Positions 1 through 36,760 of a stretch of 36,760 nucleotides of DNA are shown here, in pieces. A program made the position numbers and the translations under genes. This DNA is from a virus. How positions within the stretch are numbered: the stretch's first letter is position 1; every line of letters starts with the position of its first letter. The stretch covers positions 1-36,760 of IMG/VR virus record IMGVR_UViG_3300045988_135562; one strand, 5' to 3'. The notes beneath the pieces were generated by a model. The model saw nothing but the letters and a program-made list of their open reading frames with translations. It ran no database searches and was not told where the DNA came from.

Positions 1-58
1 GGACAGCATCCGCGCCGCCGAGGATCGCGTGGCCGCTACGGCAGCAGAGCTGATCGCC
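1..58. repeat. Terminal direct repeat (circular-closure/assembly overlap), identical to 36703..36760
   Basis: 58/58 nt identity read directly. The ORF starting at 36557 runs in frame off the right end and meets its TGA at 59..61 once the ends are joined. Confidence 0.95.
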
Positions 59-131
59 TGATAGCAGTAACGCTTCGGGCGGGGCTGATCTACTCGACCC
101 CCATGAACATTTTAAAAAGGAGAAGCAGAAC

Positions 132-452
132 ATGGAAATCAACACCCACGGACGAAGCATCAACAAGGAGACATTGACCAACGCCTCCAACTCCACCAAG
201 GGCCTCGGCTCCCGCACGGGGGAGTATGTGGAAATCTTTTATGACAAGTCAACCGGCGCTGTCTGGTGCAAGTACCACTGGGATCGTGAGGAATGGACGG
301 TCTACCACGACGATGATGTCACGAAGGTCGGTATTGCGGTACGATACAAGACCCAGCAGCAGATCGCGGACATGATCGACAATACCCTAACGGAGGACGA
401 ACAGACCGAGCGCGAAAACGCCGAATACCTGAAAGGGGGCGCGTGGGCATGA
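132..452 (+). CDS. Hypothetical protein (106 aa)
   Basis: ATG preceded by AAAAAGGAGAAG RBS. The stop overlaps the next start (ATGA). No motif recognised. Confidence 0.7.
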   Translation: MEINTHGRSINKETLTNASNSTKGLGSRTGEYVEIFYDKSTGAVWCKYHWDREEWTVYHDDDVTKVGIAVRYKTQQQIADMIDNTLTEDEQTERENAEYLKGGAWA

Positions 453-985
453 CTACACAGGAGCTAATCAAGCGATACAGGATCTCCCTGAAAATTGACG
501 AACACGGCCAGCCCAACGGAAATTTGGTTGTGTACCGCGCCGACAAAGCGGCTCTTGCCGCCATCAAAGCCGCAAAGCCGGAGATCGTTGCCGTGCTGCT
601 GGCGCAGCGCGAAGCCAGCCTACGCGCCGAACAGGAACGGCAGGCGAAAATCGACGCCATTCCCGGACTGCGGGAGATTGAAGCCGCCCGCATCGATCTA
701 GTAAATTGGAAACTGGAATTTGATGCCAGCTTTGACGGCGAAGGCGGCGGCGGCGTGGGCGTCCGTCCCAAGCCGAAGTACGACATGGACGCCCTGCACG
801 CAAAATATCCCCGCGCCAAGGCGTATTTGGACGCCATGGACTTTGCCGAATCTGCCAACGACGCGAAAGCTGCCGCCGGGAGAAAAGCGCTGGAGGCCAT
901 CATCAACGGCGAAAACTACGAGCGGGCCGCTTCCACCATGGAAGCGGAGTGGAAAAGCCATGCTGCCAGCCACATTTGGGACTGA
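449..985 (+). CDS. Hypothetical protein (178 aa; Gly-rich linker GEGGGGVG)
   Basis: ATG at 449 is coupled by an ATGA overlap to the upstream stop (the track's GTG at 443 is an alternative). Long ORF in the same operon. No motif recognised. Confidence 0.7.
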   Translation: MTTQELIKRYRISLKIDEHGQPNGNLVVYRADKAALAAIKAAKPEIVAVLLAQREASLRAEQERQAKIDAIPGLREIEAARIDLVNWKLEFDASFDGEGGGGVGVRPKPKYDMDALHAKYPRAKAYLDAMDFAESANDAKAAAGRKALEAIINGENYERAASTMEAEWKSHAASHIWD

Positions 986-1014
986 TTTACATGACAGATA
1001 AGATTTAAGACATC

Positions 1015-1043
1015 TTGACAAGCCCACCAAACTGTGATACACT
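1015..1043 (+). promoter_or_regulatory. Sigma-70-like promoter with extended -10
   Basis: TTGACA (1015-1020), 17 nt, TACACT (1038-1043), preceded by TGa. It lies 30 nt after the stop of the 449..985 gene. Confidence 0.5.
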
Positions 1044-1047
1044 GGCG

Positions 1048-1176
1048 ATGTCGGGTGCAGAGGGCGTCTGCATCCGGAGCGGCACGATCCTGCCGCCGTG
1101 GATTGAAATAGTAAGAAGAAAAAACTCCTTCAAACCCAGGAAAAGCACCGGTTGCCGGTGTTTTTCCTTTTTTTTG
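1048..1176 (+). ncRNA. Candidate ~125-nt small RNA (promoter to terminator, no credible ORF)
   Basis: The promoter at 1015-1043 and the terminator at 1141-1176 bracket three predicted hairpins: 1052-1076 (10-bp stem), CGGCA-CGATCC-TGCCG, and TGGATTGAA...TTCAAACCCA. There is no RBS-preceded ORF. Confidence 0.3.
1141..1176 (+). terminator. Rho-independent terminator
   Basis: AAAAGCACCGG-TTG-CCGGTGTTTTT stem-loop followed by CCTTTTTTTTG. Confidence 0.8.
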
Positions 1177-1186
1177 CAAAAATCTC

Positions 1187-1253
1187 TTGACGCGCCACCC
1201 AACGAGTGGTATAATCAACTTGTAAGTTAGATATGGATCGCCGCTACAGCGGC
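1187..1253 (+). promoter_or_regulatory. Promoter P1 plus conserved leader hairpin (paralog of P2)
   Basis: TTGACG (1187-1192), 17 nt, TATAAT (1210-1215). The spacer is CCACCC-AAC-GAGTGG. The leader with hairpin GCCGC-TACA-GCGGC (1240-1253) matches P2 at 44 of 46 positions from the -10 onward. Confidence 0.75.
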
Positions 1254-1274
1254 TGTTTAAGAGGAGGAAAAGCC

Positions 1275-1349
1275 ATGAACACGAACACCTACAAAGATAC
1301 GTTCCGGCGATCTGCAAAAAAACAACAGAAGGAGAATAGACATGACTGA
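1275..1349 (+). CDS. Small basic ORF (24 aa, MNTNTYKDTFRRSAKKQQKENRHD), translationally coupled to the next gene
   Basis: Strong RBS GAGGAGG 7 nt upstream. Its stop overlaps the next start (ATGACTGA). Confidence 0.4.
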   Translation: MNTNTYKDTFRRSAKKQQKENRHD

Positions 1350-1689
1350 CAAGACATTTTACTTCCTGTTTTTCGACGCCCTGAACCGTGCTGACCGCGA
1401 CGCCTACGTCTCTGACTGGGCGCTGTCCTCCGTCTGGGGCGATGCCCCGGGGGCAGAAATTCCCGCGGCCCGCATCGAGACGCTGGGGCAACTGTGGGAC
1501 GCGGCCCACTTGACCATCCGTGACATCCGCGCTCACACCGGCCTATCCCAGGCCGCTTTTGCAGCCCGCTACTGTATCCCCCGCCGGACGGTGGAGAACT
1601 GGGAGGGCGGCGACCGCCAGTGCGCGGCTTGCCTCCGCCTACTGCTGGCAGAAGCTGTGGGCCTGTATACTCGCCCGGATCGCGGATGA
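1342..1689 (+). CDS. XRE/MqsA-like helix-turn-helix protein (115 aa)
   Basis: AAGGAG RBS. The C-terminal segment IRAHTGLSQAAFAARYCIPRRTVENWEGGDRQ looks like an HTH followed by the W-E-x-G motif typical of XRE/antitoxin-like regulators. Confidence 0.65.
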   Translation: MTDKTFYFLFFDALNRADRDAYVSDWALSSVWGDAPGAEIPAARIETLGQLWDAAHLTIRDIRAHTGLSQAAFAARYCIPRRTVENWEGGDRQCAACLRLLLAEAVGLYTRPDRG

Positions 1690-1699
1690 TGACCATAGC

Positions 1700-1721
1700 T
1701 CCGTTGTCATTTTGTTGACAC
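1700..1721. repeat. 22-nt direct repeat, copy 1 (candidate integrase arm-type site)
   Basis: TCCGTTGTCATTTTGTTGACAC matches 1930-1951 at 21/22 positions. The two copies flank the tRNA-derived core. Confidence 0.6.
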
Positions 1722-1817
1722 TTTGCGTCTTTTTCGGCCCTCAGAATGTCCCAAAACGCGGACAGATTTAGCAGTAAAGTGGATTGTGAAATCGCCGGAA
1801 ACCCGCGTAAAAACTAA

Positions 1818-1857
1818 GAAAATCGCGCAACCCGCACGGTTGCGCGATTTTCTTCTT
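1818..1857. terminator. Bidirectional intrinsic terminator
   Basis: GAAAATCGCGCAACC-CGCAC-GGTTGCGCGATTTTC, with an A-tract upstream and TTCTTCTT downstream. Confidence 0.8.
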
Positions 1858-1884
1858 GGTGCCTCGTCGGGGATTCGAACCCCG
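1857..1884 (-). other. attP core: 3' fragment of a tRNA gene (T-arm, 3' acceptor strand and CCA)
   Basis: The reverse complement reads CGGGG-TTCGAAT-CCCCG-ACGAGGC-A-CCA. No D-arm, anticodon arm or 5' acceptor strand follows, so it is a fragment. It sits next to the integrase gene. Confidence 0.75.
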
Positions 1885-1905
1885 GCACTGGAGATCTATA
1901 AGTGG

Positions 1906-3042
1906 CTATATACCGTCGTTTTTCAGTTTTCCGTTGTCATTTTGTTGCCACATGGCGGAAAAGTATTCGTTGATTTCCTCGTCCACTTTGACCCGTTCGG
2001 CGGGCATGGTGTGCTGATAAACGGTCTTGAGCATATTGTTTGTGGAGTGGCCCATGCGCTCCATGGCATACTTGTCCGGGACACCCAGCTTGAGCATCAC
2101 AGAGGCGTTGACGTGGCGCAGGTCGTGGAAGCGGTAGTGCTTGATGCCGGCTTTCTCGCAGGACGACGAGAAAGCATAGTAAATGGCGCGGCGACTCTGA
2201 GGGCAAAGGTGCTCCTGATCTGCGGAAATAGCGCTGATCAGCGATAGGATATGAGCGGGGACGGTGAGATAGCGGTCGGAGCTGTACGTCTTCGGTGCTT
2301 TTTCGCCCTCGTCCACGAGAGCCTGCTTGACGTGGAGAACGCTGCCATTGATGCAGTCGCGGGTGAGGCCGCGGATCTCCGACATTCGGAGGCCCAGGCA
2401 CATAGCCAGTAAAACGGGAAGCTCCACCCACTTGCCGGCCACCGCAGCGGCAATAGACTTAATGTCGTCCTCGCTGGGCAGGACGATCTCTGCGCGGATC
2501 TTCTGCGGGAGGGTCACGTGCAGCGATATGTCGGGAGCAAACTCGCCCACAGTGGCGCTCAGAAGGCCGTAGGCGTTGCGGACGGATTTGGGGGAGGAAC
2601 TGCTTGCCATGGCGTTTACGGCACGCTGGACGCGCTCGTGAGACAGCGCGGAGAGCTTTTGACCCATGAGCGCAGCAAACGCATTTTTGCGGATGCGCTT
2701 ATAGCCGGCCACGGTAGACGGAGAAAGAACGTCCTCTTTCATCGCTATGTAGCGGTCTATGGCTTCGCCCAGGGTGAGGTTGATCTCCGGCGCGTCCGGG
2801 GCTTTTATCCCGTGCTTGATGGCCATAGCTTCGGCCTGGGCCTCGGCCTTGGTCGGTCGAGTGACGGACACATCCTGCCCGCCAACGCGCACGCGGCACG
2901 TCCACGCCCCGGAGGGCAGCTGCCGGGCGGCAGGCGCAGCGTCGCGGGATTTTTTCTCGCGAACCTGACGCGTGCCGCACCACTTACAGTAGACGCTGTC
3001 GCCGTCTATCTCGCGGGCGCAGCCTTTATTTTTGCAGATCAT
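1906..3042 (-). CDS. int: Tyrosine recombinase/phage integrase with N-terminal zinc ribbon
   Basis: N-terminus CKNKGC...CKWCG. Catalytic-type motifs are LRMSEIRGL, FHDLRH and GHS...VYQH. RBS GGGGGTGA. Adjacent to the tRNA fragment. Confidence 0.9.
   Translation of the reverse strand: MICKNKGCAREIDGDSVYCKWCGTRQVREKKSRDAAPAARQLPSGAWTCRVRVGGQDVSVTRPTKAEAQAEAMAIKHGIKAPDAPEINLTLGEAIDRYIAMKEDVLSPSTVAGYKRIRKNAFAALMGQKLSALSHERVQRAVNAMASSSSPKSVRNAYGLLSATVGEFAPDISLHVTLPQKIRAEIVLPSEDDIKSIAAAVAGKWVELPVLLAMCLGLRMSEIRGLTRDCINGSVLHVKQALVDEGEKAPKTYSSDRYLTVPAHILSLISAISADQEHLCPQSRRAIYYAFSSSCEKAGIKHYRFHDLRHVNASVMLKLGVPDKYAMERMGHSTNNMLKTVYQHTMPAERVKVDEEINEYFSAMWQQNDNGKLKNDGI
1930..1951. repeat. 22-nt direct repeat, copy 2 (inside the integrase 3' end)
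   Basis: TCCGTTGTCATTTTGTTGCCAC; see 1700-1721. Confidence 0.6.
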
Positions 3043-3064
3043 ACGTCACCCCCCCCTGTGGAAA

Positions 3065-3089
3065 GGCCGTGCCCAAGTCGGGCACGGCC
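3065..3089 (+). repeat. Hairpin family copy 1 (GTGCCCAAGTCGGGCAC, 3069-3085)
   Basis: GGCCGTGCCC-AAGTC-GGGCACGGCC, a perfect 10-bp stem, lying between the bPH gene stop and the int start. Confidence 0.85.
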
Positions 3090-3098
3090 TTGATGCTG

Positions 3099-3470
3099 TT
3101 ATAGTACTGCCTGGGCGATATAGCGCCCGATGGCCTTAATGTCGCACTTGCCGGAGAAGTCGAAGTGCACCTTGCCCACGCCGGAGAAGTAGAGCTCCAG
3201 CTCGCTGTCAAGATCCAGCGATCCGGCAGTTTCCACGGAAAACACCGTGATCTTGCTGTAGGGCATGGATGTGAAGTCCTGCTTCTTGCCGGTGATACCC
3301 TGGACGTTGCAGGAAATAATCCGTTTGTCCGTGAACACAACGTAGTCCCGGATGGCCTGATAGCTGCCTACGATCTGCTCTCCGGGGATGAGTACGTCCT
3401 GGATAGCGTCAGGCGCGGTCTGTGTCTGCTTGAGCTTTGAGAATACTCCGTTCTTGAAATCGATCATCAT
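3099..3470 (-). CDS. Bacterial PH-domain protein (YjqA/DUF1696-like), 123 aa
   Basis: Start ATGATG at 3470 after AAAGGGGA. The sequence MMIDFKNGVFSKL...VVFTDKRII...ITVFSVETAG...LELYFSG matches my recollection of the bPH/YjqA family. The start overlaps the upstream stop by 4 nt. Confidence 0.6.
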   Translation of the reverse strand: MMIDFKNGVFSKLKQTQTAPDAIQDVLIPGEQIVGSYQAIRDYVVFTDKRIISCNVQGITGKKQDFTSMPYSKITVFSVETAGSLDLDSELELYFSGVGKVHFDFSGKCDIKAIGRYIAQAVL

Positions 3471-4057
3471 TTTCCCCTTTCTGCGCCGGAGGCGCACTGT
3501 ATTGTGTATTTGGCTGACAGCCGCAGCAGCAGACCGCCCATGACGACCGCTGCCGCGATGACCAAGAAGATAAATAGCCACGCGCCGCCGCTGAGGCCGG
3601 TGGCCTGAATAAGTCCCGCGTAAGGTATGCGGGCGTCAATGACCATGTAGACGACCAGGCCGACGGTCAGCAGGGCACAGAGCGACATGGTTACGTATAG
3701 GCCGAATCTGAACCACCCCAGCTGCGCCTGCAGCATGGCGTTGACGGCCTCCAGCGTTCTCACGTCACCGGCCTGGTCAGCCAGCTTCAGCTCCATTTCG
3801 TGGTTGGCCGCCGCAGTGGGGCGCGTGTCCGGCAGGCCGACCAGCGCGTCCAGGGATAGGCCCAGGATGGCGCAGATGGCCGCCGCCTGGGGCAGTGTGA
3901 TGTTCTGCAAGCCGGACTGCACCTTACAGATGGCGGAGTACGGCACGCCGGAACGTTCGGCTAGCTGCTCGTTGCTCAGGCCGGCCTTGGTTCGGGCTAC
4001 GCGGATAGCTTGGGGGTAGGCAGAGATACTCGCGGATAGATCGTTGAGCGCGGACAT
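3467..4057 (-). CDS. Membrane-anchored XRE-family HTH regulator (196 aa, two C-terminal TM helices)
   Basis: AGGAGG RBS. HTH segment LSNEQLAERSGVPYSAICKVQSG. C-terminal hydrophobic stretches FGLYVTMSLCALLTVGLVVYMVI and AWLFIFLVIAAAVVMGGLLL. Confidence 0.75.
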   Translation of the reverse strand: MSALNDLSASISAYPQAIRVARTKAGLSNEQLAERSGVPYSAICKVQSGLQNITLPQAAAICAILGLSLDALVGLPDTRPTAAANHEMELKLADQAGDVRTLEAVNAMLQAQLGWFRFGLYVTMSLCALLTVGLVVYMVIDARIPYAGLIQATGLSGGAWLFIFLVIAAAVVMGGLLLRLSAKYTIQCASGAERGK

Positions 4058-4084
4058 GATGCGCCTCCTAAATCCAATTTATGG

Positions 4085-4113
4085 GAAAACTGTCGGAATA
4101 CGACAATGTTTTC
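4085..4113. promoter_or_regulatory. Inverted repeat (operator candidate) in a divergent promoter region
   Basis: GAAAACTGTCG-GAATA-CGACAatGTTTTC, lying between the minus-strand start at 4057 and the plus-strand start at 4201. Confidence 0.4.
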
Positions 4114-4200
4114 TTTTTCCGAAAGATCTTTTCGCGTGAGTTGGTAGACACTTCCTGCCAATGTGGTACGATAAAATCACAAAACGAAGGGAGCGGAGAA

Positions 4201-4314
4201 ATGGATGACGATCGGAGAGAGGAACTGCTCAGGCTGTTTGACGGCCTGGACGAAGCTGGACAACTGGCCGCCCTGGAGGCGGCGCGAAAAATCAAAGACG
4301 GGGAGGTGGCGTGA
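4201..4314 (+). CDS. Small hypothetical protein (37 aa, MDDDRREELLRLFDGLDEAGQLAALEAARKIKDGEVA)
   Basis: ATG preceded by GAAGGGAGCGGAG and followed immediately by a terminator. The track's longer 4081 start has no RBS. Confidence 0.45.
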   Translation: MDDDRREELLRLFDGLDEAGQLAALEAARKIKDGEVA

Positions 4315-4341
4315 GCGGTGTCCGAGTCGGACACCGCTTTT
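4314..4341. terminator. Intrinsic terminator between convergent genes; also hairpin family copy 2 (4318-4334)
   Basis: AGCGGTGTCC-GAGTC-GGACACCGCT followed by TTTTG. Confidence 0.8.
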
Positions 4342-4346
4342 GCTGG

Positions 4347-5015
4347 TCAGCCGCCGCAGTTCTTGCAGGCGGTGTATCCCTGCGCGATGGCATCATTGAT
4401 GTCAATGGCAATCTGACTATCCTTCAGGTGGCGGCAACCGGCCCGGTGGTACTTCGACCCAGTGTTGGTGATGTAGACAGTGTATCCCTGCTCGTTGGTG
4501 GTGGGAGGAGTGTAGATGGGTGTTTCCTCCACCGGCTGGCTGGGCGCGACTGGCTCGACTGAGGCCTCCTGAGGAGGCTGAACGGGCGCTGGGTCTGCGG
4601 CGGGCGTGTTGGCCTTAGGCTCGTCCTCGACCTGGGGCTCGTCCTCCGCAGCGGCAGGCTGAGGATCTTCAGCCTCGGCTTCGTCCTCCTTGTCAGAGGT
4701 TGTCTGCTGGATGGGAAGCTGTGCCTGTGAGGTGACGCTCTGCGCCGGTGCAGCAGGAGTGTTCGCCCTGGACGTCTCCGCCGCAGGGGTCATCATGGCG
4801 GCTGCAAAGAAGATGATCGTCACGATGGCGATGCGGGCCGTTTTCTTCAGATGGAATTTCTCGCGTATCATCTCGTCCAATCCCGGCAGCGGGGCGGTCA
4901 GGATGGCCGCCGCCAGCATCAGTCCGCTGGCCAGGGACGGCAGAAACACCAGCGCCGACACGACGAAGAAGCCTGCGGCGATCCAGCGTAAAACTTCCGG
5001 CGTCAACTTTTTCAT
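4347..5015 (-). CDS. Membrane protein with acidic/Pro-rich linker and C-terminal Cys/His cluster (222 aa)
   Basis: Start MKKLTPEVL at 5015 after GGTGGGGGG. Two to three TM segments. Linker DKEDEAEAEDPQPAAAEDEPQVEDEP. C-terminus GSKYHRAGCRHL...GYTACKNCGG is a putative zinc module. Confidence 0.65.
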   Translation of the reverse strand: MKKLTPEVLRWIAAGFFVVSALVFLPSLASGLMLAAAILTAPLPGLDEMIREKFHLKKTARIAIVTIIFFAAAMMTPAAETSRANTPAAPAQSVTSQAQLPIQQTTSDKEDEAEAEDPQPAAAEDEPQVEDEPKANTPAADPAPVQPPQEASVEPVAPSQPVEETPIYTPPTTNEQGYTVYITNTGSKYHRAGCRHLKDSQIAIDINDAIAQGYTACKNCGG

Positions 5016-5033
5016 ATTCAGTTCCCCCCACCT

Positions 5034-5057
5034 GCGCCCGATGGGCGCTGTTTTTTT
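5034..5057 (+). terminator. Terminator-like hairpin oriented for the plus strand
   Basis: GCGCCC-GAT-GGGCGC followed by TGTTTTTTT. It lies between two minus-strand genes, so on the minus strand it has no U-tract. Confidence 0.35.
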
Positions 5058-5376
5058 ATTTCTCCCGCTCACGCTTTTGGCGGAGCATGAAGGCAAAGAG
5101 TTCGTTCTGCTGCTCGGCGGTCATGCCGTCCAGCAGGCGGGCAAATTCCTCCCGCACGGGATCAGGCGGCGCAGGATCTTCGCCCAGCAGGTCGCTGACG
5201 GTGCAGTCCAGGTACTGGGCCAGCATCTGCACCTTCGCCACGGACGGCGTTTGGCCTCGCTCAATATCATTTATAAAACTTACGCCAACTCCGGCTTCGC
5301 GGCACGCCACCGTGGGCTTGACACCTTTTGCGGCACAACGCGTCTTGATATTCTGCACAAAAAGCTCCTTGTCCAT
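5056..5376 (-). CDS. cI-like XRE-family repressor (106 aa)
   Basis: HTH segment GVKPTVACREAGVGVSFINDIERGQ. It sits divergent to a strong plus-strand promoter with palindromic operators. Confidence 0.8.
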   Translation of the reverse strand: MDKELFVQNIKTRCAAKGVKPTVACREAGVGVSFINDIERGQTPSVAKVQMLAQYLDCTVSDLLGEDPAPPDPVREEFARLLDGMTAEQQNELFAFMLRQKREREK

Positions 5377-5385
5377 GATGACCTC

Positions 5386-5468
5386 ATACTATATAGATTT
5401 ATGCAAAGTGACAATTATTTGTAATTACAAAAATACGACTTGACAATTCGTGATTACGAATTTATGAT
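5386..5468. promoter_or_regulatory. Immunity switch: divergent promoters with two palindromic operators
   Basis: Minus strand: TTGTCA (5409-5414), 17 nt, TAGTAT (5386-5391), ending 9 nt before the cI-like ATG. Plus strand: TTGACA (5440-5445), 17 nt, TATGAT (5463-5468). Operators are TTTGTAATTACAAA (5418-5431, perfect) and ATTCGTGATTACGAAT (5446-5461), each preceded by GACAATT. Confidence 0.7.
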
Positions 5469-5508
5469 TAACTTGTCCCTCAGGTAAGAGCAAGAGGGAG
5501 GTGAGAAG

Positions 5509-5610
5509 ATGCGACGATGGCGAGAGTTTATGCGGAAGTATGGAATAACCATTGCTGTATCAGCGGCCACAACTGTCGTATTCCGGCTATTGTTAGATTG
5601 GCTGCTATAG
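5509..5610 (+). CDS. Small hydrophobic peptide (33 aa, MRRWREFMRKYGITIAVSAATTVVFRLLLDWLL)
   Basis: Strong RBS AGGGAGGTGA 6 nt upstream. It is the first ORF after the plus-strand promoter. It overlaps the 3' end of the convergent gene 5528..5941 by 83 nt. Confidence 0.4.
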   Translation: MRRWREFMRKYGITIAVSAATTVVFRLLLDWLL

Positions 5611-5941
5611 ATACGAGGATGGGCATCCACACGCTTTCCAGTAAAAGCTCTTTTTGATGCCGCCTTTGCTCCGTGAGGTAGTCGTCCAGTGCCATCTCGC
5701 CCTTGGGCGTGATGCGGTAGACTCCGAGACCCCGGTGAAGCTCGCGTGTTCCCGACAGGTCGGTATCCATGTCTTCGGTCAGAAAGCCGACATCGGGCTT
5801 GGACAACGCGGCGATGCGATGATCGACAGCGCCTGTGTCCGGGAGTGCCTTTTTAGCGTCTGAAGCTGACGCGGGGCTGTGTTCTCGGAAGTACTTCAGG
5901 ACTTCGGCGTCGCCGGCGGTGATGCGGTTCTCGCTTTCCAT
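5528..5941 (-). CDS. Winged-helix-like protein with C-terminal TM segment (137 aa)
   Basis: Start MESENR at 5941 after AGAGGGGG. GVYRITPKGEMAL looks like a wing motif. C-terminal hydrophobic stretch VWMPILVSIAANLTIAGI. Confidence 0.55.
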   Translation of the reverse strand: MESENRITAGDAEVLKYFREHSPASASDAKKALPDTGAVDHRIAALSKPDVGFLTEDMDTDLSGTRELHRGLGVYRITPKGEMALDDYLTEQRRHQKELLLESVWMPILVSIAANLTIAGIRQLWPLIQQWLFHTSA

Positions 5942-6136
5942 CCGATTGCCCCCTCTTATCTCTGCGCCTGAGTTGGACACAACTCGTCTTCCCCCGGCGA
6001 GTACTCCTCCCCCAAAGTATCATCGGACGAGGAAGCGGGTGGTGTGTTTGGTTGCTGACATGACTATCATACCACCCGTTTTCGCCGGGGTCAAGGTGAA
6101 AATTCACAAACGTAGAAAGGAGTGGTTTGCGTGTCG

Positions 6137-6322
6137 ATGAAGGAGCTGCGGGAGCGGCGCGGCCTGACCCAGGCGCAGGTGGCTGACAAGATCAACGTGG
6201 ACAGATCGGCGGTGACGAAGTGGGAGACCGGCGACAGCACGCCGCTGCGGAAGTACCGCCCCGCGCTGTGCGAACTGCTGGGCTGCACCGAGGCGGAGCT
6301 GCTGGCCGACGCTGCCAGCTAA
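6137..6322 (+). CDS. Cro-like XRE-family HTH protein (61 aa)
   Basis: GAAAGGAG RBS. HTH segment GLTQAQVADKINVDRSAVTKWETG. The palindrome GTGAAAATTCAC (6096-6107) lies just upstream. Confidence 0.8.
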   Translation: MKELRERRGLTQAQVADKINVDRSAVTKWETGDSTPLRKYRPALCELLGCTEAELLADAAS

Positions 6323-6344
6323 ATCATACGACAGGGAGGAGGAA

Positions 6345-6797
6345 ATGTCCATGCCGAGGGGCAACGGAAATATCTATCAGGCCGCCCGAAAAGCTGCCGG
6401 ACTGACGCAGGAAGCGGCAGCGGAGCGTTTGGCGGTAAGCGTGGAGAGCATGAGAGCCTACGAGACGGGCCTGCGGCTGCCGGGCGACGATGTAGTCACG
6501 CGGATGATGGCGGTGTATGACGCCCAGTACCTGGGAGCGCAGCATTTGCAGTGCAAGCCCTGGCTGCTGCCGGAATGTGTGATGATGGCCCAGCCTGAGC
6601 CGCTGCCGACGGCTGTTATCAAGCTGGTGCGGCGGGTAATGGCCTTCGCCGAGGCCCACCGCAGCGACCAGCTGATGGAGATCGCCGAGGACGGCATCAT
6701 CAGCGATGGTGAGCGGGATCTGTTTGACGAGATCACCACGGAGCTGGGAGACATTGTGCAGGCGGCGCTGGCGCTGGAATACGCGAAGGAGGTGTGA
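6345..6797 (+). CDS. XRE-family HTH protein with C-terminal extension (150 aa)
   Basis: GGGAGGAGG RBS. HTH segment GLTQEAAAERLAVSVESMRAYETG. Confidence 0.75.
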   Translation: MSMPRGNGNIYQAARKAAGLTQEAAAERLAVSVESMRAYETGLRLPGDDVVTRMMAVYDAQYLGAQHLQCKPWLLPECVMMAQPEPLPTAVIKLVRRVMAFAEAHRSDQLMEIAEDGIISDGERDLFDEITTELGDIVQAALALEYAKEV

Positions 6798-6799
6798 CC

Positions 6800-7048
6800 A
6801 TGCCGAGGACGAAGTTGAGCGCGAAGTCGGACGCGGCCAAGGATATGGCGATCCGCATCAAGTCCCAGGCCTACGCGATCCACGGCGGCCTGGACGGCGC
6901 GGCAAGGGCCGCGGGCATGAGCCGCAGCACGATCTATGCCCGCATCAAGGATCTGCCCAGCTGCTCCGGCAAGGAGATCGCGGCGCTGGCCCGCGTGACA
7001 CGCATCCCGGTGGACGAGCTGTTTGCCCTGTGGGCGAAGGCTTGCTGA
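6800..7048 (+). CDS. Small HTH-like protein (82 aa)
   Basis: ATG at 6800 lies just after the upstream stop. GMSRSTIYARIKD looks like a recognition helix. Confidence 0.55.
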   Translation: MPRTKLSAKSDAAKDMAIRIKSQAYAIHGGLDGAARAAGMSRSTIYARIKDLPSCSGKEIAALARVTRIPVDELFALWAKAC

Positions 7049-7062
7049 AGGGAGGTGAGGTC

Positions 7063-7221
7063 ATGGAGCTGTGGGTCATGGTCGTGCAGTACGCCTGTGC
7101 GGCTGCCGGCGCGGCGGCGGTCGTCCGGCTGGTGGACAGCTGCGGAAAGGCGCAAAAAAAAGAACGCCCCCGAGGTGGAGCTCGGAAGCGTTCAGCTGGT
7201 ACAAGGCACAATGCCCTGTGA
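7063..7221 (+). CDS. Small membrane protein (52 aa)
   Basis: RBS GAAGGGAGGTGAGG. The N-terminus MELWVMVVQYACAAAGAAAVVRLV is hydrophobic, followed by a basic tail. Confidence 0.45.
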   Translation: MELWVMVVQYACAAAGAAAVVRLVDSCGKAQKKERPRGGARKRSAGTRHNAL

Positions 7222-7274
7222 GAACAATACCAGTATAACAGATATTTTGACGTTCGCAAGGGGGCGAGAGAAAT

Positions 7275-8024
7275 TTGGCAAAAAAAATTGAGCAACCGGC
7301 CTACTGGGCCGTGATCCCCGCCGACGTGCGCTACGATGACAAGCTGCCGCCCAACGCCAAGCTGCTGTACGGCGAGATCAGCGCCTTGTGCAACCGGGAG
7401 GGCTTTTGCTGGGCCGGCAACGAGTACTTCGCGGAGCTTTTTGGATGGTCGGCAAAATCCGTGACGCGGCTGGTGTCCGCGCTCCGGGACGGAGGTTACA
7501 TAGACACGGACATGGTGGCCTCCGGGACGGGTGCAACGCGGCGCATCTACGCCGGTGTGTATCCGGGGGGTCTCCGCAATTTTGCGGAGGGGGGGTCTCC
7601 GCAAAATTGTCTAGGGGTCTCCGCAAAATTGTCTACACCCCCACAATATAACAGGAATAATATAATTAATAATACCCCCCTTACCCCCCAGGGGGAAAAA
7701 GTGTGCAAAAAACGTGTGCACAAGGACGGGCCGGACTGGAAGCCGGAGCGGTTCGCGGGACTATGGGACTACTACCCCAGGAAGGGGCGGAAGAACAAGC
7801 AGCGGGCCATCCAGGCGTGGGACAAGCTGAAGCCGGACGACGCGCTTATCGACACCATGGCGCGGGCGCTGACGAAGCTGAAGGCCACGGAGGAGTGGCA
7901 GCGCGACATCGGCATCCCCCACGTGGCCACGTGGCTGAACGGGGAGCGGTGGCACGACGCGGACGAGCTGGACAGCCCTGACGGGCCTGACGGCGGCGGA
8001 GAGGCGGTGTACGGATGGCAGTAG
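7275..8024 (+). CDS. Replication initiator/replisome organiser (N-terminal wHTH, DnaD-like) with an internal origin
   Basis: TTG start per the track. N-terminus YGEISALCNREGFCWAGNEYFAELFGWSAKSVTRLVSALRDGGYI. Iterons and an AT-rich block are embedded mid-gene. Its stop overlaps the dnaB start. Confidence 0.65.
   Translation: MAKKIEQPAYWAVIPADVRYDDKLPPNAKLLYGEISALCNREGFCWAGNEYFAELFGWSAKSVTRLVSALRDGGYIDTDMVASGTGATRRIYAGVYPGGLRNFAEGGSPQNCLGVSAKLSTPPQYNRNNIINNTPLTPQGEKVCKKRVHKDGPDWKPERFAGLWDYYPRKGRKNKQRAIQAWDKLKPDDALIDTMARALTKLKATEEWQRDIGIPHVATWLNGERWHDADELDSPDGPDGGGEAVYGWQ
7567..7675. repeat. Origin of replication: iterons plus AT-rich unwinding block
   Basis: GGGGTCTCCGCAAAATTGTCTA occurs in perfect tandem (7592-7613 and 7614-7635), with a diverged copy GGGGTCTCCGCAATTTTGCGGAG at 7567. 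CACAATATAACAGGAATAATATAATTAATAATA follows. Confidence 0.75.
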
Positions 8025-9433
8025 CGGCTGAGAACAGTCTAGCAGGCCGCCTGACCGCGGAGAACGCTGTCATCGGCGCGATGCTCATTGACGAGACTAC
8101 CGTGTCGCCCATCCTGGCGGCTGTGAACGCCTCGGACATCTGCAACCCGGACAATCGGAGGATCTTCCAAGCGGCGCGGGCGCTGATGCTGGACGGTCTG
8201 CCGGTAGACCCGGTCACGATCCGGGACAAGCTGGGTCAGGGCATTGAGGAGCGGCTGATCCAGCTGATGGAGATCACGCCCACCAGCGCCAACTGGCGGG
8301 AGTACGCGGAGATCGTCCGCCAGCAGGCGGCGCTGGAGCGCATCCGGGCTATCGCGGCGGAGCTGGCCGGCGCTGTGAACGTGGACGACTGCCGGGAGCG
8401 CATCGCGGCCTTGGGTGAGCTGATGAGCACCGGCCAGGGCGTGGATGCCTGGAGCATGAAGGACGCCTATGAGCATTTCATGGCCGCCCAGGGCAGCGAG
8501 GCGAAACGCGAGTACATCAGCTACGGCATCCGGGAGCTTGACGAGGGCACGTACACAGAGCCGGGGGACGTGGTTGTCATCGGCGGTGAGCCCTCCAGCG
8601 GCAAGACGGCCTTTGCGCTGGCGCTGGCCTACCACATGGCCAAGACGCGCAGCGTGGGGTTCTTTTCCCTGGAGACGGGACAGAAGAAGCTGACGGAGCG
8701 CCTGGTGTCCACAGTGCTGGGCTTGGACTTCAACGTCGTCAAGCGTCAGCAGATGACGGAGGCCGACTGGCAGACGGTGGCCGAGGGCGGCCAGGAGTTC
8801 ACGGCGCGGCGGTTGACGCTGCTGCGGGGCAGCGGCATGACCGCCACGCAGATCCAGGCGGTGAGCAAGGCCTACGGATTTGACGTGATCTTTGTGGACT
8901 ACGTCCAGCTTGTCAGGCCGGAGACCGACCCGCGGGCCGGATCGGTGCAGGCGGTAGCGGCGATCTCCATGTCGCTGCACACCTTCGCCCAGTCCAGCGG
9001 GACGCTGGTGGTGGAGCTGGCGCAGCTGGCCCGTCCGCAGAAGCAGGGCGGATGGAAAGAACCGACCATGCACGACCTGAAGGAGACGGGCCAGCTGGAG
9101 CAGGACGCGGACATGGTGATGCTGCTCTATAAGCCCGGCCCGAAGGATCGCGTGCCATGGCTAGATGAGCCGCTCGACCCGGCGAAGTCGAGAATGCTGA
9201 AAATCGACAAGCAGAAGGAGGGCCGCCTGGGCCGCTGGCCCATGTTCTTCGATGGTGCGCACCAGCGCTTCAGCGTGATGGCCGGGCCGGACGGGCAGTC
9301 TGTCTTACGGCATTTTACGTCTGCCGGGAAAGCTCAAAAGACGAAGGCACGGGCGCAGTCGCCGGGGCAGATCGGGCTGCGTGAGATCAGTCCGCACGAC
9401 CCGGAGTGCCCGTGGCCGGAAAGGGAGGCGTGA
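8015..9433 (+). CDS. dnaB: Replicative DNA helicase (DnaB family)
   Basis: N-terminus AENAVIGAMLID. Walker A GGEPSSGKTAFAL. Also FVDYVQL and QLARP...DLKETGQLEQDAD. Confidence 0.9.
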   Translation: MAVAAENSLAGRLTAENAVIGAMLIDETTVSPILAAVNASDICNPDNRRIFQAARALMLDGLPVDPVTIRDKLGQGIEERLIQLMEITPTSANWREYAEIVRQQAALERIRAIAAELAGAVNVDDCRERIAALGELMSTGQGVDAWSMKDAYEHFMAAQGSEAKREYISYGIRELDEGTYTEPGDVVVIGGEPSSGKTAFALALAYHMAKTRSVGFFSLETGQKKLTERLVSTVLGLDFNVVKRQQMTEADWQTVAEGGQEFTARRLTLLRGSGMTATQIQAVSKAYGFDVIFVDYVQLVRPETDPRAGSVQAVAAISMSLHTFAQSSGTLVVELAQLARPQKQGGWKEPTMHDLKETGQLEQDADMVMLLYKPGPKDRVPWLDEPLDPAKSRMLKIDKQKEGRLGRWPMFFDGAHQRFSVMAGPDGQSVLRHFTSAGKAQKTKARAQSPGQIGLREISPHDPECPWPEREA

Positions 9434-9434
9434 A

Positions 9435-9749
9435 ATGCAGGTTGGCGATGTGATCAAATTCAGACCGTTTGCTCTGCGGTACGCAAAGGACACAGAGCTT
9501 AACGCGCCCTTCATGCCGGGAACGGTGGTGTGGGTGCATCCGCAGGGTCGGTTCGCCGTCGTGGAGCGGCGGACGGGATTTTACACGTACCGGGAATGCA
9601 TCCCGGTCAACAGAACGATGAGGAAAGAGGTACTAAACTGTGAGAACGATGGCAATCATGAACCTAAAGGGCGGTGTGGGCAAAACCGTAACCGCCCTCA
9701 CTTTGGCCGACGTGCTGCGCCGCGCCGGGAAGACTTCCGTGATCGTTGA
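9435..9749 (+). CDS. Hypothetical protein (104 aa); its 3' end overlaps parA by 110 nt
   Basis: ATG follows AAGGGAGG. The N-terminal 60 aa look protein-like. The Arg-rich tail overlapping parA is doubtful. Confidence 0.4.
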   Translation: MQVGDVIKFRPFALRYAKDTELNAPFMPGTVVWVHPQGRFAVVERRTGFYTYRECIPVNRTMRKEVLNCENDGNHEPKGRCGQNRNRPHFGRRAAPRREDFRDR

Positions 9750-10428
9750 CTGCGACGGGCAGATGAGCCTGACGCGGTTCTGCCTGCCGGATTTTGACCC
9801 CGACAACGCGCCCAGCGTGGCGGACGTGCTGCTAGGTTGCTCGGAGGCGGTGTGGAGCGACAACACCATCCCGCAGGACGCCCTGGGACGGATACAGCTG
9901 CTTCCGGGGTCGAGCACGCTCTACGAGCTGGACGTTAAGGCCCTCAAGAGCAGCATCCACAGCATCCACTCTCTCCGGGACTTTCGCGACGCGGCGGCGG
10001 AGGACGGCGTGGACTACATGATCTTCGATTGCCCTCCCGGCTTTACTGCGGCAAGCTGCGCCGCCCTGATGGCCTCCGACGAGGTGGTGATCCCTACTGT
10101 CGTGGATGGCTTCTCGCTGATGGGCGTGGGAGACATGGTCGCCCAGGTCGCCAGTATGCGGCAGGCCAATGCCGCTATCAAAATCGCCGGAATACTGATC
10201 TGCCAGTGGCACAACAGCGAGGCGGTGCGGCAGGGCGAGGCGCTGCTGCGCCAGCGCTGGCCGGTGTTTAACACAGTGATCCGCCGCACGGAGCGGCTGC
10301 CTGAGAGTACCTTCATGCGGCGGTCCGTGATGGATTACAGCCCGCGCAGCGCGGCGTCCCTGGACTACCGTGCGTGGGTGCGGGAATATTTGCACGAGGA
10401 GGTTCGAGATGATGGCCAAAAAGTTTGA
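9640..10428 (+). CDS. parA: ParA/Soj-type partition ATPase
   Basis: Deviant Walker A NLKGGVGKT near the N-terminus. Also DCDGQ and FDCPPG motifs. Confidence 0.85.
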   Translation: MRTMAIMNLKGGVGKTVTALTLADVLRRAGKTSVIVDCDGQMSLTRFCLPDFDPDNAPSVADVLLGCSEAVWSDNTIPQDALGRIQLLPGSSTLYELDVKALKSSIHSIHSLRDFRDAAAEDGVDYMIFDCPPGFTAASCAALMASDEVVIPTVVDGFSLMGVGDMVAQVASMRQANAAIKIAGILICQWHNSEAVRQGEALLRQRWPVFNTVIRRTERLPESTFMRRSVMDYSPRSAASLDYRAWVREYLHEEVRDDGQKV

Positions 10429-11926
10429 CATGGGCGATTTCGCCAAGACGCTGGCACAGCCCGTGTCCGAGTCGGGCACGGGGCGGGAGCAGATCGAGTA
10501 TATAGACGTGGATCTGTTGGACGGTGATCCGAGCAATTTTTATCAGCTCAACGATTTGGACGCGCTGGCTGATAACATCGCCACCATCGGCCTCCAGCAA
10601 CCCGTCCGCGTGAGGGATGGCGAGAATGGCCACGTGACGATCGTGTCGGGACACCGCCGCACGGCGGCTATCCGCGAACTGGTGGCGGGCGGACGGACTG
10701 ACCTGCGGGATGTGCCCTGCATCCGGGAGCGAGACGATGCCTCGCCGGCCCTGCGTGAGCTTCGCTTGATTTACGCCAATAGTGCCACCAGGCAACTGAG
10801 TTCTGCGGAGATCGCCCAGCAAGCCGAGAAGGTGAGGGAGTTACTCTACCGGCTGAAGGAGGAGGGCTACGAGTTTCCGGGGCGTATGCGGGATCATGTG
10901 GCGGAGGCCTGTAACATCAGCAAGAGCAAGCTGGCGCGGCTGGAGAAAATCGAGAAAGGGCTGGCTTCGTGCTACCGGGACGCCTGGAAGGCTGGGACGC
11001 TGCCGGAGGACACGGCGGACGCACTGTCTAGCCTGCCGGAGGACGTGCAGGAGCGCATCAAGCGCGTTTGCCCTAAGACTACGCCGACCGCGGGCCGTAT
11101 CCGGGATACAGTCAAGCGCGGAGAGTACCTGGCGGCGTCTTTTAAGTGCCCCGGCGGAGCGGCCTGTACGCACATGGACAAGTTTTTTCGGCATGACCTA
11201 AAGGAAAACAGCTGGGAAACCTGCGGCGGCGAGAAATGCTGCCTGAAGTGTAGCTCCGGCGGAGCGCATGATCCTGCGTCCTACTACGGCGCTGCCTGCG
11301 CGGAGATGTGCGGTAAGGCGCGGGAAAAATACGAGAAGGCCAAAGAGAAGAAAAAACTGTCCGATGCTGCCGCTGCAGAGAAAGTTCAAAATGAAACCGC
11401 CGCCAGGGTGCGGGCAGACGCCCGGCGTATTGTCCGGGCGGCGGACGCTGCGGGCCTGGGCGACGATGTGAAGCTGCGCTATGACTACGGAAGCCCCATG
11501 GTCGTCGGGCTATTGAGGCGAGTTTGCGCGGGAGAAATTCCTGATGAGGCAGGCTACCTCTTCCGAGGCAGCGGCCTCATGCCGTGGCGGGCCACGGACG
11601 CCGTGGGAACTGCTAAGACGCTGCACTGCTCCGTGGACTACCTGCTGGGTCTGACGGATGATCTCAGCCCTGCTGCCGCAGAACCCGGTCAGACCTCGCT
11701 GGCATTGTGGATGCCGGGCGGCATCTCGCCGGGCGATCCGCGCGACGTAGTGGCGGATTTTGTCGTGGGCGAGGACGTGCGCGGGCGCAAGACGATTATG
11801 CGGAAGGCGTGCCGGTGGGATGGGTCGTCATTCCTCTTCCGTGAGGGCGGCGCTGAAATAGACGCAGAGGTGGTGCGGTGGCTGGCGCTGCCGGAGGTGG
11901 AAAAGGAGGACGAGAACGATGATTAA
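10409..11926 (+). CDS. ParB N-terminal-domain protein with HTH, Cys-rich and second XRE-like HTH modules (505 aa)
   Basis: Start MMAKKF follows GGAGG. ParB/Srx box VRVRDGENGHVTIVSGHRRTAAIREL. Cys cluster CPGGAACTH...CGGEKCCLKCSSGG. The motif CSVDYLLGLTDD is typical of the end of an XRE HTH. Confidence 0.75.
   Translation: MMAKKFDMGDFAKTLAQPVSESGTGREQIEYIDVDLLDGDPSNFYQLNDLDALADNIATIGLQQPVRVRDGENGHVTIVSGHRRTAAIRELVAGGRTDLRDVPCIRERDDASPALRELRLIYANSATRQLSSAEIAQQAEKVRELLYRLKEEGYEFPGRMRDHVAEACNISKSKLARLEKIEKGLASCYRDAWKAGTLPEDTADALSSLPEDVQERIKRVCPKTTPTAGRIRDTVKRGEYLAASFKCPGGAACTHMDKFFRHDLKENSWETCGGEKCCLKCSSGGAHDPASYYGAACAEMCGKAREKYEKAKEKKKLSDAAAAEKVQNETAARVRADARRIVRAADAAGLGDDVKLRYDYGSPMVVGLLRRVCAGEIPDEAGYLFRGSGLMPWRATDAVGTAKTLHCSVDYLLGLTDDLSPAAAEPGQTSLALWMPGGISPGDPRDVVADFVVGEDVRGRKTIMRKACRWDGSSFLFREGGAEIDAEVVRWLALPEVEKEDENDD
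10460..10482 (+). repeat. Hairpin family copy 3 (10463-10479), inside the parB-like CDS
   Basis: CCCGTGTCC-GAGTC-GGGCACGGG. It encodes VSESGT in frame. Confidence 0.85.
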
Positions 11927-12233
11927 CGCGAAGATTGACAAGGGCGTAAGCACCTTAATGTTTGCCGGAAGTGGGCTGGAGGTTGCCGCTGAAATCGGTG
12001 TGATGGTTCACGGGTTGTATACGCAGCTCTACCACCGCGCCGGCCCTGCGATAGCGAAGGGCTGCAAGGAGACTTTACGGGAGATGTTGGCCCGAGAGGA
12101 TTCTCCTGTGTGGGATGTAAATCTGAACAAGAAGGCACGGTATTCTTTCTTCCTAGAAGGCGATGCGGCGGCAGCTATGACGGAGCGCTTGAGACGCTAT
12201 GATGAGGGGGGGCAGCGGCGTGACGAGAGTTGA
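11919..12233 (+). CDS. Hypothetical protein (104 aa)
   Basis: AAGGAGGA RBS. The start overlaps the upstream stop. Confidence 0.6.
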   Translation: MINAKIDKGVSTLMFAGSGLEVAAEIGVMVHGLYTQLYHRAGPAIAKGCKETLREMLAREDSPVWDVNLNKKARYSFFLEGDAAAAMTERLRRYDEGGQRRDES

Positions 12234-12705
12234 CCTGACCGTGAAGCAGTGCCGGGCGCTGGGCGAGTATCTTCGCCGGACGGTGGATCGGGGCATGGAT
12301 AGCGGCTATGACGAGATCGAGCTGCTGGTGCTCTCCTGCCGGGCGTTGCTGGCGGTAAAAGATGTGCCGGTGGTATGTGAGCGGCCAGTACCCCCCCCTG
12401 AGCCTGTGAAACTCGCCGCGCCGCCCACTGCCCCGCGAGGTGGTGCGGCGGAAGCTGCGGAGTTTAAGCGGGTGACGCTGGCGCGGCTGGAAGCGTACCG
12501 TGGGCGTGGAGCTGGACTGGTCAGCTTCACGCCGCTGGCGGAGCGGTGCGCCCCTGTGGATGGCAAGCCCGTTACGCCGGAGATGCTGGGGCGAATGCTG
12601 AACCGGGAGCGCTTCCCGGTGGCGGTGTGGCGGTCTGTCGCCGCCGCGCTGGACGAGATGGAAAAGGGAAACGGAGGTGCGAAGAGTGTTGATGACAACG
12701 GCTGA
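12199..12705 (+). CDS. Hypothetical protein (start uncertain: ATG 12199 or GTG 12220)
   Basis: Long ORF in operon context. The GAGGGGGGG RBS favours GTG 12220. Confidence 0.55.
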   Translation: MMRGGSGVTRVDLTVKQCRALGEYLRRTVDRGMDSGYDEIELLVLSCRALLAVKDVPVVCERPVPPPEPVKLAAPPTAPRGGAAEAAEFKRVTLARLEAYRGRGAGLVSFTPLAERCAPVDGKPVTPEMLGRMLNRERFPVAVWRSVAAALDEMEKGNGGAKSVDDNG

Positions 12706-13048
12706 CCTGGTGGCCGATTTGCGGAGATGTCGTTATAGCGGCTGCTCCTGTTGTGGACATCAGTGCGGCAGCGCAGCCTGTATAGATCATATTTTGGTCT
12801 ATGCTGCCGACAAGATTGAAGAGCTGACCGACCGCTGCGCCCGGTACGCCGAGGAGATCGCAGTGCTGCAGGAAGAACGAAAGCGGGCGGCTTCCGCCGA
12901 TGTTGCCCCGGTGGTGTATGGGCGGTGGATTCGCCATGATGACGGCGTAATCACTTGCAGCGAATGTGGAAACGCAGAGAGCAGTGATAGCTACTATTGC
13001 AGGTACTGTGGGGCGAAGATGGACGGAGATGGTGAGCATGAAGTGTGA
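12692..13048 (+). CDS. Hypothetical protein with C-terminal zinc ribbon (CSECG...CRYCG)
   Basis: ORF in operon context. The start is ambiguous between 12677 and 12692. Confidence 0.55.
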   Translation: MTTADLVADLRRCRYSGCSCCGHQCGSAACIDHILVYAADKIEELTDRCARYAEEIAVLQEERKRAASADVAPVVYGRWIRHDDGVITCSECGNAESSDSYYCRYCGAKMDGDGEHEV

Positions 13049-13313
13049 TGAAATCGTGAAGCTGCAGTCGTTCTGCATCGGAGAAGGCATCGCCTGTTTG
13101 CTGACGCCGATGTTTGACGGCTTCATTCTCCGCTTCCCTAACGGCGCTGATTTAGTGCAACACTTTGGCTCGTATGGAAGCGACCGCGAATGTGTAGAGC
13201 CCGCGGGGGTAGACGAGAGATACGATTACAGCGCCGTTTCGTTCGAGCTGGCGAAAAGTCTTGTGCTGAAGCATCGCGACAAACTGGTGAAATTGGAGGT
13301 GGAGCATGACTGA
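13038..13313 (+). CDS. Hypothetical protein (91 aa)
   Basis: ATG overlaps the upstream stop. Operon context. Confidence 0.5.
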   Translation: MKCDEIVKLQSFCIGEGIACLLTPMFDGFILRFPNGADLVQHFGSYGSDRECVEPAGVDERYDYSAVSFELAKSLVLKHRDKLVKLEVEHD

Positions 13314-13503
13314 TAGAGAACTGATCGCCGCGCTGCGGCGGCTGAAGATACAAACCGGGAGCATCGCCTGCCCGGGCTGTGGCTATGAGCATAACTGCTC
13401 CGTCCATGGCTGCCGCATCATGCGGCTGGCCGCCGATCGGCTGGAGCAACTCACCGGCGCGGTGGGCCGGCAGGAAGTGATGGTGTATAGGGATGGCGGC
13501 TAA
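13306..13503 (+). CDS. Hypothetical small Cys-containing protein (65 aa)
   Basis: GGAGGTGGAG RBS. Contains CPGCGYEHNCSVHGC. Confidence 0.55.
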   Translation: MTDRELIAALRRLKIQTGSIACPGCGYEHNCSVHGCRIMRLAADRLEQLTGAVGRQEVMVYRDGG

Positions 13504-13604
13504 GGTGAACCCTCGCCGCATCCCGCGCACCCAGCATGATATTCGTGAGACGGTTAAGGACGAGGTAAAAGTCGTCTTTACAACGGAAAGGTGATGTATG
13601 CCAT

Positions 13605-13919
13605 ATGACATTTTTAGCGTATGCAAAAACTCATAGAAAAGAGCTTCTTATACTTGACGGTATTGATATTTCGTCAAAGTATTGCCCTCGTAACATGTTC
13701 GCCATATGTGAAGGGGAAGCCTGTGTCTTAGAGCAAAACCCGCATTTTACAGAAGAAGAGAGGAAAGAAGCCTGCTCTCTTTGCTGGAACCGAGAGATGC
13801 CTGGAACATTGGATGGCAGTAAACTTGAGTGTACTCCTATTTCCGGGGAAAAATACGCGAGGTATTGCAGTTTACTGATATATCGTTTCGGACATCCGGC
13901 AGATACTGAAAGAATATGA
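13605..13919 (+). CDS. Hypothetical Cys-rich protein in a low-GC patch (104 aa)
   Basis: ORF in a visibly AT-richer segment than its neighbours. No motif recognised. Confidence 0.5.
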   Translation: MTFLAYAKTHRKELLILDGIDISSKYCPRNMFAICEGEACVLEQNPHFTEEERKEACSLCWNREMPGTLDGSKLECTPISGEKYARYCSLLIYRFGHPADTERI

Positions 13920-13937
13920 TGTGGAGGTGGAATTGAC

Positions 13938-14093
13938 GTGAAGCCATGCGAACGGCCTATTGACACACTGCGGGAGTTTTTGGCCGACCCTGAGACAAAT
14001 ATCTCGTCCAAGGTCTATAACGCGATCCTGCTGGCGGTGGAGCTGATCGAAGCGCGTGAGCGGGTCACTGACCTGATGGAGGAGCTGACATGA
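13938..14093 (+). CDS. Small ORF (51 aa) coupled to the Rep gene
   Basis: GTG start 8 nt after GGAGGTGG. The stop overlaps the Rep ATG (ATGA). Confidence 0.45.
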   Translation: MKPCERPIDTLREFLADPETNISSKVYNAILLAVELIEARERVTDLMEELT

Positions 14094-14824
14094 CTGCGGG
14101 CGAGAACTCCTATGTCGTTGTCAGGCAGCGGGCGGGCGACCTTGAGAAAGTCATGGTCACTGACAACTACCGATACCTGCGACTTTATGGGCCGGAGGCC
14201 ACGCGGCGGCGCTGTGGCCCGGCCCTGAGCCGCACCAGTGTTGACAAGCTGGAGTTGCGGTTGGCGCTGTTTAAGTATGACGGCGTTTTTTGGACGCTGA
14301 CTTTCGATGACGCGCATCTCCCGGCAAGCCGCGCCGAAGCGGTCAAGGCGTGGAAGGCGTTTATGCGGAAGCTCCGACGATGCAGAGGATCTCCTGTTGA
14401 CTACTATGTCTACCGCATCGAGGGCCTCCACGGTGACAAGCGGTGGCATATCCATGTTTTCCTCCGCGGCGGTGACTTCACGGCGGAGGACGTCGCCTGG
14501 GCATGGGGCGGGCGCGGGAACATCAAAGCGGAGGTGTGGACGCGGGAGCGGGTGCTGGAGCGCCGGGACTACGACCCGGACTTTGTAGCGGGCTACCGCG
14601 GACTGGCGCGGTATTTTACCAAGGAACTCTCCGAAGTCGGGCGGCATCCCTGGGGCTGTTCTCAAGCGCTGGGGAAATGCATTCCTAAGCCTCGCATCGG
14701 CACGTCTGTAAGCGGCGCTGTTCGACCGCCGCCGGGGGCGGCTCTGCTCCCGGCGGACGGCGTGCCGAAGCTAACAGGATGGGGCGTGTACGGCTATTGC
14801 CGCTATCTTCTTCCTGGAAGTTAG
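14090..14824 (+). CDS. HUH-superfamily rolling-circle replication initiator (Rep_1/pC194-like motifs)
   Basis: Motif 1 is FWTLTFD, motif 2 is RWHIHVFL (HUH) and motif 3 is ARYFTKEL (Y-x-x-K), in the canonical order and spacing. Confidence 0.65.
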   Translation: MTAGENSYVVVRQRAGDLEKVMVTDNYRYLRLYGPEATRRRCGPALSRTSVDKLELRLALFKYDGVFWTLTFDDAHLPASRAEAVKAWKAFMRKLRRCRGSPVDYYVYRIEGLHGDKRWHIHVFLRGGDFTAEDVAWAWGGRGNIKAEVWTRERVLERRDYDPDFVAGYRGLARYFTKELSEVGRHPWGCSQALGKCIPKPRIGTSVSGAVRPPPGAALLPADGVPKLTGWGVYGYCRYLLPGS

Positions 14825-14968
14825 TGCTTTTATTTTAAATCTAAGGTAGGTTATACAAGAAGATTATAATAGGACTACTTCCTCTTTACTTGAAATCTTA
14901 TGAATATTTAGTGACAAACAGAGAAAGTGAGGCGAAAGCTCTTGCGAATAACATCTGAATACGGTACA

Positions 14969-15151
14969 ATGTCCCCAAGGACGGATGGTTGGTTGACCTG
15001 TCCCAGGTGCGGACGCAACCGACACTTCCTGCGAGTGCTGCCCGGCACGGTGGTCGCGAATCTGCCTGTGTACTGCCGGGACTGCAAAACGGAGATCATC
15101 CTGCATATTGAGCGAGAGGCCGGAGCGTTGAACGCCGGAGCCCATGAGTAG
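14969..15151 (+). CDS. Cysteine-rich KTR-domain-like small protein
   Basis: WLTCPRCGRNRHFLRVLPGTVVANLPVYCRDCKTEIILHIE matches my recollection of the Cys_rich_KTR pattern. An AT-rich upstream region (14825-14925, containing TATAAT) and a strong terminator flank it. The start could instead be GTG 14927. Confidence 0.6.
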   Translation: MSPRTDGWLTCPRCGRNRHFLRVLPGTVVANLPVYCRDCKTEIILHIEREAGALNAGAHE

Positions 15152-15199
15152 ACACCACGAGTTGGTGCTGCGTCATGGACTCCGGCGTTTTTGTTTTTT
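15131..15199 (+). terminator. Strong intrinsic terminator after the KTR gene
   Basis: AACGCCGGAGCCCATGA pairs with TCATGGACTCCGGCGTT (16/17), with an inner hairpin CACCA-CGAGT-TGGTG, followed by TTTTTGTTTTTTG. Confidence 0.8.
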
Positions 15200-15254
15200 G
15201 CCGCGAGGTGATAGCCGCGTGCCGGAACGCCGGAGGCCGTGACCAGGAGGGGCT

Positions 15255-15602
15255 ATGGGCATATCTGAGGGCCGTTTGGCAGAGCTGCGTGGGCTGCTGG
15301 ACGCAGGTGATGAACACGCATTCTATTCCTGGCCGGAGTGGCGGCGGCTGCGCCGCGAGGTGTTGAAGCTGGACAACCGCGAGTGCCAGGAGTGCAAGCG
15401 GCGCGGCGTGTACTCCAGGGCGGTCATTGTCCACCACGTGCAGCATTTGCGGGACAGGCCGGAGCTGGCGCTGTCCGTCTACGGCGGAGACCGGCGGCAG
15501 CTGGAGGCGGTTTGCAAGAGCTGCCACGAAGCGCTGCACCCGGAGAGCCAGCGGCAATACGCGCCTGGTGCGCCTCCGCTGACGGCGGAGAGATGGGATT
15601 GA
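15255..15602 (+). CDS. HNH endonuclease (packaging-associated type)
   Basis: CQECKRRG...VHHVQHLRDRPELAL...CKSCHEALH. It is positioned upstream of the terminase genes. Confidence 0.85.
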   Translation: MGISEGRLAELRGLLDAGDEHAFYSWPEWRRLRREVLKLDNRECQECKRRGVYSRAVIVHHVQHLRDRPELALSVYGGDRRQLEAVCKSCHEALHPESQRQYAPGAPPLTAERWD

Positions 15603-15630
15603 CCCCCCCTCGGAAAAATGGCCCTCGCGC

Positions 15631-15850
15631 CCTGGACGCTACTCGCGGGGGTCCAGGACAATCCAGCGATTTTCGCGTCTGCGCGTTGCCGCGCAGCGCG
15701 TGGGCGCGAATATCGCCGGGCAATTTTCAAAAATCTGCGGTTTTGCGGGGCGCATCGTGCCCCAGCCATATTCTCTTTCCCCTCAGGGGTGGGCGGCTCA
15801 CCCGCCCGTCCCGCAAAGCCGCAGATGTGTGATGTGCCCAAGTCGGGCAC
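15631..15850 (+). other. Densely structured non-coding region (cos/packaging site or structured RNA candidate)
   Basis: Four hairpins. H1: CCTGGAC...GTCCAGG (15631-15657). H2: GCGATTTTCGCG...CGCGAATATCGC (15666-15716) enclosing CTGCGCG-TTGC-CGCGCAG. H3: ATCTGCGGTTTTGCGGG (15733-15749) pairing with CCCGCAAAGCCGCAGAT (15810-15826) and enclosing GGGCGG-CTCAC-CCGCCC. H4: the family hairpin at 15834-15850. The track ORFs here lack an RBS. Confidence 0.5.
15834..15850 (+). repeat. Hairpin family copy 4
   Basis: GTGCCC-AAGTC-GGGCAC, 17 nt upstream of the ATG at 15867. Confidence 0.85.
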
Positions 15851-15866
15851 GGAAAGGGAATGGCTT

Positions 15867-15926
15867 ATGGAGATCAAAATGCGGCGGCTGACGGAGCTCG
15901 TGCCCTATGCCGCCAACGCGAAAAAA
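15867..15926 (+). other. Out-of-frame 5' segment of the ParB-nuclease/methylase gene (true start; ends in an A6 tract)
   Basis: The ATG follows GGAAAGGGAA and encodes MEIKMRRLTELVPYAANAKK. This would continue as HDARQVANLAESIRRYGF in the +1 frame after the A6 run at 15921-15926. Confidence 0.6.
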
Positions 15927-17091
15927 GCACGACGCCCGGCAGGTGGCGAACCTGGCGGAAAGTATCCGGCGCTATGGGTTCGTCCAGCCGGTGGTGGTTG
16001 ACGCCGACGGCGTGATCGTCATCGGGCATGGCCGCGTCCTGGGCGCGAAGGAGGCTGGGTTGGAGGAAGTGCCCTGCGTCTGCGTGGATAATCTGACGCC
16101 GGAGCAGGTGCGCGAACTGCGGCTGCTGGACAATAAGCTCAACGAGAGCGCCTGGGATCTTGACCTGTTGGCGGGTGAGCTGCCAGGGCTGGATCTGAGC
16201 GGCTTTGACGTCGAGTGGGGTTTGTCGGATGAGCTGGACGGCTCGGTGGTTGAAGACGACTACGACTTTAGCTGCCCGGTCGCGGTCAGGAGCAAGGTCG
16301 GTGAAGTGTATCAGCTGGGCGAACACCGTCTCATGTGCGGCGATAGCACGTCTCTGGCAGACGTACAAAAGCTCGTAGGGGGGGCACAAATGGACTTGCT
16401 GCTTACTGACCCTCCGTACAATGTCAACTATCAGGCCGCCGCCGGTAACATGAAGAACGACTGTATGAAAAGCTCAGGCTTCAGATCATTTCTACTGTCT
16501 GCATTCTCTGCGGCGGTAGCGGTGATGAAGCCGGGCGCTGCGTTTTACGTGTGGCACAGTGAGGTGGAGGGCTACAATTTCCGAGGCGCTTGCATGGACG
16601 CGGGCCTCGTCCTGCATCAATGTTTGGTGTGGGTGAAGTCTCAGCTTGTGCTTGGCCGGCTCGATTTTCAGTCCCGGCACGAGCCGTGTCTGTATGGTGA
16701 GGTTGAAGCTGAGGACGATGAATTGCAGCCGTGTTTGTACGGCTGGACGGATGGCAAAAAACACTATTTTTTCAAGAACCGGCGACAAACAAGTGTGCTC
16801 AATTTCGACAAGCCGACGAAATCGGCAGAGCACCCAACTATGAAGCCGGTGAAGCTGTTTGACTATCAAATGCAGTGCTCCAGTAAACCGGGAGAGAATG
16901 TGCTTGATCTGTTTGCCGGGAGCGGGACAACGGTCATCGCTGCGGAGCAGAACGGGCGACGGGCTTACTGTATGGAGCTTGATCCTAAGTATGTGGACGT
17001 TATTATTGACCGCTGGGAAAAATTCACGGGAAAACGGGCTGTGTGCCTGACGGAAGAGGAGGATTGCTGTGGCGCATCAGAGAGAACTTGA
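15907..17091 (+). CDS. ParB-like nuclease domain fused to a beta-class N6A/N4C DNA methyltransferase (orphan); 5' end frameshifted
   Basis: ParB/Srx segment SIRRYGFVQPVVVD...IGHGRVLGA. Motif IV LLLTDPPYNV precedes motif I FAGSGTTVIAAE. The ATG at 15907 has no RBS; see 15867-15926. Confidence 0.85.
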   Translation: MPPTRKKHDARQVANLAESIRRYGFVQPVVVDADGVIVIGHGRVLGAKEAGLEEVPCVCVDNLTPEQVRELRLLDNKLNESAWDLDLLAGELPGLDLSGFDVEWGLSDELDGSVVEDDYDFSCPVAVRSKVGEVYQLGEHRLMCGDSTSLADVQKLVGGAQMDLLLTDPPYNVNYQAAAGNMKNDCMKSSGFRSFLLSAFSAAVAVMKPGAAFYVWHSEVEGYNFRGACMDAGLVLHQCLVWVKSQLVLGRLDFQSRHEPCLYGEVEAEDDELQPCLYGWTDGKKHYFFKNRRQTSVLNFDKPTKSAEHPTMKPVKLFDYQMQCSSKPGENVLDLFAGSGTTVIAAEQNGRRAYCMELDPKYVDVIIDRWEKFTGKRAVCLTEEEDCCGASERT

Positions 17092-17674
17092 GCGAAAGGC
17101 GTTTGAGAGCCTGTGCGGTATGCAGTGCTCCGTTGAGGAACTGTGCGGGTGGTTCGGCTGCGACGAGGCCGCCCTGGACGCCTGGTGTCAGGATACTTAC
17201 GGAGAGTCTTTCTGCCAGGCGTTTGACCGCCTGACGATGGCGGGGCGCATAGCGCTCCGGCGGGATCAGGTGCTGGCCGCCAAGAAGAACGTCTCCATGA
17301 GCCGTTACCTGGAAGGCCGTCTGTCGAAGGCGGACAAGCCTGCCGAGAAGCCGAAGGACTACCGGCGGACGCGGGCCTACCGGGCGCTGCTGGAGAGTCT
17401 GCTGCGCTGCCTGGCTTCCCGCGGCATTGATGAGGACGTGTACCGGGACAAGGTGCAGGAGTACATGGACTTTTGGGTGCGGCGGCAGGAGCTGCGGGAC
17501 GACATCGCCCGGCGCGGCCTGACCGTCACCGACGACCGGGGGCGGCTGATGGAGAACCGCAGCGTGTCGCTGGAGATCCAGGTGTCTCGGCAGATGCTGG
17601 CGATCTTCGCCACGCTGGGCTTTAAGGAAGACGCGCTGGCTTCCGGCCAGCGGGATGACGACGATGAGTTGTGA
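17069..17674 (+). CDS. terS: Terminase small subunit (P27-like)
   Basis: GTG start after GAGGAGG. It sits immediately upstream of terL. The C-terminal region RRGLTVTDDRGRLMENRSVSLEIQVSRQM resembles the P27 family. Confidence 0.7.
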   Translation: MAHQRELERKAFESLCGMQCSVEELCGWFGCDEAALDAWCQDTYGESFCQAFDRLTMAGRIALRRDQVLAAKKNVSMSRYLEGRLSKADKPAEKPKDYRRTRAYRALLESLLRCLASRGIDEDVYRDKVQEYMDFWVRRQELRDDIARRGLTVTDDRGRLMENRSVSLEIQVSRQMLAIFATLGFKEDALASGQRDDDDEL

Positions 17675-19334
17675 CATTCCGGCGGAGGTGCTGCGGTATA
17701 TCGAGCTGGTGGAAGCGAACACGCCTCGCGCCTGCCCGGAGCAGCACGCGCTGGCGGCGCTGATCCGCCGCGTGTTTGCCGAGGAGGACATCCGCGTGGA
17801 CACGGAGCAGCTGCGCCGGTATCTGAGCCTGCTGAGGTATTTCCCATACGACCGGCTATTTCCCTGGGAGGAGTTCCTGCTGGCGCTGTGGGACTGCACG
17901 TATCGGGCCGATGGCCAGCCCAGGTGGAAAAAACTGCTGTGCATGGTGGGTCGCGGCGCGGGCAAGGACGGCTTCATCGCGTTCGACGCTGCGTGTGCGC
18001 TGTCGCCCTATAACCCCGTAAAGCGCTACAACGTGGACGTCTGCGCCAACAACGAGGAGCAGGCGGTGACGCCGGTGAAAGATCTCTCGGACGTGCTGGA
18101 GTCTCCCAGGTGGGAGGCGAAGCTCAGCAGGCACTACTACCACACCAAGGAAATGGTGCAGGGCCTGCGAAACAAGGGCGTGATGAAGGGTCGAACCAAC
18201 AACCCTAAGGGCCGGGACGGTATGCGCTCCGGCAAAGTGATCTTTAACGAGGTTCACGCCTACGAAAATTACAACAACTACAAGGTTTTTGTCACCGGCC
18301 TGGGCAAGGTGGCCCAGCCCCGCATTGGTATGTTTACCTCCAACGGTGACGTGTCGGACGGGCCGCTGGACGACTTCCTGGCGCAGGGCCGGAGGATCTT
18401 ATTCGAGGGCGAGGATGACGGCGGCTTCCTTCCGTTTATCTGCTGCCTGGAGAACCGGGAACAGGTACATGACCCGGAAAACTGGCACATGGCCAACCCG
18501 TCGTTGGCGTATTCACCGCATCTCCAGCAGGAGGTGGCGGACGAGTATAAGGACTGGCTGGAGCACCCGGAGCAGAACGGGGATTTCTTGACAAAGCGGA
18601 TGGGCATCCGCGCCGGGCAGCTGGAGATCAGCGTGACGGACTACGCCAAGGTGCAGGCCACCAACCGGCCTCTGCCGGAGCTGCGGGGCAAGTCGTGCGT
18701 GGCGGGCATTGACTACGCGGAGATCAGCGACTGGGCCAGCGTCAATCTGCACTTCCGCATCGGGGCGCAGCGGTTTGACATCAGCCACTCCTGGGTGTGC
18801 TTGCAGAGCAAGACACTGCACCGAGTGGTCGCGCCCTGGCGGGCGTGGGCCGAGGCGGGGCATCTGACGGTGGTAGACGATGTGAGCATCGACCCGAAGC
18901 TGCTGGCGGCTTACCTGCTGGAGATGGGCCGGCGCTACAACATTGTCAAGCTGGCGATGGATCACTTCCGCTGGACGCTGGTGGGCGACGCCATGCGGGC
19001 GATCGGCTTTGACGCCAAGGACAAGACCCGCGTGAAGCTGGTCAGACCCAGCGACATCATGCAGGTAGACCCGGTGATCCAGGAGTGCTTTGACCGTGAG
19101 CTATTTACCTGGGGCGACAACCCGCCCCTGCGCTGGGCGGTGAACAACACCAAACGGGTACGCAGCGGCCAGCGGGCCGGGACGAACACGGGGAATTTCT
19201 ACTACGCGAAAATTGAACCAAAAAGTCGGAAGACCGACCCCTTTATGGCGCTGGCGGCGTCCATGACGGAAGAGCCGGTGCTGGGGTCGGGTGAGCCGGT
19301 CAAGCTGCCGCCCATCGGGGCGATCAGACTATAG
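17655..19334 (+). CDS. terL: Terminase large subunit
   Basis: Walker A-like GRGAGKDGF. Size of 559 aa. Position between terS and the portal gene. Confidence 0.85.
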   Translation: MTTMSCDIPAEVLRYIELVEANTPRACPEQHALAALIRRVFAEEDIRVDTEQLRRYLSLLRYFPYDRLFPWEEFLLALWDCTYRADGQPRWKKLLCMVGRGAGKDGFIAFDAACALSPYNPVKRYNVDVCANNEEQAVTPVKDLSDVLESPRWEAKLSRHYYHTKEMVQGLRNKGVMKGRTNNPKGRDGMRSGKVIFNEVHAYENYNNYKVFVTGLGKVAQPRIGMFTSNGDVSDGPLDDFLAQGRRILFEGEDDGGFLPFICCLENREQVHDPENWHMANPSLAYSPHLQQEVADEYKDWLEHPEQNGDFLTKRMGIRAGQLEISVTDYAKVQATNRPLPELRGKSCVAGIDYAEISDWASVNLHFRIGAQRFDISHSWVCLQSKTLHRVVAPWRAWAEAGHLTVVDDVSIDPKLLAAYLLEMGRRYNIVKLAMDHFRWTLVGDAMRAIGFDAKDKTRVKLVRPSDIMQVDPVIQECFDRELFTWGDNPPLRWAVNNTKRVRSGQRAGTNTGNFYYAKIEPKSRKTDPFMALAASMTEEPVLGSGEPVKLPPIGAIRL

Positions 19335-19343
19335 GAGGTGTGC

Positions 19344-20528
19344 ATGGGTATCAAATTTTGGGATTGGCTTTCCGGCAGGAAGGCCCGGTCGCCCTCCATG
19401 GTAGAAGTGTCGTGCCGGGAGCTGCTGGCGGCGGCACAGGAGTTTCAGCTCCGCGACCTGAGCTTTTGGGTTTGCGCGAACATGATCGCCAACGCGGTGG
19501 GGCGGTGCGAGTTTCGCACCTTCCGGGGTAATAGGGAAATTCGCGAACGCGAACATTACCTGTGGAACGTTGAACCGAACGCTAATCAGAACTCCACGGC
19601 GTTTTTGCACAAACTGGTGGCCAAGCTGCTGGTGGACGGTGAGGCGCTGGTGATCAGCACCCGGCAGCGGGAGGGCTACGACGCCCTGGTGGTGGCGGAC
19701 AGCTGGCTGCAAAATGGCGACTACCCCAGTCGGCAGAACGAGTACATCAATGTGCAGGTGGGCGACGTCAGCTATGAGGAGACGTTCCGGGAGCGGGAAG
19801 TGCTGCACCTCAAGCTGAACCACATCAACGTCAAGCCGGTGCTGGATGGGCTGTACGGTGCGTACTGGCGTCTTATCAGCGCGGCTATGAAGCGCTACGA
19901 GTGGGACAAAGGGCAGCACTGGAAAGTCCACGTGAGCCAACTGGCCTCCGGCGCGGAGGATTTTACGGAGAACTTTGCCCGCATGATCGAGCAGCAGGTG
20001 AAGACATTTCTAGACTCCAACTGCGCCGTCCTGCCGGAGTTCGATGGCTACGCCTATACCAACGAAGGCGGGAAGTCCACCGTGGAGCTGGCCGACATCC
20101 AAGCGCAGATGAAGGATGTGCTGGGCTTTACGGCAAAGGCCTTGCAGATCCCCGCCGTACTGGTGGACGGCAGCATCCAGGGGACGGAGGACGCCCAGGG
20201 GCGCTTTCTGACCGGCTGCATCGACCCCATCTGTGACCAGCTCCAGGAAGAGATCAACCGCAAGCGCTACGGCTACGACCGAATGCAGGCGGGCGACTAC
20301 CTCCGGGTGGACACCAGCTCCATCCGTCACTTTGATATGTTCGCCAACGCGGCAAATGTGGAAAAGCTGGTGGGTTCGGGCGCGTTTACCATCAACGACG
20401 TGCTGCGCTCGGCGGGCCTGCCGACGATCCCTGAACCCTGGGCGGATGAGCACTACATGACCAAAAACATCGCCACGCTGGGCGCGGAGACCTCCGCCCT
20501 GGGCGGCGCGGAAGGAGGAAACGGATGA
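19344..20528 (+). CDS. Portal protein (HK97 family-like)
   Basis: ATG lies 6 nt after GGAGG. About 394 aa. It follows terL and precedes the ClpP-type protease. Confidence 0.8.
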   Translation: MGIKFWDWLSGRKARSPSMVEVSCRELLAAAQEFQLRDLSFWVCANMIANAVGRCEFRTFRGNREIREREHYLWNVEPNANQNSTAFLHKLVAKLLVDGEALVISTRQREGYDALVVADSWLQNGDYPSRQNEYINVQVGDVSYEETFREREVLHLKLNHINVKPVLDGLYGAYWRLISAAMKRYEWDKGQHWKVHVSQLASGAEDFTENFARMIEQQVKTFLDSNCAVLPEFDGYAYTNEGGKSTVELADIQAQMKDVLGFTAKALQIPAVLVDGSIQGTEDAQGRFLTGCIDPICDQLQEEINRKRYGYDRMQAGDYLRVDTSSIRHFDMFANAANVEKLVGSGAFTINDVLRSAGLPTIPEPWADEHYMTKNIATLGAETSALGGAEGGNG

Positions 20529-21301
20529 AGAACAGACTTTGGGAGCTGAAGCAGGCCGCCGATGGCGGCGGGCTGGATCTCTACATCTACGGCGACGTGG
20601 AGAGCATGACGCTGGACATGGAAAATTGGCGCTACGTCCCCAGCGAGAACAGCGCCCAGCATTTCCGGGAGGAGCTGGCCAAGTACCCCAATGCGGAGCG
20701 CATTGACATCTACATCAATAGCTGCGGCGGCGATGTGTTCGAGGGCACGGCTATCTACAACCAGCTCAAGCGCCACCGGGCGCGGAAGGTGGTGCACGTG
20801 GACGGCTTTGCCTGCTCCATCGCATCGGTGATCGCCATGGCGGGTGACGAGGTGATCATGCCCCGCAACACGCTGATGATGATCCACAATATGTGGATGT
20901 GCGCCTGCGGCAACGCCGCGGAGCTGCGGAAGGCGGCGGACGACCTGGACGTGATCAACGCCGCGGGCCGCCAGGCCTACCTACAGAAGGCAGGCGACAA
21001 GCTGCCGGAGGAGGAGCTGGCGCGGATGATGGACGCGGAGACCTGGTTGACCGCAGAGCGCTGCGTCGAGCTGGGCCTCGCCGACCGGCTGGCGGACGAG
21101 GACGCCGACATGAGCGGCGCGGCGGCGATTTTGCAGAAGGTCAACGCCGGAATGGAGCAGCGTCTCCAGTATCAGAAGACCCTGGCCGCGCAGCTGCGCG
21201 ACGTTGCATCGCCGCCCGCGCCGGGCGCGACCTTTGATGTAGACCCGCAGGGCGGCGGAAGCCCTGAAAAAATCAACAAAGTTCTCGGACTGTTTTCATG
21301 A
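20525..21301 (+). CDS. ClpP-family prohead protease
   Basis: INSCGGDVFEGTAIY, VDGFACSIASVIAMAGD and MMIHN are Ser/His catalytic-type motifs. Confidence 0.85.
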   Translation: MKNRLWELKQAADGGGLDLYIYGDVESMTLDMENWRYVPSENSAQHFREELAKYPNAERIDIYINSCGGDVFEGTAIYNQLKRHRARKVVHVDGFACSIASVIAMAGDEVIMPRNTLMMIHNMWMCACGNAAELRKAADDLDVINAAGRQAYLQKAGDKLPEEELARMMDAETWLTAERCVELGLADRLADEDADMSGAAAILQKVNAGMEQRLQYQKTLAAQLRDVASPPAPGATFDVDPQGGGSPEKINKVLGLFS

Positions 21302-21322
21302 GAATCGAAAGGAGAAAAAAGA

Positions 21323-22798
21323 ATGAACAACAATGACATTCGCACCCGGGAGGCCCTGCGGCAGGCTCTCCAACAGGCTGCCGTTTCCGGCGACACCGGC
21401 GCGTTCTCTTCCGCCTTGGACGAGATGATGCAGCGCCTCTGCCTGGACGTCCAGGCCGAGTACGAGCATCGGTTTGATGAACTCCAGCAGGAGCTTGACA
21501 GTCGCATCCTGGCCCAGCGGGGCGCGCACCAGTTGACGGCTGAAGAGCGCACCTACTACCAGAGGCTGGGCGAGGCCATGAAGGCTACCAACCCCCAGCA
21601 GGCCGTGACCGGCCTGGATGTGGCGCTGCCTAAGACGGTGATCGACTCCGTCTTTGAGGAGCTGCAGACAGCGCACCCCCTGCTGAGCCGCATCAACTTC
21701 CGCGCCACCGGCGGCGCGGTGGAGATCATGGTCAACACCAACGGCTACGAGGAGGCTGCCTGGGGCGACCTGTGTGACGACATTGTCAAGGATCTGACGG
21801 CGGGCATCAAGAAGATCCCCGCCACGCTGCTGAAGTTGTCCGCGTTCCTGCCCGTGTGCAAGGCTATGCTGGATCTCGGCCCTGAGTGGCTGGATAACTT
21901 CGTGCGGCAGACTCTGTACGAGGCACTGAGCAATGGCCTGGAGGCCGGTATCGTCACCGGCGACGGCAACAAAAAGCCCATCGGCATGAACCGCCAGGTA
22001 GGCGACAATGTGGTCGTGACCGGCGGTGCGTACCCGGAGAAGGCGGCTATCAAGGTCACTGACCTGTCCCCGGCCACCGTGGGCAATCTGCTGTCCATTA
22101 TGGCGGCTGATCCCAACGGCAAGCCCCGCCGTGTCCGTGACGTGATCTTCCTGGTCAATCCTCAGGACTATCTTCAGAAGGTCATGCCCGCCACCACGCT
22201 GATGTCTCCCGACGGTACGTATCGCAACGACGTGATGCCCTACCCCATGGACGTGATCCAGACGGCGGCGCTGCCCCGCGGCAAGGCTATCATGGGCATT
22301 GCTTATCGCTACCTGGCGATGGCGGGCACGTCCCCGGAGGGCCGCATCGAGTACAGCGACCACTACCGCTTCCTGGAGGACGAGCGCGTCTATCTGATCA
22401 AGGCCTATGCCAACGGCATGCCGCTGGACAACAACGCCTTCCATGTGCTGGACATCTCCGGCATCCAGCCCGCCACCTATAAGGTGACGCAGGTGACTGC
22501 GCCCACTCCGTCCGATGACGCCACTCTGAGCGCCCTGTCCATCGGCTCTCTGTCTCTGACGCCCGCGTTCGCCTCGGCCACCATCAGCTACACCGCGACC
22601 ACCACCAACGCCACCAACACCATCACCGCTGTCCCCTCTGACGCGGCGGCGGCCCTCAAGGTGACGGTAAACGATGTGGAGATCGACAACGGCACGGCGG
22701 CGACCTGGCAGATCGGCAGCAACACCGTGAAGGTGCTGGTGACTGCCCCCGATGGCGAGGCCACCAAGACCTACACTGTCACTGTCACCAAGTCCTGA
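21323..22798 (+). CDS. Major capsid protein (HK97 fold) with C-terminal Ig/cadherin-like beta-sandwich domain
   Basis: It follows the protease. The N-terminal delta-like coiled region and the size fit a capsid protein. The last ~95 aa (ATLSALSIGSLSLTPAFASATISYTATT...TKTYTVTVTKS) fit the cadherin-like beta-sandwich pattern. Confidence 0.8.
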   Translation: MNNNDIRTREALRQALQQAAVSGDTGAFSSALDEMMQRLCLDVQAEYEHRFDELQQELDSRILAQRGAHQLTAEERTYYQRLGEAMKATNPQQAVTGLDVALPKTVIDSVFEELQTAHPLLSRINFRATGGAVEIMVNTNGYEEAAWGDLCDDIVKDLTAGIKKIPATLLKLSAFLPVCKAMLDLGPEWLDNFVRQTLYEALSNGLEAGIVTGDGNKKPIGMNRQVGDNVVVTGGAYPEKAAIKVTDLSPATVGNLLSIMAADPNGKPRRVRDVIFLVNPQDYLQKVMPATTLMSPDGTYRNDVMPYPMDVIQTAALPRGKAIMGIAYRYLAMAGTSPEGRIEYSDHYRFLEDERVYLIKAYANGMPLDNNAFHVLDISGIQPATYKVTQVTAPTPSDDATLSALSIGSLSLTPAFASATISYTATTTNATNTITAVPSDAAAALKVTVNDVEIDNGTAATWQIGSNTVKVLVTAPDGEATKTYTVTVTKS

Positions 22799-22799
22799 C

Positions 22800-23105
22800 A
22801 TGGCGGGCGCGGTGAGTGCCGCGCTCCTGAGCGCCGTCAAACTGTGGTGCAACATCACCTGGAGCGATGAGGCTACGGACGCCAAGGTGTCCGACCTCAT
22901 CGCTTCCGGGGAAGCCTATATTGACGGCAAGTTGGGCGCGGCGGGAGACTATGACACTCCCGGCGAACCGCTGACGCTGCTGAAGGAATACGTGCGGTAC
23001 GGCCTGAGCGACGCGCTGGACGTGTACGAGACGAATTACCTGAACCGGCTGCTGGCTATGCAGCACGGGAGGCGGGTGACGCAGTATGCGGCAGATACCG
23101 TTTAG
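22800..23105 (+). CDS. Head-tail connector (gp6-like)
   Basis: The position plus LSAVKLWCNITWSDEATD...EYVRY is typical of gp6-like connectors. Confidence 0.65.
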   Translation: MAGAVSAALLSAVKLWCNITWSDEATDAKVSDLIASGEAYIDGKLGAAGDYDTPGEPLTLLKEYVRYGLSDALDVYETNYLNRLLAMQHGRRVTQYAADTV

Positions 23106-23469
23106 GCCGGACGACCGGCAGATCACCCAGCCCTACCGGGACGGTGTGGTGAGGATCTACACCGTGACCGACGCGGCCCAGCCGGGCTATCAGCCCCGGC
23201 CCGCCCTGACGCTGCTGGAGACGCTGTTTTACCAGGAGCGGCGCGTGGGCTTGCAGCGGTATTACTCCAGCAAGCAGGTGCAGGTACAGGTGGAGCGGGT
23301 GATCCGAACGCAGCTCCGCCCCTCCGTCAGCCCGCAGTGCGTGGCGGTGACGGAGGACGGCGTGCAGTACGGCATCGACCTGGTGCAGCGGGCGGAGGAC
23401 GTCTACCCGGCGTCCATGGATCTGACGCTGGTCAAGATCGAGCAGAAATACGAGGTGTCCCATGAGTAA
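23086..23469 (+). CDS. Head closure/head-tail adaptor protein
   Basis: Called from gene order, size, and an N-terminus typical of head-closure proteins (DRQITQPYRDGVVRIY). Confidence 0.6.
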   Translation: MRQIPFRPDDRQITQPYRDGVVRIYTVTDAAQPGYQPRPALTLLETLFYQERRVGLQRYYSSKQVQVQVERVIRTQLRPSVSPQCVAVTEDGVQYGIDLVQRAEDVYPASMDLTLVKIEQKYEVSHE

Positions 23470-23824
23470 GAGAAGGACGGTGTCCGAGTCGGGCACAAAC
23501 CCCCCGCCGCTGTGGGCGCAGCGGATCATTGCCGCGCATCTCGCGGTGACGGACGCGGTGAGTCACGGAGGGCGGCTGCAATCCGACCGCTACCTGGTGT
23601 GGCAGGAGGACGGGGCGAACGACTTTGAGGCCGAAGGTATCCACGCCGAGAAGGCCGTCAAGGGCAGCACCGACCTGTTTACCAAGCAGGAGTTTGACCC
23701 CTGGCGGGACGAGCTGGAGGCGGCTTTTGACGCGGCGGAGATCGTGTGGGTGCTGAACAGCTGCCAGTTCGAGGAGGAGACCGGCTTTTGGCACTACGAG
23801 TGGGACTGGGAGGTGTTTGCCTGA
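23462..23824 (+). CDS. Neck/head-tail joining protein (unassigned family)
   Basis: Called from gene order. It is overlap-coupled on both sides. Confidence 0.5.
   Translation: MSKRRTVSESGTNPPPLWAQRIIAAHLAVTDAVSHGGRLQSDRYLVWQEDGANDFEAEGIHAEKAVKGSTDLFTKQEFDPWRDELEAAFDAAEIVWVLNSCQFEEETGFWHYEWDWEVFA
23480..23496 (+). repeat. Hairpin family copy 5, inside the CDS at codons 7-12
   Basis: GTGTCC-GAGTC-GGGCAC. It encodes VSESGT in the same frame as copy 3. Confidence 0.85.
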
Positions 23825-24309
23825 TGGCTACGTTCGAGTTTGGCGGCATCAACAACTACATTACGCAGCTAAACAAGCTGCAAGCTGCCACCAAGGACGA
23901 CGTGATCGGCAAGACGGTCTATGCCGGTGCGGCAGTAGTTGCCGATGCAGTCAAGGACGCTATCCGGGCGCTGCCGGTGGGCAGCGGCCACGCGGCGCAG
24001 GGCGAGCTGGTGGACACGGTGACGCTGCCGCAGAAGGAAGGACTACTGGACGGCTTCGGCATTAGCCGGATGAAGGACGACGACGGCTTTGTCAACGTCA
24101 AGCTGGGCTTCGCCGGGTACAACGCGACCCGGACGGACAAGTATCCCCAGGGCCAGCCTAACGCCCTGATCGCCCGTGCCGTCAACAGCGGCACGACCTT
24201 TCGCAAAAAGACGCGGTTTGTGGACAAGGCGGTGAGCGCCAGCAAGAAGGCCGCTGAGACAGCAATGGACGCGGCGTGCAACCGCGAAATCGAAAAAATC
24301 ATGAAATAG
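23824..24309 (+). CDS. Tail completion protein (HK97 gp10-like)
   Basis: TGATG coupling to the upstream gene. N-terminus MATFEFGGINNYITQLNKLQ...VVADAVKDAIRALP. Confidence 0.6.
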   Translation: MATFEFGGINNYITQLNKLQAATKDDVIGKTVYAGAAVVADAVKDAIRALPVGSGHAAQGELVDTVTLPQKEGLLDGFGISRMKDDDGFVNVKLGFAGYNATRTDKYPQGQPNALIARAVNSGTTFRKKTRFVDKAVSASKKAAETAMDAACNREIEKIMK

Positions 24310-24320
24310 GAGGTGCTGCT

Positions 24321-24929
24321 ATGAGCGCAGCGGGAAAGGTCTGTACGGGCTTCAGCAAGCCCTACGTGGCCAAATACAACAACACCGGCGGCGTGGTGAG
24401 TTACAGCGGCGCGATGCTGCTGGCGCGGGGCGTGCGTGTGTCCCTGTCGCTGAACACTACGGACGACAATACGTTCTACGCCGACAACGTCGCCGCCGAG
24501 GTGGCTGCCGCCACGTTCTCGGACGGCACGGCCACCCTGACGGTGGACGGTCTGCTGGCGGCGGCGGAGAAGTTCATCTACGGTTTGCCGGAGGCGGCCA
24601 ACGTGGAGGTCGGCGGCAATCAGGTGGCCGTGTCCCACTACGGCGACGGCATGGACGTGCCCTATGTGGGCATTGGCTTCGTCGTGCGCTATCAGAGCGC
24701 CGGGGTCGTCACCTACGCGCCGGTGGTGCTGACCAAGGCCCGCTTCCAGCAGGCGGGACTGGACGCCGCCACGCAGGAGGAGTCCATCGACTGGCAGACC
24801 CAGGAACTGACCGCCAACCTGATGCGGGACGACACCAGCAATCACGACTGGAAGCTGGTGGCCGCCGACCAGTCCACCGAGGCGGAGGCCGAAGCGGTGC
24901 TGAAGGCGCTCCTGGGCGGCGCTGCGTAA
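24321..24929 (+). CDS. Major tail protein
   Basis: AGGAGGTG RBS. It sits immediately upstream of the chaperone pair. About 200 aa. Confidence 0.7.
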   Translation: MSAAGKVCTGFSKPYVAKYNNTGGVVSYSGAMLLARGVRVSLSLNTTDDNTFYADNVAAEVAAATFSDGTATLTVDGLLAAAEKFIYGLPEAANVEVGGNQVAVSHYGDGMDVPYVGIGFVVRYQSAGVVTYAPVVLTKARFQQAGLDAATQEESIDWQTQELTANLMRDDTSNHDWKLVAADQSTEAEAEAVLKALLGGAA

Positions 24930-24939
24930 GGAGGCAACC

Positions 24940-25308
24940 ATGCAGGTACACGGTAGGGAAGTAGGCTTCCGCTTCACGGTGGGCGCGTCCGCGAAGATCT
25001 CTGACCTGTGCCCGGACGGCGACATCAGCCGCCTGGGCGAGGTGCTGGAGGGGCAGTATGGCAAAGTGGCCAGGGACACGGCGGCGGTCGTCGCCGCATT
25101 GAGCGAGGGCTACGAGCAGGCGCAAGCCTACGAAGTGCCCGGCTACAAGCCTAGACCTCTCACGGTGGACGAGGTCATGACGCTGCGGATGGACGAGTTC
25201 GCCAAGCTGCAGCAGGCGGCGCTAGCCGCCTGGACGGAGGACAGCAAACCCACGGTGGAGGTCGAGCCCGAAAAAAAAGAGGGCGGCGAGGATCAGGCGT
25301 CCAGCTGA
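24940..25308 (+). CDS. Tail assembly chaperone (gpG-like)
   Basis: It lies between the major tail protein and the TMP genes. Acidic C-terminus. A slippery A8 run sits near its 3' end. Confidence 0.75.
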   Translation: MQVHGREVGFRFTVGASAKISDLCPDGDISRLGEVLEGQYGKVARDTAAVVAALSEGYEQAQAYEVPGYKPRPLTVDEVMTLRMDEFAKLQQAALAAWTEDSKPTVEVEPEKKEGGEDQASS

Positions 25309-25484
25309 ACCTTGCCTGGCTCCTGTTTTACGGGCGGAAGCTGAATATGAGGAGGCAGGAGATCATGTGCACGCGATACGGTGAAATGCTGGACATGATC
25401 GCCTGCCTTGCCATCTATCACGGGGCGAAACCCCGGAGGAAGGCAAAACACTGGACATTTGACGAAGCCATGAAGGTGAGGTGA
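24940..25484 (+). CDS. Tail assembly chaperone G-T fusion via programmed -1 frameshift at 25271-25278
   Basis: The -1 frame is open from the A8 run to the TGA at 25482-25484. It encodes ...KKRGRRGSGVQLNLAWLLFYGRKLNMRRQEIMCTRYGEMLDMIACLAIYHGAKP... and has no start or RBS of its own. Confidence 0.65.
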
Positions 25485-25488
25485 GGCT

Positions 25489-27642
25489 ATGGCTGTGAAT
25501 ATCGGGCCGAAGATCGGCGTGGACGGCGAGGCGGAGTACCGGCGGCAGATCAATCAGATCATCCAACAGTCCAAGACGCTGGAAAGCCAAATGAAGCTGG
25601 TGGCGTCGCAGTTTACCTCCGCCACCACCGCGGAGGAGAAGAACGCCAAGGCGGCGGCGGTGCTGACAAAGCAGATCGACACCCAGCGGGAGCGGGTGAA
25701 GCTGCTGGCGGAGCAGACCGGCAAGGCCGCCGCCAAGTACGGCGAGAGCAACGAGAAGACGCAGAAGTGGCAGCAGGCCCTGAACGAGGCCACAGCCACC
25801 CTGAACAAGATGCAGAGCGAGCTGCGGGACACCGCGTCGGAGCTGCAAGACATGGATGGCGAGATGGATGACGGCGCTAAGAAAGCGCTGTCCTTTGGGG
25901 ACGTGCTGAAGGCCAACCTGGCGTCTGATGTGATCATCTCCGGCGTCAAGGCTATGGCCTCCGCCATTAAGGAGGTCGGCGCGGCGCTGGTAGACCTGGG
26001 CAAGCAGTCTATAGAAGGGTATGCCCAATACGAGCAGTTAATCGGAGGCGTCCAGACACTTTTTAACGAAACGGATCTGTCGCTTGAAGACTATGCATCT
26101 TCCGTAGGGAAATCGACGAGCGAGGTTCAGGCCGAATGGTCACAGCTTACCGCGGGCGGACGTATGGTCGCAAACAATGCCGAAGAGGCTTTCCACACGG
26201 TTGGACTGAGCGCGAATGAGTATATGGAAACTGTGACCAGCTTCTCCGCGTCGCTGATCCAGTCGCTTGGCGGCGACACAAAGGCAGCGGCGGCAAAAGC
26301 CGACCTGGCAATCACAGATATGTCCGACAACGCCAACAAAATGGGCTCGGATATGCAGAGCATCCAAAACGCCTATCAGGGGTTTGCCAAACAGAACTAT
26401 ACCATGCTGGACAACCTGAAGCTGGGCTATGGCGGCACGAAGCAGGAGATGGAGCGGCTGCTGACCGATGCGGAGAAGATCTCCGGCATCAAGTACGACA
26501 TCTCCAGCTACGCCGACATCGTGGACGCGATCCACGTCGTACAGACGGAAATGGGCATCACCGGCACGACCGCCAAGGAGGCGGCGACGACCATCGAGGG
26601 CAGCGCGAAGTCCATGAAGGCTGCGTGGCAGAACTTCTTGACAGGCGTGTCCGTGGGCGACAACGACGGCATAGGCAACCTCGACGTGCTGGTCGGGAAC
26701 GTAGTTGACGGGGTAAAAACATTTGCAGATAACCTGATCCCCCGCTTGCAGATCATGCTGCCTCGCTTGGCCGAGGGCCTGACCCAGTTGGCCAACGGAC
26801 TCGCGCCCTATGTCGGCCCGGCTCTGGAGACGCTGCTGCCTCCACTGATGCAGGGTATCGGCGGACTGGTGTCCGGCATCGTGCAGGCACTGCCGATGAC
26901 GGTGGAGGTAGTATCAGGGGTCGTACCTATGTTGGTGGAGCAGTTGACCAGCCTTTTGCCGCAGGTCGTCAGCGCGGGCGGCGAGATCATCGTCTCCTTG
27001 GCTGCCGGCATAGGCGGAAGCCTGCCTGAATTGCTTCCTTCGGCGGTGGACGCTGTCATTGAGGTGGCCAGTGGACTGGTGGCCAATACGGATAAATTGG
27101 TCATAGCTGCCGGACAACTTATTGGCGGATTGGCTCAGGGACTGATCGAAGCAATCCCTCGCCTGGTCTATCGGCTGCCGGAAATCATATCTGCTATCGC
27201 TGCCGGACTGCTCAAAGGGCTGGCTTCTATCGGCATGGTCGGCCAGCAGCTGGTGGAAGGGCTGTGGAACGGCATCAAGAACGCCGGGCAGTGGCTCTAC
27301 GACAAGCTCTCCGGCTGGGTAAGCAACATCCTTGGCTGGATCAAGGGCTTCCTCGGCATCCATTCTCCCTCTAAGGTTTTCGCCGATGAAATCGGCAAAT
27401 TCATCCCGCCCGGCATCACGCTGGGCGTGGAACAGGCCATGCCCAGGGCCATGCGCGACATGGGCGAGGAGCTGTCCGCCCTGGCCACGCTGCCGCTGCC
27501 CAGCGGCGGCACGACCACCAACATGGGCGGCGTGGTCATCAACGTCTACGGCGCGGAGGGCCAGGATGTGAACGCCCTGGCCGACGTGGTGATGTACCGA
27601 TTGCAGAGCGCGGTGGAGCGGAAGGAGGCGGTGTTTGCGTGA
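25489..27642 (+). CDS. Tape measure protein
   Basis: 717 aa. Coiled-coil N-terminus, Gly/Ala-rich hydrophobic C-terminal half, canonical position. Confidence 0.9.
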   Translation: MAVNIGPKIGVDGEAEYRRQINQIIQQSKTLESQMKLVASQFTSATTAEEKNAKAAAVLTKQIDTQRERVKLLAEQTGKAAAKYGESNEKTQKWQQALNEATATLNKMQSELRDTASELQDMDGEMDDGAKKALSFGDVLKANLASDVIISGVKAMASAIKEVGAALVDLGKQSIEGYAQYEQLIGGVQTLFNETDLSLEDYASSVGKSTSEVQAEWSQLTAGGRMVANNAEEAFHTVGLSANEYMETVTSFSASLIQSLGGDTKAAAAKADLAITDMSDNANKMGSDMQSIQNAYQGFAKQNYTMLDNLKLGYGGTKQEMERLLTDAEKISGIKYDISSYADIVDAIHVVQTEMGITGTTAKEAATTIEGSAKSMKAAWQNFLTGVSVGDNDGIGNLDVLVGNVVDGVKTFADNLIPRLQIMLPRLAEGLTQLANGLAPYVGPALETLLPPLMQGIGGLVSGIVQALPMTVEVVSGVVPMLVEQLTSLLPQVVSAGGEIIVSLAAGIGGSLPELLPSAVDAVIEVASGLVANTDKLVIAAGQLIGGLAQGLIEAIPRLVYRLPEIISAIAAGLLKGLASIGMVGQQLVEGLWNGIKNAGQWLYDKLSGWVSNILGWIKGFLGIHSPSKVFADEIGKFIPPGITLGVEQAMPRAMRDMGEELSALATLPLPSGGTTTNMGGVVINVYGAEGQDVNALADVVMYRLQSAVERKEAVFA

Positions 27643-28349
27643 TTTTTTGGGCCGGAAGATCTTCCGATGATGTCCATGTCATCGTGGAGCGCTACCCCTC
27701 CGTGACGCTGGCCGCCCGGAAGATGGACGTACAGTCTGTCCCCGGACGCAACGGCGATCTGATTTTTCCGCAGGAAGCATTTGACAACTACGTTCAGCCC
27801 TACAATATCTACGTCAGCGCGGAGCGCATCCGCCTGCCTCGCGCTATGCGCGAGGTGGCCAACTGGCTCTGCGGGCCAAAGGGCTATCAGAAGCTGGAGG
27901 ACGACTACGACGTGGAGACGTACCGGCGGGCGTATTTCGCCGGGCCGCTGGACGTGGAGAGCGTACTGCACAAGTTCGGACGGGCGACCATTGAGTTTAA
28001 CTGCCAGCCGCAGCGGTTTCTGCGCGCCGGAGATCAGACGGTGGAGCTGTCGCAGGGCGAGACGTTGCTGAACCCCACAGCATTCACGGCGCTGCCGCTG
28101 ATCACCGTCACCGGCACAGGAGCAGGGACTCTGACGGTGGGTGGCCGGACTGTCACCATTAAGAGTCTGCCGGACGGCTATGTGATCCTGGACTGCGAGG
28201 CGCAGAACGCCTACGGCGCGGGCGGTGTCAACCGCAATGCGACCATCTCCGCGCCGGAGTTCCCGGCGCTGGAAGCGGGGGAGGCGGCGGTGAGCTGGAC
28301 GGGCAGCATCACCGGCGTGAGCGTCATCCCCAGGTGGTGGACGCTATGA
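27639..28349 (+). CDS. Distal tail protein (Dit)
   Basis: It follows the TMP gene. N-terminus VHVIVERYPSVTLAARKMDVQSVPGRNGDL is typical of the siphovirus tail-component family. Confidence 0.75.
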   Translation: MIFWAGRSSDDVHVIVERYPSVTLAARKMDVQSVPGRNGDLIFPQEAFDNYVQPYNIYVSAERIRLPRAMREVANWLCGPKGYQKLEDDYDVETYRRAYFAGPLDVESVLHKFGRATIEFNCQPQRFLRAGDQTVELSQGETLLNPTAFTALPLITVTGTGAGTLTVGGRTVTIKSLPDGYVILDCEAQNAYGAGGVNRNATISAPEFPALEAGEAAVSWTGSITGVSVIPRWWTL

Positions 28350-30226
28350 GGCCGATCTTGTATCCGCCCGAAGAGCGGGCGTTTGACAGCAACGGCCTGG
28401 GCGTGCTGTCCGATGCAGCGTCCTGCCAGGTGACAGAGGAGCGCAACGGCGGCTACGAGCTGACCATGCAGTACCCGGTGAGCGGCATCCACTACGCCGA
28501 CATCGCGGAGCGCTGTCTGATCCTGGCGCGACCGCGCCCGGAGGCTGACCCGCAGCCGTTCCGCGTCTATCGCATCACGCGCCCCATGGGCGGCCTGGTG
28601 ACGGTCTACGCCGAGCACATAAGTTACGACCTGTCCGGCGTGGTTATGCCGCCGTTCTCAGCCCAGGGGGCGCAGGGGGTGTTTGCAGCTATTGCCTCCG
28701 GCGCTATTCCGGCGGACAATGGCTTCAGCTACTGGACAGACCGGCCCGGCGCGACCGCCGTGTCCAGCTCCGTGCCCCTGTCCGTCCGCTCCTTGCTGGG
28801 CGGCGTGAGAGGCAGCATCCTGGACATCTACGGCGGCGAGTATGAGTTCGATCGCTTCACGGTGAGGCTGTGGACGCGCCGTGGCGCAGACCGTGGCGTG
28901 ACCATCCGCTACGGCAAGGATCTTACGTCCCTGGATCAGGACGCCAACTGCGCGGCGGTCTACACGGCGGTGTACCCGTACTGGACGGATGACGAGACCG
29001 CCGTGGAGCTGCCGGAGAAAACTGTGCCCGTTTCGGGCACGTTCGACTTCACCCGCATTCTGACGCTGGATCTGTCGTCTGCGTTTGAGGACGCCCCCAC
29101 CGCCGACCAGCTACGGACGGCGGCGGAGTACTACATCGCCGACAACAAGGTGGGCGTGCCGCGAGTGTCCATCACGCTGTCCTTTGCCCAGCTGGACGGC
29201 GAGAAGGTGGAACTGTGCGACACCGTGTCCGTAGTGTTTGCGGCCATGGGCGTCACCGCCACGGCGAAGGTGGTAAAGACCACCTTTGACGTGCTGCGGG
29301 ATCGATACAGCAGCGCGGAGGTGGGCGACGTCCGGCCCAGCGTGGCGGACACCATTGCCGGACAGGCCCAGGACATCAGCTCTCTGCCCACCACGGAGGC
29401 GCTGCAAAAGGCGATCCTAAACGCCACAGGCTGGATTACCGGCACGAACGGCGGCTACGTGATTTTTAAGCGCAACGACGCCGGGCAGGCCACGGAGCTG
29501 CTGATCATGGACGCGCCGGAGACGGCGGACGCCAAAAACGTGTGGCGCTGGAATTTAGGCGGCCTGGGCTTCTCCAGCAACGGCGTCAACGGCCCTTATG
29601 AGACGGCGATCACGCAGGACGGCTCGATCGTGGGGAAATTCGTGACCGCGGAGGGGCTGAATGTTTACGCGGCGAACATTGTCGGGAAGCTGACAGCGGC
29701 GCAGATCGACGCCGACAACCTCCAGGTCAGGGCGGCCAACGTCACCGGGCAGCTGGTAGCTAGTCAGATCGACGCCTCCAGCCTGCACGTGAACGCCGCT
29801 AACGTGGACGGCCAGCTCCAGGCCAGTCAGATCAACGCAGACAACCTACAGGTCAAGGCGGCAAACATTACCGGGCAGTTGGTAGCATCGCAGATCGATG
29901 CTACCAACCTCCAGGTGAACGGCGCAAACATCTACAACCTGAAGGTCACAAACGCGGAGATCGAGAACCTGTCGTGCTCCAAGCTGACCGGCTATATTCC
30001 TGCCGCCCGAATAAGCGATAAAAGCAATTTCCTGAGCAGCCTATATGTTACAGCGCTGGAGAGCAACGAACAGTATTGCAGTAAAATCAAGATTGGCACT
30101 ACTCTAAGCGGATATATCGCGTACATGGACACGTCCGGGCTACATGGCAAGGGTGGAAGCGCTACATGGGAACAAATAATCACAATGTGTAGCGGGTCTG
30201 GGCAGACCACAGCTGTATTCGGATAA
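28346..30226 (+). CDS. Tail-associated lysin/Tal-like minor structural protein
   Basis: N-terminus MRPILYPPEERAFDSNGLGVLSDAASCQVTEERNGGYELTMQYP is typical of the prophage-tail endopeptidase/minor structural N-terminal region. Confidence 0.75.
   Translation: MRPILYPPEERAFDSNGLGVLSDAASCQVTEERNGGYELTMQYPVSGIHYADIAERCLILARPRPEADPQPFRVYRITRPMGGLVTVYAEHISYDLSGVVMPPFSAQGAQGVFAAIASGAIPADNGFSYWTDRPGATAVSSSVPLSVRSLLGGVRGSILDIYGGEYEFDRFTVRLWTRRGADRGVTIRYGKDLTSLDQDANCAAVYTAVYPYWTDDETAVELPEKTVPVSGTFDFTRILTLDLSSAFEDAPTADQLRTAAEYYIADNKVGVPRVSITLSFAQLDGEKVELCDTVSVVFAAMGVTATAKVVKTTFDVLRDRYSSAEVGDVRPSVADTIAGQAQDISSLPTTEALQKAILNATGWITGTNGGYVIFKRNDAGQATELLIMDAPETADAKNVWRWNLGGLGFSSNGVNGPYETAITQDGSIVGKFVTAEGLNVYAANIVGKLTAAQIDADNLQVRAANVTGQLVASQIDASSLHVNAANVDGQLQASQINADNLQVKAANITGQLVASQIDATNLQVNGANIYNLKVTNAEIENLSCSKLTGYIPAARISDKSNFLSSLYVTALESNEQYCSKIKIGTTLSGYIAYMDTSGLHGKGGSATWEQIITMCSGSGQTTAVFG
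29669..29920 (+). repeat. Four tandem 63-nt (21-aa) repeats within Tal
   Basis: The units are AANIVGKLTAAQIDADNLQVR, AANVTGQLVASQIDASSLHVN, AANVDGQLQASQINADNLQVK and AANITGQLVASQIDATNLQVN, followed by a partial fifth unit. Confidence 0.9.
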
Positions 30227-30239
30227 GAGGCAAGATACT

Positions 30240-31679
30240 ATGGCATATATATCAGGGAAATACACATCTGCAACAAGCTATACCGTTACCTTAGATGGTA
30301 TGAAAATTGGTATGGTATATGCTATATTGGTACAAGATCTAAACACAGACGGAAGCAGTAATGGTTTTATTTGTAAGTGGAAAAGCGGTGCTACAAGTTC
30401 GACCAACACTGTGAAATACACCACTACAGCAGCTTATAGTCAATATGATCGAAGAATTGGCTTTTTCCAAGGGTCTTTTGAAACCAATGTAGGGACAACC
30501 GTTTCAGACGCAAATTTTGAAAAATGGGCCGACGGAAAGGGTGTCATCTCAGCTTGGAATGGTGGAGGTGGCGGTGGAGGTAGTACTACCTATACTATTG
30601 GAGTGAATGCTAATGGTGGCACTTATAGCGGACCTACTCCTACCGTTAGCAGCACCTATCCGTACCTAAGCCTGACAGCCATATCTAATAGTACGTCGCG
30701 CAATGGGTATAAATTGACGGGCTGGCTGTGGTCTGTAGATGGTACTATATACTCTACGACAGCAACGATCTCGGGTATCTCAAGCTCCGGTACACTTACT
30801 GCGCAGTGGGAAAGGACATCTGTCACCATTACTTTAGATGCAAAGGAAGGAGTATTTCAGGATACGCGCCAGCATATACGCAGTATCACAAACCAAACAC
30901 CCGGAGATGTATTTTATTTTAAAGACTATTCGAGCCTAGTAACAAGAGACGGGTATGAGGTGATCGGTTGGAGCGCATCTTCTAGCGTTACTACGCCAAC
31001 TTATGACAAAAACGGGTATGTCAGCATCGGGTATACAAATGCCACATACTACGCCGTTTGGCAAAAATCTGTCGCAACCATTACCCTATATGGTAATGGC
31101 GGTTTATGGGGTGGTAATTTACAAAAACGTACTCTGACCAAAAATGTCGGTGAGACTGTTTCGTTTGCAGAATATGGTCCGAACGGAACACCGCCACTAC
31201 AATATGCCTACCACACTCTAGCTGGCTGGGGAACCTCTGCCACGGGAACAGCCGCATGGGACCCAAACGGGTATGTCACAGTAGGTGCCACAGACGCAAA
31301 TTATTATGCGATCTGGAAAAACCATATTGATCCGTTTTATTGGGACGGCAGCAGCGGCAGCAGCGACGGCAGCATCATCGCCGTGGGCTTGCCGCTATCC
31401 AATCTGACAGCGTCCCGCTGGAATAGGCTCATGGCCACACTGGCAGAGCTGGCGGCGGGCAACGGCAGCTCTTTCATCTACTCGCCGGTCGCGGCAGGCA
31501 GCAGGATCACGGCGGCGGGGTTCAACGCCGTCCGGGCAGCCATCGCGTCTCAGCCGGGCCACGGTGCGACGCCCGGAGCGCGCAGCGCGGGAGACAGTAT
31601 CCTGGCCAGCTACTACAACGGCGTCGGATCATTAAAAAATGCGCTGAATAGCGCAATAATCTACTACAACAACCGATAA
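30240..31679 (+). CDS. Receptor-binding/tail fibre protein with InlB B-repeat (Listeria-Bacteroides repeat)-like modules
   Basis: Repeated pattern TITLDAKEGVF...GYEVIGWSASS...YYAVWQK and TITLYGNGGLWGG...HTLAGWGTS...YYAIWKN. The 5' ~1.1 kb is markedly AT-richer than the rest of the genome. Confidence 0.6.
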   Translation: MAYISGKYTSATSYTVTLDGMKIGMVYAILVQDLNTDGSSNGFICKWKSGATSSTNTVKYTTTAAYSQYDRRIGFFQGSFETNVGTTVSDANFEKWADGKGVISAWNGGGGGGGSTTYTIGVNANGGTYSGPTPTVSSTYPYLSLTAISNSTSRNGYKLTGWLWSVDGTIYSTTATISGISSSGTLTAQWERTSVTITLDAKEGVFQDTRQHIRSITNQTPGDVFYFKDYSSLVTRDGYEVIGWSASSSVTTPTYDKNGYVSIGYTNATYYAVWQKSVATITLYGNGGLWGGNLQKRTLTKNVGETVSFAEYGPNGTPPLQYAYHTLAGWGTSATGTAAWDPNGYVTVGATDANYYAIWKNHIDPFYWDGSSGSSDGSIIAVGLPLSNLTASRWNRLMATLAELAAGNGSSFIYSPVAAGSRITAAGFNAVRAAIASQPGHGATPGARSAGDSILASYYNGVGSLKNALNSAIIYYNNR

Positions 31680-31690
31680 GGAGGACGACC

Positions 31691-32011
31691 ATGAAGATCA
31701 TCTTTGACAAGGGCACAGAGACGCAGCGGGCGGTGGAGATCACCCACTTTGGCGAAGGCCTGAACCGTGGCGTACTGAACGCCGTGTGGACGGGCCGACT
31801 GGGCGAGGTGTCCGCCGTGCCGGCAGTCAAGCCGTTGGTGGACGCACCCGCGTTCGCAACCGTTGAGGTCGTGGACGGCGAGGGCGACGACACCTTCGCC
31901 GTGCCGGTGCAGGGCGACTACAACGTAATCCGGGACGCCAACGTCAACTACGTCGCATCTGAGCGGCTCTACTCTATGACGCTGGTGCTCGGCTACGACC
32001 AGGCGAAGTAA
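31691..32011 (+). CDS. Hypothetical tail-module protein (106 aa)
   Basis: AAGGAGGA RBS. It lies between two fibre genes. Confidence 0.55.
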   Translation: MKIIFDKGTETQRAVEITHFGEGLNRGVLNAVWTGRLGEVSAVPAVKPLVDAPAFATVEVVDGEGDDTFAVPVQGDYNVIRDANVNYVASERLYSMTLVLGYDQAK

Positions 32012-32025
32012 GGGGAGGGGTGACC

Positions 32026-33846
32026 ATGAACGTCAACCAAGAAGTGAGGCTCAACCTCTCGGCAGTAGGCATTCCGCCCCGGTTGTCCATGCCGCAGGGC
32101 GACGCCAATTCCCGCACCATCGTGGCCACGCTGTGGGATGGAGCTACTCCCTACAGCGTCCCGGCCAACGCCGCCGTCATGGTTCGCTTCCGCAAGCCGG
32201 ACGGCACGGGCGGCCTATACGACGCAACAGAGACCGGGACGGCAGTGACCGCCTCCGGCAACACCGTCACCGCGCCGGTGGCCACGCAGATGCTGGCTGT
32301 GGCGGGCGTGGTTCAGGCGGAGATCAATATCTACGGCACGGGCTCAGGCAAGGCAGCAGACCGGCTGGCTACGTTCCGTTTTGCGGTAGAGGTTGCGCCC
32401 AGCGTCTACCCGGACGCGCAGATCATCAGCAGTGACTATTACAACATTCTCGCCGCTGACATCAGTGAGGCCACCGCAGCCGCCGAATCCGCCGAGACCT
32501 CCGCGGGCGACGCCGAAGCCTGGGCGGCAGGCACTCGCGACGGCGTGGCCGTGACCGCCAGCGATCCTGCGTATGAAAATAACGCTAAATATTACAAGGA
32601 GCAGGCGCGGGCTATTACAGGCGACACCGCCAAGGAGAGTACATCCCAGTTGATCCTGTCCACCCTGCGTGGGCAGCGGCCCAAGCGGTACGGTTTCCGC
32701 ATCAAAAACTCAGAACCAAACCCCAGCACCCGCGTGGAGTATCTCTACGACGCGGAGGGCATGACCCCGGCGGGGATGAATTTCAGCACCGGCGTTTTCA
32801 ATTACGGCAGCTGGGCGGACATTTGGTTCGTCCGGGACAACCACCCCTGCATGGTCAAGTCGGACGGCACGGTGGACCACTGGCTCAAGGACGACGATTA
32901 CACGCAGAAGTACACCGACGGCAGTGCCAGCGACGTGTCCAACACGGCCTATGGTGGCAACTGCTTCTCTGCCATCCCACTGATTTGGGTCAAGCGCTGG
33001 CAGGAGGGCGACTACTCCTACACAGTGTTCTGCGAGGAGCGCTACGATGACGGCTATTTTGCCTACGCCCACACAGACGCCCAGGGCCGTATCACGCCGT
33101 ACCTCCTGTACCCGGCGTTCCGGGGCAGTCTCGTGGACGGCAAGCTCCGCAGCATCAAGGGCCAGGCGCAGGACAACGGAACTAGCACAACCGCGGAGCG
33201 GACGGCGGCCCAGGCCAACGGCAACGGCTACGACATCCTCCAGTGGAGCGACTGGCAGCTGCTGATGGATATGTGTTACCTGATCGGCAAGAGCACAAAC
33301 CTTCAGGCCGTCTTTGGCCGGGGCCACACCACCGGCGGCACGTCCGCCGCCGACCTGCTGACCACCGGCACACTCAGCGACAAGGGCCAGTTCTTCGGCT
33401 ATGCCGACACCATCCACGCCGTGAAGGTGTTCCACACCGAGGTCTGCTGGGGCGACCGCTGGGAGCGGATCATCGGGTGTCTGCAAGACCACGGCGTGTG
33501 GAAGATGAAGATGACCCCGGAGGGCGGCGGCTACAACCTGACCGGCGCGGGCTATGACGCGGTGGGGGAAACCGTCTCACAGCCGGGCTCTGACAGCACC
33601 TTCAGCGGCTGGTTCTCGGCGGCGCGAAACACGCCCCAGGGATTGCTTCCCACGGCGCTATCCGGCGGCGATACCACCTACTACTGCGACTTTCACTACA
33701 TCAACGTGGGTGTGCTGTCTGTGCCGCGTGTCGGCGGGTCCTGCGGGTCCGGCTCGAGGTGTGGCCGCTACGTGAACGTTGCCGTCGTGGCCGGGGCTGC
33801 GGGGGGGAACGCCGGCGCGTCGCTTTCTTACAAACGTCCCTCTTGA
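32026..33846 (+). CDS. BppU-N-like baseplate/tail fibre protein
   Basis: N-terminus GDANSRTIVATLWDGATPYSVPANAAVMVRFRKPDGTGG fits the BppU N-terminal pattern. Long C-terminal head domain. Confidence 0.6.
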   Translation: MNVNQEVRLNLSAVGIPPRLSMPQGDANSRTIVATLWDGATPYSVPANAAVMVRFRKPDGTGGLYDATETGTAVTASGNTVTAPVATQMLAVAGVVQAEINIYGTGSGKAADRLATFRFAVEVAPSVYPDAQIISSDYYNILAADISEATAAAESAETSAGDAEAWAAGTRDGVAVTASDPAYENNAKYYKEQARAITGDTAKESTSQLILSTLRGQRPKRYGFRIKNSEPNPSTRVEYLYDAEGMTPAGMNFSTGVFNYGSWADIWFVRDNHPCMVKSDGTVDHWLKDDDYTQKYTDGSASDVSNTAYGGNCFSAIPLIWVKRWQEGDYSYTVFCEERYDDGYFAYAHTDAQGRITPYLLYPAFRGSLVDGKLRSIKGQAQDNGTSTTAERTAAQANGNGYDILQWSDWQLLMDMCYLIGKSTNLQAVFGRGHTTGGTSAADLLTTGTLSDKGQFFGYADTIHAVKVFHTEVCWGDRWERIIGCLQDHGVWKMKMTPEGGGYNLTGAGYDAVGETVSQPGSDSTFSGWFSAARNTPQGLLPTALSGGDTTYYCDFHYINVGVLSVPRVGGSCGSGSRCGRYVNVAVVAGAAGGNAGASLSYKRPS

Positions 33847-33951
33847 GGGGGCGCGGGGGAGTTATCCCGGGCATTCGAGAAATTGCGTGGTTTTGAGGTG
33901 AGTGTGCAGTTATGAACGAAAATTTACAAATGTGGTTTTGGGGGTGAATAA

Positions 33952-34476
33952 ATGGAGCTTTTTATTTCACATACCGCAGCGACAGACAACTGGATTAAGC
34001 AGCACCATTACCTACATAGCACACCTGCGGGGGCGCGTGTGAGGATGGAGTTTTATATTCCGTATTTGGACGCCTATCAACTTGTGAAAGAAACCGGGGT
34101 GAGTTTGAGCGATTTGGATATGCGTGACGGGAAATATCTTGTTGGCGCTATGATGTGGGGCCGACCAACAAGCCGAAAAATTGACCAAAAGGCAATACTC
34201 GAATTAACCCGATGCTGTTTTCTTGATTTTATGCCAAAGAACACCGAGAGCAAAGGCCTCGCCAAGGCGCGTGCATGGATTAGGAAGCATCTTCCAGATG
34301 TGAAAGGGCTTATCGCATATTCTTCCACCGCAGAGAGTCATCAGGGTACAATTTACCTTGCTGATGGCTGGTTTAAGATCTCTGAATCCGAGTCCCCTCA
34401 CGCATCTTGGGAGACGCGAGGAGGCCGTAAAAACAGAGACCTTAGTGTGAAGTATAAGTTTGCGCGGTCGCCTTAA
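33952..34476 (+). CDS. Mom-like/GNAT-fold putative DNA-modification protein (family call from memory)
   Basis: WIKQHHYLHSTPAG, ILELTRCCF...PKNTES and IAYSSTAESHQGTIYLADGW resemble the motif order I recall for phage Mu Mom relatives. It sits in a lower-GC patch between the fibre and lysis genes. Confidence 0.45.
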   Translation: MELFISHTAATDNWIKQHHYLHSTPAGARVRMEFYIPYLDAYQLVKETGVSLSDLDMRDGKYLVGAMMWGRPTSRKIDQKAILELTRCCFLDFMPKNTESKGLAKARAWIRKHLPDVKGLIAYSSTAESHQGTIYLADGWFKISESESPHASWETRGGRKNRDLSVKYKFARSP

Positions 34477-34651
34477 AACTCGTAAGACGTTTTAAATACG
34501 GCGGTTTTGTATTGAGCCGGATGGGCGTGTTTCGGCACGCCAACGCCTACAACTACTACCTGGAGCATATCAAGCCGATGGTCAACATCCGAAAGTGCAA
34601 GCGGCGGGTGGCCGCCGCAGCGAAAAGACAAGAGAAAGCGAGGGGCTACCA

Positions 34652-34924
34652 ATGACAGACTGGAAAACTGTGCATGACAGCCGCACCACCACCCCGGAGG
34701 AGCTGGACACCACGTCCAGCAGCTCCACCGTCTACGAGCGGCGGAACATCCGGCGGGAGACGGTGACGGTGGGCGGCAGTGAGGACGCTGCCACGATGGA
34801 ACAATGGGTGTATGAGCAGCGGGAATACACCCAGGAGGAATACGCTATGATGCGTGCGCCCGCCATACAGAGCGTGCAGCAGGCGTTGAGCGGCATCGAG
34901 CTGGCTATCGCCATGCTGGGCTAG
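34652..34924 (+). CDS. Hypothetical protein of the tail-lysis junction (90 aa)
   Basis: ATG at 34652. The position upstream of XkdX is typical of XkdW-like small proteins. Confidence 0.55.
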   Translation: MTDWKTVHDSRTTTPEELDTTSSSSTVYERRNIRRETVTVGGSEDAATMEQWVYEQREYTQEEYAMMRAPAIQSVQQALSGIELAIAMLG

Positions 34925-34934
34925 GAGGTGCACT

Positions 34935-35093
34935 ATGAGCGACAAATTTGAGGCGCTGCTGGAGAAGTGGAAGCTGGGCTACATCACCAGGGAAACGCTG
35001 CGGGGCTGGGTGGCCCTGAACCAGGCCAAGCCGGGCCGGGGCATCACGGCGGAGGAGTACGAGGAGATCACGGGTGAGAGCTATGACGGCTGA
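34935..35093 (+). CDS. xkdX: XkdX-family small protein (52 aa)
   Basis: AGGAGGTG RBS. MSDKFEALLEKWKLGYITRETLRGWVALNQAKPGRGITAEEYEEITG matches the XkdX pattern. Confidence 0.6.
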   Translation: MSDKFEALLEKWKLGYITRETLRGWVALNQAKPGRGITAEEYEEITGESYDG

Positions 35094-35217
35094 CCTGGCG
35101 GTGATCTCCGCGCTGTGCCGCATTATCCAGCGGGCGGCGGAGATCATCGAGGACGAACAGAAACGGAAAGCCCTGCTGGCCGAGATGGACGAGGCGGTAG
35201 GGGAGGAAAGGGCATAA
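35083..35217 (+). CDS. Small hypothetical protein (44 aa)
   Basis: The ATG overlaps the XkdX 3' end. The ORF fills the gap before the holin gene. Confidence 0.4.
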   Translation: MTADLAVISALCRIIQRAAEIIEDEQKRKALLAEMDEAVGEERA

Positions 35218-35238
35218 GCCCGGAAAGGACGAACAACT

Positions 35239-35724
35239 ATGAAAGACACCATCAATCCCATCATCGCCGTGCTGGCCGCCGCGCTGGGCGTGGCCTCCAG
35301 CTACCTGGTACAGCTGATCGTGCCGCTGATCGTGCTGGTGATCGCCATGCTGGCGGACTACGGCACGGGCATGGCCAAGGCCTGGAACGCCGGGACGCTG
35401 TGCTCCCGCACGGGCATCCGCGGCATCCTGAAGAAGGTAGGCTACCTGGTCATCGTGGCGGTGGCGATGGGCGCGGATTACCTGCTGCGCTACGGTCTGG
35501 ATCAGGTAGGCGTGCATATCAACATTGAGTTCCTGATCACAGCTATTGTTATCGTGTGGCTGATCATTAACGAGCTGATCTCCATTTTGGAAAACGTGGC
35601 GGCCATCGGCGCACCTGTGCCGGAGTTTCTGCTGAAGCTGATCAAAAAGCTGAAAACCGTGACCGAGAAGCAGGCGGAGACCGTGCCGGTGGAGACGGAG
35701 GAAATGCTGGACGATGAAGATTAA
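35239..35724 (+). CDS. Holin (phage_holin_4_1-like)
   Basis: Three to four TM segments. MLADYGTGMAKAW and WLIINELISILENVAAIGAPVPEFL are family-typical. It lies immediately upstream of the endolysin. Confidence 0.8.
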   Translation: MKDTINPIIAVLAAALGVASSYLVQLIVPLIVLVIAMLADYGTGMAKAWNAGTLCSRTGIRGILKKVGYLVIVAVAMGADYLLRYGLDQVGVHINIEFLITAIVIVWLIINELISILENVAAIGAPVPEFLLKLIKKLKTVTEKQAETVPVETEEMLDDED

Positions 35725-36409
35725 CGATGTTACATACAAGTGGAACGGCGCTCTGACGAAGCGCCGTTCCACCACCCGCATCATCCTGCACCACGCGGCG
35801 GCCAGCAAATGCACCGCACAGCAGATCAACCAGTGGCATCTCGCCAACGGTTGGGTGGGCATCGGCTACCACTTCTTTGTGCGGAAGGACGGCAGCGTCT
35901 ATCGAGGCCGCCCGGAGGACACAGTAGGCGCGCACGCGGGAAACAACAACTACGACAGCATCGGCGTATGCTTCGAGGGCAGCTTCGACCGGGAACAGAT
36001 GAACGAGGTACAGCGCAAGGCCGGTGCGGAGCTGGTGGCGTACCTGAAGGGCAAGTACGGCATCACCAAGGTGCAGAAGCACAGCGATGTCAACGCCACG
36101 GGCTGCCCTGGGACGCATTTCCCGTTCGCGGCGATAGCGGATGGCGGCACGGCGGACAATCCCGCAGAGAGCGCCGCAGGCGGCTTTACGGCGGTATTTC
36201 CCCAGATCAGCAAGGGTAGCAAGGGCGACAAGGTGCGCGTACTCCAGGAGCTGCTGAAGGGCCGAGGCTACGATTTGGGTACATACGGCGCGGACGGCGA
36301 CTTCGGCGCGACGACGCATCGGCGGGTCATGAGCTTCCAGGTGGCAAACGGGCTGACGGCGGACGGCATTGTGGGCGAGAACACGTGGCGGAAGCTACTG
36401 AGAGAGTAA
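35714..36409 (+). CDS. Endolysin: N-acetylmuramoyl-L-alanine amidase (Amidase_2/PGRP) plus PG_binding_1 domain
   Basis: IILHHAA...GIGYHFFVRKDG...GAHAGNNNYDSIGVCFEG...GCPGTHFP. C-terminus GDKVRVLQELLKGRGYD...DGDFGATTHRRVMSFQVANGLTADGIVGENTW. Confidence 0.9.
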   Translation: MKINDVTYKWNGALTKRRSTTRIILHHAAASKCTAQQINQWHLANGWVGIGYHFFVRKDGSVYRGRPEDTVGAHAGNNNYDSIGVCFEGSFDREQMNEVQRKAGAELVAYLKGKYGITKVQKHSDVNATGCPGTHFPFAAIADGGTADNPAESAAGGFTAVFPQISKGSKGDKVRVLQELLKGRGYDLGTYGADGDFGATTHRRVMSFQVANGLTADGIVGENTWRKLLRE

Positions 36410-36425
36410 TCGAACTGAACACACG

Positions 36426-36465
36426 AAAACGCACTCGAAAGAGTGCGTTTTCGTTTTATTTTTTT
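36426..36465 (+). terminator. Rho-independent terminator after the endolysin gene
   Basis: AAAACGCACTC-GAAA-GAGTGCGTTTT stem-loop followed by CGTTTTATTTTTTT. Confidence 0.85.
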
Positions 36466-36475
36466 AAAAAAACCC

Positions 36476-36541
36476 TTGACATACCACCCGTTGGGTGGTA
36501 TAATCAACTCGTAAGTTAGATATGGATCGCCGCACAGCGGC
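36476..36541 (+). promoter_or_regulatory. Promoter P2 plus conserved leader hairpin
   Basis: TTGACA (36476-36481), 17-nt spacer, TATAAT (36499-36504). The spacer holds the perfect palindrome CCACCC-GTT-GGGTGG. The leader CAACTCGTAAGTTAGATATGGATCGCCGCACAGCGGC, with hairpin GCCGC-ACA-GCGGC (36529-36541), is near-identical to the one at 1210-1253. Confidence 0.75.
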
Positions 36542-36556
36542 AGAAAGGGAGATATA

Positions 36557-36760
36557 ATGAAAAAGACTTTTTATTCCGCCACCTACGCAGTATGGGGATC
36601 TAGCTTCTGTCGGGAGGCATGGTTTGACAACAAGGTCGCGGCGGACGCTTTCGCCGCGCACGATTTCCGGGACGACCCGGTGGCACACACCTACAGCAAG
36701 GCGGACAGCATCCGCGCCGCCGAGGATCGCGTGGCCGCTACGGCAGCAGAGCTGATCGCC
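36557..36760 (+). CDS. Hypothetical 68-aa protein; wraps the window end, stop codon at 59..61
   Basis: ATG lies 5 nt after GGGAG. 204 nt stay in frame to the window end, then TGA follows after the circular join. It is the first gene downstream of P2. Sequence MKKTFYSATYAVWGSSFCREAWFDNK...; no motif recognised. Confidence 0.6.
   Translation, partial: MKKTFYSATYAVWGSSFCREAWFDNKVAADAFAAHDFRDDPVAHTYSKADSIRAAEDRVAATAAELIA
36703..36760. repeat. Terminal direct repeat, second copy of 1..58
   Basis: Identical 58-mer at the opposite window end. Confidence 0.95.

Follow-up and report, generated by a model that had tools for sequence, protein, structure and literature searches.

Dispersed palindromic sites in phages and plasmids

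In Bacillus subtilis, a parS site lies inside the spo0J coding sequence, and in plasmid RK2 the operator O_B is a 13-bp site, TTTAGCSGCTAAA. The stoperators of the Cluster A mycobacteriophages (the L5 gp71 sites) are repressor-type sites dispersed in the short intergenic spaces of a temperate phage. The IR copies of phage N15 are reportedly located in different genome regions, phage-gene regions included. N15 SopB has four separate IR sites (IR1-IR4), of the form GTGCGACC-NN-GGTCGCAC (PMC7205306). KorB is a ParB-family CTPase with palindromic operators across RK2, often near promoters; acting as a sliding clamp, it has a part in silencing genes and, together with IncC/ParA, in partition (PMC11790492). 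The Cluster O mycobacteriophages, in a paper that also refers to the Cluster A stoperators, carry a dispersed 17-bp dyad repeat, 5'-TGTTCGGNNNCCGAACA, which is intergenic or near gene 5' ends; its asymmetric centre has no orientation preference, and a dimeric DNA-binding protein was predicted by the authors as its binder (PMC4351075).

The window phage and its closest counterparts

The window is the whole stretch of viral DNA that was analysed, 36,760 nucleotides in length. It contains a family of short palindromic sites, listed without strand, and a ParA/ParB-type gene pair.

9640..10428, + strand: ParA-type Walker ATPase (Pfam AAA_31/CbiA/ParA, NCBIfam ParA_partition)
10409..11926, + strand: ParB-family protein of 505 aa, candidate binder of the sites
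3069..3085: site 1, GTGCCCAAGTCGGGCAC within a 10-bp-arm palindrome, ggccGTG...CACggcc; the bPH stop (3099) is on one side and the RBS/start (3042) of the integrase gene on the other, each gene being - strand
4318..4334: site 2, GTGTCCGAGTCGGACAC, perfectly palindromic (8+1+8), with gcg/cgc lengthening the arms; flanked by the convergent ORFs 4081-4314(+) and 4347-5096(-)
10463..10479: site 3, GTGTCCGAGTCGGGCAC; inside the ParB-like gene as codons 19-24 (VSESGT), ATG 10409 being codon 1
15834..15850: site 4, GTGCCCAAGTCGGGCAC; 16 nt separate its end from ATG 15867, where the ParB_N-methylase gene starts
23480..23496: site 5, GTGTCCGAGTCGGGCAC; codons 7-12 of the neck/connector gene 23462-23824
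29024..29040: variant site, GTGCCCGTTTCGGGCAC, with T in place of A at position 8; in tail gene 28334-30226
5964..5980: degenerate site with 3 mismatches, GTGTCCAACTCAGGCGC on the - strand; upstream of gene 5528-5941(-), some 20 nt from its ATG

Like N15 and related telomere phages, the window phage is temperate and combines a ParA/ParB-type pair with a short perfect palindrome in several single copies, with no single tandem array. Unlike N15, which is maintained as a non-integrating linear plasmid prophage in E. coli, it has a tyrosine integrase. The site is 8+1+8 here and 8+2+8 in N15, with a different sequence; the ParB, of 505 aa, has a Cys-rich part, a coiled coil and a second HTH in addition, parB itself nearly always contains a site, and ParB is here a candidate binder. 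With KorB/RK2 the phage has in common a ParB-family protein and a palindromic site at many places on the replicon, whereas RK2 is a plasmid and no KorA- or TrbA-like partner was identified in the phage. A KorB-like silencing role in this phage is a conjecture drawn from the analogy. The chromosomal ParB/Spo0J-parS systems likewise have a 16-17-bp palindrome for the ParB HTH (predicted here), a site within parB and a GxRR box, and Spo0J and Noc are the best sequence and fold matches of the phage protein. However, the phage site is unrelated to TGTTNCACGTGAAACA, the protein is distant, and the sites are on a phage genome, inserted in coding ends. The Cluster O repeats are similar in their dispersed 17-bp dyad symmetry and unoriented centre, but each genome has over 30 of them, where 5-8 are present here, and they differ in sequence and host phylum; the Cluster O phages have no parAB and no protein assigned to the repeats, whereas a specific candidate binder is present here. 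Like the stoperators, the sites described here are candidate protein-binding sites scattered through the genome of a temperate phage; they are symmetric and unoriented, while a stoperator is 13 bp long, asymmetric and strictly oriented to transcription.

Reality and symmetry of the motif

A sequence-only reading of the window had described five copies of one hairpin element in unrelated contexts. Exact matches to GTGYCCRAGTCGGRCAC are indeed present at 3069, 4318, 10463, 15834 and 23480, each on the + strand, in the contexts that had been assigned to them. No match was found, and none expected, in 100 dinucleotide-preserving shuffles of the window, and the arithmetic behind the earlier chance estimate of about 3e-5 holds. 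The five are real, but the two further members, variant and degenerate, had been overlooked. The variant, which relatives retain as GTTTC/GTTCC, is perhaps a weak site or perhaps one that coding constraint alone preserves; the degenerate site has an intact counterpart at the homologous place in a related locus (L055 3460). Site positions are conserved in relatives. Site 1 has homologues at L341 1605 and L069 1605, and site 4, which is directly 5' of the methylase RBS at the head of the packaging operon, keeps its position in all relatives with TerL identity of at least 87%, those without the methylase included. Site 5 is within a 15-codon N-terminal extension that is missing from site-less relatives.

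The element had been proposed to be a strand-locked stem around a 5-nt loop. The motif is a near-perfect 17-bp DNA palindrome, GTGYCC-RA-N-TY-GGRCAC, to which the supposed loop belongs, and with its flanks it is two-fold symmetric over 19-21 bp, [C/A][T/G]-GTGYCC-RA-N-TY-GGRCAC-[A/C][G/T]. Among 264 sites from 96 ParB-anchored loci of related phages, R occupies position 7 in 100%, A position 8 in 95%, T position 10 in 92% and Y position 11 in 98%, and any base may stand at the centre. A8 and T10, which are unable to pair in a hairpin, are mutually complementary and among the best conserved positions. The flanking bases are likewise symmetric and sequence-specific (-1: T68/G51/C14/A3; +1: A69/C37/G24/T6), rather than being any complementary pair. 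Half-sites are independent of one another: the genomes that have GTGTCC as well as GTGCCC half-sites contain 59 mixed sites, where independence predicts 61.0 +/- 4.8, and because half-sites vary independently within genomes, the compensatory stem changes of a hairpin are absent. Nor is the element orientation-locked. Over 136 independent clusters of homologous sites, the centre base has no strand bias (T46/A41/C25/G24), and close relatives differ in it at homologous sites. Where position 7 is G, the site is an 8+1+8 palindrome, and the orientation seen in the window amounts to a centre G plus A7 in two copies; a centre G in 5/5 window copies has a probability of about 1/16.

The two intragenic copies had been noted to share a reading frame. 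This is real and general (V-S-x-S/L-D/G-T), although it does not reflect a shared peptide function; since the intergenic copies have the same nucleotides, the frame is that of a DNA site tolerated in coding sequence.

Association of the sites with ParB

The ParA gene adjoins the ParB-like gene, and ParA is the partner of the ParB-like protein. The latter has an N-terminal ParA-contact-like peptide, followed by a ParB_N domain (Pfam match) with a GHRRTAA box and an HTH (..ACNISKSKLARLEKI..); then come a Cys-rich segment, a coiled coil and another HTH, which is Xre-like, with a beta domain at the C-terminus. A phmmer search against the PDB matched residues 21-188, the GxRR box included, to Noc and Spo0J (E about 1e-4), and the top 11 Foldseek matches were all ParB, Noc or KorB, these being weak matches of a low-confidence model. 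Box III of the CTPase does not keep its glutamate (ANS..R, not ENxxR), and therefore the clamp chemistry may differ.

A site is inside parB in 77 of 80 ParB-anchored IMG/VR loci, usually at codons ~15-25, and this hallmark of the family holds down to 27% protein identity. In prophages of Oscillospiraceae MAGs with ParB at 35-50% identity, 12-13 of 15 have a site at the same N-terminal place, where S/D to P/G double changes preserve the palindrome. AT-rich phages with ParA/ParB at 23-27% identity carry GTGTCC-N5-GGACAC in parB, in some cases as two copies at a distance of 36 or 69 nt. The remaining copies are spread about every 6 kb, with 5-8 copies per genome, and have been inserted where genes meet or within codons for protein ends or linkers. 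At the neck junction, one and the same site either lengthens the downstream gene at its N-terminal end, lengthens the upstream gene at its C-terminal end, or is absent. Judged from these sequences, the sites are DNA-level insertions. The neck and packaging sites occur in all relatives with TerL identity of at least 87%, and ParA and ParB are present in 16/16 such relatives having enough upstream DNA. In eight relatives with TerL at or below 75% and at least 8.5 kb of upstream DNA, neither ParA/ParB nor any site was found, the site search covering ~160 kb. The motif is co-inherited with this ParB family across gut phages of Oscillospiraceae and other Clostridia. This association is a correlation, and common descent partly confounds it. 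HTH_36 protein, DnaB, ParA, ParB and Rep-like genes form one conserved co-inherited block, so ParB is not its sole DNA-binding candidate.

Sequence comparison across six helix classes indicates that the GTGTCC or GTGCCC variant of the site follows the recognition-helix variant of the ParB HTH. Half-sites number 136 T vs 2 C for helix class S-A-P-K-L-A, 37 vs 3 for K-T and 15 vs 1 for R-T; the counts are 60 T vs 124 C for K-S, 20 vs 28 for R-S, and 0 vs 54 for K-S with Ala changed to Ser.

Three loci, from mosaic phages, carry perfect sites while no ParB_N domain was found in their ~21 kb: L414 (4 sites), L418 (2) and L419 (1), where the ParA partner is a DUF3102 protein. Three of the four L414 sites are in modules common to ParB-bearing phages, and the fourth (12146) is where homology to site-less relatives stops. 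These sites may be relics, be used in trans, or have another binder.

Alternative explanations

The sites could be operators of another dimeric DNA-binding protein, such as the HTH_36 replication protein (7275-8024), one of several Xre-type regulators in the lysogeny module, the DUF3102 ParA partner of some relatives or a host factor, with ParB merely linked. The co-inheritance of the whole HTH_36-DnaB-ParA-ParB-Rep block is consistent with this, as is the presence of an HTH_36 homolog in site-bearing, ParB-less L414 and L418 and its absence from site-less L415 and L421; the DUF3102 proteins of L414 and L418 also have a common HTH variant, GYSEKTAQNFMRLAREFSN, which L415 and L421 do not. Yet of 48 loci that have both ParB and a site, and at least 5 kb of DNA upstream, 10 gave no HTH_36 homolog, L384 with its 8 sites among them, and in AT-rich phages with in-parB sites, homologs of HTH_36, DnaB and Rep are lacking from the neighbourhood. 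The gene that contains the site is parB and not one of the others, the site variant tracks the ParB recognition helix, and a host factor would not readily account for the absence of sites from ParB-less relatives with a common structural-gene module. We regard another binder as unlikely. Hairpins in RNA or the transcribed strand, beside the Shine-Dalgarno sequence or in the first codons, that govern gene 5' ends, whether as terminators or attenuators, mRNA stabilisers, or targets of a hairpin-binding translational regulator, are a still more doubtful proposal. Flanks do lengthen the stems of sites 1-3, as had been noted, giving very stable RNA hairpins (-23 to -28 kcal/mol); at least 3 extra paired flank bases occur in 24/136 clusters vs ~2 expected, several then followed by T tracts, and an SD-like sequence is within 16 nt on one side in 40% of clusters vs ~19% of random positions. 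GTGTCC...GGGCAC, G-U compatible on the parB-sense strand, is found in 20 clusters vs 8 for GTGCCC...GGACAC, an excess that a sense-strand hairpin predicts and that coding constraint or mutation bias can also give. Against this, copies 4 and 5 have the core stem only and fold no better than shuffled sequence, the best conserved positions 8 and 10 cannot pair, half-sites do not covary, C-A mismatched sites occur inside parB in several lineages, flanks favour T/G...A/C, both orientations relative to the adjacent gene occur with an unbiased centre, and an Rfam search of the sites gave no match. Control of gene 5' ends by RNA hairpins is not supported, and it leaves both the ParB co-occurrence and the helix-variant tracking unexplained. 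Copy 2, earlier called a genuine terminator, is only terminator-like on the + strand: its tail, UUUUG, has four U after the stem, and a terminator scan did not pick it up; longer T tracts are found at homologous lysogeny-module sites in relatives (L120 6948, L122 591).

That the sites are ssDNA hairpin substrates, as origins or nick sites, of the HUH Rep-like protein at 14090-14824 is very improbable, its weak Pfam match to REP_ORF2-G2P (E = 1.7e-6) and the place of its gene in the co-inherited block notwithstanding. Rep-like homologs are present in L415, L416, L417, L421 and L422, all with zero sites; a conserved asymmetric nick sequence is absent, the centre being N and the remainder symmetric, and a genome with five to eight scattered origins, in both orientations, would have no precedent. 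Hardly more credible is a role as GANTC-type methylase targets or regulatory sites, or as a generic REP-like repeat of the host. GAGTC is in three window copies and the methylase starts 16 nt after site 4; however, GANTC cannot be in all sites because position 7 is A in 123/264 (47%) and position 11 is T in 111/264. Sites are kept in methylase-less L281, L309 and L310, and the methylase occurs without sites in L298-L301 and L321, so that each is found without the other. Genome-wide scans outside Clostridia gave single background matches. For GTGTCCAAGTTGGACAC, homologs of the window phage's genes were present in 61/120 8-kb stretches, often with 2-5 sites each, which points to prophages and not to chromosome-wide repeats; the host REP element is rejected on these matches.

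Proposed role as parS-like sites

Sites of parS type for the phage ParB were the first of three roles suggested by the earlier reading, and the one that the in-parB copies, the co-inheritance and the helix-site tracking favour. The copies are probably double-stranded DNA sites, parS-like in centromere or loading function, for a dimeric ParB (10409-11926) working with ParA (9640-10428). The HTH of each ParB monomer would read one GTGYCCRA half-site. The GHRR box being present, the dimer may load at the site as a clamp and spread to neighbouring DNA, like other ParB CTPases. The N-terminal M-A-K-K-F-D-M-G peptide would contact ParA, which would then position or segregate non-integrated phage genomes. 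The tyrosine integrase encoded by the window phage puts its need for a partition system in question. Site occupancy may also damp expression in a KorB-like manner, because most sites are at gene or operon 5' ends. Sites 1 and 2, which have been extended into long hairpins, probably also serve as terminators or attenuators.

The dispersed palindrome and its setting

The pattern GTGYCCRAGTCGGRCAC is matched five times in the window, at 3069, 4318, 10463, 15834 and 23480 (sites 1-5), each time on the + strand, and not once in 100 dinucleotide-preserving shuffles of the window. All five copies of the sequence-only reading are confirmed, and the observation is real and highly non-random. Structurally, the first description was of a 6-bp stem enclosing a loop of 5 nt; the motif reads instead as an 8+1+8 palindrome when position 7 is G, and its centre base is the sole intrinsically asymmetric position. 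Gene calls and domain scans uphold the gene contexts originally assigned to the copies. Relaxed searches of the window add two members, namely GTGCCCGTTTCGGGCAC at 29024 and, at 5964, a copy with three mismatches.

Window genes and features around the sites
1906-3042 (-), integrase (gene calls and domain scans)
3099-3581 (-), bPH protein (gene calls and domain scans)
4081-4314 (+) and 4347-5096 (-), convergent ORFs (gene calls)
5440-5468 (+); 6094-6066 and 6351-6323 (-), promoter-like sites of the lysogeny/early switch region
5964-5980, degenerate copy with 3 mismatches, 5' of the RBS of gene 5528-5941 (-)
7275-8024, HTH_36 protein, replication/partition block
8015-9433, DnaB, replication/partition block
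9640-10428, ParA (AAA_31/CbiA/ParA and NCBIfam ParA_partition), overlapping the start of the ParB-like gene
10409-11926, ParB-like protein, ParB_N domain
14090-14824, Rep_ORF2-G2P-like protein, replication/partition block
from ATG 15867, ParB_N-methylase, first in the packaging block, with TerS and TerL next
29024-29040, variant palindrome GTGCCCGTTTCGGGCAC inside tail gene 28334-30226

The 29024-29040 variant is kept in relatives as GTTTC or GTTCC, with stem changes from CG to TG, and may be a weak site or be conserved merely as coding sequence. The 5964-5980 copy looks decaying or relaxed, because an intact site is present at the homologous position (3460) of L055, a related locus. Compared with MT835558, the ParB_N-methylase gene (15867-17091) is frameshifted at an A-run near 15915-15925, so that only the part from 15907 shows as an ORF; the frameshift may be a sequencing error, a pseudogene or slippage.

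Conservation among related phages

The motif is enriched in related phages, with 264 sites over 1.50 Mb of ParB-anchored loci (one per 5.7 kb) and a chance expectation below one. Three human-faecal phage records without annotation, which share 78-87% identity with the window, carry it at homologous places, with the central pentamers AATTC, GATTC and GAATT and with GTGTCC/GGACAC swapped for GTGCCC/GGGCAC. The centre of the copy upstream of the methylase in MT835558 is inverted with respect to its other copies, and elsewhere clearly homologous sites differ between phages, with GACTC in one and GAGTC in the other.

Among relatives, VSESGT in the ParB peptide over the site gives way to VSNSDT and VPESGT, with the palindrome unchanged; selection therefore acts on the nucleotides, not the peptide. 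The reading frame shared by the intragenic window copies proved to be general: across unrelated proteins, copies within coding sequence are nearly always read as V-S-x-S/L-D/G-T. Of the three frames that are open, this one is the most innocuous, which explains why unrelated proteins share it. Where the neck gene begins (window 23462-23510, compared with the loci L248, L091, L414, L039, L290, L297 and L298), site-less relatives have a tight ...YEV-stop/ATG-S-W... overlap at the gene junction. The window clade holds the site in an N-terminal extension of the neck protein of 15 codons (MSKRRT-VSESGT-NPPP-LWAQR...), and L248, L091, L414 and L039 hold it in a C-terminal extension of the gene upstream of the neck gene (...YE-VSKLDT-stop). 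A DNA site is here threaded into compact phage genomes as a short extension of the coding sequence at either terminus, always in a frame that is tolerated.

Homology breakpoints fall within 40 nt of sites 228 times, against 62 +/- 7.5 at random positions, a 3.7-fold enrichment (loci L258-L423). Within the window, breakpoints are no more frequent at site-bearing junctions than at other early-region gene junctions, so the enrichment is explained by intergenic location. A role of the sites as hot spots of recombination or as boundary sequences between modules was rejected, since the enrichment vanishes against other gene junctions.

A host REP/BIME-like repeat was considered as well. In two genome-collection scans, the matches listed for the exact first pattern are single background matches, mostly in unrelated high-GC taxa, and those listed for GTGTCCAAGTTGGACAC fall mainly in genomes of Oscillospiraceae and other Clostridia, frequently with 2-5 copies in 8 kb. 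Homologs of the window phage's genes occur in 61 of the 120 GTGTCCAAGTTGGACAC stretches among those listed. The motif is prophage-borne, and the host repeat was rejected, as the listed matches are either background or clustered in prophage-like Clostridia stretches.

Duplex site or hairpin

Over the 264 sites, conservation reaches 100% for R7, 95% for A8, 92% for T10 and 98% for Y11 around a centre of any base, and the consensus is GTGYCCRANTYGGRCAC. This pattern points to duplex DNA recognised by a symmetric dimer. The framing of the sites as strand-locked hairpins in the sequence-only reading is wrong. A8 and T10 are unable to pair across a one-base loop, yet they are conserved and symmetric. 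The flanks are symmetric too but sequence-specific: after homologous sites are collapsed into 136 clusters, 119 of the 136 representatives have T or G at -1 and 106 have A or C at +1, whereas A-T or C-G closing pairs, equally good for a hairpin, are rare. The half-sites come in two types, GTGTCC (T) and GTGCCC (C), which differ at position 4, and stem covariation between them is absent; permutation within genomes holding both types predicts 61.0 +/- 4.8 mixed sites, and 59 are observed. The strand lock fails on the centre bases of the relatives and on those of the 136 clusters (T 46, A 41, C 25, G 24), where strand bias is absent. Folding energies of the window copies range from -28 to -12 kcal/mol, with copies 4 and 5 no better than shuffles.

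Some traits do lean towards a hairpin. Clusters with GTGTCC...GGGCAC outnumber those with GTGCCC...GGACAC by 20 to 8, as a sense-strand hairpin would favour, but the excess would equally follow from the D-to-G change being milder than S-to-P in the usual frame, or from mutation bias. A subset, window sites 1 and 2 among them, forms part of longer palindromes, in some cases with T tracts after them, and about 40% of clusters have an SD-like sequence no more than 16 nt away on one side, against about 19% of random positions. We read these traits as a consequence of site placement in a compact genome, with occasional co-option as a terminator stem. Copy 2 had been called a genuine terminator; site 2 is the sole window site with a short UUUU tail and fails the terminator scan, sites 3-5 lack a U tract, and intrinsic terminators as a class were rejected on these grounds. 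Some homologous lysogeny-module copies in relatives do qualify as intrinsic terminators, so terminator use is an add-on for a subset. A structured RNA family was likewise rejected, with no stem covariation, a symmetric conserved loop and no Rfam match; searches for known RNA families and tRNAs found none.

Association with the ParA/ParB module

Dispersed sites for the phage ParB-like protein, the first candidate of the sequence-only reading, are probably what the palindromes are, and this is the best-supported explanation; the hairpin framing around it falls, and the predicted binding draws on the site within parB and on covariation between helix and site. The gene that physically contains the site is parB itself. 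In an alignment-based search, the site lies inside parB in 77 of 80 IMG/VR loci, and where the flanks are long enough, nearly all loci have further sites, both in the lysogeny module about 6-7 kb upstream and at 2.5-8 kb downstream. Even with ParA and ParB identities of only 23-27%, AT-rich phages carry GTGTCC-N5-GGACAC within parB. A genome-collection search with the ParB-like protein returned 15 prophages from MAGs of Oscillospiraceae, Faecousia and Pelethomonas among them, with G+C from 49 to 63% and ParB identities of 35-50%, except for the close relative L243 (84%). GTGYCC-N5-GGRCAC stands at the same N-terminal place in parB in 12 or 13 of these 15, and some have site pairs 36 nt apart in a protein linker. 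Two sites per parB, 36 or 69 nt apart, are also seen at 7296/7332 in L253, 11240/11276 in L256 and 3390/3459 in L037; they lie in the linker after the DNA-binding region as repeated VSNSDT-like peptides, forming small centromere-like clusters.

In a TerL-anchored set of 77 loci, every relative with TerL at least 87% identical has the neck and packaging sites, and ParA and ParB are present in all 16 of these whose upstream DNA is long enough. Eight others, with TerL at or below 75% and upstream DNA of 8.5 kb or more, are without the entire replication/partition module and have no site. Divergent prophages share with the window only the HTH_36-DnaB-ParA-ParB-Rep block, without its structural genes; therefore, the motif follows that block.

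The ParB-like protein is a distant ParB. A Walker-type ParA gene adjoins the gene of this ParB_N-domain protein, which carries a GxxRxxA (CTP-binding arginine) box followed by an HTH, and a short palindrome lies within the par operon. The box, GHRRTAA, aligns with GERRWRA of Noc, the Spo0J alignment spans residues 39-188 through the HTH, and box and HTH are nearly invariant within the family. The 11 best Foldseek matches are all ParB, Noc or KorB, although weak (model mean pLDDT 54, from a close-homolog alignment). The box III glutamate of ParB CTPases is not conserved in the family, being replaced (ANS..R). Past residue 215, an unusual tail continues with a Cys-rich (CxxC/CC) segment and a coiled coil (about 55 residues), then a second Xre-like HTH ending in DYLLG and, at the C-terminus, a beta domain that is predicted with confidence in the model. 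Close homologs are named "chromosome partitioning protein" in public sources. The family numbers more than 4,000 proteins at E <= 1e-10, and its carriers are temperate phages of Oscillospiraceae and related gut Clostridia.

The putative recognition helix of the ParB-like protein covaries with half-site type.

Recognition-helix class and half-site type (raw half-site counts, kinship ignored)
S-A-P-K-L-A-R-L: 136 T and 2 C at position 4; position 7 mostly A
K-T: 37 T and 3 C
R-T: 15 T and 1 C
K-S: 60 T and 124 C
R-S: 20 T and 28 C
K-S with Ala to Ser: 0 T and 54 C

The K- and R- classes behave in parallel, which argues for more than one switch of helix and site type. As seen across these sequences, the covariation gives indirect support to the predicted site-specific ParB binding, under which a site would confer ParAB-dependent stability.

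Other candidate binders and exceptions

Several proteins of the co-inherited block are candidates besides ParB. ParA and DnaB are present in loci without sites, and of 48 site-rich ParB loci with 5 kb or more of upstream DNA, 10 have no detectable HTH_36, L384 with its eight sites among them. The proposal that the sites are ssDNA hairpin substrates of the Rep protein did not survive, either as binder or as HUH origin hairpin: Rep-like genes occur in five site-less loci (L415, L416, L417, L421 and L422), and the sites have N at the centre and lack an asymmetric nick motif. The suggested link between GAGTC loops and the phage methylase, through a CcrM/HinfI-type GANTC target, was rejected on similar grounds. 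Position 7 is A in 47% of sites, GANTC is missing from about half, and methylase and sites assort independently. Stoperator-type repressor sites were rejected as well, the site being symmetric, with an unbiased centre base and no fixed orientation.

Three loci hold perfect sites despite a non-ParB partner for ParA, four in L414, two in L418 and one in L419, and it is mainly because of them that our confidence in ParB sites is not higher. Their ParA partner is a DUF3102 coiled-coil protein, and no ParB_N domain was detectable in about 21 kb of these loci (3 kb and 9.5 kb of the L021/L414 contig lie outside it). L415 and L421 have a DUF3102-type partner likewise, but no sites.

DUF3102 partners of ParA
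L414, 8722-9675
L415, 8692-9666
L418, 8676-9662
L421, 8623-9666

Homology of the DUF3102 partner to the ParB DNA-binding domain was rejected, as hhalign finds only a shared N-terminal peptide, M-x-K-x-D-L-G. Three of the four L414 sites lie in modules common to ParB-bearing phages and absent from L415/L421, and the fourth lies where that homology ends; at sites 12146 and 14284, homology to L415/L421 stops at the site or about 12 nt before it. The source genome of L414 also contains L351, a ParB-bearing prophage with the same site type, and therefore mosaic hitch-hiking or use in trans is plausible. An HTH variant in the DUF3102 partner is common to the two palindrome-bearing phages among L414, L415, L418 and L421.

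Relation to known systems

The sites do not reveal a new kind of element. The parS inside spo0J of B. subtilis is one parallel. The consensus GTGYCCRANTYGGRCAC differs from canonical chromosomal parS, TGTTNCACGTGAAACA, and therefore belongs to a different specificity class. Two further systems are among the closest precedents, and the ParB binding predicted here would work in the same way: SopB of the N15 prophage-plasmid has four separate palindromic IR sites (PMC7205306), and KorB, a ParB-type CTP clamp with operators spread over RK2, both partitions and silences (PMC11790492). Cluster O mycobacteriophages have a dispersed, unexplained 17-bp dyad repeat (PMC4351075), whose placement is very similar to that of the window phage's sites.

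For integrase-bearing phages with ParABS and dispersed sites, a plasmid-like carrier state, positioning of the replicating genome or KorB-like silencing are possibilities. A bolder proposal, which we hold to be rather improbable, is that the ParB-like protein serves, instead of or besides segregation, as a KorB-like silencer or timer of phage genes throughout the ~37-kb genome. It would load at 5-8 sites at operon heads and in its own gene and coat or clamp the whole genome; a Ser/Thr 'code' in the recognition helix would set an immunity-like specificity between co-resident prophages, and sites would be gained as short in-frame insertions at gene junctions. If true, this would be a widespread ParB-based regulatory layer in human-gut Clostridia phages (>4,000 family members). 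Should ParB binding be confirmed, it would define the cognate site for an uncharacterised and very large family of ParB proteins. Additionally, GTGYCCRANTYGGRCAC is a simple sequence marker of phages carrying the family, and the helix and site variants offer a natural series for studies of ParB specificity.

Elsewhere in the window, the switch region 5376-6345 of the lysogeny/early module, between the Xre-type HTH genes 5056-5376 (-) and 6345-6797 (+), has strong divergent promoter-like sites. For window 1-1900, the phage loci compared include no relatives, and the region may be cargo or an element edge. Left of the integrase gene stand two strong terminator-like hairpins, at 1138-1168 and 1816-1854, with 14 and 17 pairs and T tracts.

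Follow-up and report, generated by a model that had tools for sequence, protein, structure and literature searches.

We analysed a window of 36,760 nucleotides, the whole stretch of the IMG/VR record, which represents a 36.7-kb tailed phage genome encoding TerL, a portal protein, ClpP, an HK97-type capsid protein and an integrase. The replication module of this phage consists of an O/DnaD-like initiator and DnaB, adjoined by ParA and ParB, and no recombinase was detected among the early genes of the window. The earlier note had drawn attention to the region 13605–15199, in which it read three ordered rolling-circle replication motifs within a single ORF, preceded by a coupled 51-aa ORF and a low-GC, Cys-rich ORF, in a phage that already carries an iteron-binding initiator and DnaB. 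All of these genes and motifs were indeed present, and the features considered here are listed below (positions are those of the window). A search of the window against Rfam returned no family.

7275–8024: O/DnaD-like initiator (phrog_270, E=1e-36; HTH_36), with internal repeats at 7566–7642
8015–9433: DnaB
13540–13888, no strand: variable low-GC slot (GC 0.44) containing most of the Cys-rich ORF, delimited by homology breaks against siblings
13605–13919, plus strand: Cys-rich orphan ORF, 104 aa with 7 Cys (ORF list, homologue searches)
13938–14093, plus strand: translationally coupled 51-aa ORF, overlapping the Rep start in an ATGA; left edge of the Rep cassette
14090–14824, plus strand: predicted HUH Rep-type endonuclease, ATG start, 244 aa (PF23343, phrog_3584, hhalign, AF2/Foldseek, catalytic residues)
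14288–14308, plus strand: Rep motif I, FWTLTFD, aa 67–73 (ORF translation)
14441–14464, plus strand: Rep motif II (HxH), RWHIHVFL, aa 118–125 (ORF translation)
14612–14626, plus strand: Rep motif III (single Tyr), YFTKE, aa 175–179 (ORF translation)
14825–14888, plus strand: AT-rich spacer after the Rep stop, with a conserved GCTTTTATTTTA tract followed by a clade-variable, partly palindromic stretch
14889–14918, plus strand: 30-nt element CTTGAAATCTTATGAATATTTAGTGACAAA, candidate cognate Rep site (conservation, uniqueness, covariation with Rep)
14923–14932, plus strand: Shine-Dalgarno sequence GAAAGTGAGG for KTR (GGAGG-like block 7–9 nt before TTG in all loci)
14942–14970, plus strand: predicted sigma-70-like promoter, TTGCGA-N17-TACAAT, overlapping the first KTR codons (pattern conservation)
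14942–15151, plus strand: Cys_rich_KTR zinc-ribbon protein (PF14205, E=1.7e-9; start in the mechanical ORF list, GTG 14927)
15130–15200, plus strand: intrinsic terminator, a long hairpin with a T-run, between KTR and HNH/late genes (dG -50 kcal/mol, z -6.5)
15255–15602, plus strand: HNH endonuclease, the last gene before cos (PF01844; synteny)
15651–15665, no strand: genome termini (cos), from sibling contig ends

The termini were located from the ends of sibling contigs. Two of these (L009 and L029) run into Illumina adapter directly after the phage sequence, the end of L009 mapping to about 15665, and the left end of another sibling (L003) falls at 15651, so that a left end and an adapter-ligated right end overlap here. 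Many UViG contigs likewise end 0.7–0.95 kb past Rep. The physical cos ends thus lie 0.76 kb downstream of the 30-nt element, and cos ends imply that the phage needs concatemers.

Identity of the Rep protein

The ORF at 14090–14824 presents the motifs in the order of the HUH Rep class (FWTLTF, HIH and YFTK), for which motif I was defined as hydrophobic-x-T-hydrophobic, motif II as H-hydrophobic-H and motif III as Y-x-x-K. The profiles agreed on an HUH family and yielded no non-HUH assignment. Rep matched Pfam PF23343 (REP_ORF2-G2P; E=1.7e-6), at 28.7 bits against a cut-off of 27.8, which is marginal for Rep alone, and the same precomputed domain is found on most of its homologues. Furthermore, it matched phrog_3584, annotated as 'replication initiation protein' (E=1.9e-27). 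Alignment by hhalign to the Rep of Apis microvirus 5 gave a probability of 96% (E=2e-9) with all three motifs aligned, and tblastn matched about 20 microviruses with E of about 1e-5. In 93 distinct homologues, the His residues H120 and H122 and the catalytic tyrosine Y175 were invariant, as were K178, E179, E111 and H114, and the motif I residues L70, T71 and F72 were nearly invariant in the homologue alignment.

The AF2 model of Rep (pLDDT 84, pTM 0.83) matches the Rep nuclease fold, as in the Rep nuclease domains of circoviruses and parvoviruses. The top PDB matches of this model by Foldseek were PCV2 Rep, the B19 NS1 nuclease, SIRV1 ORF119, the AAV OBD and WDV Rep domains, with probabilities up to 0.99 and weak E-values (from 3.5e-3), and a BFVD search with the model retrieved 105 matches at E<=1e-3, to siphovirus and microvirus Reps. 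A PDB search with the Rep sequence gave no relevant match, and NCBIfam holds no model for Rep, KTR or their neighbours.

The likeness to Rep_1/pC194 initiators proposed in the earlier note was not borne out, since only PF23343, a microvirus/inovirus type, matches Rep, whereas neither PF01446 (Rep_1) nor PF05840 (Phage_GPA) did so at E<=1. The pC194/pUB110 Rep_1 initiators share with Rep the HUH superfamily and the single-Tyr chemistry; Rep, however, matches no Rep_1 profile, has no plasmid homologue and is not carried on an autonomous small replicon. The Microviridae Reps (gokushovirus-type VP4, phiX174 protein A) resemble it in the three motifs, their order and the fold class, with detectable sequence homology. 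Since hhalign with phiX174 protein A was not significant (probability 0.7%), the link to Microviridae rests on the gokushovirus-like Reps. Microviridae Reps are about 290–510 aa long, compared with 244 aa for Rep, and are encoded in 4–6 kb ssDNA genomes with a VP1-type capsid gene, in contrast to a 36.7-kb dsDNA tailed temperate phage that has its own initiator and DnaB. They also carry two tyrosines (Y-x-x-x-Y), where Rep has one (L/T-x-x-x-Y). Indeed, the position of the first microvirus Tyr is occupied by L (76 sequences) or T (17) and never by Y among the 93 homologues, as illustrated at motif III by the alignment of microvirus YIARYITKK with LARYFTKE of Rep. The assignment as an HUH Rep is well above chance, and the product is predicted to be a catalytically competent, single-tyrosine HUH (Rep-class) endonuclease of the microvirus type.

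Distribution of the Rep locus and exchange of its alleles

Rep is a core gene of a temperate cos-type siphophage family of Oscillospiraceae. It occurs at one fixed position in about 150 phage and prophage loci of Oscillospiraceae (80 IMG/VR loci, 69 genome loci and the cultured Flavonifractor phage Cormatin), with the gene order DnaB–ParA–ParB ... Rep, about 100 nt, KTR zinc-ribbon, terminator, HNH, cos and terminase. Where 6 kb of upstream sequence was available, DnaB, ParA or ParB was present in 56 of 57 Rep loci. The prophages of this family are integrated in the chromosome. The synteny of Rep, the 30-nt element and KTR is kept down to 33% Rep identity across Oscillospiraceae phages. We found no study of this Rep family in the literature on PF23343, PF14205, the HUH Reps of Caudoviricetes and the phiX origin, and the main text of the paper naming phage Cormatin is silent on rolling-circle replication and a replication initiation protein.

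KTR, which the earlier note had taken for a moron, proved to be a backbone gene and the constant downstream partner of Rep. A tblastn search places it after Rep in 73 of 83 loci and inspection in about 145 of 149, almost always at +776 to +865 from the Rep start. This is not the sporadic occurrence of a moron, and the start codon of KTR is TTG family-wide.

Siblings of the phage are about 85% identical in nucleotide sequence over the backbone, whereas their Rep alleles, at the same site, are only about 33% identical, so that Rep lies in an allelic cassette (13937–14923). The exchange breakpoints fall at 13937 and 14924: homology to L002 ends at 13936 and sibling homology resumes at 14924/14935. 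The cassette is a specificity unit that joins the small coupled ORF, Rep and the 30-nt element at 14889–14918. Divergent initiator alleles and their matching cis sites are swapped as a unit among near-identical phages in the lambdoid O protein and its iterons as well; here, however, the protein is a predicted HUH nickase, its candidate site lies downstream of the gene, and the Rep-bearing genomes have, in addition, an O-like cassette whose repeats lie within the gene. No conserved protein partner was found upstream of Rep, where the neighbour depends on the clade: homologues of the 51-aa ORF precede Rep in the closest clades only, and other clades have a different neighbour. The upstream genes of L073, PcfJ-like and SSB, gave no information on a second initiator.

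A second variable segment, the slot at 13540–13888, is separate from the Rep cassette. Homology to siblings (L005, L006–L011 and L002) is lost at 13539/13540 and returns at 13888/13889, and L005 has 170 nt in place of the window's 13540–13888. Most of the Cys-rich ORF falls within this slot, and the ORF lies in a patch of 44% GC in surroundings of about 62% GC. It has no family in Pfam, PHROG or NCBIfam, only four homologue clusters among 5.8 billion proteins, and is missing from the siblings; it is an accessory, moron-like gene.

As to whether 13605–15199 is an indel relative to siblings, the Cys-rich ORF belongs to a true indel (13540–13888), whereas the Rep site holds a divergent allele in siblings and KTR is backbone. 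The reading of the region as a recently captured segment of plasmid or satellite origin is scarcely credible. The low GC at 13601–14000 and at 14801–15200 (48.5% in the latter) and the real indel speak for capture. The Rep gene itself, however, is 60–65% GC, like the backbone, the order of Rep, element and KTR persists across Oscillospiraceae phages down to 33% Rep identity, the sibling site is occupied by an allele and not empty, and KTR is not foreign to the backbone. A tblastn search of PLSDB with Rep found no homologue in 72,556 plasmids, and a plasmid origin of Rep was rejected on this ground.

The element downstream of Rep and the late promoter unit

No pC194-type nick sequence had been evident near Rep in the earlier reading, and we now find a candidate nick site in the unique, conserved element at 14889–14918. 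It comprises a CTTG/A core and a clade-specific 3' half with two half-site repeats, the L002-type form being CTTGTGATATAGTTGAACAAATCAC. In the window it occurs once, with 0.01 matches expected by chance. All 58 IMG/VR pattern matches lie between Rep and KTR, with no orphan copy lacking Rep among them, and position and orientation are constant at Rep loci. At every level of Rep divergence the element is more conserved than both flanks, including the spacer at 14825–14888, and in L159 it is present without KTR. Furthermore, its identity follows that of Rep (r=0.78), with a partial r of 0.77 for Rep and -0.08 for KTR. Where Rep identity is 75% or more but that of KTR is below 45%, the element is 95% identical; in the converse case (KTR 75% or more, Rep below 45%) the figure is 46%. 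The element thus shows sequence properties expected of a rolling-circle double-strand origin: one conserved site lies next to Rep, always in the same orientation, and its specificity part co-varies with Rep.

The CTTG core matches the first letters of the nick region in the phiX174 origin, CTTG(A), and the likeness of the element to known nick sites is limited to this 4–5 nt core. The 30-nt origin sequence of phiX174 is located inside gene A of phiX174 and G4, and the nick region of pC194/pUB110 plasmids has a CTTG-A-type core. A PWM of the element, run over 12 related microvirus genomes, gave one nominally significant match in 12 and no consistent counterpart, and hence no origin sequence shared with the Microviridae was detected in these genomes. 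Visual inspection of Apis microvirus 5 showed CTTGATAAACCTATTGG within its large intergenic region, an anecdotal observation. Folding of the Rep–KTR spacer and element as ssDNA in seven clades revealed no significant or conserved hairpin presenting CTTG. The element was also considered as a sigma-70 promoter and rejected, its TTGAAA and TATTTA boxes being only 9 nt apart. The one hint of a Rep-dependent nick is that two contigs begin 4 nt before CTTG, probably as an assembly-graph effect.

The canonical predicted promoter lies 53 nt downstream of the element. All of 30 diverse loci share its pattern, TTGNNN-N17-TANNNT, including a T that is invariant at a synonymous position, and L215 retains it despite a separate ATG start codon. 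Relative to the inferred start of this promoter, the element extends from about -88 to -58. CTTG and the -35 hexamer are separated by either 52–54 or 42–43 nt, never by an intermediate length, the same element type being found in both classes. The terminator that closes the unit was found in 88 of 93 loci, with a clade-dependent stem sequence. This arrangement, in which a constitutive-looking promoter is followed by a short unit (about 230 nt) and a strong terminator just ahead of the late (packaging and structural) genes, recalls lambda PR'-6S RNA-tR'. Unlike in lambda, the short unit here encodes a zinc-ribbon protein and an HUH Rep lies directly upstream; no Q-like antiterminator was identified in this phage.

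Possible roles of Rep

The phage carries two initiators of different mechanistic classes, iteron-type and HUH Rep. A second, late rolling-circle mode, as the earlier note suggested, is plausible. With a little less than even confidence, we consider the best explanation to be that Rep nicks a specific site and thereby initiates the sigma-mode replication that feeds cos packaging; from the comparisons above we infer that the element is its substrate, where it is nicked and what role this serves. Early replication would come first, from the iteron-type initiator and DnaB. Rep would then recognise the clade-specific 3' half of the element and nick the plus strand at the invariant CTTG/A core, at about 14892/14893, remaining bound via Y175, and the free 3'-OH would prime leading-strand synthesis rightwards. 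The displaced strand would be copied with the phage DnaB to give sigma-form concatemers. Since such a nick would lie 0.76 kb upstream of cos, we propose that the first cos site would emerge almost at once. In protein A, two tyrosines serve initiation and termination (PMC5714925). The process envisaged here would need initiation alone, and no recircularisation, so that the second microvirus Tyr might be dispensable. If this role for Rep is true, it would constitute a simple enzymatic theta-to-sigma switch, provide natural orthogonal nickase/site pairs and possibly HUH tags, and document gene flow between ssDNA microviruses and tailed phages.

The nickase reading draws on the family assignment and intact active site of Rep, its fixed synteny, the exchange of its alleles, the conservation of the element and its covariation with Rep, the position of cos and the failure to detect a recombinase among the early genes. 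Several observations argue against such a nickase, among them the shortness of the core shared with known nick sites, the lack of a consistent microvirus counterpart in the PWM scan and the lack of a significant hairpin. Physical linkage might by itself explain why element and Rep co-vary, if recombination takes place only in the conserved SD/promoter block, and the quantised distance between element and promoter (43 or 53 nt) looks like that of a transcription-factor site. Rep may not be needed for replication, because a complete set of initiator and helicase is already present, and several early ORFs have no assignable function, which leaves room for a recombination route to concatemers. In the main rival explanation, which we regard as unlikely though of some weight, Rep serves chiefly to regulate or license the late operon, switching on or allowing late transcription and coupling it to replication, by binding and perhaps nicking the element at fixed helical phase upstream of the promoter–KTR–terminator unit that precedes HNH, cos and terminase. 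The placement of the element relative to the conserved promoter, the two discrete spacings served by one element type, the presence of another initiator and the location of Rep where late regulators classically stand, after the last early genes and just ahead of the packaging genes, would all fit this explanation, as would the strong terminator after KTR, owing to which the late genes need read-through. However, the strict invariance, in 93 homologues, of the two metal-binding His residues together with the catalytic Tyr and Lys argues for retained cleavage chemistry, needless in a pure DNA-binding regulator, and we know of no HUH Rep that acts as a late activator. Moreover, the promoter is a prediction, and the spacing classes may go back to two ancestral versions of the KTR-side module that recombination has since reshuffled. 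If regulation were nevertheless its function, the result would be more unusual still. A combined role, as a replication-coupled late-gene switch, seems improbable to us: here the nick or the Rep–DNA complex would license late transcription or read-through and at the same time start sigma replication towards cos, the cognate site, bound and nicked by Rep, lying a whole number of helical turns (one or more) ahead of the late promoter–KTR–terminator unit. It would represent a new regulatory use of an HUH endonuclease and would tie late transcription mechanistically to replication in temperate phages.

Equally improbable is that Rep acts as the sole lytic initiator in the style of P2, leaving the HTH_36 initiator, DnaB, ParA and ParB for plasmid-like maintenance, helicase supply or the like. 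P2-type phages replicate wholly by their HUH protein, with a DnaB-type helicase, and this precedent, the ParA and ParB genes beside DnaB and the almost universal co-occurrence of Rep with DnaB are in its favour. On the other hand, an O/DnaD-like initiator with internal repeats, coupled directly to DnaB, is a standard lytic origin module, and chromosomally integrated prophages with an integrase, as encoded in the window, do not need a plasmid-maintenance replicon. We give very little credence to Rep being an accessory or selfish gene, serving for example to exclude co-infecting microviruses or related phages with a similar origin, or a domesticated remnant that plays no part in replicating its own phage. 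Its nearest outside relatives are indeed the microvirus Reps, and rapid allelic replacement between siblings is seen in conflict-related genes as well; yet Rep is near-universal at one locus with a cis element on its own genome, unlike sporadic defence morons, and the microvirus genomes scanned with the PWM lack the element.

Among tailed phages, rolling-circle replication started by an HUH protein is known chiefly from the P2-like group, and the present lineage is widespread among Oscillospiraceae gut phages, including the cultivable, inducible Cormatin of the OMM12 strain F. plautii YL31. It has two initiator classes, the second being a minimal single-tyrosine relative of microvirus Reps that is swapped as an enzyme-plus-site cassette beside the late-gene control region and cos. 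Protein A of phage P2/186 is comparable to Rep, predicted here to be an HUH nickase, in belonging to a temperate tailed cos phage and in having its site in or next to its own gene, as is the case for the candidate site of Rep; its rolling-circle replication feeds cos packaging, as would hold for Rep under the nickase reading. In contrast to protein A, Rep has no Phage_GPA match, is only one-third as large and relies on one Tyr. Its phage, unlike P2/186, also encodes DnaB and a separate, iteron-type initiator, and Rep adjoins a zinc-ribbon gene, with a promoter/terminator unit between Rep and the late genes. For this KTR gene beside Rep, P2 offers a parallel in Ogr, a small zinc protein of the Cys4 type that is important to the late genes.

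Gene order and the Rep protein

The first 58 nt of the window recur directly as its last 58 (1-58 = 36703-36760), indicating that the window is a circular assembly and a complete genome of ~36.7 kb. Judged by its gene order, the phage appears to be temperate and siphovirus-like, with the following arrangement.

Gene order and features around Rep
1906-3042, minus strand: tyrosine integrase
Between the integrase and the initiator in gene order: HTH regulators
7275-8024: O/DnaD-like replication initiator (HTH_36; phrog_270, E=1e-36)
8015-9433: DnaB
9640-11926, after DnaB: ParA, then a 518-aa ParB_N protein
From the ParB_N protein to Rep: run of small ORFs
13540-13888: variable low-GC slot, holding a Cys-rich orphan ORF in the window (from finer homology mapping)
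13937-14923: Rep cassette, with a coupled 51-aa ORF, Rep and the spacer (from finer homology mapping)
In this order: Rep-like ORF, Cys_rich_KTR zinc-ribbon ORF (KTR), HNH
14942-14970: predicted sigma-70-like promoter TTGCGA-N17-TACAAT, overlapping the first KTR codons
15130-15200: very stable hairpin with T-run (terminator; dG -50 kcal/mol, z -6.5), spanning the KTR stop codon
3' of HNH: ParB-methylase, then TerS, TerL, portal, ClpP protease and HK97-type capsid protein

All features listed in the earlier note were found where it had placed them, and its description of an iteron-type initiator accompanied by DnaB was right. The initiator gene contains nested inverted and direct repeats (7566-7642; CAATTTTGCGGAG / CTCCGCAAAATTG), which are likely to be the origin for this initiator. 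ParA and the 518-aa ParB_N protein are kept beside DnaB despite the chromosomal integration of these phages. Other low-GC patches (5201-5600, 30001-31200 and 34001-34400; GC 0.43-0.48 vs ~0.62) are probably further accessory insertions.

Rep was assigned by Pfam to a single family, PF23343 REP_ORF2-G2P (E=1.7e-6; 28.7 bits, just over the gathering score of 27.8), and by PHROGs to phrog_3584 'replication initiation protein' (E=1.9e-27), so that the previous call of an HUH Rep holds under the profile searches then proposed. Neither Rep_1 nor Phage_GPA matched Rep in the Pfam search; Rep is thus not a member of the Rep_1 plasmid proteins, and the suggested Rep_1/pC194 type was not borne out. A tblastn search of 50,697 phage records with Rep returned Flavonifractor phage Cormatin, five faecal 'Bacteriophage sp.' contigs and ~20 Microviridae Reps. 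A profile of 41 family members aligned with a microvirus Rep at E=2e-9 (probability 96%), each of motifs I-III being matched to its counterpart, and the profile alignment of phiX174 protein A with the Rep family was not significant. The AlphaFold model of Rep (pLDDT 84, pTM 0.83) best matched, in the PDB, the Rep nuclease domains of porcine circovirus 2, parvovirus B19, SIRV1 ORF119, AAV2 and wheat dwarf virus, with probabilities up to 0.99 and weak E-values, and in BFVD 'Replication-associated protein ORF2/G2P' proteins of uncultured siphoviruses, followed by microvirus Reps. Furthermore, E111, H114, H120, H122, Y175, K178 and E179 are invariant among 93 distinct homologues. Rep was therefore neither drawn to a non-HUH family nor variable at its catalytic residues H120, H122 and Y175, and its sequence and modelled fold identify it as an HUH endonuclease of the Rep class whose active site is intact. 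In one 339-aa homologue, P0036, the segment spanning motifs I to II is duplicated internally, either as an assembly artefact or as a real tandem duplication.

Gokushovirus-type microvirus Reps are the closest to Rep by descent, but their two defining features, a pair of tyrosines and an ssDNA genome context, are both missing here. Motif III reads Y-I-A-R-Y-I-T-K in the microviruses vs L-A-R-Y-F-T-K in Rep, and the position of the first tyrosine is occupied by Leu in 76 homologues, by Thr in 17 and by Tyr in none. According to a review (PMC5714925), phiX174 protein A uses its two tyrosines for initiation and termination. A one-tyrosine Rep would suit a task that needs a nick without recircularisation. 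The closest system by function is protein A of P2/186, the HUH initiator of a tailed cos phage, but Rep lies outside that sequence family.

Synteny and allelic exchange of the Rep cassette

The order seen in the window, namely initiator, DnaB, ParA, a 516-aa protein, small ORFs, Rep, KTR, HNH, TerS and TerL, recurs in Cormatin, a prophage induced from F. plautii YL31 (PMC10197239), whose Rep is 38% identical to that of the window. Across 80 IMG/VR and 69 bacterial-genome loci, KTR followed Rep at +776 to +865 nt with almost no exceptions, even where TerL identity was only 22%, and a DnaB, ParA or ParB-like gene was found in 56 of the 57 loci having 6 kb of upstream sequence. The bacterial genomes with Rep loci were all Oscillospiraceae (Oscillibacter, Dysosmobacter, Flavonifractor, Pseudoflavonifractor and Lawsonibacter), and some of these prophages are integrated in complete chromosomes. 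Among the departures from this order, L159 has the conserved spacer element described below and no KTR, a Rep locus of Oscillibacter ruminantium GH1 (L160; same sequence in IMG/VR locus L053) has neither element nor KTR, and L220 has a methyltransferase 3' of Rep.

In the sibling contigs MT835558 and MT836068 (~85% identical backbone), homology is lost at window 13540 and returns at 14924/14935, and the Rep at the same site is only 32-33% identical to that of the window. Finer mapping resolved this interval into two separate modules, the 13540-13888 slot and the 13937-14923 cassette; the Cys-rich orphan ORF has only four homologue clusters in a large protein collection. The earlier note had suggested that 13605-15199 might be a captured plasmid or satellite segment, possibly an indel, with KTR as a moron. 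Variability indeed holds for the low-GC slot, but the Rep site is filled by an allele in the siblings and KTR belongs to the conserved backbone. A captured segment is further contradicted by the fixed synteny and by the lack of any Rep homologue in 72,556 plasmids, and Rep is better described, from these comparisons, as a core gene swapped as alleles.

The conserved element and the adjacent control region

The ~100-nt spacer between Rep and KTR contains a 30-nt block at 14889-14918, CTTGAAATCTTATGAATATTTAGTGACAAA, which is kept across Rep alleles 33% to 93% identical and is single copy in the genome (0.01 chance matches expected). The exact pattern was matched 58 times in IMG/VR, each time between Rep and KTR and with its orientation unchanged. 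The 44 distinct variants share CTTG-N-R-A-N-N-T-A-G-T-K, with a clade-specific 3' half that often holds two half-sites 11 nt apart, e.g. CTACGGA-ATAT-CTACGGA. At all levels of Rep divergence, the element is more conserved than both flanks (0.82 vs 0.65 and 0.66 at Rep identity 60-85%).

Element identity follows that of Rep (r=0.78, partial r=0.77; no equally high value in 500 permutations), but not that of KTR (partial r=-0.08). The element is 95% identical between loci whose Reps share at least 75% identity and whose KTRs share less than 45%, and 46% identical in the converse case (KTR at least 75%, Rep below 45%). Such covariation is the pattern expected of an initiator and its own site, for which the element is a candidate; the same statistics would, however, arise from linkage alone if recombination were limited to the conserved block that follows it. 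The CTTG(A) core is reminiscent of the sequence around the nick in the phiX174 origin, CAACTTG/ATATTAATAAC..., where the slash marks the nick, and the 30-nt origin string was found inside gene A of phiX174 and G4. Beyond this core, we found no homology, nor a hairpin presenting CTTG. The previous statement that no nick-type sequence lies nearby should thus be softened, since a good candidate sits in what was taken as an AT-rich promoter region. Two stretches from different IMG/VR contigs (L118:1-32 and L135:1-32) start exactly 4 nt 5' of the element (TCCT, then CTTGAAACC...), probably at an assembly-graph break where a block common to co-occurring phages begins, or possibly at a physical DNA end.

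The promoter pattern TTGNNN-N17-TANNNT is kept in all 30 diverse loci examined, in which the first T of the -10 hexamer, a synonymous codon position, is invariant. Its TTG doubles as the family-wide start codon of KTR, preceded by a GGAGG-type SD; one locus retains TTGACT-N17-TAAAAT though its KTR starts at a separate ATG. The zinc ribbon could not be translated from a transcript that starts at this predicted promoter. CTTG and the -35 hexamer are 52-54 nt apart in 83 loci and 42-43 nt apart in 11, with no intermediates; the two classes, which differ by roughly one turn of the helix (10-11 nt), are both found with the same element type. The terminator hairpin is present in 88 of 93 related loci with a stem sequence that differs by clade, and HNH starts 55 nt past it, so that the late operon seems to depend on read-through. 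This arrangement is similar to lambda PR'-tR'; we identified no antiterminator.

Genome ends and the possible role of Rep

In two IMG/VR contigs, L009 and L029, phage sequence runs straight into the Illumina adapter AGATCGGAAGAGC at the contig end. The L009 end maps to window ~15665, the sibling contig L003 starts at 15651, and many contigs end 0.7-0.95 kb past Rep, which together indicate a cos phage. The termini lie between HNH and ParB-methylase, 0.76 kb right of the element, and the L009/L003 overlap suggests cohesive ends of ~15 nt (GTCCAGGACAATCC). Virion DNA ends with the genes Rep, KTR and HNH.

As the preferred reading, we tentatively propose that Rep nicks the element at a specific site and on a specific strand. 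The 3'-OH would start rightward leading-strand synthesis, and circles made by the initiator and DnaB module would become sigma forms with a tail that meets cos after 0.76 kb, thereby supplying the concatemers that a cos terminase requires. No recombinase was found among the early genes, several of which are ORFs without assignable function. The main alternative, which is less likely, is that the Rep-element complex mainly governs the adjacent promoter-KTR-terminator unit: such regulation is favoured by where the Rep gene lies, by the quantised spacing and by the existence of a second initiator, but the catalytic residues, being invariant, speak for a continued need for cleavage. Rep could also combine both roles. 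Less likely than either are that Rep is the only lytic initiator, in a genome that also encodes the O/DnaD-like protein, or an accessory or conflict gene, at a position so constant among the loci, or a captured plasmid piece, with divergent alleles at one site in the siblings.

The family is already auto-annotated, as 'replication initiation protein' in Cormatin and as PF23343 in uncultured siphoviruses, and the mere presence of the gene is therefore not new. The literature searches turned up no account of the dual-initiator architecture, of the single-tyrosine state, the exchange of an enzyme-plus-site cassette, or the fixed placement of Rep beside the late control region and cos. Just right of cos, a long inverted repeat at 15729-15830 (ATCTGCGGTTTTGCGGG ... 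CCCGCAAAGCCGCAGAT), also present in L003, was scored by Rfam as a generic hairpin on either strand; it may serve as a terminase or cosB-type site.
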